Below, in pieces: positions 1 through 64,000 of a DNA stretch of 64,000 nucleotides. The notes beneath the pieces are model-generated. The model was not told where the DNA came from, ran no database searches, and was given only the letters and a program-made list of their open reading frames with translations. Position 1 is the first letter of the stretch. Every line of letters starts with the position of its first letter. This DNA comes from Vitrella brassicaformis CCMP3155 (lineage: Eukaryota; Protista; Chromerida). The DNA is taken from contig CDMY01001000.1 of assembly GCA_001179505.1 (NCBI GenBank), forward strand, positions 62,001 through 126,000. The letters are read 5' to 3'. The position numbers and the translations under genes were made by a program.

Positions 1-2387
1 TGATGTGTGATGCCTCGAGTGTGTGTGTGTGTGTGTGTTCAGATCACATACCCGCTGCTGAAGGTTCTCCTCCGCCATGTCTCTGAACTCCTGCCAGAAC
101 GCCTTCCCGACAGCCTTCTCGGGAGGCCCCTCGCCAAAGATGTCGGGCAAAGACCGGGACCCCCTACCACCACACACACGCACATGCCATGAGCCACCAC
201 ACCCGATGTGTCTCTGTCGGTGGTGTGCTCACTGCACTCACTGTATTTTGTCGCGTATTTTGTTGTAGAGGCCACGTATGTCGGCGTTGGTCGGCTCGAT
301 GGCGAGTGCGGCCTGGATGTCGGCGGCGGCGGCCTTGAGGTCGAACTCGAACATGTGGGCCTTGGCGCGGCGGTAGAGCGCCTTGACGTCACCCGGAAAG
401 GCTGCACACACACACACAGGCGCGTGTGGAGGCTTGTGTCCACCAATCTCTCTCTCTCTCTCTCTGTGAGCGTGTCGGGGTGTCATGTGTTGTGAGGCAC
501 ACTCACCGTCGAGCACTTTGTTGGTGTTCTTGATGGCCGTAGCGATGCACGGCTCGTGCTTCTCCCTCTCGTAGCGGTCAAGGGCGAATTTGGCCGCATT
601 CAGCTGAGCGCGGCGAACCAGAGCCATGGCCTTCTGGCGGTCCTCATCCGACCACTCGTCAACTGCACAGCCACACACAGCACAACACACGGAGAGAGAC
701 AGAGATGTGTGTGGTGGGTGTGTGGGTGTGCAGGGCGGCGGGGCGGGGCGGGCGGAGGGGTGTCTGGTGTGGATGTCTCACTGTTTCGTTTTGACGATTC
801 ATATGTGTGTGGGACTTTGTTGAAGGCCTTCTCGCCCTGAGCGTACTTGCGCTCGCCACAGAGCCGCAAACCCTAATGGATGGGCACACAGATGCACACA
901 CATGGTTGGGTGGCTTGGATGAATGGGGGCAGAGGTGTTGCTCAGGTCAGGTGTGTGCGCACCTCTTTGATGAATGCCTCAGCGTCTTTGCTGAAGCCCT
1001 CAAACGTGACGGCCGTCTTCTGCTTCAACTTGGGCGGGACCACCTCATGCAGCGTCAGCACCACCCTGCACACACCGCAACACCATCAAACCCACACACA
1101 CAGATAGACACACGACACTCATTCCTGCGCATGTGTGTGTGTGTGTGTNNNNNNNNNNNNNNNNNNNNNNNNNNNNNNNNNNNNNNNNNNNNNNNNNNNN
1201 NNNNNNNNNNNNNNNNNNNNNNNNNNNNNNNNNNNNNNNNNNNNNNNNNNNNNNNNNNNNNNNNNNNNNNNNNNNNNNNNNNNNNNNNNNNNNNNNNNNN
1301 NNNNNNNNNNNNNNNNNNNNNNNNNNNNNNNNNNNNNNNNNNNNNNNNNNNNNNNNNNNNNNNNNNNNNNNNNNNNNNNNNNNNNNNNNNNNNNNNNNNN
1401 NNNNNNNNNNNNNNNNNNNNNNNNNNNNNNNNNNNNNNNNNNNNNNNNGGGGGGGGGGGGTGTACCAGATGGGTGTGTCAGGGTCGAGCAGCATCTTGTT
1501 GTCCTTGTCTCGCACACCAGCGTAGAAGGCGTGACAACCTCGGTTCAGCTGCACCACACACCGCACACACGACACACAACACACCCATATGCACCCACAC
1601 GCACTGCAGTGATGCGTGGATGCGCATGCCCACTGACCTTGACGATGCACTTCTCGCCCTCCTTCATGCTGTGGATGACCTGTACATGCATCACACACAC
1701 AGTGAATGAATGAACGAATGCCATGCATTTGCCCCAACGGTCCAACACACTCACACACACTCTCACACACACACACACGCAGAACCGATCAATGAATCAA
1801 TGAATCAAGGATGACCTTGTGGTCGAACACGGGCGTCTTGCCGCCCTCGCCGAGGCTCCAGGTCGCGGGCAGCATCTGCTTGCCCTGCCGCGACAGCTCC
1901 GGCTCCTCGCTGAAGCAACACGACCCTGAAACAAAGGCACATACACAGACACACACATGGCGACACACACACACACACACGCATTGCTCCCTCCCGCCCT
2001 CCTGGCGACTCACCCACCGTCCTGAGTGTAGGCCTCATACCACACCTTGACCTTGCTCCCCTCCGCCAGCCGACCGCTCCCGTCGCCCTCACGCCGCACG
2101 CGACCGCCGGCCGCATCGTCAGCCACTCCCTCACTCACCACGTGCTTGACCATCCCACGGCCGCTCGTGTCGTCCCACGCCTCGAGTTCATCGGTGCGGA
2201 CGGCCGTAGTTTCGATGGCTGCGATGGTGGCCGAAAGGGTCTCGGGCGGAGGACGCTCTGGTGCTTGTGGTGCTGCTTCTGTTGCTGCTCCTGTTGCTGC
2301 TGCTGCTGGTGTGCCGTTGGTCATCATGGCGGCTGCATGCGGACCCGTTGTGTCTTCCGGGGTGCTTGTTGTTGCCGTGTCGGACAT
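1..2387 (-). CDS. FKBP-type peptidyl-prolyl isomerase with C-terminal TPR repeats (FKBP4/5-like); multi-exon, spans N gap 1149-1447, 3' end runs off the window
   Basis: ATG at 2387 (MSDTATT...). FKBP-like exons GMVKHVVSEG..GSKVKVWYEAY and VIHSMKEGEKCIVKV..HA. TPR exons AQLNAAKFAL..NTNKVLDG and PGDVKALYRRAKAHMFEFDLKAAAADIQAALAIEPTN. Exons are separated by GT-AG introns containing CA repeats. Confidence 0.8.
1149..1447. other. Scaffold gap (~300 N); others at ~20858-21157, 25450-25749, 45155-45454 and 51075-51373
   Basis: Runs of N, mostly flanked by microsatellite or homopolymer ends. Confidence 0.95.
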
Positions 2388-2647
2388 GGTACGTGTCAAC
2401 GGTAGGGAAACACACTCGGAAAACGCTCAAAAGAACCCCTTTCTCCAGCCTCCGCGCCTTTGCGAGCTTATCCCCTCGAGTGTTTTGAGGACAATCTTAC
2501 CCTTACGCACCGAAGGCAGATCTGCGCGCAAGAAGACCTTACGAGGATGACCCAACACAGTCTTCGGAACGTACGAGCCAGCAGATCAGCAGATGCAGAC
2601 GCTTCGCACATGCGTGTACGGCTCTTTCAGTGTTTTGCTTCTCCGGG

Positions 2648-4356
2648 ATGAACAGTGACAGCTTGACCACGCAATGCCCTGAGCGAGCCATCCTCAACCA
2701 CTTCCAAAGGCCTGCCGCTATCCTCTGTGAGAGCCTTAAGCCGCTGCAGCAAGAAATCGCGGCGACCAAGGAGAAGACGGCTCAGCTCAAGACCAAACAC
2801 CGCATCGCTGACCTAGCAGCAGCCTGCGGCAACAAGGAGCTGCTGTTGAATGTGGGCGGCAGTGAGTGGTGCGTCAAGCGGCAGCACATGACTCAAGGGG
2901 AGGGCGTCGAGAACACTCTGCTGGCCGTGCTCTTCTCTGGCAAGTTCGACAACCGACTCATCAGGGACGACAAGCAGCGGGTGTTCTTGGATGTCGACTC
3001 GGAGGCCTTCAAGACCGTCCACAAGGCCATCCTGGAGGCGAGAGCCGTCCAGCAGGCCGCTCGAAAGGGCGGGCGGGGGAGAAACGCGGTCTCTTGTCTG
3101 CTGACCGAGGCCGACACGCGTGGACACAAGGGTACGCACTCACACACACGCACACACACGCACGCACACACGTGGGCAGCCAGGAAAGTCAGTCGCCTGC
3201 AGTGTATGGCCTGAGTCTGTCTGTATGTGCGGGTATATACAGGATTGCATGACTTCTGGGTCAAGAAGCTTCTCGCGCCACACGATATCGAGGGCGATCG
3301 CACAAAGTGCCGCGAGAGGGAGCCATCAGTGACGGCAGAGGGCATCGGCGAGGAGGCGGGGGAGCTCGTCAGTGCGCTCAACGACGTCCTCAAGGCCTAC
3401 AGTGACAAGAGGAGCAGCCTCGAGGCAGAGCTGCGGACCGAGAAGATGCGAGACGAGCATCTCAACACCGAATTAGAGGTGAGCGAGAGGCAATCACTCA
3501 CCGGAGCTGCCCCATGGAATCCATGCCATGCATTCGCTTGTGGTCTGATTGTCAGCTTGTGAGCTCGTTCCTGGCGCCCCTGGATGGCGATGACCCCGTC
3601 CTCTCTGTCGATGTCTGCGGCCAGACCATTTCGACGTGTCAGTCGACAATCGACGCCATGACCGACGAGATGGCACTCAAGCGACGCAACACTCAATCAC
3701 TGTGAGTGGCCTGACCGCACTGCAGAAGACGCAGCAAGCGAATTATACCCAGACAAATGCACCTAAGGTGTTGTGTGTCAATCACTCAGTTGGGGCAGCT
3801 CAGTCCACGACGTCCCCCCCGACCACATGAGCCGGCTCATCGACCACCACCGCCGCAAACGACACGGCGCCTCGCCCGCCGAGGCCAACGTGCCGCTGCA
3901 GATGGACAACGCCCGAGAGCAGGCGGCCTTCGATGTCAACGCGGCCATGTACGGCGTTGTCAAGACCGGCACACCACACGGCGCGCAGCCAACCAGGTAC
4001 GCAGATGGAGAGAACTAGGAGGACCGGTGTTGCGCCATCGGTTGTCTTTCCTTTCGCTTTGCAGTAACGGTGGGTTCACTGTCACATCTGGCGTGCGCTA
4101 TCGCATCGTCACGCCCGGCAAAGGTAACGTGCCGGGGGCCAACCAGACCGTCAAGTACGACGAGATTTGGTGGTCTGATGGGTTTGACGGCAACGACAAA
4201 GCCTACGATGAGCGTGGGAAGGTCCTTCGCGTGTCGGATTGGAATGGCTGGTGGCGTGAGGCAGTGCTGTCGATGCGCATTGGGGAGGTGAGGCAGATCA
4301 TCTTGCCTGGTGCATCCGCCCGCTACGTTCAGCTGCGCTTGGTCAGCATAGTGTAG
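2648..4356 (+). CDS. BTB/POZ (KCTD-type) + coiled-coil protein ending in a divergent FKBP-like cassette; 5 exons
   Basis: Exons 2648-3131, 3243-3478, 3556-3701, ~3791-3995 and 4065-4356 join in frame. BTB motif LLLNVGGSEWCVKRQHM..TLLAVLFSGKFDNRLIRDDKQRVFLDVDSEAFK. The last exon encodes SGVRYRIVTPGKGNVP..GWWREAVLSMRIGEVRQIILP..YVQLRLVSIV. Confidence 0.75.
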
Positions 4357-5445
4357 AGAGAATATGATGTGCCCGTCACCCACTCCCTGGGGGCTGTCTG
4401 CCTGGGTCCCTCGATGTTCAGTGAGGAGCGAATGGTTCTTACCTGGCGTGTACGACTGGCTTGTGTGTGTGTGTGTGTGTGTGTCGCTTTCCTACTTGAC
4501 CCCCCACACACACACGTGTGTCCCGTGTGAGCGCGTGAACGTTGCGGCGTCCATATTTGTGTGGGCGGGCGTGTCGCCCCTCCTCTTGTCACCGATGCCC
4601 CGCCCCTTGGCTGTCTGGTCGTCTTTTTCGTGACCGTCGTGTGTGTTGTCTGAGTGGCTGTGTTGCCGCTCTCTGATACGAGGGATGAGCCGTGTCGGGC
4701 GGGGATGTGTAGATACGCATTTATCACAAGTGTATAGAGAGGAGAGGGGGCTGGAAGCGGCGGCGGGGTCGGTCAAGTAGCCTTGTGCAACATGTTTGTG
4801 TCCGTGTCGCCTCTCTCTTCGGGGTCCCCCGTTGCATCCCCGATTGTGTGCATTGCGTCGGTTTTGGTCGGAGGATTGAGTGTGTTGTAGCTTTTGTCAG
4901 CCGTGTCAGTATGTCGGTGTGTGTCACGATGCATCGTGCGACGTGTGAGGCGGTGGATTGATCTTTCTCACTGTTTTGATGGCTGTGTGCCGTTTCTCTC
5001 TCTGTGGTGACTGGGCTATCTGGCAGTCGGTGGGACGCTCACAGCCTCTTTTTGAGTGTCCATGTGTGTGCCCGGTGTGTGGTGTGAAGACAGAGGGCAG
5101 CGCAGAAAAGGCCTTTTTTCCCTTCCTGTCGCGCCTTCTGTGGTGCATCCATCCACCTATTGGCTGTCGGCGGTCAGTCGCTGAATGGAGCGAGATATGT
5201 GCCAGAGACTTTGCCTGGTGCTGCGTGTGTCTATTGATCCCATTCGTGTGTGGTGTGGATGGCAAAAGGAGATGTGTATGGGTTGACTCTCCCTTTCAAT
5301 GTGTCGACTCTCTGCGTCTGTCTGTCTGTGTCTGTCTGTCTGTCTGTGTGAGAGAGACCTGATTGCGACGCGGCCGAGTTGGTGAACGAATTGACTTCGC
5401 AACGTATCTGGTCCGTTTGCCCTCCCCTCTCTCTTAAATGGGTCA
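4357..5445 (+). repeat. Non-coding flank co-duplicated with FKBP-like cassettes; homologous to 21600-22200 (inverted) and in part to 9740-10100 and 44345-44570
   Basis: Shared blocks: cactcacagcctcttt; gtgcccggtgtgtggtgtga(a/c)gacagagggcagc..aaggcc; and gcgacgcggccgagttggtgaacgaattgacttcgcaacgtatctggtccgtttgccctcccctctctct, whose reverse complement lies at ~21603-21690. Confidence 0.75.
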
Positions 5446-6401
5446 ATAGTCAGTGTCCCCTGACACGTTAAATGACACACTCGTCAGTCAGTCAGTCAGT
5501 CAATCAACCACATCACACAAGACACAGACACAGTTAGGTCAGAATAGACTCACATAACATTAAGGCAGGCATGCAGGCGCAGTCAGTGAGGTGACCACAG
5601 ACCGGGTCAATGCGACAAATGGACACCACAGACACACACACGGGGCTGCATTGCTGGACAGTACAGGGATGACGACAGACAGACAGACAGACAGACAGAC
5701 ACACAGCCCGCCAGCCCGCCAGTCATCCAGTCACACAACCACACACACATACGCACTGCGCATCCGGACGTCGAGGTCCTTCCATCCACTTACAGAGAGC
5801 CTTGCTGGCACCGGCCCCACACGCATCCATCGGCAGCAGCGTCTCAAGAAGCCAACCGATAAACAAGCCACATCACCCCCTCTTGCTGTCGTGAAGCAAA
5901 TCAGCACCGACAGCCTATGCGGCTTCGCGATGAAGGTCATGGTGGCCAGCCGTAGGCAGGGGCCGAGGTCCTGCCGCTGCTGGTGGTTACACCCAAAGCA
6001 CTGCATCAGGCAGACAGACAGACAGACGGACGTGCGCGGATGTTTTCATGGCTGCATGCAGCGTTTTTCTAGACACCTCTTTTCTACGGGGTCGTTCGCA
6101 ATCTCTATGCTGTCGGGGCACATGATCTGCTTGACGTGCTCCTCCCAATGCGGCGCCGCTGGCCGGCGGCCACTATGTAGAAACCGCCGCGTGCGTCGAC
6201 GAAGGCCTCATGACCGAAGAACAGACCCACAAATGCCTCCCTGTCGGCCATCGCCTTCACAAGACCCTGCACACACACAACACACATCATGCTGTGAATG
6301 GTGCATCCTGGGATGCGCCCGGGATGCGCTCTTTCTGTCGTTTTCTCACCTGTGGCGGTGTTGTGGGTCTTTTCTCTTCACAAGGCAGGACAGATCTCTC
6401 G

Positions 6402-6525
6402 CGAAGGCGCTCTCCAGAATATGCGACACGGGTTCTCTCGCGAAGGCTGGACGATCTGCACGAGCTGTGATTACTGTCGAGGGGCATGGAGGAACCCATG
6501 TCGCATATTCTGGAGAGCGCCTTCG
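6402..6525. repeat. Inverted repeat / hairpin: 34-bp arms (6402-6435 and 6492-6525), 1 mismatch, 56-nt loop
   Basis: cgaaggcgctctccagaatatgcgacacgggttc versus the reverse complement of gaacccatgtcgcatattctggagagcgccttcg. Confidence 0.9.
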
Positions 6526-7217
6526 GTGGGAGCAGCAGTGGTTTCAGGAAGACCCTAGCGATCTGCGTGCTTGGTTGAGTGACCCCGAAGAGAGTCAAAC
6601 AGGTGAGGACACCAAGGAAGGCGTCAGAGCCACCAGCCAGGCACAGATCTGAAGTCGGATGTCATCCATGTCGCCGCCCTGGCGTGTTGTTCTCGTGCAG
6701 TTTGTCCGAGCGTTGCGTAGCTGTAGAGGCTTCTGTGGTTCGAAGCAGACCCCTTTTTGACAGATCACTTGCTGCCACACGCAGAGGTCAGGAAATGCAC
6801 ACAGGGGCTGCAGCACTCTGTGTGTGCACGAGGGGAGATGCGAATTGATTGTTGTTCGACTGGTGTGGCTGTGCAGGCTGGAGTGCCGTCGTGGTGTAGG
6901 CAGACAGTCAAACAGGTGAGAGTGCTTCAGTGAATTAATTCAAAGAGGTCGAGCTGTTTGTGGGTGTGCTTGTGTGATGGGTGCAGGGTTGGTTGTTCTG
7001 ATTGCTGTGACTCGTGCACTCGCCCACGATGGATGGCGCTGAAGCCGTAAGCAAAGACAGAGCGCATCAACATGATCACTTCACCCAATGAGCCTGCCTT
7101 TCGATACGTACACATTCTGTGTGCAGGCTGCTGCTGCCGCTGCCCCTATCGACGTGTCAGGTGACTGCACACCTGATGGGTGACTGGCTGCGTGAACGCA
7201 AGATTCCTTGTTTGCAG

Positions 7218-9738
7218 GCACGGACGAGTGGTCTTGAGGCGTCGAGCGCGTTCAGGGGACCGTCATCGACACGGAGCGGACCTGGCCGCAGCTCAAGAAG
7301 GCCAGCAAGGGAGCTGTGGACCAAGCACCTCCTGGGCTTCTCGATGTCAAGAACTTCGATGGAGAACACTACTACTGTCTGGCCCTGCCAATCAAGCTGG
7401 TGGGGAGTGTGGACATCTGTGTGTGCACCGGCATGATCAGTCGCCTGTGTGTATCACTGTGTGTGTGTGTGTGTGTGTGTCGTCAGCAGGACCGTCAGGG
7501 TGGCACTTCGGTGGATCACCTCACTGTGGTTGTGGCCAGAGAGCTTCGCGGCAAAGTGACCGACGAGCAGATGAAGATCATCATCTACGACATGCTGACG
7601 CGCGACGACACCGAGCTGATTAAGACTCAGGAGATCCTGGACGAGCATCACCCTCTCCACAGAAGTGCCTCAGAGCGAGCAAAGGACGGATACGCCTACA
7701 TGGCTCTCGCGAAGCACGCCATACCAAGACACACAGCCATCGGTAGGCGGCTGACGTTGTGAGGAAGGGGTGTCGGTGCATAGGTGTGTGTCTTCTTTCT
7801 TAGGCCTGTACGGTGGATCGCTGGACCTGACGACAAGCAGGCAACGCAAGCCGGACAACTACAACCGATTCTACATTTATGACGTGGGTGCGTACCAGAC
7901 AAAAAAGGGCAACAACGTGTTTGAGCTGGATGGCTTTAAATTCAGAAGTGCTACCGGTAAGTCGGAATAGGTCATTGGTAAGTACCACTGGTAAGTCAGT
8001 CAGTCAGGCAGACAGGCAGGCAGGATCTTCTTAAGATGAGTCGCTCAGTGTCTTCCTCTGTGTGTCTGTCTGATGTCTGCTTCGTTCAGGCATGATGAAT
8101 GACCCGCGTGGCATGACGCGCATGAGGGGGAAGAAAGTTAACGTGGTGGCTCAGCCTTTTGAGCTGTTCGGCGTCCCCTGCATCAGCCACATCGCACTCA
8201 GGGACATCGACAAGCACGAGGTACTCACACACGACACCCACACACTGATCAAAAGACGCATGATCGATCGCCTAACAATCGCTTGGTCGCCTCACAGGAG
8301 GTTTTGGTGAACTACGGGGAGACCTTCTGGGGGAGTCATGACTGGAAGGCTCACCAGGAGAAGAAGGTAGGTTGGTCCACACCTATTACAAGCCCGCACA
8401 TCGGTGTTTTGTCTTCTCTCTGACTCATTCAGTTGCGGCACGAAATGGAGGAGTTGCATGAGCTGAGAGAACGACTCCAGCTGCTATCTCGTGTCAAGCA
8501 AGAAAGAGATACTGCAAGTCGTGAGAGAGATGGTACGTGGTCTATTCCGGTGCCGACCGATCATTCTGTGAAATTGTCTGTGCGCAGATTTGGAACAGGG
8601 GGTGGCTGACAAGGAAGAGCAGATTGCGGCTCTGGAGCAGCAGCTGGAGCAGTTGGCGCAGCTGCAGCGCCCCGCCAAGAGGTCTATTGGCGTCGGCCCC
8701 GAAGGTACAGAGGCTCTCTGCAGTCAATTCATGTGTGGCTGCTGACGTCTCGTCTTTCGCACGTAGATGTGTTACCTGACGGTGATGCCACCACCTTCAA
8801 GAAACGACGTCAGGATGAGCACAATGGGCCACAGCCGCCACCACCACGAGCAGGAGAGGGAGGGGCCAGCAATGGCGAGAAGGGCAGCATTCCTATGGGC
8901 TTCATGCGCTATCCGAGTGGCGCGTACCACAAGGTGGTGCAGGAGAGCAGCGGCAGAGTGCCGACACCCAGCGACCGCGTCAGGTTCGACGAGATCGGGT
9001 GGGATGATGGATTCGACGGCCGGGACGAAGTATTCTATGGCCGTGGGCTGGTGGGTCGTGTGTCTGATTTGCCTGAGTGGGAGCGTGAGGCGGTGCGTCG
9101 ATGAGGGAGGGCGAGACGAGGCAAATCATACAACCACCCGGAGTCTACGTTCAGCTGCGGTTGATCAGCATAGAGTAGGAGAGAGTACGTGTGGGCGGCT
9201 GTGAGTGTGTCACATACTCGTGTCTGTATGTGTGTCAGTGTGGCCAGTGGTGGCGGTGCGCCGGTGGGGACAGCAGCTGCCGGCACTGCTGGACCGCAGC
9301 CGAGCGGCACGCAGCAGCCGGCCATCAACACCACCGCAGCACATCCCCCCAGGTTCAAAGGGCAAAGGAGGACGGACGAAACAGACCTCGCCGTCTGTCA
9401 TGTTTGGTCCCTTCCTTTGCAGCGACAGTGATGGCTTCACTGTGAACGCATTAGGCAATCTGTATCGCGTGGTGCAGGAGGGCACCGGCAGAGTGCCGAC
9501 AGTCAACGACCAATACGTCGAGTACGACTGGCTTTCGTGGCGTGATGCATTCGACGGCCAGGACATAATCGACGATGCCCGTGGGGTGGTGGAGTGTGTG
9601 TCTGATCTGAATGTGTCTTATCGGTGTCAGTGGCTGAGTGAGGCATTGCTGTCAATGAGGGAGGGGGAAGTCAGGCAGATCAGACAACCAGGCTTTCCAC
9701 CCGCTTACGTTCAGCTGCGGTTGGTTAGCATAGAGTAG
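7218..9738 (+). pseudogene. SET-domain + coiled-coil + two FKBP-like cassettes; apparently disrupted, 5' end not located
   Basis: SET-like motifs lie on successive exons: YMALAKHAIPRHTAIG|LYGG, GMMNDPRG..VNVVAQPF..ISHIALRDIDKHE|EVLVNYGETFW. Coiled-coil exons at 8433-8704. FKBP-like cassette in exon 8767-9174 has a 1-nt deletion near 9096 (gcg gtg c-g tcg atg). A linker exon at 9239-9352 precedes the second cassette at 9423-9738. A possible in-frame TGA lies at 7235-7237. Confidence 0.6.
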
Positions 9739-11151
9739 GACAGAGTCCACACACACATGGGGGCGGCTGTGTGTGTCACACACCCATGTGTGTGGTCGGG
9801 GGCTCTTCACTTGTTGACTGGCTGCCTGTGTGCCTCGGCTGTTGAGCGAAGGAGGGAATGAGCTGTCTGTTTGTCGCAGCAGCTATCTGGGTGGACCATG
9901 GCGTGGATGTGTGTGTGCGTATCGCCTCTGTTTCCTTCACTGTCTGAGTGTCTGTCTGTCTGCCATGACTGAAGGAGAGGAGTGAGTGTTGTCTCTGTGT
10001 GCGTGTGCCGGCTGTCATGTGTGAAGACAGAGGGCAGCGCAGAAGAGGCCCTTTTGTCTGCGACAGAGGAAAGGCGCTCACCATCGTCACGTGTGTGGAT
10101 GCATTGAGCAGACCATGACGCCCTTCTGCGTCCTCCAATCTGCCTGCCTGCCTGTCTGTCTGCCTTTGTGACCAGTGGACAACACATTTAGTTATGATTG
10201 ATCGCCTCCTTGACAGTGAAATAGCGCGCCATTCAGTCTGTGCCACATCAATCACCCCATCCCAGCACACGAACCCCGCCCACAGCATCATGCTACATAT
10301 AGCTGAGCGTCGATCGATCCGCCATTCGGTCGCCTGGTGTCACGACTGGTCAATAATGGAAGACCACACAGCCACCCATGGCACGGCAGCCGCACACCAG
10401 GAGTGGGTGTCCGGCTGCGATATCACGCGTGACGGCATGGCGGCCCATCAGTCAAAACCACTGGCACACAGCCGCGTCAAGCGACACATACATAGGTCAC
10501 GCACTGCCCCCCCGCCCCCCGGCCCTACTTACTCGCCAAAAATCAATCATTCTGCCGACCTCTGTCTCTCCCTGTCTGTCTGTCTGTCTGTCTGATTCCT
10601 TTACTATGCACAGTGATCCGTCCGCAGGCTGAGCTGATGAGGAAAAATCTCTGTAGTCTTGCCCAAAGGCAACAGCAGCCGGGCTGGCGAAACACAAACA
10701 GACACACACACACACACACACGCTATGCTGGCATGAAAGAGAGAACACGAGAGCGATAGGCAGAAGCGATAAGCAAACATGCACACAGACGGAGGGAGGG
10801 GAGGGAGGTAGGGAAACAAAACAAGACAATGGATCATGGTCAAGAAGCAAGCAGGAAAACCGCTGCAGGCAGGCAGGTAGATAAGAGAGAGACGTGTCTG
10901 CGGCCCGGTCTCTTCTCTGTCCATCTGTATGTCTGTCTGTCTGTCTGTCTGTCTGCATGCCGGATGAAAAATCGCTCCATCCATCGGCCACAGAGAGATG
11001 CAAAGAACAGTCAGTCCCCCATCCGCCCACCCGCCCGTCGACTACACAGACCACTCGTACACTGCACACCACCCCAACATCCCTCGGGAGCACACAAAAA
11101 CCCCAAAAATCACTCCACGTCACTCGCTCTGTCTGTCTTGGGTGGGCTAGA

Positions 11152-14100
11152 TCACATGTAGCTGTAGAGGGTGTCTCGTGTGTAGCCCATATTGGCGAGC
11201 ATCGGCTTGAGCGCCCGGCACATGGGCGGCGGGCCGGCCAGCACCAGCTGCACATCCTCACTCGGCGACCACAGATGGGACGACACAATCTGATAACACA
11301 CGAGAGGAAAGACACAGACACACACAAGGGTGTGTTGATGGATTGATTTCTTGTGTGTGTCTGTGTGTATGGTTTGGCTCACGTCGCTCGTGACGAAGCC
11401 CACATGCCCCGTCCACTTGTCTGGTGGCCGCTCGAGCACATACACTACCTGACACACACAGACAGACAGATAAAGGAAAGGACACACAGGTGGCTATGGC
11501 TGTGGTCTGCCGCCTGTGTGTCCATTGCCGGCCCACCTTGATGTTCGAGTGTCTTTGTGTGATGGCGTCGAGGTCGGAGCGGTTGACCAGCTCGCTCTCG
11601 GTGGCTGCCGCATAGATCAGCCGGACCTGACGGCACACGAACACACACAAGGAGAGAGACAGAGAGAGATGCAGCTGGACAGGGAGAAAGACGTGTGTGG
11701 GCTGTTTACTTCGATGTCAGTGCGTCCCCAGAAGATGACTTCGTCGATGATCTGCAGCATGGGGGAGATGCCCGTGCCGCCGCCAATCAGACCCCAGCGC
11801 AGCTTGCCAGACTGACAAATGACGACCAACACACATCACATACACAGGGAGACACACGTGGATGATGCGTTGATATGGGTCTGTTTCTCCCTCTCTCCCT
11901 CCCTCTCTCCCTCCCTCTCTCTCTGTGACGGCAGGTACCCATTCGTCAGTGTGTGGGGGTGGTGTGGTGTGCGGCATGAAGTGGAATGAGGGGCCGCCCG
12001 CCGCACGGAAACCCAAATGCGTCCCAATGCCTACAGACAACGAGTCGAGGCCGCACGTGTGGGCGAATGCCGTGTGTGTGGTGTGTGTGGTGCGCTCTTA
12101 CTCATGTGGTCGAGGTGGTGTGTGAATGACCGTGGGTCGGGATTGACCTTGAGCAGAATGTCAAGCGCACCAAACACCAGCGGACGGCTGCACACACACA
12201 CCACACAGCCACACACACACACATCGACCTCTGTCTAACGACCATCCTTCGCAAGTGTGTGTCCACCTGAGGACAGAGAATGGTTTCTCAGCCGAGTGGT
12301 TTGAGCTCGGTGGCGGGCCGAGGTGCGGCTCGCTGTCGATGGCGACGTACTGACCCACAGACAGCCCCGTCGACTTGACACACAGACACACAGACACACA
12401 GAAAGATCGTCCAGCCATGCGTCGGCATGTCTGCTCATGTGTCACGTGTACCTGTCGCTCGCTGGGCAGGTCGAACCTGAAGATCTTCAGGCCGTTGCTG
12501 TTCACATCACGCACCTCACGCAGCCGCAACTGTGCGTAAGAGCCATGCTGGAAGGGCAGCGCCCCCTCGTAAGGCGGAATCAGTGCCGTGTTGGCTGCGC
12601 GACGACCCGCCAAGCGCCCAAACACCAGACACTCCAGCAAACCGTTACCTGCCACCACAACCGAATGCACAGAGCGGAGTGTGTGTGTGTGTGTGTGTTG
12701 CTCACCGGCCAGCCTGTTTGCGCCATGAACGCCGCCGACGATCTCGCCAGCGGCGAAAAGGCCGGGTATGGGCTGCAGGGATGTGCCTGATGCTGTGGAT
12801 GTGTCGGGCAGTGAGCGCAGCACTGAGGTGGAGGGGGAGATACGCAGCTGAGAGACCAAAACACGACGAGAGACAAAGATGGTGTGTGGGGAGTGGGGAG
12901 GCTCTCTCTCTCTCTCTCTCTGTTTGTGTGTGTGCGGTGACGTACCCCGCCCATTGTGTAATGGACACATGGCGTGACGAAGGCCACGTAGAAGTGGTCA
13001 TTCGCTGCACAACCACTCACACAACACAAGACACCGCCATCACCCTCCTCCATCGTCGTGAAAGCACCCACTCCTCCCTCACTCCGTACCGTCGAACACC
13101 CCGGCTCTCTCATGCCCCTCCAGCACTCTCCTCAGCTTGGCCCCCTCCCTCTGTCTCCCCGACCCATTGCCAATGAAGGCCGCCAGTGCGTCCACACCCA
13201 CGCCCAGGTCGTGGATGAACCCCTTGCTGACGTAAAAATCAAACGACGCCCGCCCGAAGTCGTCGGCGATCTTCTCGTTCATCAGCATGATGGCCGCCTT
13301 GGGATTGCTGCTGGTGGTGGTGGATGTTGTTGTGTTTCGGAGGGAGGGAGGGGGGGCGAAGGGGGGGCATGTGCGAAAAATGGCCTGGCGCAAGACAGAG
13401 AGACACACAAACACACAAGAGAGAGATCTCCCACACACGCACACGAATGGAAGACAAGCGCGCACCTCGGTGACGACGTCGCGTCTCTCGAGCTCGTTGA
13501 CGAATCTCTCCCCGGTCTTGGGGTTGAGCAGCATCGCCCCCAGGCCGCGCAGCAGCTCGGGCGCCAGGAACTTCTGAGGCGACGTGGGCGACGACGGGTG
13601 GAGGAACCCGGTAGGGTGCACCTGACACACACACACCGCAGCCACAGAGCACCACATGGTGGATGTGTGTGGCGGGGGGGGAGCAACATACACACCTACC
13701 TGGACTTTGTCCATATCGATGAGGGATGCCCCCAGGCTGCGGGCCATCTTGATGCCGTCGCCCGTGGCGAAGGTGCCGCTGGTGGCCGGCAGACCGACCG
13801 ACGAGGGGGAAAACTCTGACAGCAACGACCTGAGACACACACACACACACACGGGGAATCTCTCTGTATGTGGATCTCTCTCTTTCCCCCTGTGTCTTTG
13901 AGTGACTGACCCCTGTCCATGGTCGTTAGCGTATCCGCCCGTGGCGAGCACCACGCTGCTGACACGCACCTCACTCTCAACGCCGTCAAAGGTGTACCGC
14001 ACGCCACTGATCACATCCTGCGTCGGCACTGAAGCTGAGATTCACAGAGAGGTAGAGAGAGAGAGATGGTGACGACACGCGCATCTCGTTGTGCGTGTGT

Positions 14101-14468
14101 GGGCTTTTTACTTGGTGCATCGTTGAGCAGCGCCACTGTCTGCGTGAGAATGTCTGTCACTCTCGCGCCCGTCATGATGCGCACGTTGGCGGAGAGATCG
14201 TTGGTCAGAATGGACCGAAGCTGGGTCACTATCGTGAGGCCTGACGGACAGACAGAGAAGCCACGGATCAGTGTGCCAACAAAAACACCTTAGATAAGGT
14301 TGTGTGTGGTTGTGCGGTGTACCTACCGATGGGCATGGGTTTGCCGCCCTTGTCTGCCTTGATTCGGTGTGTGCGTGGTGTGGTGTGGCCGCCCAGCTGC
14401 TCCACATCGTTGAGGGGAACGTTGTGCGACATCAGGAAATCTATCGCTGACGAACTGGACCAATCCAA

Positions 14469-14504
<36 letters not shown>

Positions 14505-15113
14505 GTGTGCCAATGATTGCGTGTGTGTGAGTACCTGTAGCTGACGAGCGTCTTGACCAGTGCCATGTCGGCCTTGTGGTCGCCCGCGTTGACAATGTCG
14601 CTCTCAAAGTGGGCCAGACTGTCACTCACACCCTGACGCACCTGCACCCATCACACACATCATCCATCCATCCATCCAACAGCACAGGGCACACAGAATG
14701 AATGAGTTTTTCGGCGTACCTGTACGTTCGTCCCGGCCCCGTTGATGCCCGATGTGGCCTTAGCAGAGTTGCCGCCCACCCTCTCCTTCTCCATCAGCCA
14801 CACTACCGCACCGCCACTCGCCGCGTCAATCGCTGAACACACACACACGCACCCTCATGCGCCACACGCAGGCGCGCTGATAGAGACGCGCACACTGACC
14901 TGCGGACAGTCCTGCCAGCCCGCTGCCGACCACCACCACATCCGGGCGGCCAACCGCATCAGCTGTCGTCGCATTGACAGCAGCAGGGGCACTCTCCAGC
15001 CTTTGCTTGGACCGCAGCCGGAGGCATGAGACCTCCCGGACATGGCTCACACACAGCAGCAGGGCGCACAGCAGCAGTGAGACGCTGCTGCTGCTGCTGG
15101 GGTTGATGCGCAT
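11152..15113 (-). CDS. Soluble fumarate reductase (flavocytochrome c / Osm1-Frd1 type) fused to a C-terminal cytochrome b5 reductase-like FAD/NADH-binding module; N-terminal signal peptide
   Basis: VVVVGSGLAGLSA dinucleotide fold; EKERVGGNSAKATSGING; LGGHTTPRTH; VVLATGGYAND; TFATGDGIKMA; VQVHPTG; LAPELLRGLGAMLL..GERFVNELERRDVVT; VHYTMGG; GLFAAGEIVGGVHGANRLAG; NGLLECLVFGRLAG. Then IFRFDLP..GLSVGQYV, LIGGGTGISPMLQII, IYAA, and CGP-like LAGPPPM. Confidence 0.85.
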
Positions 15114-15440
15114 GGCTGCAGGAGATGGTCAGTGAGTTGGGATCGTTGAAGTAAGTGGCTGGCACTGGCTGCCTTGAGAGCGATGCAGAGCGTATGGGCG
15201 GCCGGGGCACTGCTGAGACTCGCCGCCGTCGACACCAAGCGCAACCTCCTCCTCGCGCAGATCTGCCTTCGTTGTGTTAGGGTAAGGCTGTCCTCAAAAC
15301 ACTTCGAGCTGACGCAGCGGGAAAAAGGATGAATGTCGAGAAGGGCGGCAGCGGATGGTGCAACACGTATGTGTCCGAGTGAAAGTACTCACTCGGCCAT
15401 TCATGACCCATCACCTTCTTGAAGGCGCGCGGTCGGATGA

Positions 15441-16975
15441 ATGAAGGCAGATCTTCATCTGCGGCTCTTGCTGATCACCTCACGGCTCATTGCTTCGGTC
15501 AGTGCCCTCCCATCGTTCATCATCCCAACACCTCCGCTGCGGCACGGCAAGAGCCGCCCCTCGGCACGACTCGGAGCACAGCAATCACGGCTGCACTCTC
15601 TCAGACCGTCGTCCTTCACGCAGCCCCGGTCGGTTTATGTGCACATCCCCTTCTGCCGTCGACGGTGCTACTACTGCGACTTCCCCATTTCTGTGGTGGG
15701 CGACTCGGCCAGGGCACAGCAGCAGCAGGCGGAGAGCTACTATGGGGTGCTCAAGAGAGAGATGGAGGCGACCGCATCGACATGGTGTCCGCCGTCGTCG
15801 GCCGACAGTGGTGGACAGCGCGTGATGGCTGAGCCGTCGATTGTGATGGATTCGGTGTGGAGGGACGAGTGGGAGAGAGCCGAGGCAAGTGGTGAGAGGG
15901 GCGTGTCGACTGTCTTCTTTGGGGGCGGGACGCCATCGCTAATGCCGCCAGAGGTCATCGGCCGGATCGTCGACGACATTGAGCGACTGTTCGGTGAGCA
16001 TACACACAAACAAACAGACACACACATACACACACCCGCTCCATCCATCCGTCCCCTGTTTCTCAGGCCCATTGAGTGCCGGATGTGAGATATCCATGGA
16101 GATGGACCCAGGCTCATTCGACCAAGACAAGCTGCGGTCCTTCCTCACCCACGGCCGCGTCAACAGGGTGTCCCTGGGCGTGCAGAGCTTCAGCGACAAG
16201 ACGCTGCAGCGGATAGGCCGGGCGCACAGCGCGCGTGATGTGTACAGGGCGATAGAGGACCTCCGTGCCTGCGGTGTCGACAACTGGTCTGTGGATCTGA
16301 TTGGCGGGCTGCCTGAGCTGACTGTGGATGAGTGGGAGGGGACGGTCAGGGAGGCCATCGATGTGGGGGCGCCTCACCTCTCTGTGTACGATCTACAGGT
16401 AGGTGTGGGCACACGGCCATGCTCGCATGACGTGGGCTGCTTATCGGCCATGTGTGTGCGTGTGTGTGTGTGTGTGTGTCTGTCAGGTGGAGGAAGGTTC
16501 GTTCTTCGGTCGTTGGGGCTATCAGGCGGGCGAATCGCCTTTGCCCACAGAGGATGCGAGCGCCCAAATGTACCGCAGCGCATCCAGGTGAGAGAAAAGA
16601 CGGCGATAGAGCACTGGGTCTTCTTGTTTCCATGCCGTCGTGTGTGTGGGTGGGCGTATTTGTGTTGTGTGCAGGTTGTTGCGTGACGCGGGGTATGTCC
16701 ACTACGAGGTGTCTAACTACGCGAAGGAGGGACATCAGTGTCGTCACAACATGGCCTACTGGGAGAATGTGCCCTTCTTTGCATTCGGTACACACACACA
16801 CACACACACGCGCGCGCGCACGAGTGCGCTTCCATCCATCCGTTCCTCCATTCTTCGTCTCAGGCAATGGCGCTGCATCCTTCACTTCTCTCTATCGATT
16901 CTCACGGTGAGTTTGGCTGACCAAACACACCTTGACGAGGCAATGGTGAGGTCGGTACCTACCTCTCTCTCTCTC

Positions 16976-17012
<37 letters not shown>

Positions 17013-17644
17013 CCCCCGTCGGTTGCAAGACTACCGTGTGTGGGTGGATCGGCTGGAGAGGGAGGGCTTCCTGCACGCTGCGGGCTTCCACTCACTCGCA
17101 GAGCTGTGGGACGAAAGCATTCACAGATACGAGAAGACACATGAGGGTACACATGTGGACGACGGCCAACACGCCCAAAGTGAGACAGACCCTCTCCAAA
17201 CACATAACACAACCACATGTGCGACCGCACCATTCTCTCTCTGTGTGTGCAGTGTACAGTGAGTTGCGTCGCGAGTGTCTGTCCGACGGGCTGATGCTCG
17301 GCCTCCGTCTCAAGAGCGGCATCAGCCTCTCCCGCATAGCCAAGGCACATGGCACCGACGCTGTCAATGGCATCCTGCGGGCCATCGACCAGTCGTCGGC
17401 CATCGAGCGGGGCCTGGTGCGGGTCTTTTGTAGGCCCCGCTGTGACAGTGACAGTGGGGATGAAAAGGATCTGACCAGCGGCGGTGATGCATTGCGTGTG
17501 ATGGGCGAGGGGGGCAGGGAGGTGGGTGTGTGTCTGACCGATCCTGAGGGGTTTCTGTTGTCGAATGACGTCATTTCGTCCATGTTTGCCTGCATAGACC
17601 AGATGGGCTGGGGACAACTCAGGACCACACAGCCAGCCTTATGA
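15441..17644 (+). CDS. hemW: Radical SAM heme chaperone HemW / RSAD1-like (HemN family) with signal and transit-like N-terminus
   Basis: SVYVHIPFCRRRCYYCDF (CxxxCxxC); TVFFGGGTPS; ISMEMDP; RVSLGVQSF; SVDLIGGLP; PHLSVYDL; HYEVSNYA; HNMAYW. The HNxxYW motif marks HemW rather than HemN. Confidence 0.85.
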
Positions 17645-17694
17645 ATTCCTGCATTTACGAAGCTTTTTGGATCGCGCTCTTTTTTGGAATTGCA

Positions 17695-19145
17695 ATGGCG
17701 GCTCATAGTGGCGGTGGCGGTGGCGAGGCTAAGGAGGGGTGGAAGGATGGCTACGGTGACATAGCGGACATCATTGACGTGAGCGACGACCTCGACGGTC
17801 ATGATGCAGATGACGAGGGCAGCAACGTTGACGACCAAGAGCAGCACGAACAGGTGTGCACATGTAGTATCAGACTGATGCATCAGTCTACCTCAAGCGG
17901 AAGGGCTTAGCGGGTCGAATGCACCTCATGGCTTGATGCCTCCTGCCGTTCCCGTAGGCGGAATCTTGCAGTGTTGATGAGGACGATGAGGACGATGATC
18001 TCCCGCTGCCGCTGGACCTCGACGCACAGCCCGCTGCTGCTGCTGCTGCTGCTGCGACGGCGGCGGCGGCAGCGGGCCGTGGCGATGGCGGAGGCAAGAA
18101 GGGCGGCAAGAGAAAGAGAAAGAAACTCATACTCATAGGTATGCAATGGGTACACTGCACAGAAGCCGTGTGTGGATGCATCTGTGTGCTGCATTGTGTT
18201 GTGTTGTGTTGTGTTGTGTTGTGTGTTGGTTCAGAGCGCCATCCCCGGCATCTGCGTCGTCTTGGCGAGGCCATCGAGCGCACCGCCATCAAGCTCATCC
18301 AGCCCTTCCCGCCCCGGCCGCAAGCTGCTCGTACTCGACATCGACCGCACACTATACGATCACAAGTACAGTACACAGCAACCATCGATACGTCAACACC
18401 CATTCATGCGGGAATGTGTGTGCGTGTGGATGGATGGATGGATTGATGTGCGCAGGAGCCGTGATCTGCAGCGGGCGAAGCGTCCCGGTCTGGACAGCTT
18501 CATGGAGGCCGTGTACCCCCACTATGACATCGCAGTGTGGAGCGCCACCAACTGGACGGCCCTCGAGGCCAAGTGCACTGAGATGGGACTACTCAACTCG
18601 CTACCCAAATTTGCCGTCAGCTTCGTGCTCGACAAGTATGCAGCCGACGACACACGTGCCTCTCCCACACCCATACCGTACACACCGCACTCGGGGGAGC
18701 AAATACTCTTCCCCTGTCTCTCTGTCTGTCTGTCTGTCTGTCTGTCTCTGTGTGTGGTTCTCTAGGTCTGCCATGTTTGACGTGACCACCAAACGACCAG
18801 CCAAGAAGGTGCCAAGCAATGGCGGCAGTGCGGGCAGCAGCAGCAGCAGCAGCAGCACGAAGGACCGCGTCAAGAAGGAACCCAGCAAGAACAAGAAGGG
18901 GGCGGGGAAGGGCGGCAGCAGCAGCCGCACGCACTCGGTCAAGGCGCTGCAGGTGATATGGGGCAAGTTCCCGGGCGTGTGGGGGCCGCACAACACACTC
19001 CACGTGGACGACCTCCGCCACAACTTCGCCATGAACCGTAAAAATGGCATCAAAATATCGCAGTACAAGTAAGCGGAAGACACGCAGCTTCCCACACACA
19101 CACAGATCGACGTGTTGATGTGTCCTTCCCCTCTCTGTGTGTCGA

Positions 19146-19183
<38 letters not shown>

Positions 19184-19341
19184 TGTGTGTGTACCAAAGG
19201 GTGATTGAGTCGTCGAGCAAGTTTGACAGAGAGCTGCATCATCTGTCGGTGTATCTGATCCACCTGGCGTCGCTGCCCGACGTGACGACTCTCGACCACA
19301 AGCAGTGGCGGCAGGTGGCAGCGCGGCTCCAAGATGCCTAG
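17695..19341 (+). CDS. UBLCP1-like HAD/FCP1 phosphatase with acidic low-complexity N-terminus; apparent 1-nt frameshift near 18310
   Basis: RPGRKLLVLDIDRTLYDHK (DxDxT); KRPGLDSFMEAVYPHYDIAVWSAT..EAKCTEMG; KALQVIWGKFP..HNTLHVDDLRHNFAMN. Confidence 0.75.
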
Positions 19342-19705
19342 GCACTGTCGGCCACCAGTGGGCAGTGAGCGATGGATGCGTGGGCAGCAAGGAGAAGAGG
19401 CGGGAACAAGAGAGAGACGGAGAGAGAGAGGGGGGGGATAATCATGTGTGTGCGGGCCGGCGCCTTTCATCTGTCGCTTCCTTCGATTCGGGGAGCATGT
19501 GCGCGGACCGGTTACGTGTTTGTTGACCGCTGAGAGATAAGATGTACAGCCGAACGAGTTTCCTCGAAGGGTCCAGCATCATCGCTGACGATCCTGGCCG
19601 ACGTGTTACAGTAATTATTACTTCCCCCGCGTGTGTTTACATCCCGCATCGCGACCCCCCGAGTTTTGAATACTTGGCATATCTCCCAGCTTCTTTGTGC
19701 TCGCG

Positions 19706-20640
19706 ATGATGTCCAGTGCTCTGGTGCTCGTGCTGTGTGCGCTCGCCGCCTTCACAGCCACGGCCATCCAGCGATACGGTAAGTGCCATCTGCACAACGG
19801 ATGCAGGGAGGCACGGAGAGAGCTCGGCAGCAAGTATCTAGCCAGACAAGCTGCAGGGAAAAGGCGGGGGAGAAAATGTATCCGTATAGCGGCACGAATC
19901 TGCCCAGATCTGCCAGATCTATGACTTTCGCTCCACAAGCGTTCTTTGTGTACCTTTGTGGTGTGCAGGGAACGGCCCGGCTTCCTTCGCGGAGTCTTCT
20001 AAGGCCATCGAAGGCGTTGGCAGCTACCAAGGTCAGCACAAGGCTGACAACAAGTGCTAGCAGCAGCGGGCTCACTCTGTGTGGCGTGTGTGTTGTGTTG
20101 GTGTTGGTGTGTTCAGGTGCTGTGTCGGCTATGGCGTTGTCGGCGCTGCGGCAGCAGATCCAGACCGGCATGGCCCTCTCCCAGTCGGCCAACAAACTCA
20201 CCAGTGCCGCCATCGAGATGACCGCCGAGGCGCTCAGGGCCATCGACAGGGCAGAGGATGCCATTAGCATGGGCATCACACGAGGCCGCAAGGGTACACA
20301 CAGGCAGGCACTCACAGCTGATATGGAAAAAGCAGAGATCTGTCTGCCTTGTGGATGCCTTGTGGATGGATGGATGGATGTAGCTTACGGCGGTGCTGAC
20401 GAGCCCCAGCCCTATGGCGGCGGCAAGACCTTCAGCGGCATTTCGGATAGCATGTATGGACGCGACAAGTACATGACAGGGTATTCGGCGAAAGACTACA
20501 ACAAAAAAGTCGGAGATTGGGCCAAAAGCAAAGGCAGCAACTTCGACAAGTACTATGGCCACCTCGTCGACAGCACGGGGCAGCCCAAGAACAAGGCCGC
20601 CGCGTACCAACTCCAGAACCAGGCCGCCTACGACGCGAGG
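19706..20640 (+). CDS. Hypothetical secreted protein (signal peptide, helical Ala-rich exon, Gly/Tyr/Lys-rich exon); probably continues toward gap 20858-21157
   Basis: MMSSALVLVLCALAAFTATAIQRY|gtaag, followed by coding-like exons AMALSALRQQIQTG..GITRGRK and YGGADEPQPYGGGKTF..AAYDAR. Confidence 0.5.
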
Positions 20641-20824
20641 GTACGGTTGGACAGGAGGGTGAATCGATATGTCCATCACACGTGTGTGTGTGCGTGCGTG
20701 TGTGTTGTTCCTTTTTAGAAGAAGGGAGGAAGGTGGTAGGAGGAGCTCCTGCCATCCATCCCTTGCCATACTTGTTGTTAGACCTCGTTTAGAATAGCTG
20801 GGGGAGAGAGGGGGAGGGGCGGGC

Positions 20825-20857
<33 letters not shown>

Positions 20858-22199
20858 NNNNNNNNNNNNNNNNNNNNNNNNNNNNNNNNNNNNNNNNNNN
20901 NNNNNNNNNNNNNNNNNNNNNNNNNNNNNNNNNNNNNNNNNNNNNNNNNNNNNNNNNNNNNNNNNNNNNNNNNNNNNNNNNNNNNNNNNNNNNNNNNNNN
21001 NNNNNNNNNNNNNNNNNNNNNNNNNNNNNNNNNNNNNNNNNNNNNNNNNNNNNNNNNNNNNNNNNNNNNNNNNNNNNNNNNNNNNNNNNNNNNNNNNNNN
21101 NNNNNNNNNNNNNNNNNNNNNNNNNNNNNNNNNNNNNNNNNNNNNNNNNNNNNNNNNCCCCCCCCCCCCCCCTCTCACCTGTCTCCGCGCCTTCTATGCT
21201 CTGTGTGTGCGTCCGATCCTCCGCTGGATGGCTGGCTGGATGGCGTCCTCTCTGGCTGGCCGATTTGTTTCGTGCATGACCCCATGAGTGTTCACATCAA
21301 TGTGTTTTGCCTGTGTGTCGTTTTTGGCTGCGTGTGCGCTGTCCATAGGCTGATTGGCTGGCTGCCATGTCACACCGAAAGAGAATAGAGGGATCGGGAG
21401 AGGGCTGCCTCCGTGGCCGGCTCGCCGGCACACACGACCCACAAAGTCACACACAGACACACACACACACACACACACACATGCCTATATGCTCGACCCT
21501 CCTTCTTCTTCGTGTGGCTCGTCTGGCTGTTGTCGCATCCATGGAGAGCACGCGAATGTATGTGTGTTTGGGTGGCTGCTGGACGGCTGGCTGCGAGTGT
21601 TTCAAGAGAGAGGGGAGGGCAAACGGACCAGATACGTTGCCAAGTGAATTCATTCGTTCACCAACTCGGTCGCATTGCAATGAGGTCTCTCGCTCACACA
21701 CAGACACACGCAGGAACGGAATAAATAGAGGAAGCACACGCAGCATCAGACAGGGTCTCTCACACATGTGTCGCTCTATTCGGCGACTGACCGCGACAGG
21801 AAGGGAAAAAAGGCCCCTTCTGCTGCCCTCTGTCGTCACACCACACACCGGGCACAGACACACAGACACACAGACATACAGACATACATACAGACACACA
21901 CGCATACAAGCATACAAAAGAAAGAGGCTGTGAGTGTCCGACCGGCTGACAGATAAACCACCCAAGCCACGCACAGAGCACTCACTCACCCACTCACGAC
22001 AAGCAGACAGACAGACAGACAGACAGACAACGCCAAGACTCTGTGTGCCTGCTCAACGTTGCACAATGCACCACACACCACCTTGCTCAAAACCGACAGG
22101 CAAACATTCAGCCAGGCGACGAGAGAGGAGCCCCCGGCCGCACACATGAGTGTGTGACACACACAGCCGCCCCCCATGTGTGTGTGTGGTTGCTCTCCC

Positions 22200-23070
22200 C
22201 TACTCTATGCTGATCAAACGCAGCTCAATGTAGGGGCCATATCCTCCTGGCGCTATGATTTGCCTGACCTCCCCCTCCCGCATCGACAGCACCGCCTCAC
22301 GCTCACACTCATACAGATCAGACACACGATACACCTCCCCACGGATATCGGCCCATTTCTCCCGGCCGTCGAATGCATCAAACCACGAGATGAGGTCGAC
22401 CTTGACGGGGTCCTCGGGTGTCGGCACTCTGCCGGCGCCCTCCTGCACCACTCGATGGCGGGCGCCAGATGGGTAGCGAATGAGGCCATTGCCGTTGCTG
22501 TTGGCGGCTGACGACGAGCCCTCTTGCCGCTGACGCAGGGTGGCGCCGCCGCCACTGACCACACCCACACTGACCGACACACACACACACACACACACAA
22601 GCACGATAAGAGCCCATTGTTTGTCGGTGAAGTGTCCTCTTACTTCTCATGCGGCAGGACGCCCTTGGGCAGCAGTGATCTGCGCCCGTTTCTGTCCTTG
22701 GTGTAGAAGTTGACGCTCGTGCGGCAGATCTCGAGTGGCAGATAGATGCGCTCTCTGGGACGGTCGGGCACCAACGCGTTGAGCTCGTAGAAATACTCCC
22801 CCGGACGGGAGGCGTCGTCCAACACATTGCGGCTGAACTCCAGCAGCCCGACGTCAACCACGTCACTCATGACTGATGGCTGCACACATGCGCACACATC
22901 AGAGAGTCACAGATCTGTCTGCACTGTGTTTCTTGTACTGCTGTTTCGTACCAGTGCACTGATGGGCCACTCGAGCTCCCTTCCTGTGATCCTCTTTGCG
23001 AGCTCAACATGCTCTGCGAGCTTGGCTCGAAGACTTGAAAAACCGGATTCCGGGAACGGGAGCAGATAAG
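22200..23070 (-). CDS. Unknown N-terminal exons spliced (phase 2) to an intact FKBP-like cassette exon 22569-22200; start not located
   Basis: Exon ..LEICRTSVNFYTKDRNGRRSLLPKGVLPHE aa|gtaag; acceptor gtcag|t gtg ggt gives NVGVVSGGGATLRQRQEG..RYPSGARHRVVQEGAGRVPT..ISWFDAFDGREK..EAVLSMREGEVRQIIAP..YIELRLISIE. Confidence 0.55.
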
Positions 23071-23129
23071 AGAGAAGGCAGCTGTCTAAGGTCAGGTGCC
23101 AACTCGTGAGCTTAGGGTCTGGTGCCGCG

Positions 23130-23452
23130 ATGGGAGCGGTGTTTGGTGCGTGTGGCTCTTGCTGTGCCGCGTGTGTGGGGTCAGCCGTGTCTACCTGTCT
23201 GATCAAGGCACTGGTGAGCCTATACAAGCCAACAGCCAACAGATCTCCCTCTGTGTGCTGATGTCTTCCCTGTGTGTGTGTGTGTGTCACAGGGGAGCGG
23301 TTCAACGAGGAGCAAGAATGTGGCCAAGGTGCTGTACTTCGTCCTCATGGTGTTCACAGCCGTGTTGGCTGTCGTGGCGCGGTACTGGGTGCCTGACGCA
23401 CGAGAGTCGCTCAAGAGCTGGCCGGGCATACAAATAAGTAGGCGTGTCTGCA

Positions 23453-23506
<54 letters not shown>

Positions 23507-23517
23507 TGGAGCGCTGT

Positions 23518-23551
<34 letters not shown>

Positions 23552-25339
23552 TGTGCAGCCCGTGATTGTGACGAGGCTTGTTTTCGGAACCACGCTGCCT
23601 ACAGGGTTGCTTTCTCGGCGTCATGCCTGTTCGTGATCATGTTCCTCACCTCACTCATCGGAGGCACCTTCGCGACCAAATCACACAGTAAGCACACGGA
23701 CAGACAGACAGACAGACAGACAAGACAGACAGGCACCAGCGGATGCCATTATGTGTCGCGTGTCGTTTTGCAGGGTCGATGTTTGTGCTCAAGTTTGTGT
23801 TCATCCCGTTGATGTCTTTCGCCATGCTGTGGGTGCCAAACTACTTTTTCGTGAGCCAAAGGAACCAACAAACCAACCAGCGACCAAACAAACAGCCATT
23901 CTCGATGCTGTTGCTTGTGTTTGTCTGTCGCAGGAAGGGTACGCGTGGCTGTCGCTGTTCGTCGCTCTTCTCTTCATCATCGCTCAGGTACACACAGACA
24001 GACAGACCACTGAAGGTGTGGTGCTTCATGTTTGTGTGTGTGTGTGTGTGCGCCATTCAGTGGATGGCTCTGATTGACTTTGCCTACTCGTGGAACGAGT
24101 CATGGGTGTCCAAGGCAGAGGAGGACGACAACCGCAACTGGCTCATTGGTACGCACACACACACACACACACAGCCATACACAGCCAGCGATCTGTCCGA
24201 CCGTTTCTTTCTTCGTTTTTGGTGCTTTCTTTCCGCTGTTCATTCAGCCGTTGTCGTGTGTTCGGTCATCTTGCTTGTGGGGTCATGGACAGGGGTGAGA
24301 CACGGCACACCTGCACACACACACGTGTTGCTTGCCTCCCACACACACATTGTGCTTCGCTTCCTGCGTCCATCAGACGATCGTCATGTACGTGCACTAC
24401 AACGACCCCCTGAGCCACGGGCTGCTGTCCCTGTCGCTCATCGGCGGCATCGCCCTGCTGGTGCTCTCCATCACCGACTTCTGCGGACACGGAGCTATGC
24501 TGACGAGTTCGGTTGTTGTGGCCAACGTGACCTTCATGACGTGGTTCGCCCTCATGAGCTCCCCCATCCACAGGCAAGAGGCCGACTCGGTGGCGAAGCT
24601 CTTTTTCGGTCTGATCATCGCAGCGATTGCCCTGGGATGGACGAGGTGAGCCTGCCATAGGCAACGAGGGATGCCCCGCAGCCAATGTGTGTGACTTTGC
24701 CTACCTGCGCGTCTGTCTGTCTGTCTGTGTCAGTTCGTCGCTCGCCAACAGCCCTGATATTTTCCATGTCGAGAAGAGGGAGGCCGTCGAGCATGAGCGA
24801 GTGTCAGCCGTCGCCACACAACCAAAACCGGTTGGTAACCAGCAGCCGAAAACGCGGGAAACCAATGCATGATGTCTCTGTGTGATCCATGTGCAGGGTG
24901 AGGCGACTTCAGCGATGGAAGAGGGGGAGACGGCCGCCGGCAATGCGTCGTCTTCATCGGATGACGCGCCGCCCGACACGTACCGGGACGAGCAGGCGTC
25001 TCCTGCGGATGTGCTGGGGATCAGGTGGTTCCACTTCATGATGCTGACAGCGACGTTCTACCTGTGCATGGTGGGCAGCAACTGGATGTCCACCGACACT
25101 CGGTACGGTCAGCCACACACACACACACACACACACAGAGGGAGGGAGAGACACACGGGGCGAGGGAAATGACGCTCTCTCTGTGTCGCTCTTTCTGTGT
25201 CCATTCATTGGTTGGGTGCAGTGAGATCAACACTGGGTGGACCCAGTTCTGGGTGCAGATGGCTGGCGTCTGGCTGGTCCTCCTGATGTACCTGTGGACC
25301 CTCGTGGCGCCCAAACTGCTGCCCGGCAGAGAGTTCTGA
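23130..25339 (+). CDS. Serine incorporator (SERINC/TMS) family membrane protein
   Basis: MGAVFGACGSCCAAC start; CFRNHAAYRVAFSASCLF; QWMALIDFAYSWNESWV; WFHFMMLTATFYLCMVGSNW; WVQMAGVWLVLLMYLWTLVAPKLLPGREF C-terminus. Confidence 0.9.
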
Positions 25340-25783
25340 CACATTTCTCTGTCTGTGGGTGCGGTGTCTTTTTCATCAAGTGCGGCTGTGAGTGAGTTAA
25401 GTGTCTTTGTTCATTAGTGTGTGTGTGTGTGCGTATGTGTGCGTATGGGNNNNNNNNNNNNNNNNNNNNNNNNNNNNNNNNNNNNNNNNNNNNNNNNNNN
25501 NNNNNNNNNNNNNNNNNNNNNNNNNNNNNNNNNNNNNNNNNNNNNNNNNNNNNNNNNNNNNNNNNNNNNNNNNNNNNNNNNNNNNNNNNNNNNNNNNNNN
25601 NNNNNNNNNNNNNNNNNNNNNNNNNNNNNNNNNNNNNNNNNNNNNNNNNNNNNNNNNNNNNNNNNNNNNNNNNNNNNNNNNNNNNNNNNNNNNNNNNNNN
25701 NNNNNNNNNNNNNNNNNNNNNNNNNNNNNNNNNNNNNNNNNNNNNNNNNCCCCCCAACACACACACCCTACGCCACACATCGA

Positions 25784-27000
25784 TCACGGGGTCTTCGATG
25801 TATGCATGTAGGACAGCTGTATCAGCCTGCCGAGGAAGCCTCCAGCTTTTACAGCCCGCTTCAGCCAGCCGGCACACACAAGCTCCACACACAGCAGCAC
25901 CATAGCGACGGCCAGCGCGACAAACGCCAGACCGCCGAGACACAGCAGTACCAGTGCGGGCACATCAGCGTAGGCCCTGGTGTACTTATCATGGTAAAAT
26001 ACAAGATGGCCGATGAGCATTGCCAGGCTCCCTGCCACTATCAGCAGCAGCCCGACAAGCACACACAGCAAGATAATGCCACGGACCCCGGCCTCTCGAT
26101 GACAGCGAGGTGGGTACGCGACCTCCGAACACAGCAGCACCATGGCGACGGCCGGCACGACAACCGTCGCGAGGCCGACGTATACCATGAACCACTGTCG
26201 GTCGTGCGCCACGCTCAGGAGTGCTGCCATGCCAGAAACCGCTCCTGATGGGGCTATCAGCAGCGCCATCAGCCCGACAACCACACCCAACCGCATGATG
26301 ACACGCACCCTGGCCTCTCGACTGGAGCGAGGGATCCTTGTTTCACCTGAGGGAGGCAACACAGGACACAGAGAGATCTTCCAACCACTGGCCGGCCGAC
26401 CACCATGCACTGCCCACTTTGTTTCTCCGCTCGGTGCACGTCTGCCTCACTCACATGTGGCGGCTTGGAGCTCTTCGACCTTCCAGGTCTCGCGGTAACC
26501 TCCGAGCAGGGGCTGGGCCATGTGACACCAAGTCAGATGCCTGACGGACACACAGCGCATGTCAACACCAACACCAACAGCCAGCCAGCCAGTGATCAAG
26601 GACTTACACACACACACACCTACCTCTTGCACACCCACCCACCCACCTGAGTGCGGCGGCAGCTGCCCTCGAGGGCTGTTGGGAGCTCCTCGAACGGGTA
26701 AGATGCCACATCACGTCCACAGAGCGACGTCCACAGAGCCGACGTTCGGCAAGCAGATAGGGGTCGAAAAGCGTTAACGAATTCGCAGGCAGGACAGACC
26801 AGAGGCCAGAAGCTAAGAGCCTTGACAGACTGCAGCTGTTGCCACAAGATGGGCCCTCCCTCCCCTCCCTCCCCTCCCTCCCCTCCCTCTCTCCCCAATC
26901 CAAGCTCGCAGACCGGGAGAGCCGAATCCGCGGCGGATGGATCTGGCGTCCTGGAGCAAGGAGAGGCTGAGATCTATCGTGCAGTATGCACAAGAAGCGT
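25784..27000 (-). CDS. Hypothetical multi-pass membrane protein with an internal repeat (AVAMVLLC x2)
   Basis: Terminal exon 26340-25784 has about 5 hydrophobic segments. Short upstream exons have GT-AG borders (~26520-26450, ~26740-26650). Start uncertain. Confidence 0.45.
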
Positions 27001-27219
27001 TTCAAGCTGATAGCTAGAGGGCCCACTCACTTGTCGACGCAATGAGGCAAGGGCGGCACTGCATGATTGGCAATCAAATGCATCACCCATGATGCCTGGC
27101 TGTTGGATGAATCAAAACGTCTTTCAGATGGATGAATCAATCGGTGCGCCGAAGCAGCATCAAGCAACGAGGATGAATCAACATGCTGGCAGTGCCCTGC
27201 CTGATCATGGACACCCAAC

Positions 27220-29311
27220 ATGAGACCAAGGATGCTGCTGCTATTTCTCACGTCGGTACTTCTGCCCCTGCCCCTTCCTCTGCCTCGGTCAGCCGAATGC
27301 ACTCACCGCCAGGCAACACCGTGTTTCACTACAGGGCCGCTGCAGCGGCCAACTCATGCCCTCATCTCAAGACGCCACCGACAACATCGACGCACTAGCC
27401 CATTACAAGTCCAGCGGCATCAGCAGCAGCAGCAAGACCATCAGCAGCAACAGGGTGGTGTCCAGGCCCCTGTGCGAGTGGGCATTGTGGGTGGCGGGCT
27501 GTCGGGCGCATGCTGTGCGTGGCTGCTGTCCATCTGCAACACCACTGAGCGGCCTTACGAGGTGACGGTCATCGAGAAGCGGCCCCATCCCGGAGGCGCC
27601 ATCTATTACCCACAGGCAAGCCAGAGCACAGAGCACACACAGACGTCTCACACCTGAGGATGGTGCGGTGTGGTGTTTGGTTGTCATGCCTGTCAGGTGC
27701 CAGAGGGCCGCATCACGTCGGAGTCTCATCTGCCGTCAAGTGCTTCGTCTCACGTCTTGCCGATCAACGCTGGCTCGCCAGTGCACGTCGGCAACTTCCT
27801 CAACCTCAACATGCTCCTGCGGCACTTCAACGTCACCGAATGGCTCGTCGGCATCGGGCCGAACCGACATCTCGCCAGCCCGTCCGAGCCGCAGCTGTTC
27901 CGCCTTGTGCATATCCTCAATCCTTCTGGCCAGCAGTTTGTTCCCCCTGCCAGCCTGCTGCGCAAGCCGCTGCTGTGGCTGGATGTGGCGAGGTTTTTCC
28001 TGCTGGTGAACAGGGAGAGGGACATGACTTATGAGGAGTTCTTCGCGAAGCACCCCTTCTCTCGTCGGCTGCGGAATCTGCTGGACTGGGCGATACGGAC
28101 TTATGAGTTCGACCATGCGCCGGCGATGCTGCGGCGGCTGTCGATTAAGGCGGCGCTGGCATACCTCTACCAATCCATGTTCCTCTCGCTCATCTTTCGC
28201 GATGCTTTCCAGGTGACACACAATGTGGGCCCACACTGACGCATAGCCTCTCTCCCTCCCTCTGTGTGCGTGGGTGTCAGTTTGAGTACCCGTCATGGTT
28301 CCTCGAGCAGGGGTGGTTCGCGTCGATCCGCAAGGAGTCCCTCGCCAAGCTGGGGGAGAGGAAGAGGGGCCACCCCCATGCCGATGAGACGGTCGCCAGG
28401 GCGTCATCGGATCCGATGTGGACTGCCGATCGGCCGCTCAGCTGGCTGCAGTACCACTGCATCGACAGACGGAAGGTCAGTCAAACACATGAATGGATGG
28501 ATGGATGGATGGCTCTTGGGTTGTTGCGTCCGCGTGAGTGTGTGTGTTCAGCTGCTGGCAAAGCTGTTGGAGCCTGTCCATGCGATCAGATGCCACACGC
28601 AGATCGTCCGGGCACAGTTGACGGTAAGCAAGTCCGTCAGCCACACACCACAGCACATAGGATGAATGCATCGATGTGCGTGTGCCTCCCTTCATGGCCA
28701 TGTGTGTGTGCAGGCCGACGACACAGTGCAGCTGACGGATCAGCGGGGCGACACTCATGTGTTCGACAAGGTCATCTTCTCAGCGCCGCCAACAGAGATC
28801 GCCATGATGCTCCGACACACCCACACCCACACCCACTCCCAGCAGCAGCAACCGGCTGAGCAGAAGGAGCTGTCGCGGGTGTCCGAGTGGCTCGAGAGCC
28901 TCACCTCTGAGACGGTGCGCGTGCAGATCATCCCCCGCTCACAGATGTCATTCGACAAGGGTGGTGGATTTCCGCCAGAGAGCCGGCAGTTCCCCCGGGA
29001 GTCGGAGAGTGCTGATGACTGGCACTTCTACTCCATCTACGACATCACTGAGGTGAGAGGGCATCCCCCCCACCATCGGCCATGCGGCAGTGGTGTGTTT
29101 GTTCGTTGTGTGTGGCGCAGGTGAGCCCCGAGAGGCTGCCGGCGTCATTGCTGAGTGTGGCGGTGCCGGTGTCCTCCGACGGCAGTGGGGCTGTGATTCT
29201 GGACCCTTCCTACAACCACACGGGCAAACTGCACCCACTCAACTCACAGGTCAGTGACTGCCCACAGAGAAGAGACCTCCTGTGTGTCCTCATGGCGCGT
29301 TTGTGGTAATC

Positions 29312-29342
<31 letters not shown>

Positions 29343-29947
29343 GACTACCCATGGCTGCTGGCTGACTGCGCCTACACCAAGCACCGCCAAGACATGCTGC
29401 GCCACATGCAGGGAATGGCCGACGGCAGACTGTTCTTCACAGGACACATCGGTCAGCGACACACCGACCCCCCAGGCCCATCAGGCAGTGTCTGTGTGTG
29501 TGTGTGTGTCTGTGTGTGTGCAGTCAACGGCGTGTTCAAGAATATCGAGTCGAGTGTGCGTGCGGCGTGTGAGCTGTGTGAGGAGCACTTCAGTGCACTG
29601 CCGCCGTGGCGCTTTGTGCTGCCGCCCGAGAGTGGGCTCGACTTAGACTGGTGGATGGAGGACCTGACACACGACACGGCGAAGGCCCTGCAGAGAACGG
29701 CCAAACAGGTCAGTTTGTGAAAGAGGAGAGCGGCCCCGATGCATCTGTGTGTGTCTGTGTGTGTGTGTGTGTGCAGCTGTTTCAGCTGTCCTTCACTGCG
29801 TTGATTGCAATGGCCGTGCGGGCGATGCGAAGAGGGGCTGAGGGTGGGCAGCCGTCTGATGAGGGTGATAAGGGTAATCGTGCGTCTGTGAAAATGTCCG
29901 CAGGAGTGCAATCTGATAGACCGGCTGTGGCTGTTGCGTCCGATTGA
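27220..29947 (+). CDS. FAD/NAD(P)-dependent oxidoreductase (amine oxidase-like fold) with signal/transit-like N-terminus
   Basis: VRVGIVGGGLSGACCAWLL..VTVIEKRPHPGG; FDKVIFSAP; C-terminal RLFFTGHI..VNGVFKNIESSVRAA; hydrophobic tail. Confidence 0.7.
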
Positions 29948-31321
29948 CTGAATGGATATGGACATAAGACACATTGATTGGTGTGCATGTGTCTTCCATT
30001 TATGTATGTGTGGGCGTGTGTGGCATATACCCTGTTCATTCTGCGTTACACACGCCGCACAGTGGAGGCACACGCACATAAAAGCAATCCAGCCATCCAT
30101 ACACGCAACACAGAGGTCGGCATGCAGGCCACGGCGCACACCCAACCACACACGTGAGGAGGACTCGCGGACAAAGGAAACACACACACACACACTCTCA
30201 CACACAAGAATCGTCAGCGTGAGCAGCGTGAGCAGTGTGAGCAGGTCCAGACCACAAGACTACACTCAACTCGTATCCATGAGATTCAATCCGATTCCCT
30301 CGTTTTCGCGGGAAGGCACCTGCCAAGTGAGCTGCTGATGTATATCACACGCACTCATGAAGAATGTACATATACAGCGACAAATTAATTCAAGTTGAAG
30401 AAGAGAGAGAGACACTCGATCGTTTTTCGTGTGCAGTGCCTGCACGTCGAAGTCTGCACAGATCTCCCGTGTGCCGTGTCTGCTGTGCGTGCCCGTGAGA
30501 AGGGCAGCAGGGCTCGCCGGCGTCTCTCGGATGGGAGGGAGGGAGATGCCGACACATCAATGAGACCGTCCTGACCTGCACCGACGGCTCATCAGCTTCA
30601 TCGATCGCCTCAGACACACTGCTCTTCTTGTTGCTCGTGGCCGCGTTTGTTGCTCTTCTTGCCACGTTTCGTCCCATTGTGATCCGATTGGCGGCGGCGG
30701 TGCTGCTGGTGCGGACACGTTGGCCGGCTGCTTGCGCTTGCGGTAACTGTCCGACAACGGGGAGGGGGGCGGGTCGAAGGATGCGCACGGACTGCTCCTG
30801 AGAGCGACGTAGGGGCCGGGGGACTTCTCGGCCATGATGAACCGTCCAGAGGGAGTGATGGTGCGTCCTGGCTTGTGACTGACACTCCGACGATTCCTCC
30901 AGGGTCGGGCAGGGCCGACGGGCGGCAGGCGACGTTCTACAAGGTCCCCTGGCGAATCACTGACACATACACCCCACGAGAAGAGCCGTCCCAGATGTAG
31001 ATCTCAGGTGCCCACTCGCTGTCGGCCGCCTTCCTTGAGAAAGGCTGATGCGTCTGAAGGGCTGCCCGAGGCTCCGCGGATACTCCGCCCTCCTCCGCCG
31101 GGCCAGTACGTCTCAACCCTCCATCACCGCCGCCACTCCACGACCCGACGCTCACCGACTCCATTTCAGCCGCACCCACCGCCAGCGCCTTCGCGATGTG
31201 GACCGCCCGCGCCTGCCGGGCCCTCTCGGCTCTTGTTCCTCGTTTTCCCTGACCTCCGTGTTTACAGACCGTTGGAACCTACACTGTATGAGGCAAATCA
31301 GCTTCCGGAGGCGAGTGCCCC

Positions 31322-32717
31322 ATGGCCTTCACGCGCTTCTCTCGTGTGGTTGTCCTCTGCCTGGCCCTCACGGTGGCTCACCTCATCCCCTGCGGACACG
31401 CAGACTGCGAACCGGATGTCCCGGGCAGCTGCCCCCGTGAGTCACAGCACGAATAGCTCATTCAGTCCGCATTTTTGGCACCGTTCTTGCATTTCTTTAT
31501 GGTCGCCTCAGGCATAATTGCGGGCAACCCTACTGGATACGACCCGGACAATTATTACGACGGCAATCTGTACGCAGCGGGCTCCGTGTTTGCCGATCGA
31601 GCCGTTTTTGCCAAGGGCAGTATCTACTCCGACGACGACGTCACTGCCCCCGATGACGTCTATGCCTTGGAAGATGTCATTGCTTTTCGTGATGTAGAGG
31701 CCTTCGGTACAGTGCGTGGCAGGAATATAATTACAGGCAACCCTACTATACTCGACAATGTTGACCTTGAAGACAGCTCGAACGACGGCACTGTGTTCGC
31801 AGCGGGCTTCGTGTTTGTCGAAAGAGGCGTTACTGCCAGTGAGAACGTCGTTGCCTTCAAGGACGTCATTGCCATCGAGAACGTCTTTGCCACGAGAAAT
31901 CTCACAGCTGGGGATGCACTGTTCGCCGACCGTAAGCATCAGCAGAAAAATCTGTTGTCCATGTCTTGCGCTTGTTGAACTCACTGCGCTGCCACCTGTG
32001 TGTTCAGGCATAATCCTCGGTGATGCTGATACGCGATATCCCGGATGGCGATATGAAGTGAGGGCAGGAGACATATTTACGAATGGCGTTGTGACCGCCC
32101 GTGGTAAGCTGCGGGAAGTGAGCCTCCTTTCTGATTGCGCCGCTTGAGATTACTGTGGTTCCCCCTCAGAATTTCGCGCGAATTCTGGTTTGACAGCAGG
32201 GGTCTGCCGTTGCGGCGACGAAACGTTCAGCCGGCGTGTGATTGCTGGTGAGGCTGTCGAGGTGCAGAGCAGTGACCTGCCCACGGCTGACAGCCAGACA
32301 GCCGAGTGGGGCGAGGGCCAGCGGTCGGCTGCTTACGTCGATGCCTTCCGGCAGCTGCCCGTGCACTCTTATCAAGACGCTCGGCTGGGCCTGGTCGCTG
32401 ATGAAGTTCGGCGACTCCTCCCATCGGCTGTGCGCACATTCGCTAAACATGAGATTGACGGAGAGCGGAGACGCAGTGAAGCGACGGAGGCCCCTGAAGA
32501 GGCAGAGGGAGAGGACAATGAGGCTGACGAACAGATGACCATCGACCTCACACAGCTGGTCTTCACGCAGATGGCCGTCATTCAGGACCTCATCGATGAG
32601 AAAGAGCAGATGGGCGAGCGAATAGAGGGCCTTACGAAGACCATTGAGGCCATCGTGGGACGCATTGCGCGTCTCGAGGACGGCAGTGGCGGTGATGGGC
32701 CAACCGGGCCCCATTGA
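31322..32717 (+). CDS. Secreted hexapeptide-repeat (beta-helix-like) protein with C-terminal peptidase S74 / intramolecular-chaperone-like domain and coiled coil; 4 exons
   Basis: Signal peptide MAFTRFSRVVVLCLALTVAHLIPCGHA. Three phase-1 introns. Six-residue repeats GSVFAD RAVFAK GSIYSD DDVTAP DDVYAL EDVIAF. C-terminus SSD..AFRQLPVHSYQDARLGLVADEVRRLLPSAV..IDLTQLVFTQMAVIQDLIDEKEQMGERIE. Confidence 0.65.
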
Positions 32718-33699
32718 TGCGCTGCAGCAGATGGCCAAGGGACTCATGGCGCCCTAGGCCATGTGTGCGAACACGATGTGTGCGTGGACTGAGAGAGAGG
32801 GATCTTGACAATGTCATGTGCACGATTAGCGCTCGTACTACTGCACTGCACGTCCTTCGGTCTGTCTTGTTTAAAGCGGCAAGAGGCCATTGGTGCGGTG
32901 TACATTATTGTTCGCTTTGTGGTCGACATTACATGTGGTTCTGTCCCTGAGGTGCACACACGAAAAGAGAGCTCTATGTCAATTGTTGCTATCTCTTCTG
33001 CACGGAAGTCTATGCTGTGTGCGTGGCACCGGCGTCGTTGACTGACTTCACACAAACACGGTGCAGAGACATTTTGTCGTTACTTTGTTCGTCATGCGTG
33101 TGAGTTCCTACCTGGTGTGCCTGTCTGCCTGCCTGCCTGCCTGCCTGCCGGAAGTAGTCTGTCACTCACTTCACGAGTAAAGAAACGCGCCCTGTCCTCC
33201 ACGGTGCTGAGAGATGTGTGTTGTGACAGGTTTTGGTATCTATCGTTGTGGGCTCCGATTCAAAACGGAGACACGTGAGTGTTAGTGTGGTTTTGCGGTG
33301 TGGGTGGGCAATTCCTTCTGTAAGCCTTTGTGTGCACTTCATCTCCGGTCAAGCCAATGCCAGAAGCAGGTGTCCACTTCAATCACCGAAACTATCGCAC
33401 AGACAGACAACTAAATTTGACATTACTGTAATTGGCACCTAGGTGCCCAGTCCCAGGAAGGCGCAAACACCGAAATACGAAGAAATGCACAGGCGACCGG
33501 CAAAATGAACACGTCACGGTCATCGGTCGCGCAATTTGCCAATCATGCAGTCAGTCAGGAGGAAGGAATGCACTCCATAAAGATCGATTATCCACAGAGA
33601 GATAAGTCCCGAAAGACAACCATAAATCCACACACACCACACCAACACAGCAGCTAGAGGGTGGGGTGCCTCACCGCCACTAACGCACACACAGCAGAC

Positions 33700-34230
33700 A
33701 CACACGGTCGACCGCACGATGTGTCTGCGGCACGATGACCCACCGCACCTCGCCCACCGCATGTCAGCGAGGGTCTCACGCTCCCACTGACGTAGACCAG
33801 ACACACGCACCTCCAGCCCACAGCCCTCAGATATCGTGTCTTGTCCGTCGACGCCGTCACGCCACTCGATGATGTCGCTCTTGAACTGCCCTCCAGACGG
33901 CAGCTGTGTGAACCCATCACCGCCGCCCTGGCCACCGGCTGTGTCCAGGAGACCTCCTGACGCCGCAGTGTGGCACCATTGCCATCGGTCACACCCACAC
34001 TGACCAACAGCCATACACACAGAGATCCTTCTGCACTGGCATTCATCGTTGTATCGGCGCGTGCACGTACCTGCTGGCCAGCTGCCGTAGGTCCAGGTTG
34101 ACGTCGTCTTGCGGATGAAGCGCCCTCCATCTCCTGCACCAAGATGTACAGCCCGCCGCCGTCGGTGCAGACATTGCGGCCCTCAAACAGACCGACCGCA
34201 CGTCCAGCCAGGCTGCTCACAGACGATGCC
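33700..34230 (-). pseudogene. Decayed gene: small VGLF-G domain exon + FKBP-like cassette with deletion and frameshifts
   Basis: AVGLFEGRNVCTDGGGLYIL then a frameshift to HPQDDVNLDLRQLAS. Acceptor gtcag|tgtgggtgtg at 33999. The cassette lacks the middle strand (QLPSGGQFK/SDIIEWRDGVDGQD) and shifts frame after ETLADMR. Confidence 0.6.
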
Positions 34231-34538
34231 ATCCTGACAGATGGGACACGCACCAGGGACACGCACCAGAGAGGAAACGCAAATATGAACGGGATCATCA
34301 GATCTCGGTCAGGTTTTGGTTGCACGTGATATCAGCTGACCTATGAGATGCTCTTTCGTCTGTTGGCTCACGACAGCTGCGGGCTGCAGGACGATCGCAG
34401 GCCTTCCCTTCTCGAGAAAGCGAAGTCCACACCGTCAGAGGAGCAGGGAGAGCTCCCACCTGTGGTCTGCAAGAATTCGATTCATCAACAACCGAGAGAG
34501 GGCGACAAATCGTGCACTTGTGTCGTGGCTGTCGCGGG

Positions 34539-36355
34539 ATGGCTGTGTGGCTGTTTGCCGTCCTCTTGGTGCCCTGGGCGGCTGTCGATGGGTTCGTAGG
34601 ACCACCACTCACACCACTGCAGCCGCAGACGCCGCCAACGTCACGCATCAACCGACTCAGAGGACGTAAGCCAACACTAACACACACAGACAGATCTCGC
34701 GGTTGGGTGAGCATCACTCGTGAATTGATGTGTGTGTTTGTGTGTTTGTTTGTCTGTGAGTCTGTGCAGGGCGGTGCGTTGCCCTTATGAGCAGTGGACC
34801 GGTTGGTCTGTTGGATGGCTGTGCCGTTTATGAGGACGGCAAGGGTGGCTATGCGTTGGAGGCGGCTGGCCAGCGGTTGCCCATCGAGCCATCATTCCAC
34901 TCACACATCAAGTTCTGCATCAAACAGCACCGGTGAGCGACCTACAGACACAGCCAGGTCTGCTTTCAACCCCGACTTGGTGTTGGTTGTCAGGTCGGCT
35001 GTCGGCAGCGAGAAAGGCCAAGAGGAGAAGGACTCCGACGGCGATCAGCCACCACCGGCGGCCGGAGCAAGGGCAACAGCGGATGAAGGGGCGGCGGCCG
35101 GCAAAGGTGACGACACGACTGACGATGGCCTCGTGGGACATTCATTGGACCCTCGACTTCGTTACAAGGTGGTGCATCAGGGCACTGGCAATGCGCCCAC
35201 AATGAACTCGACAGTCAAAGTGGGCCTTACTGTGTGGCGGGATGCCTTCCACGGCAACCACACCTTGTGCGATGTCCGTGTGGCGGAGTTTCCTGTGCCG
35301 GATATTGCTGATATTAGTGATATTGCTGATATTGGTGACGAATTCCGTGACGAGTTGCTGTCGATGCGTGAGGGCGAGGTGAGGCGATACTTCCTACCAG
35401 TCAACGGGAATGAGGGCGTCTTTGTGGAAGCTCGGTTGGTCAGCGTCTTAGATGGGACCCGGTGAGCGCAGAAGCACACAGGTCGACGGGTGTGGTGCAG
35501 CCCTGTCTTTCAGGCCGCCTCCTGCCGGCGTCGGGAGAGGGTTGTTCAAGGGTGGCTTTCCAGGTCCACCCCCAGCTGGCGCAACTTATGAGGTCGTCAG
35601 GGAGGGCACCGGCAATGTGCCTACACTCAACTCAACCGTCAAACTGGGCCTCACTGTCTGGCGGGATGCCTTCGATGGTAACGACACCTTCTTCGATGCT
35701 CGGGAGTGGGAGAGTTCTGTGCTTGTGGATGATGAGTTGCTGTCGATGCGTGAGGGCGAGATGAGGCGAGCCGTCCTGCCGGCCGACGACCATGAGGGCG
35801 CCTTTGGGGAATGTCGGTTAGTCAGCGTCTCCAATGGGGCCCGGTGAGCGCACAAAGACAACACTGAGTGGGTGCTGCCCCTCTCTGCTACTCTTCTCGT
35901 CTAATACATTGTCGGTGTGTCCTTTCAGGCCGCCCCCTGCCGGCCATGAGAGAAGCCGCCCACCCTCACCGCCCGCAGCAGCAGGAGCAGCAGCAGCAGC
36001 AGTTGACGAGACAGCGGACAGCAAAGACGGCACCAGCGGTGATGTGCTCTTTCGACTCTACCCCTCTGGCGCCTATCATCAAGTGGTGCGACCGGGCAGT
36101 GGACCTAAACCGACACGCAACCAGCGGATCAAGGTCGACCGCATCAGGTGGAATGACGACTTCGATGGAGAGGACAAGATAGGCGAGTACCGTGGGGATG
36201 TGAGGCGTGTGTCTGAGTGGGATGAGTGGGTCCAGGAGGCCCTCACGGACATGCGTGTGGGTGAGGTGCGGTGCGTCATCGCCCCAGGCAGACTGAGACC
36301 AAATTTTGGAACGAACACTATGTACGCTGAGTACACGCTGGTGGCCATTTTGTGA
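34539..36355 (+). CDS. Signal+transit-peptide protein: small VGLx-G domain followed by three tandem FKBP-like cassettes
   Basis: MAVWLFAVLLVPWAAVDGF then a P/T/R-rich segment. Exon ~34770-34932 (PVGLLDGCAVYEDGKGGYALEAAGQRLPIEPSFHSHIK). Cassette exons 34994-35461, 35514-35843 and 35929-36355 are joined by phase-2 GT-AG introns (cg|gtgagc twice). Confidence 0.7.
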
Positions 36356-36878
36356 GTGAGCGATTGAGTCTGCCTGACTGTCTGGTTGAGATTGCTTGGC
36401 CGTGGCAAGGAGCGATACTGCCCGTCCCCATGTGTGTGGGTGTGCGGGGTTTGGGATGTGTAAGGTGTTCTGGCCTTCACTGCTAGGTGGCTGCAATGGC
36501 TGACCTCTGTATACAGTCGACTGACTGACTGACTGAGTGGATGACTGACACAGATGGGGTGGTCCATCAGGTGGGGGATTGGTCGTATGTGATTTGTGAC
36601 GCGGGAGGGAAGGAACGAATCGATGGATGAGTGAATGCATTGCAAAACCAGTGACACATACACATTATAAAGAGGAGATAGTGGGGACGTCGGAAAAGGC
36701 GTCGGTTGTGGGAGATCCGCCATCTGCATGCGATCCTGCAAGCTCGCCGGCCCCCACCGGCCCCCCACAGAAGAATTCGGCGGGAGAGCAGGAGGGCCTC
36801 CGTTGCTCGAACACTCCTCCATTCTTCAAGCAGCCCACTTTTTCTGAGTGACGTGCCATCCCCTATCCTCGAAGCGTC

Positions 36879-38336
36879 ATGGCCTGTCCGCTGAGGAGGT
36901 ATCCCTACCGTGACCGCACGCCGTCCGACCGGCTGCTGGACATCGTGCAGCTCAGGTCCGACCTGCTGGACAAGCGCGAGAGCGACCTCAAGAGCCGCTA
37001 CGAACTCATCGACGAGAACACGTCACTCCGACGATACAACAAAATCCTCGAAGACGAAGTCGAGCAACACACAGAGGGGGAGGGCAGCAAACAGAGAGAG
37101 GGACATGACATGTTGTGTGTTTGGCCTTCCTCGCCCACTGATGGATGCAGGTTGACGAGCTTGAGGCGGAGAACAGCCGCCTGGCGAATCGTTTCCGCAC
37201 CGCCCTCGCCCTCGAGGACCAGGCGACGAGCAGCGCCCGCAAGCTCAACGACGAGGTGGACACGCTGCGCAAGACGGTCACGGACCTGAGCGACAGCAAC
37301 ACCGGCCTCCGACACGAAAACCGACGGCTCAGGGTCGGTCACACACACACACACACACAGACAGCGGCGCACACACCTGACTGTCTGCCTGCTTATGTCT
37401 GTCTGTCTGTCTGTCTGTGTGTTTGTCAGTATGCGGTTGACTGTGTGGGCAAGCCGCTGTGTTGGTCGGGCATCGGTCCCGTGGGCGGCGGTGTGTACGT
37501 GGAGACCATCCAGTGGCGCGTCACGGGCATGACCCGCAAGCTCCGCAGCATCCCAATGTACAGCGCCATCACCAGCCCTATCCTCTCAAGTGCCCGACTC
37601 GGACTCTTCAAGTCAGTCAGGCACACAAGAGAGAGAGAGAGAGAGAGAGGGAGAGATCGATGGGGAGGGTCGATGTGTTTGTCTTTGCGTGTGTGTTTGT
37701 GTGTCGTTGTTGGTCACATTTCAGGGTTGAGTTTGATTTCTATCCCAATGGTGCAGCGGGCGCCCCGCCGCGGGCATGCACCGTCGTGTTCCGGTAGACA
37801 GAGAGAGACATTCATGAGAGAGAGAGAGAGAGAGAGAGATCTCTCGTTCGGGAGGGGGAGAGACATGACAGAAATGACGCCTGTGTGTGTGTGTGTGTGT
37901 GTTGGCATGTCAGGTGCGACAAGGGCGTTACACTCAAGTTCCAGTTGTTTGTGGGCAGCAAGCGGACCATCCCCATCGAATACACATTCACCGGTACTTG
38001 CCCCCCCCCTCCTCACACTCCACACGAGATCACTTGCTGTCTCTCTCTCTGTCTCTCTCTGTGTGTGTGTGTGTGTGTGCATGTGTGTGTCGTGCAGGGT
38101 ACGGCGGCTACCGTCACGACTTCAAGAAGGTGCGTGACGAGGTGGAGCTCGACGACACCCTACTCGTCGGCGTGGACATCCTCGAGTGCTGCACCTGGGC
38201 AAGCCCCATCTGCCCGCCTGCCGCATGCGCACTTCCTCCCACCACATGCGCCCTCGCGCCGCCCTACTGCACATACAGGTGGGTGCGTCGTGGCAGAAGG
38301 AGAAAGGACATAGCGAGACGTTTGTGTCTGAGTTAG
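36879..38336 (+). CDS. Coiled-coil + MATH/TRAF-like domain protein
   Basis: Heptad-rich exons 36879-37330, then ETIQWRVTGM..SAITSP, FRVEFDFYPNG, LKFQLFVG, and GYGGYRHDFKKV..DDTLLVGVDIL, which are MATH-like strands. Confidence 0.6.
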
Positions 38337-38773
38337 GCCGCTGTCTCGTGCTCTCAGGCCCCGATCGTGCGCGCTCGGCAGGAAGTACCTCACCGACCTG
38401 TAGATCGACGAAGCCCATCCCGTCCATCCAATACCTGCCTGTCTGTCTGTCTGTCTGAAGGTCTGTCTGTCGAATGGATCGACTGAGTGGATTGATGCCA
38501 TGAGTGAGAGTGAGAGTGGGTGTGAGTGCACTGCCCGATCGCTGGCTGTCGTCTCGTCTGACTGAACGACCGACCGACCGGTTTGGTGTGAACGCAGAGG
38601 GACACGAATTAGCAAAAAAAGGTGGAGGCTTGGAGGGATCGAATGAATGAGTGAGTGAATGATGACCGTGGGAGGAAGTGCTAGTGTGTGTGGTATGCTT
38701 TCGAGCCTTGAGTCGCACAGATGAAGATGTAAACAAGACACACACACGCACCCGTACACACACACATGGTGGG

Positions 38774-39757
38774 TCATCTCCCACCCAAATCTGTTGTCAT
38801 CTCATGCAGCAACGCATCCGCCTCCTGTCTCACTCTTGCAAGCTCCTCCATGTTCTCTCTCGTTTGCGCCTGTCTCGCCTCTATCCTCTGCTGCATCTCC
38901 TCAGCCCTCCTCTGCAGCTTCGTTGCCGACTGCTCAAGTGCTGCGTGTCTCTCCGCCATGCTTGTCCGCTCTTTCGTCTGGATGACGTCCTGTGCATGGA
39001 GGCTGGCTGCTTCCGCGAGGGTTCTCTCCTGTTGTCTCATGTAAGCTCCCAAGCTGCCCCTCGCACCGATGTGCTGCAGCTCCCTTGTTCTCTCCAACAC
39101 GTGGGCGATATTCTCTCGCCATCTCTCTCGGCACTCTTGCAGGTTGTTCCGATGTCTCGCAGCCTCGATGAGCAGCCACGCGGCCTCGGATGTGACTGTT
39201 TCGATGCCCAGATGTTGACCGTCTTTGCCCGGAACCCTTGCGGAGAGATCTCTTGTGTGTGGCGGCGCTGCCTTCTGAGTGGAAGCCAGCACGAAGGGCG
39301 ACGTGGCAAGGGCCGCCACAGACGGATAACTGCACCTCTGAAGGTCCTGCACATGAAAGCAAGCGGCACAAATGAGTGGACGTGATGACCACCCCATGGT
39401 GCCCCTGTGTCAGTGTCTGCCTACCCGCACACATCGGCTAAGCGTCCGGCAGGTGTCGTACGTCTTGACGCTGGCAGCCCGACAAAGGGAGAATTCGTTG
39501 TTGAGAGAGTGGATGTGGCCCTTCCACCGCCGCAAGAGAACATCGGCATCCGCCTCAGATCGCGGAATAGGGGCTCTGTTGGTGTCCATCGATATCTGTC
39601 TGGGAAGGGGATCAAGGGGGATCGCATGCATGCGCTTGGAGGGCGGCCCCCCAGTCTCAAATAATGGGATTCTCCCACATCTGTTGAGAGACACCCGTGA
39701 GTTCTTTGTCCGTGCCAACACTGCGTGCCCGCAAGCGTGCAGCACTGACCCACTCAC
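38774..39757 (-). CDS. Hypothetical coiled-coil protein
   Basis: Long open frame 38774-39397 with a heptad pattern (AALEQSATKLQRRAEEMQQRIEARQAQTRENMEELARVRQEADALL) and an upstream open exon. No recognisable domain. Confidence 0.4.
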
Positions 39758-39881
39758 TCACTCACTGACTCACTTGACTATACACACCACCATGCCAGAA
39801 TACAGCGCCGTGCAGCTCTACAGCTAGGTGGACATCCAATCCCTCTGCCCGTCCTCTCCACACAGGTGTGGTGGCCTGATT

Positions 39882-41258
39882 TCATCGGAGGCAGTACATC
39901 AGCACGGGATACAATTGCTGCACGACAGACAGCCAGGCAATGAAAACACACCGATCGATCGATCTGGCCAGTCACTTACCAACTCACCTTAGGAAAGTTG
40001 GGCTGCCTCATGTCGAGCAGCAGGTTCATGCCCGCCCGGGTGAACAGCTCGCGATAGTGCGAATCTGCCCTGTTGGTTGGACCGACAAAGACAGCGGCGA
40101 AACGAACTGCATCCAACCAGTGAGTGTGGGGAGTGGACTGTGTTTAGCCTCACCTCATGATGGAGTTGTCGCTTTTGTCGACGTGGAAGCCGCCGTCCAG
40201 CACCACATTCTCCTTCAGCACCACCACACCCTGATTTCAGACACACACTCGGACACACACGCCCATTCGCATGATACAGACATCCAGATCGTGTGTGTGT
40301 GCGTGCGTGCCTGTGGTCTGAGTGCTGTTTTGCATCTCTGGAGGAAGGACACGAAGTCCTCGTCCGTCAGGTACAGGCTCACCTGACACCAAAACATCAT
40401 GGTGGCCATGTGTGTCCTGTCGGCTGTGTGAGGGTGTTTATTGTGTTGTGTTGTGGTGGTTGCCTCATCTGGCTGACCCACTGGACCCAGATGCAGTCAT
40501 ATCGGCCGGCCTCAGGCACAAACGTCTGCAACGCCTCACAGTCGAACCTGCACACACAATACGCACCCATCACAAGACACACATCAGACAGACAGATGTG
40601 CGCATGTGGCATATGCTGCTCACCTCTCCACCCGCTGTCTGTCGAGCAGCGTCTTGGCCTTCTCAACATACTCAGCCCGCGGCTCAACCACGTCAGCCTG
40701 AACACACACACACACACACACACGCACACACAGACATCGCCTCCCGCTCTTTCTTCGCTTCACGCTCTCCCCACTGACGTGTTTGAAGCGGTGCAGCAGG
40801 CACCCCTCCGTCACCCGTCCGATGCCCGCCCCACAGTCGAGTGCCCGGCCCCACTCACACGGCCCTCCCCTGCCGGCAGGCAACTTCCCGATCTTGTCGA
40901 GGAACCGGAGGGAGCCGGACAGGTCGGTTGGCGACACGTTGCCATAACCTGCACACACACTCATGCTGACGATAGGTCAATGGCTGTGCTCACCTCCCAG
41001 CACGCCATCGACTGATATGGCCTGCTGCTGCATGCACATCACACAGATGCAGAGGCGTCTGTACAAGCAAGAGTCTCACATTCATCCACAATTCTGCCCC
41101 TGTGTGCCTCGTACCTTCCAGTACTCCTCTGCCCTGGCATACCACTGTTTGTGTTTTGCGTGGTCTCCACCGATCTCCTCATCCCAGAGCGCCTGGCAAG
41201 AAGGGTACTTGCGGCCATCCGAGTCCTCACCCATCTCTAATCCTGAAGGAACTGTCAT
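39882..41258 (-). CDS. NTMT1: Alpha-N-terminal protein methyltransferase 1 (NTM1/NTMT1 family)
   Basis: WYARAEEYWK; VDGVLGGYG.VSPTDLSGS; RALDCGAGIGRVT; DVVEP; YDCIWVQW; YLTDEDFVSFL.RC; VLKENV; DKSDNSIMR; final exon QLYPVLMYCLR*. Confidence 0.9.
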
Positions 41259-41631
41259 TAGCAAACACCACACGCGATGATTGGTATCAGTGAAGGCATG
41301 CGTTATCAATACCTTTAGCTCCTTACCTGGAGGGAAGGGTTCCTTCTTCTTCCCCGATCTCTTCCCTTCTTCACCGCGAGCTGTCGTTAGCGATCCACCG
41401 TTTTCCATTCCCTCCCGTGGATGATATCAGCCCTTGGGACGCCGCCCGCGCATTGCCTTTTGTGCTGTTTTGTTTCCTCTTTGCACTGAGGATCAGGCAT
41501 TGAGCACAGGGATGAGGAGAGAAGAAGAGAGAGCTGTCTCGAAGCGACAGCGAAGACACACGCGCCCTGTCTACTGAGTCTTCTCTTCGCTCGCCTGTTC
41601 CAGCACTCGTCTGATTGTGTTGACTCTGTTG

Positions 41632-41881
41632 ATGAACGATGCTGTGGTGTGTGGCGCAATTGCGGCTCTGCCACAATGTGGCGTGTGTTTTGAGGACTAC
41701 CACCACGAGGATGCCCAGTGGCACAGGCAGCCCCAGGTGCTGCGATGCGGTGAGTGAGAAACACACCCACCCAGGCAGACAGACAGAGGGAGGGAGGGAA
41801 TCACCGGCATGACTCGTGATCGGTTTGGTGTGTGTGTCCTGCGGCCACTCCGTCAGGTCACTCCTTCTGCGCGGCGGTACC

Positions 41882-41913
<32 letters not shown>

Positions 41914-44422
41914 GCACTCATTCCTGGAATGAGGGGCTCACGTGTGGCACCTTGCTGTCCGTCTCTGTGTGTGTGTCTGCAGTGTGTCCGGGGCCTCCTT
42001 GACAAGAGCCGTCGTCGGATAGCCGTCTGCCCGACATGCAGGTACGCAGACCAAGCCACACTAATATCGGTGGTTTTGTGCCCACGTGTCTGTGGCCGTT
42101 TCTGTCGATCAGGCGCGAGACCTCTCAGTCGGATGTGCACGTCAACTACGACCTCCGTGACATCGTGCAGCAGCTGCGGACGGCCACTGCGGCAGCACCG
42201 GCGCCAGCATGCGGCAACACGATACCCACACCCTCGGCGCCACCTGCTGTCCCTCCGAGTGGCCAACACGTACCCCTCACGGCTCGCCAGCGGCAGGAGG
42301 CGGACGACTATGCCTTGGCGGTCCGGCTATCGAACGACATCAATGCCATAGAGCCGCCGAGGCAAATGTGAGCAGCACCTCTCCGTCACTCACCTCAAGC
42401 AGGATAGTCATTGGCTTTGTGTCTGTCTGGGTGTGTTTGCCATCGGCAGTCTCGCCAATGGCGGCGCCGCCCCTTTGCGCCTTCGGACTGGCACATCGCC
42501 ATCTGGTGTGCAATATGAGGTGGTGCAGGAGGGCACCGGCAGGACGCCCACACGCCTCGACACCGTCTGGGTCGACGAGATCGGGTGGTTTGACGGATTC
42601 GACGGCCGGGACAAAGCATTCGATAGACGTGGGAAGGTCCGTCGTCTGTCTGGTCTGTATGGGTGGAAGCGCGAGGCATTGCTGTCGATGAGGGAGGGGG
42701 AGATGAGACAAATCAAAGTGCCAGACGGAGTCCGCTATGTTCAGCTGCGGTTAATCAGCATAGAGTAGGAAAGAGTGCACACTCACACACACACACGTCA
42801 TTGCCTTTATGTGTGCGTGTGTGTGCCATCGGCAGTCTCACCAATGGCGGTGGCGCCCTCCCTCCGTCGCAACCGCATTGGCCAACTCCTTTGCGCCGCT
42901 GGACTGGCACATTGCCGTCTGGCGTGCAATATGAGGTCGTCGCGCTCGGCACCGGCAGGACGCCCACACGCACCGACACCGTCAAGGTCGACTGGATTCA
43001 GTGGTTTGATGGATTCGATGGCCGGGACAAAGCATTCGATGGGCGTGGGCTGGTGTATCGCGTGTCTCATCGGGATGGGTGGGAGCGTGAGGCGTTGCTG
43101 TCGATGATGGAGGGGGAGGTGAGGCACATCACAGACGGAGTCCGCTACGTTAAGCTGCGGTTGATCAGCATAGAGTAAGAGAGAGTCCACACACATACAC
43201 ACACATGGTTGTTAGTGTCACCCATTCATCTGTGGTCCGGGGCTCTTCCCTTTGTGCCCGTCTGACAGGAGCAAGGCTGCGCCGGTGAGGACATCTGCCG
43301 GCGGACCCCAGCCGAGCGGCACGCAGCAACAGCAGCCGGCCGCCAACACCACTGCAGCACAGCGGGCCAGGTGGGTGCAGCGGAGAAGGGACCAAATGGT
43401 TATTGGCTTTGTGTGTGTGTGTGTGTGCGCAATCGGCAGTCTCGCCAATGGCGGTGGCGGCCTCCCTCCGTCGCCACCGCATTGGCCAACTCCTTCGCGC
43501 CTTCGGACTGGCACATTGCCATCTGGTGAGCAATATGAGGTGGTGGAGGAGGGCACCGGCAGAGTGCCCAAAGCCAACGACACCGTCAAGTACGACTGGA
43601 TTTGGTGGCGTCACGCATTCGAGGGCCTGGACAAAGCCGACCATTGCCGTGGGGCGGTGCGTCGTGTGTCTGATCTGTATGGGTGGGAGCGTGGGGCGAT
43701 GCTGTCGATGCGTGAAGGGGAGACGAGGCAGATCATACTGCCAGACGGAGTCAGTCATGTTCAGCTGCGGTTGATCAGCATAGAGTAAGAGAGTCCACAC
43801 ACGCACACACACATGGTTGTTAGTGTCACCCATTGATGTGTGTGCCCCGGGGCTCTTCCCTCTGTGCCCGTCTGACAGGAGCAGCGCTACGCCAGTGAGG
43901 ACATCTGCCAGCAGACCGCAGCCGAGTGGCACGCAACAGCAGCAGCAAGCTACCAGCAACAACACAGGACTGCGGGCCAGGTACAGAGGAGAAGGGACAG
44001 AATACACCTCACCGTCTGCCATGTTTGCTCCCTTCATTTGCAGTGACAGCGATGGCTTCACTGTGACCCCGTTGGGTGCTCGGCATCGCATTGTCACGCC
44101 CGGCATCGGCAGAACGCCCGCACCCTGCGACCGCGTCACGGTCGACCTCATTGGCTGGGGGGATGGATTTGGTGGCCAGCGCAAAGCCTACGATTTCCAT
44201 GGGCTGGTGGCTCGTGTGTCTGATCGGCTTGAGTGGGAGCGTGAGGCATTGCTGTCGATGCGAGAAGGGGAGACGAGGCAGATCGTACTGCCACCCGGAT
44301 CTGTCCGCTACGTTCAGCTGCGTTTGATTAGCATAGTGCAGAAGAGAGTGCACACCCACACGTGGGGGCGGCTATGTCTGCCACCCATTCGTGTGTGTGC
44401 CCGGGGGCTCTTCACTCGTTGA
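41632..44422 (+). CDS. C3HC4 RING E3 ligase-like protein + Ala/Pro linker + UIM-like helix + four tandem FKBP-like cassettes
   Basis: The RING CGVCFEDY..QPQVLRC|GHSFCAA|CVRGLL..VCPTCR is assembled through a 20-nt microexon (~41858-41877). The helix QEADDYALAVRLS follows. Cassette exons start at 42450, 42836, 43440 and 44044, and 102-nt linker exons lie at 43269-43370 and 43879-43980. All cassette and linker junctions are phase 2. Confidence 0.75.
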
Positions 44423-45627
44423 CTGTCTGACTGTGTGCCGCGGCTCTGAGTGGCGATGGAGTGAGTGTATCGTCATAGCTGTCTATAAGATCTGTCTGCA
44501 ATGAGTTTAGAAGTGAATGAGTCGACGGGCTGTAATTATCGGTCGGCCACTCACAGCCTCTCTCGCTCTGTGTGTGTATGCGTGTGCGTGCGTGTATATC
44601 TGTGTTGTGTGTGTGTGTGCTGTGTGCGTGGACAATGCCATAGGGGTCACTCTCATTCGGCATGCAGTGTTGCTGCTCGTGTCTGCTTTCGTTTCCTGCC
44701 GTCTGTTCGACAATCGTGGCACACGGCGGGGGACATAGAGGGGGATTGATAGAGACATCATGTGACACATCTGTATGTCTGTGAGTCTGTTGATGTCGAT
44801 CTATCTGATGTCGATAGGATTGTGGGTGTCGATAGAGCTCTGTGGTATGTGGCTTGGGTGATTGTGGGGATGTGAGACATGTGGGGTTCAATCAATCAAT
44901 GTGCGACTGGGAGTCTGCCCTTTGAACTGTCGACAAGTCACACCGATCAAGAAACACACACCCGCAGGCAGGCAGACAGACACACAGGGGCGAGAAAAAA
45001 CTCTCAAAAGTACACACTCTCTCAAATCACCATCACCCCTCATGTGGTGTGTGCCATGATGTTGGTGCCCAGACAGACAGCGCTGAGTCGTCCTCCTGTC
45101 CCCCTTCAAAATAGATGGTCTCATTCCCCATACACCAACGCACACAGCCCCGCCNNNNNNNNNNNNNNNNNNNNNNNNNNNNNNNNNNNNNNNNNNNNNN
45201 NNNNNNNNNNNNNNNNNNNNNNNNNNNNNNNNNNNNNNNNNNNNNNNNNNNNNNNNNNNNNNNNNNNNNNNNNNNNNNNNNNNNNNNNNNNNNNNNNNNN
45301 NNNNNNNNNNNNNNNNNNNNNNNNNNNNNNNNNNNNNNNNNNNNNNNNNNNNNNNNNNNNNNNNNNNNNNNNNNNNNNNNNNNNNNNNNNNNNNNNNNNN
45401 NNNNNNNNNNNNNNNNNNNNNNNNNNNNNNNNNNNNNNNNNNNNNNNNNNNNNNCCCCCCCCCCCCCCCCTCCTACATCACACAGACACTACGAGTGGCA
45501 AAATCAGACGGACGACACATTTCCTCCTTCGCTCAAATCGGAGGCACACAGTGCGACGAGGGAGGAGTTCCCCTCCCTTGAATCTGTGGCAGACACAGCC
45601 GCCCCCACGCTGTGTGTGCACTCTCTC

Positions 45628-47180
45628 CTACTCTAAGATGCTGACCAAAGGCACTTGAGTGTAGGGGGCTGAAAACTCGGCTGGAGCTATGATTCGTCTG
45701 ACCTCCCCCACACGCATCGACAGGAGCGCCTCACGGAACCACCCACCCCAGTCAGACACACGACTCACCCACCCAGCGCGACCAAAGCATTTGTCCCGGC
45801 CGTTGAATGCGTCATACCAGCCAACGTAGTCGAACTTGACGCGACGGTTGAGTGTGGGCACTCTGCCCCTAGAGTACGTGACGATGCGATGTCGCACACC
45901 AGATGGCATCACAGTGAAGCCGTCAGCATCAACAGGTAGTGCCTCAACACCGCTGCCGATAGCCACACTGACACGCAGCCACATGGAAACACAATACCAA
46001 AACTTGAGCGAATACATCAATGAACCAATCCTGTCTGGTCGCCAACCTGTGGCTGGTCGCCACAAGTGCTTGCTGGAAGCTCGGAGAGACACCAGGAGGT
46101 GCCGGGGGTGTCATGTTGTTTCCACCAGCATTGATTCCGTAGGACAGGCGCAGCGCTAAGGCATAGTCGTCCGCCTCCTGCCGCTGGCGAGCCGTGAGGG
46201 GTGCTTGTTGTTGGCCACTCGGAGGGACAGCAGGTGGTGCCGCGTGTGCCGTGTTGGTTGGTGCAGGTGCTGCCGCAGTGGCCGTCCGCACCTGCTGCGG
46301 ATGTCGCGGAGGTCGTAAATGGTGCGCACATCAGCCTCTGCAGTCTCGCGCCTGATTGACAGCCCAAAAAATACACACATGAGAGGAGAGAGCCAAGGGT
46401 GGCTTGCCTGCACAATCCACAGACAGCTGCGCGGCGGTCATGAGGATGGTTGCGAATGAGCTCCCGAACACACTGTACGCAGCAACCACACGACATGAGA
46501 CACTTGCTCACAAAGGAGAAAAGCAGTCTGTGCGTACCTCCCTGCAGCCCGAGTGACCTGGTAGACACAGACAGACAGATTGGTGACACCCATCCTCCCA
46601 CCCAGCCCCCACTAACCGCATTCGAGCGATTGAGGATCCCCGTTGGTACCCACAGAGCGCAAACACACAAAACACGGGGGAAAGTGCAACCTCACGCGAG
46701 ATCTGCAGCAACGGATACGGGAGTCAAGGATCCACCTATATATGAGTGTCACCCCGTGGAAGCCTCCTCCCCTGATCGGGCATTTCTTAAAACGTCCCAA
46801 ATGTGCCGAAAAATATTTAGAAATCGGCAAGTAGGCGAAAAATATTTAAAACAAATGAGGAGAAATTCTAAGAACTTTAGGCGATGACCGGGGGAGGGGG
46901 GGGCGGAAATGTTATTTAGAGGCTTGTTTTAGGTATTTCGAGGCTTGTTTCAGCCATTGAAAACACGTTTAAACCCTCTTCACTTCACCACCTCCAAACC
47001 AGCCATCTCCATTTTAAAACGACCCAAACCCCGCAAAAAATCGAAGGAGTAATTTTAAACAATTGCAAATAAAAACAAAAAAGGGGAGTAATTTTAAAAA
47101 ATTTCAAATACAAGGGAGGAGGCTTCCACGGGGTGATGAGTGTCTGTCGCTCACCCCACTGCCAGTGACACTATCGACAT
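45628..47180 (-). pseudogene. Paralogue of the 41632 RING gene with one FKBP-like cassette; 1-nt deletion near 46303 and a MITE in intron 1
   Basis: MSIVSLAVG|SRVRLHFPPCFVCLRS..LECG|HSGCRE|CVRELI..VCGLCR|RETAEADVRTIYDLRDI, then a frameshift (atc c-g cag versus atc gtg cag in the paralogue), then QEADDYALALRLS. Cassette exon 45967-45628. Confidence 0.65.
46750..47135. mobile_element. Non-autonomous DNA transposon (MITE), 386 bp, hAT-like signature
   Basis: Perfect 22-bp TIRs CACCCCGTGGAAGCCTCCTCCC (46750-46771 and 47114-47135). Identical 8-bp flanking direct repeats ATGAGTGT at 46742-46749 and 47136-47143. The interior is markedly AT-rich with no ORF. Confidence 0.9.
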
Positions 47181-47728
47181 CAGAAATGACCGGAAAGAGG
47201 AGAATTCGAAGGAAGGAATAAGGGTACGCTATTCCTGCTGGAAGTTTCGCCTTTCTAAGCTTGCAAAGTTGGACGCTGCTAACGTCAGGAAAGGCCTCAG
47301 ACAGCCGACACTGACTCAGATCCCAGCGAAAACTCATTCGGGCAGGGAGGCAAGCTGGTAGAAACAAGCATCGTTCGCGCACAAGCGCCTGAAGGGAGAT
47401 TACGGTTGGTTCATTGCAGCCGATCGACAGAACTATACATATGCATGTGAGAGAAACGAAGACACACGACAACAACCCCCTCATAGACAGACAGACGCTC
47501 ACTTAATGGCCTCCTTCCCCTCCCACCATACAGACCACACACCATCAACAATCCCTTACAGCACACCGACACCATGAGTGGCCAATCACACAGACAGCAC
47601 ATTTCCTCCTTCCCTCAAAACCAAAGCGCACAGTCAGCCAGGCAATGAGTGAAGAGCCCCCGGCCACACACATCAATGTGTGACACACACAGCCGCCCCC
47701 ACTCATTTGTGTGTGTGTGCACTCTCTC

Positions 47729-48350
47729 CTACTCTATGCTGATCAAACGCAGCTGAACGTAGGGGGGATCATACAAGTCGGGCACTTTGATCTGCCTCAC
47801 CTCCCCCTCTCTCATCGACATCAATGCTTCACGCTCCCACTCATTCAGATCAGACACACTGAACACCGCCCCAAGGAAATCGAGTGCTGTGTCCTGGCCC
47901 ACGAATGCATCACACCACACAACCCAGTCGATTTTGACGGTGTCGTTGAGTGTGGGCGTCCTGCCGGTGCCCTCCTGCACCACTCGATGGCGGGCACCGG
48001 ATGGGTAGCGAATGAACGTGGCGTCGCTGCTGCTGGCTGCTGACGACGAGCCCTCCTCCTGCTGACAGTGTGGCGCCGTCGCCATTGGTCACACCCACAC
48101 TGGCAACGAGAAAACATACTTTCACGATTCAGCCATTTGTGTGTGTTGGCCCCATCCTGCTTGTGGTGAGGCCTACGTGAGCTGTCTGAGGTCGTCTTTG
48201 ATGTCGGCCGCCAGTCTGATGTCGCCGTAGTGCTCCGGACGGATGGCCATCTGCTGCCCTTTGGCCGGGCGGCAGAAGCGCCACAACCACCCGGTGTTGC
48301 GGCCCCAAAAGAGACCAACCAGCCGATCACTCACTGCGACAAGAGGCTGC
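47729..48350 (-). pseudogene. Small VGLF-G domain exon + FKBP-like cassette (48099-47729); 2-nt deletion in the linker
   Basis: LVGLFWGRN..GQQMAIRPEHYGDIRLAADIKDDLRQL ac|gtagg. Relative to the 22569 copy, aca ctg cgt cag has become aca ctg t cag. The cassette itself is intact (RYPSGARHRVVQEGTG..YVQLRLISIE). Confidence 0.6.
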
Positions 48351-48745
48351 TGATGATGTGACTGCATACACACCCAGAGGACAGAGCGTGAGGGAGGACA
48401 GAGAGATCCCATCACTGCATCGATGACTTTGTCTGTTCTACATGTCATCCGTCGTTTCCCTGTGACCTCCTTTGAGGCGCTTGTTTACGTCAGCTTGCCT
48501 CCTTGCCTGAGCATCGACAGCACACGAGCAGACACACAAAGAATGGATTTTCTGCCGAGCTCTGGGCCAGTGTCGGCTGTCTGAGGCCTTTCCTGACCCA
48601 CGGGATCCGAAAATGATGGAGGAGAGGGAGGAAGCTTCGCTGGGTTTGCGAGCTTAGAGAAGGCGAGCCGAGATCCCAGCGGCTGTTGCGCAGAGGAGAG
48701 AGAGGCTACCAACATACAGATCCGTTCCATGCGGCGTGTTGCAGT

Positions 48746-51074
48746 ATGATGGTGATGCTGCTGGTGCTTCTCTCAGTCAGCCTCATCTCGTGCAGGGCGC
48801 TATCAGCAAAAGGAGATGCGTTCGTCAGTCTGAACAGGCCGATTCTGTCAACAAATGAAGCTGATGCCGATGCAAGAGGCAGCAGGCGGCATCGTCAGCG
48901 CTGGTCTCATCTTTCTGCATCCCCGCCCGTCGACGGGCCGCCGGATGCGGACGACAAGCCGCCGCCCGACAGCAGCCGCGATGGCAGGTCATTCGATGAG
49001 TACATGAAGCGGAAAGAAGAGAAGGTCGACCCGAGTGAGAGGTTCCTGCGGGAGCGGTTCAAGATACCCGCAGATGTGTCTATTGACGACTGGAAGGCGT
49101 ATTACTTCCAGGTGAGACGATGGGACTCACACAACACGTTGACACACAAACGTGATGGCTGTTCTCTCTCTGTCATGTGTGCAGAATCAGCGTCTGACTG
49201 GGTATTGGCAGGAGACCCAGAAGTCCCAGCTCGAGAAGCTTGTCGACCGCTACGCCACACGACGCAACGCCATCCTCGGCGCCACAGCGGCCTCGCTCGG
49301 CCTCGTCGGCTACGGCGCAGCAAGGCGGTGGCCACTGACCGGCCGGTTCCTCTCTCCTGCCGCATGGACCCGCCCACTCGACTCGCGCACTCAGCGTCGA
49401 TACTTCACTGAGAGCGACATCGACAAAGTGGTCAGCACTGCCGTGGCAAGTGGCTTCAGTGGCTTGCCGGCGCTCCCCCCCTCCCTCATCTATGAGTCCG
49501 AGCAGCTCAAGTGGCTGAGAGGAAAGCCAGCGATGCTCAGACGGGCTGCCGAGGACGCGAAGCGGGTGTTGGTGTTTCACTTCTTCCGGCCCTCGTGTGT
49601 CGACTGCATTGGCTCCTTTGGGGTGGTCAGCAGCCTGGCGGAGCGGCTCGGCGATGACGTCCATGTCGTGACGATCGTGTCGCCTAAATTCAGCGGTGAG
49701 CAAAACCCGCAGGCAGCCAAGGCGTCCCTGTTGAAGGCGCAAGCGGCCATCGGCACGCGAGAGACCGACCCGTCGAGGCATTCGGTGGTGTTTGACGGCG
49801 ACCTGTCACTCTGGAAACACATTGGTGTCGACACATGGCCGACAGTCGCCATTGCCAACGCAGAGGGGGCGATCGTGGCTGTTAACGCCGGCGAGCGGGC
49901 GGGGGCCACCCAGTTCGTCTCAATGTGTACGGAGAGGCTCATCGATGCCATTCGAGGCAAGAAGACCGACAGACGGCGGGAATTCGCGCCCATCTTCGGC
50001 GTCAACGGCCTCTCTTCCCCGCCAGTCAGCCTGCCATCCACCAACCAGCCGCTGTTCTTCCCCATGGGCGTTGCTGTCGACACCAAGAGCAACCGCCTCT
50101 TTATCGCCGACTCCGGTCACCATCGCGTCATTGTCACTGACCTGGATGGCCAGTTCATCAGGTCGATCGATGGCTTCCACTCTCCCACTGGCCTGGCCTA
50201 CGATCGGCTGAGGAACGCCCTCTGGGTTGCCGACACGGGCAATGGGTGTCTGCAGCTGATCGACCTCGCCGCTGACAACAGCAAACCACGGATCATTCTG
50301 CCAGAGAAAAAGCCCGACGAGCGGAGCAACAGCAAGCCGAATCTGGCGAATCTGTTTGATCCAGGAGCTGTTGTGGAGGACCTACAGGCCACTCTGTCGG
50401 CCAACGTGGCTGCGGCGGGGGAGAAGGTCTCGCGCACCAAACTCATCGGGCAGAATCGGCAGTTCCGTGCACCGATGGGCGTCACGACCCTCGACAACTT
50501 CGTGTACGTGACTGCGAGCGGCTCCAACCAGATATGGAAGGTCGACCCGTCCACGGAGAGCCTTTACCCTGCATTCGGTGGGGGCAAGAAGGGCCGGGAG
50601 GACATCTGGCGGGGAGGGGAGGAGGAGTACCACCTGAGCGACAAGGTGCGCTTCGCCCAGCCGGTGGGGATCGCCGGCACAGTGGGCGGCGAGCTCTATG
50701 CCGTCGACAGCGAGTCCTCGTCAATCCGCCGCGTCACGCTGCTCGACAACTCCGTCTCGACGGCATTCGGCGGGGACCCGCTGTTCCGATCTGACCTGTC
50801 GTATTTCGGTGACAGCACCGGCCTCTTCGGCGACTTCCAGGGGCCCTCCTTCCTCTGCAAAATCGACACACGGCAGTTTTATCTCGCCGACACGCTCAAC
50901 CACCGCATCAAGAAAGTCTCCGCCAACTTCCCCTCTGTGGGCGTGTCGCTGGTGGCCGGGAGCGGCGAGAGGGGCTATGCGGATGGGCCGTTGAGAGAGG
51001 CCATGTTCGACGAGCCAAGTGGCGTGGCGTGCGACCTGACGACGCAGCGTGTGTGGGTGTGCGACAGCAACAAC
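48746..51074 (+). CDS. SOQ1-like / NHLRC2-like thioredoxin-like + NHL beta-propeller protein with plastid-type presequence; 3' end in N gap
   Basis: Signal peptide MMVMLLVLLSVSLISCRA..AF. TRRNAILG plus a TM helix. Thioredoxin-like VLVFHFFRPSCVDC..VSPKFSGEQN..VDTWPT. NHL repeats LFFPMGVAVD..LFIADSGHHRV, FAQPVGIA, and FDEPSGVA..VWVCDSNN. Confidence 0.8.
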
Positions 51075-51685
51075 NNNNNNNNNNNNNNNNNNNNNNNNNN
51101 NNNNNNNNNNNNNNNNNNNNNNNNNNNNNNNNNNNNNNNNNNNNNNNNNNNNNNNNNNNNNNNNNNNNNNNNNNNNNNNNNNNNNNNNNNNNNNNNNNNN
51201 NNNNNNNNNNNNNNNNNNNNNNNNNNNNNNNNNNNNNNNNNNNNNNNNNNNNNNNNNNNNNNNNNNNNNNNNNNNNNNNNNNNNNNNNNNNNNNNNNNNN
51301 NNNNNNNNNNNNNNNNNNNNNNNNNNNNNNNNNNNNNNNNNNNNNNNNNNNNNNNNNNNNNNNNNNNNNNNNNNCAGTCAGCAGGCAGCATATCATCAAG
51401 AAGAGAAGAGCACACACACACACACACGAAGCACGTGCAGTGTGTAGCCACCCAATGAATTCCACGTCTGTCTGTGTGCGTGCATCGTGTGCGCCATCCG
51501 TGATGCACGCACACACCACACCACATGTGTGTGTGCCATCATCGCCCGCCTGCACACGCGCAGCGCACCCTCGCACACACATTCCCTCTCTGCGCGTGGA
51601 CCCCTGTGGACATGAGCCGTCCTGTGTATGAGTGTGTCTATCTGTCTGCCACGCACTGCTGCAGACGCGCATTCACCAAATTCGC

Positions 51686-51709
51686 AAACCCTACGCGTAA
51701 TTAGGGTTT
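51686..51709. promoter_or_regulatory. Inverted pair of telo-box motifs (AAACCCTA n8 TAGGGTTT)
   Basis: aaacccta-cgcgtaat-tagggttt in an intergenic stretch. Function is inferred only from similarity to plant telo-boxes. Confidence 0.25.
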
Positions 51710-52557
51710 AAATGGGCACGTCAGCCGCCGCCCCGCCCCCCTGCAATGGGAAAAAGCCTCTGGCGCAGCGATCGGCAAAATGCGAGCTTAGACTGCGAGA
51801 AGGGAAGATGCACACGCACCAAACGGACAGATCAGCAGCAGAGAGGCTCACAGGAAGACCACACACACAGCCAGGAGCAGCCAGAAGATCTTGAATAAGC
51901 TGGCATCTCTCTCTCTGTGTGTGTCCTTGTGTGTCAGAGATGGCCGTGTTGGTTGCGCCAAGACCCCGAGGCTCATTCGGGTGTCAGAGGACTGCTGTCG
52001 ATGAGGGCTTTGCTATGCGCGGATTGATTGGCCGCTGCTCACGGTAGCTCGGTGCGTTTGCCAATCGTTGTGTGTAGGAGGTTCTGCCGCATGTGCAGCG
52101 CAGCCACGAGTGCGTCTACGGGAGATTTCTGCGGCAATAGATTGACCAGGGCATCCAGCCAGGTACGCACAGCTGTCGAGCGGTGCTCTCTGAGGTACTT
52201 CTGACTGACCCCCTCTCTCCCCTCTGTGTGTGAGTGTCATCTCTGCAGGCCCGTCTTTCGCTCTGTGGGTGCGGCCCGGCCCATCCAGCACATGGATCAG
52301 GTGCACCCTTGAGTGGGTGACACACGTGCCAAGAGAGAGGGGCAGGTCAGCAAAACTGACGACGCTACACAACCAAACAAAAATGTCACCATTTTGCCAC
52401 TTTTGACCGTAGGATGACCCTTGTCGGCCACCTGTAGGCCCACATACGACTGACAGACAAGAAGTAAGACCACTCCTGGTTAGTGCGAAATCCATCAAAA
52501 TGACCTTTTTAGAACCGACCTTTTTTCTGTGTGTGTGTGTTGTGTGTGTGTGTGGGC

Positions 52558-53259
52558 AATCAATGGCAGTTCCGCGCTCCGATGGGCGTCACGACCCTCG
52601 ACAACTTCGTGTACGTGACTGCGAGCGGCTCCAACCAGATCTGGAAGGTCGATCCGTCCACGGAGAGCCTTTACCCCGCATTTGGTGGGGGCAAGAAGGG
52701 CCGGGAGGACATCTGGCGGGGAGGGGAGGAGGAGTACCATCTGAGCGACAAGGTGCGCTTCGCCCAGCCGGTGGGGATCGCCGGCACAGTGGGCGGCGAG
52801 CTCTATGCCGTCGACAGCGAGTCCTCGTCAATCCGCCGCGTCACGCTGCTCGACAACTCTGTCTCGACGGCATTCGGCGGGGACCCGCTGTTCCGATCTG
52901 ACCTGTCGTATCTCGGTGACAGCACCGGCCTCTTCGGCGACTTCCAGGGGCCCTCCTTCCTCAGCAAGATCGACACACGGCAGTTCTATCTCGCCGACAC
53001 GCTCAACCACCGCATCAAGAAAGTCTCCGCCAACTTCCCCTCTGTGGGCGTGTCGCTGGTGGCCGGGAGCGGCGAGAGGGGCTACGCGGATGGGCCGTTG
53101 AGAGAGGCCATGTTCGACGAGCCAAGTGGCGTGGCGTGCGACCTGACGACGCAGCGTGTGTGGGTGTGCGACAGCAACAACCATGCCCTGCGGGTCATCG
53201 ACCTCCGGGACAAGACTGTGCGGACACTGACACTCAAGAACGTGCCAGAGGCCACGTAA
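52558..53259 (+). CDS. Near-identical second copy of the 3' NHL part of the SOQ1-like gene, including the true C-terminus (partial duplication or allelic haplotig)
   Basis: 52558-53180 matches 50458-51074 with few substitutions. It ends NHALRVIDLRDKTVRTLTLKNVPEAT*. The flank 53620-53770 matches 51375-51520. Confidence 0.6.
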   Translation, partial: NQWQFRAPMGVTTLDNFVYVTASGSNQIWKVDPSTESLYPAFGGGKKGREDIWRGGEEEYHLSDKVRFAQPVGIAGTVGGELYAVDSESSSIRRVTLLDNSVSTAFGGDPLFRSDLSYLGDSTGLFGDFQGPSFLSKIDTRQFYLADTLNHRIKKVSANFPSVGVSLVAGSGERGYADGPLREAMFDEPSGVACDLTTQRVWVCDSNNHALRVIDLRDKTVRTLTLKNVPEAT

Positions 53260-54223
53260 ATTGTTCTCTGTGTCATGTGTGTGTTATGTGTGTGTGTGTT
53301 GAGAGGATTTTGCGTTTTTGTCGGGTCGCTGTTTGATGTGTATAGGGGAGGGGAGGGGATGATTTTTGGCTGGCTGGCTGGCTGACAGGCTAATGGATGG
53401 ATGGATGCATGTGTGTGCGACACGTAGGTGTAGGTGGGCAGACAGACAGAGATGAGAGACTGAGAGAGTTCTGAGAGGGGCAATGCCCCGGCTAATCGAT
53501 GGATGATGCGTGTGGTGGTGGGTGACCTCGCCATGCAGGCCTGACTGAATTGAATCACCCTTACTGACTGCGATGTGAGTGAGGCGGATTGAGAGAGATA
53601 TTCACACAAGCACTAAATCAGTCAGCAGGCAGCATATCATCAAGAAGAGAAGAGCACACACACACACACACACACACACAAAGCATGTGCAGTGTGTAGC
53701 CACACAATGAATTCCACGTCTGTGTGCGTGCATCGTGTGCGCCATCCGTCCGTGATGCACGCACACACAACACGAGTCAGTCGGTGTCGGAAATGTCGAT
53801 GTATTCACACGCACGTCAGCGCCACATAAGCCAAGAAAACAAGCCGGCCGATGAAAAGACATGGTCGCTTGAAACTATGTGCGGCCCTCTCCATGTCAGT
53901 TCAAGAGCGCAGGGAGGCATGTCATTCCATGGGCATGTCGGCTACCATCACCTTTCCAACCATTTCGCGCCAGACCACACCCCAGCTGTCTGTCTGTCTG
54001 TCTGTCTGGTCACCCGCCCAATTGACAAAGACGTCACCCAGCCCACCGCGCCGACGCACACACAACAGGAAAACGCTCTCGACGATCCCATTCAGCCATC
54101 CAAAACACAGGTCGAGCCGAAGCATACATTCAGCCAGGCGACGAGGGAAAAGCCCCCGGCCACACACATGAATGAGTGTGTGACACACAGCCGCCCCCAC
54201 GTATGTGTTTATTGCACTCTCTA

Positions 54224-55289
54224 CTACACTATGCGGATCAAACGCAGCTGGCGGTAACGCGTCGTCCGGTAACGGGGGCCATCAGATTCGATTGGCAGTA
54301 TGATCTGCCTGACTTCCCCCTCGCGCATCGGCAGCATCGCCTCACGGAACAACGCACCCCGATCAGACACACGAATCACCAGCCCACGGCGATCGCATGC
54401 TTTGTCCCGGCCGTCGAACGCATCATACCACCCGATGTAGTCGTACTCGACGGTGTCGTTGAGTGTTGGCGCTCTGCCGGTGCCGGGCGTGACGATGCGA
54501 TACCGAAGACCAGATGGCATCACAGTGAAGCCGTCAGCATCAACAGGCAGCGCCTCAACACCGCTGCCGATAGCCACACTGACACACAAACATAGAATGC
54601 ACCAGTCTTTATGGTCGGTTTGCTCGCCGTGCGTACGTGTGGGTGTTTGCCATCCGCCCGGCCGTCGGCCGCTGGGGAATCCCACGCAGCCTTTATGCAG
54701 CCAGCCAGCAGACAACAGAGAGAGATGGCATATCGCTGTCGGCAATGCCTTGGTTTGATTGGTTACCTGGGGTCCTGCTCATTGCCCCCTGCCGTGTACA
54801 GCGGTATGAGGCTGTCGACCGTCACGCCCGCCTTACACACCGGACAGTCCCTTTTGCCGCGACCGACCAGCCAGCCGTGCAGACACGCCCAGCAATACTG
54901 CATGGCACACCAACACACAACACACACGCACACACACCCGATGTGGGCCTCGTGCAGGCAGCTTTTGTGTCTTGCGCCTCGTGCATCGTGGCTCCTTTGC
55001 TGTGGGTGCATGTTCTCACGAGGTGTCCGCATCGCGTGACGACGGGCTCCGTGGCCTGCTCGAGGCAGATCCGGCAGGCGAAAGGCGACGTATCGGGTGT
55101 GCCGCCGCCATTCGATGTCGCGGTGGGAAGCGGAGCCACTGGAAGCGGAGCCGACGAATACAAACCCATACACAGAGCTAAAATGGAAACGACGCTAACT
55201 TCGTCTGGGGTGGTCAGAAAGCCAAGCGTTGGCGTCGTTGCACTACGGTGGCTTCGCGATCCAAGCTCGCGTCGTGAGGAAGTGTTCAT
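54224..55289 (-). CDS. RNF5/RMA1-type C3HC4 RING fused to an FKBP-like cassette in place of the usual membrane anchor
   Basis: [67 protein letters not shown]..H ac|gtacgc ... gtcag|t gtg gct atc (phase 2). Cassette exon 54578-54224. Confidence 0.75.
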
Positions 55290-55561
55290 TCATCGCACGA
55301 GGCATCTCTTGCATCCATCTGACTTGCCCTTCTTCCTACAAGCATCTCGTAGCTTCAGTTGATCACGTGGAGGCCTGAAAGAGGAGCTTGGCCCGGGTGT
55401 GGCCAGGGGGACCAATGCTGGCCCGCGGTTTCTCCGTTTCTCAACGCCGTTCACTCTCGCCCGTGAAGGCGAAAGGTGGACAGCAATGGTCGTCCGATCA
55501 CTCTCGGCCCTTCTTCGACAAACGCACACTTGCCTTCGCCCCTCCTCGGCTCCGTGTGTCT

Positions 55562-56497
55562 ATGAAGCATCTCATCGCCTGTTTGCTCGTCTGCGTTGCT
55601 GGCGTGTCCCTTGCCATCTGTAACCACCACCAGCAGCAGCATCGGTCTGATACGTCCAGCTCAGACACCGCCCGAATGCTACGTGCGCGCGCGAATGCCC
55701 GCGCCGGCAGCTCTCGGTACGGACACAAACTGGTGAATGTGGGCAACCCGAGGCTGTTCAACGTCGGCCAACCGGCACTCGTGTGTGCGGGAGACCCCAG
55801 GTAAGGGGGACAGCACTATGTCTGCTGTTCTCCCTCTCTCTATTGTGTGTGCGTTCTTGGATGGTTGGCTGTCTGTCTGTCTGTCAGTCTGGTGCGTGTG
55901 GGGTCCCCGTGTTTGATCTCTGCGGGCAACCCGTCGGTGGTGTCGGCCGGCAACCCCTCGGTGGTGTCTGCTGGCAACCCTTCCGTCGCACAAGCCGGAA
56001 ACGTACGCACACCAGCCAGAGCACACAATGAAGAGCCGGGCATGCATTCATATCATGTGTATGGCGTGTCGTCTTGTGGGTCACTTTGTGCAGCCGTCGG
56101 TCGTGTCGGCGGGCAACCCGTCTGTGGCCTCTGCTGGCAACGTACGCACACAATGAAGCAAGGAAGCAGTGCATGCAGATGAAACTTAGACGTGGAGGCA
56201 TGTCTGTCTTTGTGTGTGTTGTGCAGCCGGCGGTCGTGTCCGCAGGCAATCCGTCTGTCGCTGAGGCGGGCAATGTGAGTGCATTGCAATAGACCACACG
56301 ACACCGACCAGAACGGACAAGTTTGTGCATCCCTCTCTCTCTCTCTCTCTCTGTCTGTGTGTCTGTGTGTCTGTGTGTCTGTGTGTGTGTGTGTGTATGC
56401 TGTGCAGCCGGCGGTTGTGTATGCGGGAAATCCGTCAGTGGTCGGGACGGACAACGGCTACTGGTACAATGGCTACTATTACCCATACTACCCATGA
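55562..56497 (+). CDS. Small secreted protein of 8-residue AGNPSVVS-type repeats encoded on 48-nt microexons, Tyr-rich tail
   Basis: Signal peptide MKHLIACLLVCVAGVSLA. Repeats VGNPRLFN VGQPALVC AGDPSLVR VGSPCLIS AGNPSVVS.. Microexons at ~56093-56140 and ~56227-56274. Ends GYWYNGYYYPYYP*. Confidence 0.7.
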
Positions 56498-56936
56498 GGC
56501 CCTCTCTTCTGCCTTGCCAAGGCCTCTCGTTGATACATACCACTGTGTGTATAGAGCGTACGCATTTTGTGTGCCTTTCTTTGGGTGTTTTTGTCTTCCT
56601 TGTTGGTGTGAGCTTACTAGTTTTTCCAGAGTGACGTTTGTTCAAGAGGACACGAATACGTGTGAACGCCCCATGCAATGCTGTAATGTACAAGTGCAGA
56701 ACGCAATCAGCTAATAAAGGAAACGAACACCACGGACCGATAAAACGACACAACGAGGAGAAATATGCCATAAACGACATACTGAATAGTGAGCCATTTT
56801 TCCTTTATGTCGGCCCAGCTCCCATAAACAACCTAAAACTGACCTCACCACAACAAATCCCTCTCACATCTCTCTCTCGGCTACTGTACACAAAGACAGA
56901 CGCCTCCAATGCCCTCTGTCCAATCGGCCTGCCTTC

Positions 56937-59798
56937 CTAGTCCACAACGACCAGCCCGTCGTATCTCTTGTCCATGAGTGTGCTCAGCATCACCCCCTTC
57001 GGCGTGAAGTCCTCCAGCCGCCCATCCAGGAAGGCCGACAGCAGGTGGCCCGAGAAACCCGACAGCATCGCCACGTTCTCCTCGTCTGACACGGCCGGCT
57101 TGCTGCCGGACGCACGGAGGTTCCAGAAGACTATCTTGGGCATTGGGTAGCCAGCCAAGGCGTATTTCTGCTGAATGAGGTACAGGTCGGTAGCTCCTTT
57201 GAACTGAGGGCATGCTTGGTCGAACTCCCTGAGACCATGTCAATATTGGTGTGTCTGTGAGGTGCGCCTCAGTGCGTTCGTACATGTCGCTGAAGATGAA
57301 GAGCTGCTTGATCATATTCTCTGGCGGAACCTTCTTGTCAATCGCACGCTTCAGCAGCATGTCGAACACCAGCTGATGAGAGCAGAGACGCCACATTGAG
57401 AGAAGAGCGTCCACCCGTGTGTGTCCATCCCTCCATCTGTCTTACTTGCAGGTCGGTGTTCATCATCCAGTCCATGCGCATCACCGACTGCACCTTCTCC
57501 TTCAGCGTCACGTTCCCCTCGACCCAGTGGAAGGCAGGCGTCTGGCTGAATGTGATGAGGGCGTTACGCCAGGGCTCCTCGGATATCTCAGCGGTCAGCA
57601 GGCCGAGAGCGATGGCCACCTGGATGGGCGTCCCGTACATGGACCCGCTCACATCAACTATCGCTATCGAACTCGATCTGCATCAAGACATCCACAGACA
57701 CACACAGGGGGAGAGGGAAGGGAATCCATGTTCATTGAGCAGCTGCATGAACGTGGGTGCGAGGTGCTCACAGTCCCTGGCCGCCACCTTTCTTCTTGAG
57801 GTCGTCGACATAGCGCTTCCACTGCTGCTCGTTGGTGTTCTCCTCTGCGACGCTGCCGTACTCGTAATGGTTGAGGAACGGCGCGATCAGCTCATGCGGC
57901 CGCAGAGCACCGGCCGCGATGGTCTCAGTGCCAGTCTCAACTGCTCCCAGAAACCTGCGAGTGTGGACATAGACATACGTCGGCAAGACGAGAGAGGCTC
58001 TGGCTGCGTGTGTGTGCACTTACTCGTTGAATCGTTCCTCGTCACGTCTGCAGCACGCAGTCAAAGAAAATACACACATTTGTATGGAGACATGCATCTT
58101 CCCGTTTGTGTGTGTGTGTGTGCGTGTGTGTATGGATGCGTGCAAGCGCACTCACTTGTTGAATGTCTTCTTGTAGTTGCGCATAGCAATGGACGGCACC
58201 CGCGAGTAGGGGATCTCAGACCACGTCCTCGCACTCATGTAACACTCGCACACCTGACTCGCAGCACGTAGCGGCGTCAGGTACCGCTTCCGATAGTTGT
58301 CCATCACGTCAATCAGGGTCACATTTTCCCTCTCGCCTTCATCCACCAGTTGGAAGGCAATTGTCGTGGCCAGGCCTGAGACGCAGTCGTGAGATTGTCC
58401 GATCGACGGCGCCCATTTGCCGCACAGCGAGACGGAGCGGTTGTTGTTCATGGCCTCGACGTCTTTGCGCAGCTGGGCTGCGTAGAGGCTGGCCACTTCC
58501 TGTCGTAGCATGGTGGTCCATGAGTCGGTCAGTTTCTCGGTCAGGCGCTGGTGCCGCTCTGCTCGCTTCTTGTAGCGGGCTGAGAGAGAACGAGACGCGC
58601 GTGATGGATGGATGGATGGATCTATTCTTCCTATTTAGTCGTGCGTTGGCCTGCTCCAGCGCCTGATTGGCCGCGATCCTTGATCGATCCCACTCGCACC
58701 ACTGCCCCCAGCGATACTCAAACTCCTCAACGCTGCTCGTCGTCTCGTTGATCAGCGCCGTCGTCTCGTTCAGCATCTCTCTGCGGGCACGCTTGCGCTT
58801 CAATCGGCGGATATACGACCTGTACTTCGCCTCCTTTCGCTCGTAGAAGTTGGCGTTGTCGTGCTCGCGTCTGTCGCGGTATGGCTGGATGCCGGCGATG
58901 GCAATGGTGACGAGGTCCGCTGGTGCCTTCCAGGAGGAGTGGATAGGGATGTGCGGCAGATTGGCGAGCAGAGTCTGACGGAATATCGATGGACAGAGAA
59001 AGAGAGAAAGGCCAACAGACGGATGATGCATACACGTAAAGGGCAAATTTTTACCTTTGGATGGTTCTCCCACAGCCTGAGGACAGACACACAAAAGACT
59101 CAGCAATCAGTCAGTCATCCAATGTGGGCGGGCTGACCAGACAAGGGCCTCATAGAGATTGGGCCTGTCCGATTTGCCGTGTCTGGGGTCGCCGAGATGG
59201 AAGATGGCACGGAGGGTGGGTGTCGCGTTCGCCTGCCAGGCAGCCGCTAGCATCTCGCGCATGGTGTCGTGGTCAATCCCGGGCACACTGCAAACACAAC
59301 AGATTCAGATGCATGGTGCTGATCACCTCTTGCTCTTGTTCTTGTTTCCGACCACTCGAAGAAGAAGTCGAGCGTCGGATCGGATGTGCTGCTGTAGGTC
59401 CATCCTTCGTTCTCTGCATGACCAGGGACACCATTGGACACACCCGCCGCATCCATTCATCGAACGAACCGCTGACCTGTCGTGGTGATGAGTTCTGGGT
59501 GCTTGATGTTGGTCGGGGGCTGCACCAGCCAGTCAATCGACGGCTGCGCATCTTCCGTGTCGTAGCCGTACAGATCGTCAGCTAACGTGCCATACTGGGG
59601 GTGGTGGTTAGCATACTCGTACAGCTCAACGGCCGACGGCTCATCAGCTGTCTGAGCATGGCGATGCGTCCGAGCGCTGACGACAGATCTTCCCTTTCCG
59701 AGCGGCCGGAGAGATGGATGTCGAAAGCCAAAGGAAGAGGCTAGAAGGCACAACCACACCAGAAACGCCAGAGGCGGGCTGATCATGAGTGCATTCAT
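56937..59798 (-). CDS. DUF2828 (TROVE-like + vWA) protein with signal+transit-like presequence
   Basis: AENEGWTYSSTSDPTLDFFF; LCGKWAPS; YRKRYLTPLRAA..VCECYMSA..IPYSRVPSIAM; DVSGSMYGTPIQVAIALG; ITFSQTP; DW..NTDLQ; LFIFSDM; PKIVFWNL..VAMLSGFS. Confidence 0.8.
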
Positions 59799-60005
59799 CT
59801 CGCGCGTGTCGAGGTGTCGAGGGACGATGTGTTTTGTCGCCGGCAGAGATCTCTGGATCAGGGACCTTGATGACACCGGAATTGGATGACAAGAGCCACA
59901 AGGGACCGGGAAGGAAGAAGGCGGAGATCCGCATTCGAAATTTAAAGCTCGCAGGTGGGGGGCAGGGGGGCGTCTCGCCGTCCTCAAGTTGCACTCGGGC
60001 CGGCC

Positions 60006-62272
60006 ATGATGGGGCTGGCCTTCTGCAGTGCATTCCTCTTCGCTCTCCAGCTGGGAACGGCGTCGTCCATCTGCCAGGAAGCTGATTGCGAAGTCACACC
60101 CGATTGGTTCATTTCGGCGGACGAATCGGAGACAAGCGCTGACCTTCCCCGCAACGTGATCGTGCTGTTCGATGGCAGCGGCAAGAACAGAGACAGGGAG
60201 ACGCCCAAGGAATGGGGGAACATTCCACTCATAGCAGACAGCATCGACCCCTTCATAGCGGGTAGGGGTGTGTGACATCGTCCAAATGACCCACTCAAAC
60301 GCTGGATGGGTGGCATGAATGCATGTAGGTGGGCAGCAGTTGGTCAAGTATCACCGTGGCGTCGGCAGGGAGAAGTTCAGCGAGCCGAAAGAGCTGTTTG
60401 CGTTCATGACCGGAGCAGGGTTCGTCAAAAGCGTCTTGGACGCAATCGAGTGGCTCATGGACATTGGGCTGACGAAGGAGGACAGACTGTTCATGTTTGG
60501 CTTCTCTCGAGGGGCGCTGCAGGCCCGGCTCCTCCAAGGTGATGCCCGAAGACCTGACGTATCAATCTCATGTCTCTATCTCGATCACGCAGGGCTCCTC
60601 TTCACGTTTGGCCTTCCGGCTGACAAGAAGAATGAACTTGCCTTCCTCCAAGAGAAAAAGTCCGATCTGGTCCAGAAGTTCGCGTACTTACATGAGGACG
60701 GACCAGGCACGGAGTACATGGCGGACGATGAGCGGAAGAGGGACACTCACTTTGTCGGTCTCTTTGACGCCGTGGCCGACACAGTCGCACTGCTCTACAA
60801 CGTCCAGAGTACACTCGGAAGGATGCTCACGTCTCACTTCTGAACGTGGATCTGTCCTGGTTGTCGGCTGCAGGGCTGGTCCTCGATATTGCACCGACAA
60901 CGAAATATGTCTACCATGCCATGTCTCTGGATGAGTGAGTGGGCGGCAATGGTGCACAACTTAACACTTATACATTACAGAGACATACGTCTGTGTGCCC
61001 TGCGCTTCTCGTGCAGGCTTCGGGGGACTTTCGAGGCGTTTCCCATCACTTTCGATCCGTCTGCCTATGCCACAAGCCGGCCGACAAACAGGACAGCAAA
61101 GGCACAGGTGGGGTGAGTCCCTCTCAAAGGCGACGCCGCATCTCCATCGCCCATTGTGCCATCAGGTGCCGCACATCGAAAACCTCTGGTTTGAAGGTGA
61201 TCACAAGGACGTTGGCGGTGGCCTCGACGACATCGATCGCATCGCCGACATACCTCTCAGGCAAGCCAAAGGTCCACAACAGATCATGGAAGCTTTGCGT
61301 TGACAGGGGTCTCTTTGCCTGTCTGCCTCTCACTTCGATCAGGTGGATGCTACAGAAAGCGGAGTCTGCGGGTCTAAAGCTGACGGCCAATTGGCAGAAG
61401 AGCATCCCTCCGTACATGGAACTCGTCGCCGCGAAAGCTCATAACGAGTCAAAACTAAAGCAGTGGCAGGTGAGTGGAGGAAGAACTAACAGCTATTGCC
61501 TTTGCATGCCAGTGTGTTTGTTTCAGGACATCCAATGGCAAGGTCGGTGCCACCGAGGCCATATGTGTGGGCATAAACACAGGTTCTGTCTGTGCGTGAG
61601 CAGGTCCCTTGGTTGGGAAGGTCTGGGACGACATGAGAAAGCAGGCTGTCGAAACGAGGCCACGATGGGCGTTCAAGTGCTCTGCTTCTGGCGGGAATGT
61701 CCTGAAGATGGCAAGACCGCTGCTGCATCGATCCGTCCTCGACCGCTTCCATCTCCGGTAGGCGCACACACACACAAGTAATGCGTGTCTGTACATGTCT
61801 CTCTCCGTTTCTGTGTGTGTCTGGCCGATCGATGCGATCGATCAGGATGGAGTTGCCTCGGCCGTTGTGCTGCCAGCAGTTCCGCCTTCTCGACAGGCCG
61901 CTGTACTCGGACGAGAAAGTCAATGAGCCAACCGATCATGTGGCCAACACGATCCGCTTCGTCCCGAAGGAGACACGTCCGGACGGCCTCAAGAAATACG
62001 ACATCGAGACCAAGACGACCGGTGGCACACTGATGATCTACCATGTGCTGTTCACGCCCGCCGAGCCCGCCGTCCCCATCAAGTTTCCCGACGACACGTG
62101 GCATGCCGTCTCCGATTCGCCTACCTGCCAGGACCCCCAGTTGCTGTTCGCGTGCTGTGTGAGGGAGCGCATGAGGCCGACGTGCAGTGTGGACGAGTTG
62201 CAAGGCGGGATGGCGAGATTCAAGAAAGCCGAGAGTGAGAGAGAACAGCTGTGCAAGGGAAGACCCCGTTGA
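60006..62272 (+). CDS. Secreted DUF2235 / Tle1-like alpha/beta-hydrolase (phospholipase-like) with Cys-rich C-terminal extension
   Basis: Signal peptide. RNVIVLFDGSG; YHRGVG; LFMFGFSRGA (GxSxG); FVGLFDAV; YHAMSLDE; LWFEGDHKDVGGG; IRWMLQKA. C-terminal exons contain many Cys. Confidence 0.75.
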
Positions 62273-62689
62273 AGTGAGTGAGTGGAAGAGACACATGCAG
62301 TGCAAGCGGACGACAGCATGGATGAGAGACAGAACAGACACCTGCGATGAATCGATTCTTGGTTCTGTCTGAATCTGCGTGGGAGGGAGATATTTGAGTG
62401 AGGGACGGACGGAGGGACACTTCAAAGCCCCATTTTGAATTAGACAGGGGATGGGAGGCACAGCCCCACACACGAATGGCAGAGGCAGAACAGAGGAGGA
62501 CAGATGAGCCCACGAGACCAGCCAGGACCGATCAGCCAGCTGGTCAGGCGAGACAGACTCGAGGCAGACACACAAAACACAGCCGGCCGGTCAGTCGTCC
62601 AGACGGCCACACGCAGAGAGCGCGACCAACAAACAGACAGACAGACAGACAATGAGAAGAGAGAGGGGCGATGCACTCCCTCCTCTCCG

Positions 62690-62850
62690 ATCAAACCCGA
62701 TACACAGTCAGCCAGGCAAGAGGGAAGAGCCCCCGGCCACACACACGAGTTTATGACAAAAACAGCCACCCCCACATGTGTGTGTGTGTGGATTCTCTCC
62801 TACTCTATGCTGTACCAAACGCAGCTCAACGTAAGGGACGTAGCTGTCTG
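62690..62850 (-). repeat. 5'-truncated fragment of the FKBP-like cassette plus its conserved downstream flank
   Basis: Minus strand ccttacgttgagctgcgtttggtacagcatagagtaggagagaatccacacac..ggccgggggctcttccctcttgcctggctgactgtg matches the cassette ends at 22200, 47729 and 54224. The sequence upstream of ~62850 is unrelated. Confidence 0.75.
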
Positions 62851-63521
62851 GACGGAAGGTTGAAAGACGCTTCAGTCGCTGCTAGCCCACTGCATGTCTG
62901 TCCAGTCGCTGCAGAGAAAGCAGCAGAGCAGATATCGGTTGTGGTGAGACAGAATTGAGTGAAGGATGTCTCGCCAACCAGAGTGAGTGAGGTGATGATG
63001 TTTGGAATGGATTGAGTGCCCTTTGAGTGACGCTTCAGATGCGCCAAATGCGGTCTGGCGCGGTGCCTTGGTTGCTGAGAACGGAGCGGCTGTTGTGGAG
63101 GGGTGACACTGTCAGTTGAGAATGAAAGAGAGCGAGTGAGGAGCTGCTGCTTGGTGTGTGTGAGGCTCTCAACTGGCCGGTTCACATTTGGTCCACATGC
63201 AATGGTCGAGATTCAGACCATTGCATCTCGAGATTCTCGACCATTACTACGGAGGCAACTCATTACTGGAGATATTTCATTTCATTTTCGGCGTCCTCAT
63301 GACCACAGTCAGAGTCCCCTCAACGCCTGATGAGCCCGCCTGGTGTCATGAAATCCGTGCCTGCCGTCGGAAATGAGTCTCCTCCATTGGCCGGCCTCGC
63401 CTGCGGGGGAGATGGCGAACAATTGATGGCGAGTGGGGGCGCGTTGAATTAAGGCGCCCTCACCCATGCCAGGCAAACACATTTCCATCACCACAACGCA
63501 CACACACGCACACAGACAGAC

Positions 63522-63553
<32 letters not shown>

Positions 63554-64000
63554 GAGGGACGTCTGTGTCTGTGTGTGTTGATGCGCAGTTCACGAGACCT
63601 TCTTCAGCCGCATTTGCGCCGACGAGGACAGCCAGTCCGACCAGACCAGGACGACGAATCATCTCCTTCACGTACACACACAAACTCTCGGGGGAGAGAG
63701 AGCGGAAGAAGGACAGAGAGGCACGCAGAGATACCCATAAGGATGTGTGTGCGAATGGGTGTAGTGACTCCTCTGCGAAATGCAGCAAGTGCGGCCCCAT
63801 CTTCCGCTGGTGGTGGTGACGCAGAGGGAGGCGCCTCGGCGTCTGCTTAATCGGCACCGGCATCGGCATCATCGTCGTCTGCGCCAAGGGACAGCCAAGT
63901 GTGCCAGGTACATCCCTTGGCGGGGGGCATGTCCCTCTCCAGCCGCTCTCTCTCATCGTCATCTGCCTCTGCTGCTGATGACAGCAACAACACCAGCCAA

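What the first reader, a model, noticed from the sequence alone, without database searches (positions are those of the whole stretch)
4065..62850. A promiscuous FKBP-fold exon cassette (15 copies + 1 fragment) grafted onto RING, BTB, SET and other domains
Seen in sequence: a ~95-110 aa module with consensus F..xPSGxRYxVVxEGTGRxPTxNDTVxxDxIxWxDxFDGxDKxxDxRGxVxRVSDxxxWxREAxLSMREGEVRQIxxP(x)nYVQLRLxSIE. Copies lie at 4065, ~8890, 9423, 22569(-), 33999(-), 34994, 35514, 35929, 42450, 42836, 43440, 44044, 45967(-), 48099(-), 54578(-), plus a fragment at 62800(-). It splices in frame to a KCTD-type BTB, a SET domain, two paralogous C3HC4 RINGs, an RNF5-type RING, a small unnamed domain and an orphan exon. 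Established knowledge: the motif order (SG..Y..l..G.G..P...d.V, FD, W.E.l..M..GE, terminal EL-like strand) is FKBP-type. RING and BTB are ubiquitin-ligase components and SET is a methyltransferase. Inference: this is a combinatorial system in which a diversified FKBP-fold recognition domain is paired with different protein-modifying domains. I know of no described family like it.
Basis: partly seen in the sequence, partly recalled or inferred. Interest (0 to 1): 0.9.

Follow-up and report, generated by a model that had tools for sequence, protein, structure and literature searches.

The report
Shuffled, fast-evolving FKBP-like exon cassette family
The alga Vitrella has copied one small gene piece, a stripped-down and probably enzyme-dead FKBP domain, onto many unrelated genes (ubiquitin-ligase parts among them), and its former binding pocket changes faster than neutral DNA, as expected for a target-recognition module; nothing like it turned up in the papers I could search.

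Summary
The window is Vitrella brassicaformis CCMP3155, contig CDMY01001000.1, record position = window + 62000. Two copies (8898+, 33757-) are one base short in this assembly.

The module is a real but degenerate FKBP fold: AlphaFold pLDDT 89, Foldseek TM 0.77-0.81 to Mip/FKBP structures, profile E 1e-6. It lacks the 80s flap and most pocket residues, and single copies fall below Pfam's threshold.

New here:
- The exon is symmetric, with phase 2 at both ends. Its stop codon sits inside a 5' splice site. RNA contigs and two transcript contigs show it used as an internal exon in one place and as the last exon in another. Cassettes are therefore concatenated; for example one 677-aa protein has a RING and four cassettes.
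- Codon models reject near-neutrality (2dlnL 64.8; about 18% of sites at omega ~4). Selected sites include the equivalents of FKBP12 Y26, F36, D37, I56 and F99.
- Every family-type hit carrying an organism name is Vitrella.
- Partners are broader than protein-modifying domains. Most are small unnamed modules, and one carries a signal-peptide-like leader.

The substrate-receptor function is inferred. This scan already noted the family on neighbouring DNA.

The parts
2648..4356 (+). Gene A: BTB (KCTD-like, weak) + coiled coil + conserved middle region + one cassette (exon 4065-4356, module 4069-4353).
   Evidence: Collinear tblastn alignment to Vitrella proteins P0165, P0028 and P0040, which their source names KCTD-type BTB proteins. 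Pfam BTB_2 scores only E 0.035.
7214..9738 (+). Gene B: SET-like + coiled coil + cassette 8898-9172 (1-nt deletion, frameshift) + linker exon 9239-9352 + terminal cassette (exon 9423-9738).
   Evidence: P0060 and P0012 map here. Pfam SET scores 20.3 bits against a cut-off of 22.4. The deletion is seen. Transcript contig L003 joins the end of cassette 8898 at GA|GTAG to the linker exon and then to cassette 9433, with 474 nt of unspliced 3' UTR.
22203..22870 (-). Gene C: unnamed N-terminal module (22646-22870) + one cassette (22206-22469).
   Evidence: 84% identity to residues 1-76 of P0032, followed by the cassette.
33654..34298 (-). Gene D: small N-module + degenerate cassette (33757-33906), one base short at the MREGE motif.
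34539..36355 (+). Gene E: signal-peptide-like exon (34539-34666) + small N-module + three concatenated cassettes (35136, 35587, 36065).
   Evidence: Official model P0007 (456 aa, 3 matched stretches) starts at 34787. The upstream exon matches the N-termini of P0003, P0004 and P0005.
41632..44422 (+). Gene F: C3HC4 RING (four exons, including a 20-nt microexon at 41857-41876) + four cassettes (exons 42450-42764, 42836-43174, 43440-43784, 44044-44422) + two linker exons (43269-43370, 43879-43980).
   Evidence: My GT-AG reconstruction gives 677 aa, the length of the official model. The last four exons are confirmed by RNA contig joints and by transcript contig L001, which is 100% identical.
45628..47371 (-). 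Gene G: paralogous C3HC4 RING + one cassette (45634-45921). Public annotation splits it into a 140-aa and a 110-aa gene.
   Evidence: P0166 residues 26-63 and 73-271 align to 46505-46398 and 46377-45637.
47729..48355 (-). Gene H: small N-module + one cassette (47735-48001).
   Evidence: P0031 aligns over its whole length; P0084 and P0081 also align. P0009 is a truncated model.
54224..55169 (-). Gene I: RNF5-type RING + one cassette (54227-54532).
   Evidence: The official model is P0011 (229 aa), with RING Pfam hits including zf-C3HC4_3 and zf-C3HC4.
62702..62851 (-). Solo 3' fragment of a cassette: the last beta strand plus the conserved downstream flank.
   Evidence: It is 86% identical to the cassette end and flank of transcript L006.
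9733..9850 (+). Example of the conserved ~110-nt downstream flank. The stop codon lies inside a 5' splice site (GA|GTAGGA). CA repeats and a pyrimidine tract follow, then CTGAC and the acceptor position: CTGACAG in the two internal copies shown, a T in place of that A in most terminal copies.

Best explanation
This is a Vitrella-specific, heavily duplicated exon cassette. It encodes a minimal FKBP-fold domain of about 95 aa: five strands and one helix. The 80s flap is deleted, the 40s and 50s loops are shortened, and the catalytic/FK506 pocket residues are lost.

The exon has phase 2 at both ends. Its last codons (…ATA GAG TAG/TAA, or …CGG TGA) place the stop codon inside a consensus 5' splice site (GA|GTAGGA, G|GTGAGC). 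If the site is spliced, the reading frame runs on into a linker exon or the next cassette. If not, translation stops one codon later, and the former intron becomes the 3' UTR.

This lets DNA-level duplication of exon plus intron do two things: build tandem arrays, and add the cassette behind any gene whose last coding exon ends in phase 2. The window holds nine such genes. Their partners are three RINGs of two types, a BTB-like domain, a SET-like domain, and four small unnamed N-modules, one with a secretory-type leader.

About 40% of codons are strongly conserved and form the fold framework. About 15-18% evolve at omega ~4. These lie on alternate residues of strands 2, 3 and 5 and in the loops that formed the FKBP pocket.

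Inference: the domain no longer isomerises prolines. It is a diversified ligand- or protein-binding module that supplies target specificity to whatever it is fused to, including single-chain RING E3s and a possible Cullin-3 adaptor.
For: Shown:
- Copies and their coordinates.
- FKBP homology and fold (E 1e-4, E 1e-6, pLDDT 89, TM 0.77-0.81).
- Loss of the flap and pocket, by alignment to solved FKBPs and to the nearest algal FKBPs.
- The stop codon lies within a splice donor in 14 of the 15 copies.
- That site is spliced at cassettes 8898 and 43513, and read as a stop with unspliced downstream sequence at 9433.
- The 677-aa RING + 4-cassette reading frame has every intron after RING exon 3 in phase 2, and its length equals the official model.
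- Partner exons. Transcript-derived paralogs carry RING + cassette (P0163, P0166, P0168); a BTB + cassette paralog is P0152, in P0052's cluster.
- Selection. Whole-domain pairwise dN/dS is about 0.6-1.5 among the 40 lowest-dS pairs. My M0 likelihood reproduces IQ-TREE's (-2819.83). M2a against M1a gives 2dlnL 64.8, p 8e-15, omega2 4.0 at 18% of sites. The result persists without the loop columns and the longest branch (53.9, p 2e-12).
- Codon positions 1 and 2 differ by 0.30-0.31. Four-fold sites differ by 0.21 and the noncoding flank by 0.18. The exon exceeds the flank in 28 of 28 pairs.
- 5 of the 8 alignable pocket equivalents are among the 17 selected sites (p 0.004).
- Distribution. 24 of the 30 representatives looked up are from Vitrella brassicaformis. 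Two more of the family type are unnamed transcriptome entries and one is an unnamed ENA contig. No family-type hit carries another organism's name. The two hits that do (a dinoflagellate, an uncultured bacterium) are ordinary FKBPs with the flap.
Against: - No ligand, interaction or activity has been measured, so the binding function is inferred from selection and architecture.
- I could not see model coordinates. That the selected sites form one surface rests on sequence alignment to FKBP12 and Mip, and two alternative alignments exist for the 40s region.
- Site-model tests can be inflated by gene conversion among tandem copies and by saturation (tree length 8-12 substitutions per codon).
- Only 3 of the 9 genes here carry a clear E3 domain.
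- One subgroup looks secreted or organelle-targeted, where ubiquitylation is irrelevant.
- Two copies are frameshifted, so some members may be decaying.
- The RING-to-first-cassette junction in this window is supported by the gene model and by a transcript of a paralog, not by a read across it.
Confidence: 0.62

Rival explanations
1. The cassettes are still working FKBP-type prolyl isomerases or chaperone domains, as UniProt's automatic names ('peptidylprolyl isomerase') imply. The arrays would resemble multi-FKBP foldases.
For: The fold is FKBP. Multi-cassette proteins pass Pfam FKBP_C when their scores add up (P0003, 39 bits). The nearest outside relatives are ordinary single-domain algal FKBPs.
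Against: Single cassettes score 13-15 bits against a cut-off of 21.1. The equivalents of Y26, F36, D37 and I56 are among the most variable positions, and that of V55 is also highly variable. The regions holding R42, F46 and the flap (Y82, H87, I90, I91) are deleted. Positive selection at the pocket positions is the opposite of what a conserved active site shows.
Confidence: 0.08
2. It is a selfish or neutral repeat. Recent segmental and tandem duplications of an exon would be drifting towards pseudogenes, and dN/dS near 1 would simply reflect relaxed constraint.
For: Overall omega is 0.72. Two of the 15 copies are frameshifted (for 33757). A solo fragment (62813) and an orphan N-module exon (6079-6269) exist. 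The noncoding flanks are duplicated along with the exon.
Against: 13 of 15 copies keep open frames. Several columns are invariant across 74 domains (M69, E73, L92) and others nearly so (G8, G19, R75). The nearly neutral model M1a is rejected in favour of M2a. 33-40% of sites have omega ~0.1. The cassettes are transcribed and correctly spliced.
Confidence: 0.1
3. The exon diverges faster than its flank for a reason other than selection for new binding specificities. Either the flank is itself under purifying selection as a splicing or 3'-end element, or gene conversion homogenises the flanks, or both.
For: The flank is conserved (p 0.18), less diverged than the exon (p 0.29) in 28 of 28 pairs. 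It contains splice signals: a donor, a pyrimidine tract and CTGAC(AG).
Against: Four-fold degenerate sites in unchanged codons (0.21) are close to the flank (0.18), so the flank behaves about neutrally and no hypermutation is needed. No conserved RNA structure was found. Codon positions 1 and 2 exceed both neutral measures.
Confidence: 0.15

Closest known systems
Mip-type / algal organelle-targeted FKBPs (PF00254). The nearest sequences are single-domain FKBPs with a 'GWLDGFxG..KKFDSS' motif from a dinoflagellate (P0109) and from Parmales and other marine algae (P0146).
   Same: Same fold and recognisable homology: 56-62 bits to the family profile, and Foldseek TM ~0.8 to Legionella and Burkholderia Mip. 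The N-terminal 'SGxxYxVxxxGxG..P' and the helix 'W.EALL.M..GE.R' are shared.
   Different: The cassette lacks about 18-20 residues of the 80s flap and about 6 residues of the 40s loop. Its pocket residues are variable or deleted. It is an internal or terminal exon of multi-domain proteins, not a stand-alone enzyme with a targeting peptide.
Catalytically inactive FKBP-like interaction domains (AIP/XAP2; also FKBP38 and FKBPL, from my own knowledge).
   Same: The FKBP fold is kept as a protein-interaction module without conventional PPIase activity. AIP appears among the weak profile hits (2lkn), and the FKBP38 domain among the fold hits (3ey6, 2awg).
   Different: Those are single, conserved orthologs with an intact or enlarged flap. 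Here the domain has dozens of paralogs, is flap-less, is shuffled as an exon, and is under diversifying selection.
E3 families with hypervariable substrate-recognition domains: TRIM RING-B30.2/SPRY proteins such as TRIM5alpha, and the MATH-BTB and F-box expansions of nematodes and plants (from my own knowledge).
   Same: A RING or BTB at the N-terminus, a C-terminal binding domain, lineage-specific tandem expansion, and positive selection concentrated on a binding surface.
   Different: The variable domain is an FKBP fold, not SPRY, MATH or LRR. It occurs in arrays of up to six. It is also fused to non-E3 partners (SET-like, HMG, SLBP, CBM20, secretory-type leaders). No target or immune role is known.
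PPIase-E3 fusions: PPIL2/Cyp60 (U-box + cyclophilin) and RanBP2 (SUMO E3 + cyclophilin) (from my own knowledge).
   Same: A prolyl-isomerase-fold domain on the same chain as a ubiquitin-like-modifier ligase domain.
   Different: Those use the cyclophilin fold, are single conserved genes, and keep the active site.
Accelerated evolution of venom genes (snake PLA2, conotoxins), where exons diverge faster than introns and UTRs (from my own knowledge).
   Same: The coding exon is more diverged than the adjacent noncoding DNA in every pair.
   Different: The organism, fold and genomic mechanism differ. Here the unit is a single shuffled exon.

Membership tests
FKBP-type PPIase domain (Pfam PF00254 FKBP_C) | FKBP fold: a five-stranded antiparallel sheet wrapped around a short helix. 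| tested here: met
   The AlphaFold2 model has pLDDT 89.1 and pTM 0.79, with elements E-E-E-H-E-E. Foldseek against the PDB gives Mip and FKBP domains at TM 0.77-0.81, E 4e-6, probability 1.00.
FKBP-type PPIase domain (Pfam PF00254 FKBP_C) | Sequence score above Pfam's gathering threshold (21.1 bits). | tested here: not met
   Of 10 single cassettes, 3 score 13.3-14.8 bits and 7 get no hit. Only 3 of 54 full-length family proteins pass at E 1e-3, through summed copies. Homology itself is supported by the profile against PDB sequences (E 1e-6).
FKBP-type PPIase domain (Pfam PF00254 FKBP_C) | Conserved pocket residues (FKBP12 Y26, F36, D37, R42, F46, V55, I56, W59, Y82, F99). | tested here: not met
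   By alignment: Y26 = column 32, F36/D37 = columns 45/46, V55/I56 = columns 58/59, F99 = column 88. Their entropies are 2.8-3.7 bits. R42, F46 and Y82 fall in deleted stretches. Only the tryptophan (column 61) is largely kept.
FKBP-type PPIase domain (Pfam PF00254 FKBP_C) | The 80s loop (flap) between the fourth and last strands. | tested here: not met
   The family has 3-8 variable residues between the conserved P80 and the last strand. P0109, P0146 and Mip have about 20. Alignments to canonical FKBPs stop at profile position ~83.
FKBP-type PPIase domain (Pfam PF00254 FKBP_C) | Prolyl isomerase activity or macrolide binding. | not testable with these tools
   This needs recombinant protein.
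RING-type E3 ubiquitin ligases | C3HC4 cross-brace Cys/His pattern recognised by RING profiles. | tested here: met
   Gene I (P0011) has precomputed hits to zf-C3HC4_3, zf-C3HC4 and zf-RING_2 at E 1e-5 or better. Gene F's translation shows CxxC…CxH…CxxC…CxxC across four exons, with weak RING hits on the official model. Gene G is a paralog of gene F.
KCTD-type BTB (Pfam BTB_2) | Profile match above threshold. | tested here: inconclusive
   Window 2648-3100 scores E 0.035, 14.9 bits, against a cut-off of 21.4. Paralog P0165 scores 15.5 bits. UniProt's automatic name for the paralogs is 'Potassium channel tetramerisation-type BTB'.
SET-domain methyltransferases | Profile match above threshold. 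| tested here: inconclusive
   P0060 scores 20.3 bits against a cut-off of 22.4 (E 7.5e-4). P0012 scores 14.3 bits.
E3 adaptors with a positively selected substrate-recognition domain (TRIM-SPRY or MATH-BTB type; a functional analogy, not homology) | Excess nonsynonymous change concentrated on the presumed binding surface of the non-catalytic domain. | tested here: met
   M2a against M1a gives 2dlnL 64.8 and 53.9. Sites 32, 34, 36, 45, 48, 51, 53 and 59 have P > 0.9. Codon positions 1 and 2 exceed the four-fold sites and the flank.
E3 adaptors with a positively selected substrate-recognition domain (TRIM-SPRY or MATH-BTB type; a functional analogy, not homology) | Demonstrated substrate binding and ubiquitylation. 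| not testable with these tools
   No interaction data exist.

The most novel reading that the evidence does not exclude
The family is a germline-encoded recognition repertoire built on the FKBP fold, a protist counterpart of TRIM/SPRY or variable-receptor systems. Each array gene could produce a graded set of isoforms (partner + 1, 2, 3 … cassettes), because every cassette ends in a site that is both a stop codon and a splice donor. Splice choice would then set which binding specificities are displayed on a RING, a BTB or a secreted scaffold.
Probability: 0.2. Interest if true: 0.9.

Novelty: new variant of a known kind. Interest (0 to 1): 0.72.

Why it matters
FKBPs are textbook conserved enzymes and drug receptors. 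Here the same fold has lost its flap and pocket residues. It has been multiplied to at least 76 distinct family-type domains in public Vitrella protein sets, plus the 15 copies in this window. It has also been shuffled as a phase 2-2 exon onto RING, BTB-like, SET-like, HMG, SLBP, CBM20 and secretory-type partners, and it evolves under strong diversifying selection where the pocket used to be.

If the domain is a recognition module, three things follow:
- It would be a new natural binding scaffold.
- It would be a new class of E3 substrate receptor in a close free-living relative of apicomplexan parasites.
- The stop codon inside a splice donor would be an unusually clear example of how one sequence feature makes an exon freely portable and stackable.

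It also corrects public annotation: cassette-only gene models, a split RING + cassette gene, a missed signal-peptide-like exon, and the 'peptidylprolyl isomerase' names.

Tried and rejected
- Word-indexed protein searches returned few hits (2 and 11), so they could not give a census. The exhaustive profile search was used instead.
- P0060 could not be traced to a contig.
- P0162 and P0164 share an N-terminus but carry different cassettes, so I tested whether they are splice isoforms of one gene. Rejected: they map as two paralogs, with the N-exon 96% and the cassette 80% identical.
- I looked for a conserved RNA structure in the 3' flank. None was found: consensus energy -6.8 kcal/mol, no covariation.
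- I considered hypermutation of the exon. Rejected: four-fold sites (0.21) are about as diverged as the flank (0.18).
- Fold of the commonest small N-module: the model is confident (pLDDT 83), but no PDB match is significant (best E 0.9). The best AlphaFold DB hits have no organism shown and are probably the genome's own proteins. It remains an orphan four-strand module.
- A blind enumeration of exon chains for gene F timed out. A guided one gave exactly 677 aa.
- The two 1-nt deletions and the RING-to-cassette-1 junction could therefore not be checked on reads.
- I could not map the selected sites on 3-D coordinates, because the model's coordinates are not returned.

Full report
**Identity of the window.** A protein encoded at 34787-36352 (P0007) and one at 54224-55169 (P0011) are annotated products of Vitrella brassicaformis CCMP3155, assembly GCA_001179505.1, contig CDMY01001000.1. 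Record position = window position + 62000. G+C is 58% and there are five N gaps.

**Observation.** Thirteen intact copies align with 54% mean column identity. Invariant residues are V14, G19, P22, W35, F39, G41, M69, G72, E73, R75 and L91.

42450, 42836, 43440 and 44044 are exactly the exon starts I reconstruct.

Copy 8898 has a 1-nt deletion relative to three paralogs. By my reading of the bases, copy 33757 is one base short at the MREGE motif. Both are frameshifted in this assembly, and I could not check reads.

None of the cassette genes is read across an N gap. The 3' UTR of gene F reaches the gap edge at 45154/45155.

**Fold.**
- One module matches Burkholderia and Legionella Mip-type FKBPs by phmmer (E 1e-4).
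- The 13-sequence profile does so at E 1e-6.
- AlphaFold2 gives pLDDT 89 and pTM 0.79.
- Foldseek returns only FKBP domains at the top (TM 0.77-0.81, probability 1.00).

Pfam's FKBP_C is not reached by single cassettes (13-15 bits against 21.1).

Alignments to canonical FKBPs end near profile position 83. Where FKBPs have the ~20-residue 80s flap, the family has 3-8 variable residues.

The nearest outside sequences are single-domain algal FKBPs with N-terminal targeting-like leaders: a dinoflagellate (Apocalathium) and Parmales-type proteins. They score 56-62 bits. Against them the family also lacks about 6 residues of the 40s loop.

**Gene architecture.** Nearly every cassette ends …ATA GAG TAG/TAA GAG AGA GT… or …CGG TGA GCG. 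The stop codon therefore lies inside a consensus donor, GA|GTAGGA or G|GTGAGC. Acceptors leave one base before the first full codon, so both flanking introns are phase 2.

RNA evidence:
- A contig of run X1 joins 43540-43784 | 43879-43977 | 44041-44557 with GT..AG.
- Transcript contig L001 (JGI, 100% identical) has exons 43250-43370 | 43437-43785 | 43879-43980 | 44041-45154.
- Transcript L003 starts with the last 14 nt of cassette 8898 spliced at GA|GTAG to a linker exon (9239-9352), and then to cassette 9433. The identical GAGTAG of cassette 9433 is left unspliced, followed by 474 nt of UTR.

The same sequence is thus used as a donor in internal copies and as a stop in terminal copies.

A guided GT-AG reconstruction of gene F gives ten exons and 677 aa, the length of the public model. 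It includes a 20-nt RING microexon, and every intron after RING exon 3 is phase 2. The partner's last exon also ends AT|GTGAGC, which reads ATG TGA if unspliced.

The ~110 nt downstream of each cassette is conserved. In the internal copies it is the intron, ending in a pyrimidine tract and CTGACAG. Most terminal copies keep it with a T in place of that A. The duplicated unit is therefore exon plus intron: DNA-level duplication, not retroposition.

**Partners.**

| Gene | Range and strand | Partner | Cassettes |
|---|---|---|---|
| A | 2648-4356 + | BTB-like (KCTD-type, weak) | 1 |
| B | 7214-9738 + | SET-like | 2 (first frameshifted) |
| C | 22203-22870 - | unnamed module | 1 |
| D | 33654-34298 - | small N-module | 1, degenerate |
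| E | 34539-36355 + | signal-peptide-like exon + small N-module | 3 |
| F | 41632-44422 + | C3HC4 RING | 4 |
| G | 45628-47371 - | RING paralogous to F | 1 |
| H | 47729-48355 - | small N-module | 1 |
| I | 54224-55169 - | RNF5-type RING | 1 |

The public model of gene E omits the signal-peptide-like exon. Gene G is split into two genes in the public annotation.

BTB_2 and SET are below Pfam thresholds; the RINGs are clear.

Transcript-derived paralogs carry RING + cassette (P0163, P0166 and P0168). A BTB + cassette paralog is P0152, in P0052's cluster.

Across 54 family representatives, Pfam finds RING in 3, BTB_2 in 2, and SLBP, HMG box and SET in 1 each. The rest, about 45, have no Pfam-recognised partner domain.

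The commonest partner is a ~45-aa four-strand module. Its model is confident, but no solved structure matches it significantly.

**Distribution.** The exhaustive profile search of 1.84 billion representatives gives 759 hits at E 1e-3 or better. About 59 of the top 150 match end to end at 60-148 bits per domain. The rest are ordinary multi-FKBP proteins at 15-35 bits per domain.

Of the 30 representatives looked up, 24 are from Vitrella brassicaformis. Two more of the family type are unnamed transcriptome entries and one is an unnamed ENA contig. The two that carry another organism's name (Apocalathium, an uncultured bacterium) are ordinary FKBPs with the flap.

Some public proteins show up to six matched stretches, of which four are end to end (P0003).

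No paper in the searchable library mentions the family. The chromerid genome paper contains no 'FKBP', 'isomerase', 'RING' or 'BTB'.

**Evolution.** Whole-domain pairwise dN/dS is about 0.6-1.5 among the 40 lowest-dS pairs, although many columns are invariant.

I wrote a codon-likelihood implementation. Its M0 value equals IQ-TREE's (-2819.83).
- M1a gives -2712.97 and M2a gives -2680.57.
- 2dlnL is 64.8 (p 8e-15).
- 33% of sites have omega 0.08, 49% have omega 1, and 18% have omega 4.0.
- Without the loop columns and the longest branch the test still gives 53.9 (p 2e-12), with the same sites.

Sites with P > 0.9 are profile columns 4, 27, 32, 34, 36, 45, 48, 51, 53, 59 and 84. In other words, they are alternate residues of strands 2 and 3 plus the loops.

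By alignment, 32 = Y26, 45/46 = F36/D37, 59 = I56 and 88 = F99 of FKBP12. Five of the eight alignable pocket positions are in the selected set (hypergeometric p 0.004).

A model-free check agrees:
- Codon positions 1, 2 and 3 differ by 0.30, 0.31 and 0.28.
- Four-fold sites in unchanged codons differ by 0.21.
- The noncoding flank differs by 0.18.
- The exon is more diverged than its flank in 28 of 28 pairs.

Caveats are gene conversion among tandem copies, saturation, and the fact that I could not inspect 3-D coordinates.

**Interpretation.** The architecture and the evolutionary pattern are shown. The function is inferred: a degenerate FKBP fold reused as a diversified binding module that gives specificity to its fusion partner.

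The E3-receptor idea fits genes F, G and I (RINGs) and perhaps gene A. It cannot be the whole story, because most partners are unknown small modules and one subgroup looks secretory.

**Earlier notes.** This scan has noted the family repeatedly in this genome (44 notes contain 'FKBP'). One followed-up finding lies just beyond this window (s1-231046). My tests were made independently on this window and agree with it.

Noticed in passing
window 41857-41876 (+): A 20-nt microexon encodes the 'HSFCAA' core of the RING in gene F, between introns of 107 and 106 nt. It is needed to reach the 677-aa frame.
   Followed up: partly
window 34539-34666 (+): This exon encodes a hydrophobic, signal-peptide-like N-terminus followed by Phe and a Ser/Thr/Pro/Arg-rich stretch. 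Its translation closely matches the N-termini of P0003, P0004 and P0005 printed. The public model of this gene (P0007) starts downstream and omits it. It suggests secretory or complex-plastid targeting for the multi-cassette subgroup.
   Followed up: partly
window 6079-6269 (-): An orphan copy of the small N-module exon, 77-83% identical to the start of P0045. No cassette was found downstream on that strand. It may be a gene remnant.
   Followed up: no
L005:6303-7875 compared with transcript L006: In a pair of paralogs the N-terminal exon is 96% identical, the cassette only 81% and the 3' UTR 88%. This points to cassette replacement, or to much faster change of the cassette than of the rest of the gene.
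   Followed up: partly
window 42778-42798, 43188-43205, 43796-43813, 41784-41799, 44964: Short CA-rich stretches just downstream of cassettes have 5-16 times the local word depth in the two likely DNA runs, and many contigs break there. They are high-copy microsatellite-like repeats that fragment the assemblies.
   Followed up: no
window 40622-41327 (-): Three very short introns (45, 87 and 75 nt; CT..AC on the + strand) are confirmed by RNA contigs. They lie in the neighbouring methyltransferase gene, whose public model spans 39882-41408.
   Followed up: no
window 60006-62272 (+): A 550-aa gene has a T6SS_Tle1-like catalytic (phospholipase-type) domain hit. Next to it is a DUF2828/DUF7788 gene at 56937-59798 (-).
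   Followed up: no
window 48755-53259 (+): A 1057-aa gene model with faint SGL/NHL hits spans the assembly gap at 51075-51374. Its reading frame across the gap is unverified.
   Followed up: no
window 45628-47371 (-): Public annotation calls the RING part (140 aa) and the cassette (110 aa) as two genes. Alignment to a transcript-derived paralog indicates one RING + cassette gene.
   Followed up: partly

What the first reader, a model, noticed from the sequence alone, without database searches (positions are those of the whole stretch)
31322..32717. Secreted phage-tailspike/MYRF-like protein: hexapeptide beta-helix repeats + S74-type chaperone + coiled coil
Seen in sequence: a signal peptide; three blocks each starting II[A/T/L]G with 6-residue periodic repeats (alternate hydrophobics V/I/F, acidic turns); then QSSD..FRQLPVHSY..LGLVADEVRRLLPSAV..IDLTQLVFTQMAVIQDL and a terminal coiled coil. 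Established knowledge: the S74 intramolecular chaperone (l.pv.y..G.iAqev..v.PeaV..vdy..l..Aiq.L) folds trimeric beta-helices in phage tailspikes and MYRF, and self-cleaves at an S-D-x-R-x-K site. Here SD is kept but the R/K is not apparent (SSDLPTAD), so autocleavage may be lost. Unlike neighbouring genes, its introns lack CA repeats. Inference: a eukaryote-secreted trimeric spike or fibre, possibly horizontally acquired.
Basis: partly seen in the sequence, partly recalled or inferred. Interest (0 to 1): 0.7.

Follow-up and report, generated by a model that had tools for sequence, protein, structure and literature searches.

The report
Secreted algal fibre protein, dead S74 cap
This is a real four-exon gene of the alga Vitrella brassicaformis for a probably secreted protein: a six-residue-repeat beta-solenoid followed by a diverged, apparently non-cutting copy of the three-chain "chaperone" cap of phage tail fibres and animal MYRF, then a coiled coil. 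It is one of about 16 such genes in this genome, and databases already label the domain.

Summary
Window 31322-32717 (+) holds a four-exon gene with three phase-1 GT-AG introns. It is Vitrella brassicaformis CEM38770.1, which UniProt names "Peptidase S74 domain-containing protein".

- **N-terminal part:** a signal peptide, then three II[A/T/L]G modules with 6-residue periodicity (z = 5.1).
- **C-terminal domain:** Pfam PF13884 does not hit it. Profile-profile comparison with bona fide S74 domains gives 95.8-96.4% probability (E about 1e-9). A low-confidence AlphaFold model finds MyRF ICA, phage S74 fibres and S74 Atlas clusters as its nearest folds.
- **Catalytic residues:** the Ser-Lys dyad is absent, since the first 91 residues of the last exon contain no Lys. 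Self-cleavage is therefore probably lost.
- **Repeat fold:** the repeats model, at low confidence, as a right-handed beta-solenoid, not an LbH enzyme fold.
- **Family:** about 16 loci in this genome, seen elsewhere only on contigs of one metagenome assembly.
- **Origin:** introns sit at module borders, GC equals the genome's and the neighbours are ordinary. I saw no sign of recent horizontal transfer.
- **New point:** the family's conserved C-terminal tail, ending GLMAP-stop, lies intact but one frame off just after the annotated stop.

Trimer state, cleavage and expression are untested. This scan has already reported related S74 genes, live and dead, on other DNA of this genome.

The parts
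31322..31436 (+). Exon 1: start codon, signal-peptide-like N-terminus (residues 1-27, predicted cut after G-H-A) and an acidic cap with two conserved Cys (C29, C37).
   Evidence: The signal-like N-terminus and the Cys pair are conserved in paralogs. The cleavage site was judged by eye with the -3/-1 rule; no predictor was run.
31437..31511 (+). Intron 1 (75 nt, GTGAGT..CAG, phase 1).
   Evidence: The junction reproduces P0001.
31512..31931 (+). Exon 2: two modules (IIAGNP.. and IITGNP..), each followed by runs of six-residue units (hydrophobic-x-Ala-x-x-acidic).
   Evidence: periodicity z = 5.1 at lag 6; 4-residue strands with 2-residue turns.
31737..31802 (+). 66-nt in-frame stretch that the public annotation removes as a GC-AG intron (22 aa). 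It encodes the start of module 2 and is probably exonic.
   Evidence: Comparison with P0001. The stretch parallels the start of module 1. No RNA check was possible.
31841..31898 (+). 18-nt tandem repeat (about 3 copies, 76-81% matches), which is a hexapeptide-unit duplication at DNA level.
31932..32007 (+). Intron 2 (76 nt, GTAAGC..CAG, phase 1).
32008..32103 (+). Exon 3: third, short module (IILGD..).
32104..32169 (+). Intron 3 (66 nt, GTAAGC..CAG, phase 1).
32170..32717 (+). Exon 4: C-x-C junction, diverged S74/ICA-like domain with an acidic insert, coiled coil and the annotated stop.
32205..32213 (+). C-x-C motif (residues 12-14 of the exon-4 product), conserved in most paralogs just before the S74-like domain.
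32268..32276 (+). No Lys follows it.
   Evidence: The register is not statistically supported.
32301..32609 (+). S74/ICA-like core: helix 1, beta-hairpin, helix 2, strand, acidic insert (32448-32525), strand, and the start of the long helix.
   Evidence: hhalign 95.8% and 96.4%. Fold matches to MyRF ICA and S74 proteins. Secondary structure.
32547..32684 (+). Long C-terminal helix (residues 126-171) with a heptad pattern: Ile at 'a', Leu/Ile at 'd' in the last three heptads. It corresponds to helix alpha-4 of the ICA trimer, extended.
   Evidence: searches (pLDDT 79-96; aligned to MyRF 595-705), PMC8326128. The heptad assignment was made by eye.
32710..32757 (+). Family-specific C-terminal tail (P-I-D-A-L-Q-Q-M-A-K-G-L-M-A-P-stop). 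It is intact but lies in the +1 frame relative to the annotated CDS.
   Evidence: GLMAP-stop occurs 8 times in the genome, each time next to a family member, with 0 matches for the reversed-pattern control.

Best explanation
The gene encodes a secretory-pathway protein of Vitrella brassicaformis built like a viral fibre. In order it has a signal peptide, a small disulfide-capable cap, an acidic beta-solenoid made of six-residue units (three exon-sized modules), a C-x-C junction, a diverged S74/ICA-type domain and an extended coiled coil.

Shown here: the gene structure, the repeat periodicity, homology of the C-terminal two thirds of the domain to bona fide S74 domains, absence of the Ser-Lys dyad, and membership of a gene family of about 16 loci in this genome.

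Inferred: the ICA-like domain and its coiled coil bring three chains together from the C-terminus, as in phage fibres and MyRF. Without the catalytic Lys the cap is not cut off, so it stays as a permanent trimerisation hub. The product is then an extracellular or cell-wall fibre or adhesin rather than an enzyme or a transcription factor.

The window copy either truly lacks the family's conserved GLMAP tail through a one-base frame offset in the Gly/Ser linker, or the assembly has an error there.
For: - **Gene model and identity:**
- **Periodicity and beta-solenoid:**. In one search, right-handed adhesin and phage beta-helices fit at 2.3-3.2 A over 144-172 residues. For example, tapirin 4wa0 gives Z 13.5 and rmsd 2.5 A.
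- **S74 homology by profile:** hhalign 95.8%, E 7.4e-9 against 17 PF13884 domains. 96.4%, E 1.3e-9 against Vitrella canonical S74 C-halves, with the coiled coil excluded from the aligned columns. The family HMM scores positively on all 34 bona fide S74 proteins and on the second exons of PF13884 loci.
- **S74 homology by fold:** the three best PDB Foldseek rows are MyRF ICA 7dc3. VIA gives Z 5.5 over 96 residues. The named rows of the viral library's top 50 are almost all ICA/S74, tail-fibre or neck-appendage proteins, with E from 3.5e-3. Five of 7 Atlas rows are PF13884 clusters at rmsd 2.4-3.7 A.
- **Dyad:** no Lys in residues 1-91 of the exon-4 product and none conserved in paralogs. In MyRF, S587A or K592A abolishes cleavage, while trimerisation rests on the alpha-4 coiled coil (PMC8326128).
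- **Family:**
- **Secretory features:** signal-like N-terminus and conserved Cys pairs across paralogs.
Against: - No member reaches any score against Pfam PF13884. A plain HMM search of PDB sequences also finds nothing.
- Both AlphaFold models have low confidence: mean pLDDT 61 and 52, from alignments of only 13-14 sequences. All fold matches have weak E-values or middling Z.
- The N-terminal third of the S74 domain is not significantly aligned.
- Trimer formation, lack of cleavage, secretion and expression were not tested.
- The out-of-frame tail may mean this copy is impaired.
Confidence: 0.6

Rival explanations
1. This copy is a decaying or non-functional paralog. The frame offset has cut off the family's conserved C-terminal tail, and the gene may no longer be expressed.
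For: The conserved tail lies in the +1 frame after the annotated stop. The closest paralog (L002/P0002) has the same offset, and its tail has already decayed with an internal stop. No transcript-derived copy of P0001 is in the protein collection, whereas the paralogs P0009/P0052 and P0053 have MMETSP records.
Against: All four exons are open over about 390 codons, with canonical splice sites. Differences between the window tail and its paralogs fall mostly on third codon positions of the tail frame: 6 of 9, 9 of 14, 8 of 11 and 11 of 18. The offset is therefore recent, or an assembly error. Losing 14 residues beyond the coiled coil need not inactivate the protein.
Confidence: 0.2
2. The protein still processes itself, using a non-canonical nucleophile/base pair, for example a Ser of S-S-D or of the S-x-x-A-E-W stretch with another base.
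For: A Ser-Asp pair is present at residues 34-35. A Ser or Thr four residues before the invariant Trp is common in the family. In MyRF, alternative cleavage sites appear when the normal centre is disturbed (PMC8326128).
Against: There is no Lys in the first 91 residues and no basic residue at all between R22 and R51. The candidate Ser positions vary among paralogs: S, A, L, T, N. K592A alone abolishes MyRF cleavage.
Confidence: 0.1
3. The repeat region is a single-chain, bactofilin-like polymer-forming solenoid. The protein would then build filaments or sheets rather than discrete trimeric fibres, with the C-terminal domain only bundling them.
For: UniProt calls paralog P0005 'Polymer-forming cytoskeletal protein'. 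Three of 10 members give weak FapA beta-solenoid hits, E 0.03-0.1. Atlas feature neighbours include a cluster in which 28% of members carry Bactofilin, at score 0.83, which is a lead only. The monomer model is a single-chain right-handed solenoid with six-residue faces.
Against: No Pfam Bactofilin hit at E up to 5. The signal peptide and Cys pairs point to an extracellular protein, whereas bactofilins are cytoplasmic (established knowledge). The S74-type domain is known only as a trimeriser of fibres (PMC8326128, PMC12220804). A monomer AlphaFold run cannot show an intertwined triple helix.
Confidence: 0.1
4. The gene is a recent horizontal acquisition from a phage or a eukaryotic virus, or lies within an integrated viral element.
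For: S74 fibre genes are ubiquitous in polinton-like viruses integrated in protist genomes (PMC12220804). The assembly holds a 34%-GC locus (L016) with a canonical S74 fibre-like ORF.
Against: The gene has three spliceosomal phase-1 introns at module borders, and paralog L004 also has introns before its modules. Its GC of 0.57 equals the genome's. It has 16 dispersed paralogs. Neighbours include Serinc and TSC22-like ORFs and nothing viral. An ancient viral origin of the domain is not excluded.
Confidence: 0.05

Closest known systems
[quoted passage not shown]
   Same: It is a C-terminal domain behind a beta-rich fibre region. The order of elements is the same: helix, hairpin, helix, strand, strand, long coiled-coil helix. 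Motif equivalents are G-L-x-A-x-E-V..P..V and x-I-D/N-(Y/L)..L.....Q. Support: profile-profile probability about 96% and nearest folds.
   Different: It falls below detection by Pfam PF13884. It lacks the Ser-Lys dyad. It carries a 26-residue acidic insert and a longer coiled coil, plus a family-specific tail. It is encoded by an intron-bearing nuclear gene with a signal peptide.
MYRF (myelin regulatory factor) ICA domain, PDB 7dc3
   Same: It is the best solved-structure match: Foldseek ranks 1-3, and VIA Z 5.5 over 96 residues, model 47-160 on MyRF 595-705. It is a eukaryotic S74 domain whose trimer is driven by the alpha-4 coiled coil (PMC8326128).
   Different: There is no NDT80-type DNA-binding domain and no transmembrane anchor. 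There is no counterpart of S587/K592. The protein is secreted rather than ER-anchored and bound for the nucleus. No Pfam MYRF_ICA or NDT80 hit was found.
Canonical S74 proteins of Vitrella itself
   Same: Same genome, with spliceosomal introns. Their second S74 exons are the sequences most like this family.
   Different: They keep S-D-x-R-x-K and pass the Pfam cut-off. They lack the hexapeptide modules and the GLMAP tail. One of them (L021) has independently lost the motif.
Right-handed beta-helix adhesins and phage receptor-binding proteins (tapirin 4wa0/6n2b, phage Andhra 8egr, SRRP 5nxk)
   Same: The monomer model of the repeat region superposes at 2.3-3.2 A over 144-172 residues, with Z 9.7-13.5.
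   Different: There is no sequence similarity (6-16% identity). The model confidence is only 60-73 pLDDT. Six-residue faces are shorter than in pectate-lyase-type helices.
Left-handed beta-helix (hexapeptide-repeat, LbH) enzymes such as LpxA, LpxD, GlmU and gamma-carbonic anhydrase
   Same: Six-residue periodicity. They give the top Foldseek rows (E about 0.1) and VIA Z 10-13.7. One paralog has a weak Vat-family hit.
   Different: All these matches have rmsd of about 11 A. I read this as a match in the contact pattern only, with opposite handedness. There is no Pfam Hexapep hit, and the repeat pattern (hydrophobic-x-Ala-x-x-acidic) differs from the LbH consensus.

Membership tests
Peptidase_S74 / ICA domain (PF13884) | Match to the Pfam model at or above its cut-off (22 bits) | tested here: not met
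   No hit at E up to 1-5 in the window exons or in 10 paralogs. The six-frame search of the whole genome with PF13884 finds 9 other places and none of this family.
Peptidase_S74 / ICA domain (PF13884) | Homology to bona fide S74 domains at profile level | tested here: met
   hhalign of A1 against A2 gives 95.8%, E 7.4e-9, over 70 columns. A1 against A4 gives 96.4%, E 1.3e-9, over 52 columns without the coiled coil. Only the C-terminal two thirds is covered; the N-terminal third gives 9% probability.
Peptidase_S74 / ICA domain (PF13884) | ICA fold (helix-1 collar, beta 'donut', long alpha-4 coiled-coil helix) | tested here: inconclusive
   The model has mean pLDDT 61. Its nearest matches are MyRF ICA (E 0.15, Z 5.5), T5 pb1 (Z 3.6), viral ICA/S74 proteins (E from 3.5e-3) and S74 Atlas clusters at rmsd 2.4-3.7 A. 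These are consistent, but each is individually weak.
Peptidase_S74 / ICA domain (PF13884) | Ser-Lys catalytic dyad (S-D-x-R-x-K; S911/K916 in endoNF, S587/K592 in MyRF) | tested here: not met
   The first Lys of the exon-4 product is residue 92, and there is no basic residue between R22 and R51. No Lys is conserved, and the Ser is variable, in the 14-sequence alignment. Reference residues are from PMC8326128.
Peptidase_S74 / ICA domain (PF13884) | Position at the C-terminal end of a beta-rich fibre or stalk | tested here: met
   About 150 residues of six-residue beta repeats precede it.
Peptidase_S74 / ICA domain (PF13884) | Trimerisation and trimer-dependent autoproteolysis | not testable with these tools
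   No multimer prediction is available. It needs expression, SEC-MALS and mass spectrometry.
MYRF family | NDT80/PhoG DNA-binding domain plus a transmembrane segment around the ICA domain | tested here: not met
   No such Pfam hits in P0001 or its paralogs. The only hydrophobic segment is the N-terminal signal.
Hexapeptide-repeat left-handed beta-helix (PF00132) | Pfam Hexapep match and a left-handed solenoid | tested here: not met
   No Hexapep hit. LbH structures match the model only at about 11 A rmsd, while right-handed helices fit at 2.3-3.2 A. The model confidence is low, so handedness is provisional.
Bactofilin (PF04519) | Pfam Bactofilin match; cytoplasmic polymer-forming beta-helix | tested here: not met
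   No hit at E up to 5 or in NCBIfam. The only leads are a UniProt name on paralog P0005 and a 0.83 Atlas feature score.

The most novel reading that the evidence does not exclude
The family is a domesticated viral-fibre gene that has expanded in a chromerid alga. A catalytically dead ICA cap, fixed to its fibre and lengthened by a coiled coil and a family-specific GLMAP C-terminal signal, serves as a permanent trimerisation and anchoring hub. The hub carries acidic hexapeptide beta-solenoid fibres of the cell wall or sporangium. This would be a eukaryotic extracellular matrix component of viral descent, with exon-sized solenoid modules shuffled through phase-1 introns.
Probability: 0.2. Interest if true: 0.65.

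Novelty: new variant of a known kind. Interest (0 to 1): 0.4.

Why it matters
S74/ICA domains are understood as self-removing folding caps of viral fibres, and as the release switch of MYRF. Here is a eukaryotic, intron-bearing, secreted family in which the cap has lost its cutting residues but stays conserved. It is fused to a six-residue-repeat solenoid and carries its own conserved tail.

If that reading is right, it shows the cap's trimerising function being kept on its own. It would also give a handle on the unknown cell-surface and wall proteins of chromerid algae, the photosynthetic relatives of apicomplexan parasites.

The gain is moderate, for three reasons. The domain is already labelled in UniProt. 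This scan has already reported live and dead S74 genes in the same genome. No function has been tested.

Tried and rejected
- **Pfam, NCBIfam and PDB sequence searches:** Pfam and NCBIfam scans of every exon and of 10 paralogs gave no S74, Hexapep, Bactofilin or MYRF hit. A plain profile search of PDB sequences with the family alignment returned only a coiled-coil chance match. phmmer of the repeat region against PDB found nothing useful.
- **N-terminal third of the domain:** profile comparison with the Vitrella S-D-x-R-x-K exons was not significant (9% probability, P 0.0037). Forced or global hhalign runs put the canonical S-D at a third place (S-R-R) with zero confidence. The ancestral cleavage position therefore stays unassigned.
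- **LbH fold:** rejected provisionally because of the 11 A rmsd.
- **Origin:** I tried to see whether the family is closer to Vitrella's own S74 genes or to bacterial and phage ones. The scores are similar, so there is no conclusion and I built no tree.
- **A short intron restoring the tail frame:** rejected from the sequence. No GT..AG pair in 32680-32725 gives the right phase, and the length would be under 50 nt.
- **My own exon model:** it is 22 residues longer than P0001. Exons were searched by reference, and full-length work used the database protein P0001.
Full report
**What is there.** The window is nuclear DNA of Vitrella brassicaformis CCMP3155. The protein encoded at 31322-32717 is identical over its last 181 residues to P0001, which is CEM38770.1 / UniRef100_A0A0G4H582, "Peptidase S74 domain-containing protein". 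The assembly size, 72.7 Mb in 1064 contigs, fits.

Reading the DNA and translating each exon by reference gives this model:
- Exon 1, 31322-31436.
- Intron 1, 75 nt.
- Exon 2, 31512-31931.
- Intron 2, 76 nt.
- Exon 3, 32008-32103.
- Intron 3, 66 nt.
- Exon 4, 32170-32717.

All introns are GT..AG and all are in phase 1. Introns 1 and 2 each stand directly before a module that begins I-I-x-G. The public model P0001 agrees, except that it removes 31737-31802 (22 residues) as a GC-AG intron. That stretch encodes the start of the second module and parallels the start of the first, so I think it is exonic.

Exons were searched by reference, and full-length work used the database protein P0001.

- **Periodicity.** Hydrophobic residues in exon 2 recur every six positions: autocorrelation z = 5.1, 3.9, 3.2 and 2.7 at lags 6, 12, 18 and 24 against 2000 shuffles. 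The unit is hydrophobic-x-Ala-x-x-acidic. Part of it is also an 18-nt DNA tandem repeat at 31841-31898.
- **N-terminus.** Residues 1-27 are basic then hydrophobic (GRAVY 1.36) and are followed by an acidic stretch. That suits a secretory signal, not a plastid transit peptide. This was judged by eye.
- **Cysteines.** Two Cys pairs recur in most paralogs: C29/C37 after the signal, and C-x-C at the junction to the C-terminal domain.
- **Charge.** The whole protein is acidic, pI 4.5.
- **Microsatellites.** CA/TG arrays are common around the gene and absent from it. With introns of only 66-76 nt this says little.

**The C-terminal domain is a diverged S74/ICA domain.**

Direct tests fail:
- No PF13884 hit in the window exons or in 10 paralogs.
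- Nothing in a plain profile search of PDB sequences.
- A six-frame search of the whole genome with PF13884 finds nine other places but none of this family.

Those other loci are useful. They are canonical Vitrella S74 genes with S-D-x-R-x-K, split by introns. Their second exons look strikingly like the window protein.

Profile-level tests succeed. I aligned 14 family members (A1) and compared this profile with two others:
- Against 17 bona fide PF13884 domains (the 34%-GC Vitrella-assembly locus L016 plus 16 metagenomic and bacterial proteins fetched with it): 95.8% probability, E 7.4e-9, 70 columns.
- Against seven Vitrella canonical S74 C-halves: 96.4%, E 1.3e-9, 52 columns that do not include the coiled coil.

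The family HMM also scores positively on all 34 bona fide S74 proteins. It picks the S74 second exons out of 614 ORFs.

Fold-level tests point the same way. An AlphaFold model of the last exon has low confidence, mean pLDDT 61. Its element order is helix, hairpin, helix, strand, insert, strand, long helix. Its nearest neighbours are:
- **PDB (Foldseek and VIA):** MyRF ICA 7dc3 at Foldseek ranks 1-3 (E 0.15-0.55), and the T5 fibre chaperone at rank 7. VIA gives Z 5.5 over 96 residues at 5.1 A, and Z 3.6.
- **Viral library:** the named rows of the top 50 are almost all ICA/S74, tail-fibre or neck-appendage proteins, with E from 3.5e-3.
- **ESM Atlas:** five of seven rows are PF13884 clusters, including MYRF-like ones, at rmsd 2.4-3.7 A over 92-104 residues.

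Each line is weak alone. Together with the profile result I accept homology.

**The cutting residues are gone.** In MyRF the dyad is S587/K592, equivalent to S911/K916 of endoNF. Either alanine mutant abolishes cleavage, while trimerisation rests on the alpha-4 coiled coil (PMC8326128).

In the window protein the first Lys of the exon-4 product is residue 92. There is no basic residue at all between R22 and R51. No paralog has a conserved Lys there, and the candidate Ser positions vary.

Where the ancestral S-D lay is unresolved. There are three candidates:
- A Ser just before the invariant A-E-W, by extrapolation from the MyRF structural alignment.
- S-R-R, from the forced hhalign run.

None is statistically supported. 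The conclusion that self-cleavage is probably lost does not depend on the choice.

**The repeat region.** No sequence family matches it. There are only sub-threshold FapA solenoid hits in 3 of 10 members, and one Vat-family hit.

The full-length model has mean pLDDT 52, and 60-73 over residues 55-155. It shows 4-residue strands with 2-residue turns throughout.

An exhaustive structural comparison gives two classes of match:
- Right-handed beta-helix adhesins and phage receptor-binding proteins fit at low rmsd. Tapirin 4wa0 gives Z 13.5 at 2.5 A over 154 residues. Phage Andhra 8egr gives Z 10.8 at 3.0 A.
- Left-handed hexapeptide enzymes have similar Z but about 11 A rmsd.

I read the second class as a match of contact pattern with the wrong hand. 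So the region is probably a right-handed three-faced solenoid, not an LbH. A monomer prediction cannot tell whether the real trimer intertwines.

**Family and origin.** The last exon has 17 matches at 16 loci in this genome. In 1.84 billion representative proteins it has only 15 hits. One of these (P0014) is a spurious repeat protein. Of the ten I looked up, six are Vitrella records, one has a Vitrella cluster-mate, and three occur only on environmental contigs. The two of those that I traced come from one metagenome assembly, ERZ893784.

Two paralogs have MMETSP transcript records. This one has none.

Paralog L004 has introns at the same kind of place, directly before its modules. The gene's GC of 0.57 equals that of the window, and the neighbours include Serinc and TSC22-like ORFs. 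I see no sign of recent transfer.

An old viral source of the domain remains possible. S74 fibre genes are ubiquitous in polinton-like viruses integrated in protist genomes (PMC12220804).

**An unexpected detail.** Most paralogs end with a conserved tail, G-P-I-E-A-L-Q-K-x-x-x-G-L-M-A-P-stop.

In the window this tail is intact at 32710-32757, but in the +1 frame relative to the annotated CDS, which stops at 32715-32717. GLMAP-stop occurs eight times in the genome, each time next to a family member, with zero matches for the reversed-pattern control.

Differences between the window tail and four paralog tails fall mainly on third positions of the tail's own frame. The tail was therefore under selection until recently.

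The closest paralog (L002) has the same frame relation, but its tail has decayed with an internal stop. Either the window's offset, somewhere in the Gly/Ser linker at about 32690-32706, is recent, or it is an assembly error. I could not decide which without reads.

**Mechanism, with shown and inferred parts marked.**
- **Shown:** the gene structure, the periodicity, S74 homology of the core, the absent dyad, and the family.
- **Inferred from established knowledge of S74 domains:** the ICA-like domain and coiled coil (Ile at 'a', Leu/Ile at 'd' in the last heptads) assemble three chains from the C-terminus and template the upstream beta region. Lacking the Lys, the cap stays attached. The C-x-C may add inter-chain disulfides. 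The secreted product is an acidic fibre or adhesin of the cell surface or wall.
- **Confidence:** about 0.6.
- **Rivals:** an impaired copy (0.2), non-canonical cleavage (0.1), a bactofilin-like filament (0.1), recent transfer (0.05).

**Novelty.** UniProt already labels the domain. This scan has already reported canonical and "dead" S74 genes on other DNA of this genome. No paper links Vitrella with this domain. I rate it a new variant of a known kind, with interest 0.4.

Noticed in passing
L016 (G000:C484:52316-55474), ORF L016:1345-2478:-: A 34%-GC locus in a 57%-GC genome carries a 378-codon open frame with Asn/Thr-rich repeats and the best canonical S74 domain of the assembly (52.8 bits). 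Its nearest relatives are metagenomic and bacterial 'tail fiber domain' proteins (48-55% identity). It is a foreign element, either viral or contaminant.
   Followed up: partly
window 31737-31802: The public annotation (CEM38770.1) splices out 66 in-frame nucleotides as a GC-AG intron. The stretch encodes the start of repeat module 2, so this is probably a mis-annotation or an alternative form.
   Followed up: partly
L021:1402-1617:+ compared with L022:1498-1722:-: Within the canonical Vitrella S74 subfamily, one paralog has G-E-S-T-L-A-E-E where its sister has S-D-G-R-Y-K-T. This is an independent loss of the cleavage motif in the same genome.
   Followed up: partly
L002:1960-2100 (G000:C77): The closest paralog (P0002) stops at the same place as the window gene. 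Its former GLMAP tail is visible in the +1 frame but has decayed, with an internal TAA and altered end.
   Followed up: partly
P0003 (G000:C637, L003): One paralog has several tandem copies of the coiled-coil unit, three R-L-E ends and two GLMAP motifs. This suggests the tail module can be duplicated.
   Followed up: no
L025 and L026 (ENA assembly ERZ893784): Family members P0013 and P0004 lie on 2.2-kb and 5.8-kb contigs (GC 0.56-0.58) of one metagenome assembly. P0004's contig also carries diphthamide-synthase fragments. This looks like a Vitrella relative in an environmental sample.
   Followed up: partly
window 33118-33149 and flanks 24000-40000: A (TGCC)8 array lies about 400 nt downstream of the stop. 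Many CA/TG dinucleotide arrays sit in neighbouring intergenic and intronic DNA.
   Followed up: no
window 23743-24657 (+) and 37145-38134 (+): Neighbouring open frames match Serinc (E 8.6e-7) and, below its cut-off, TSC22 (E 7.8e-6). These are ordinary host genes.
   Followed up: no
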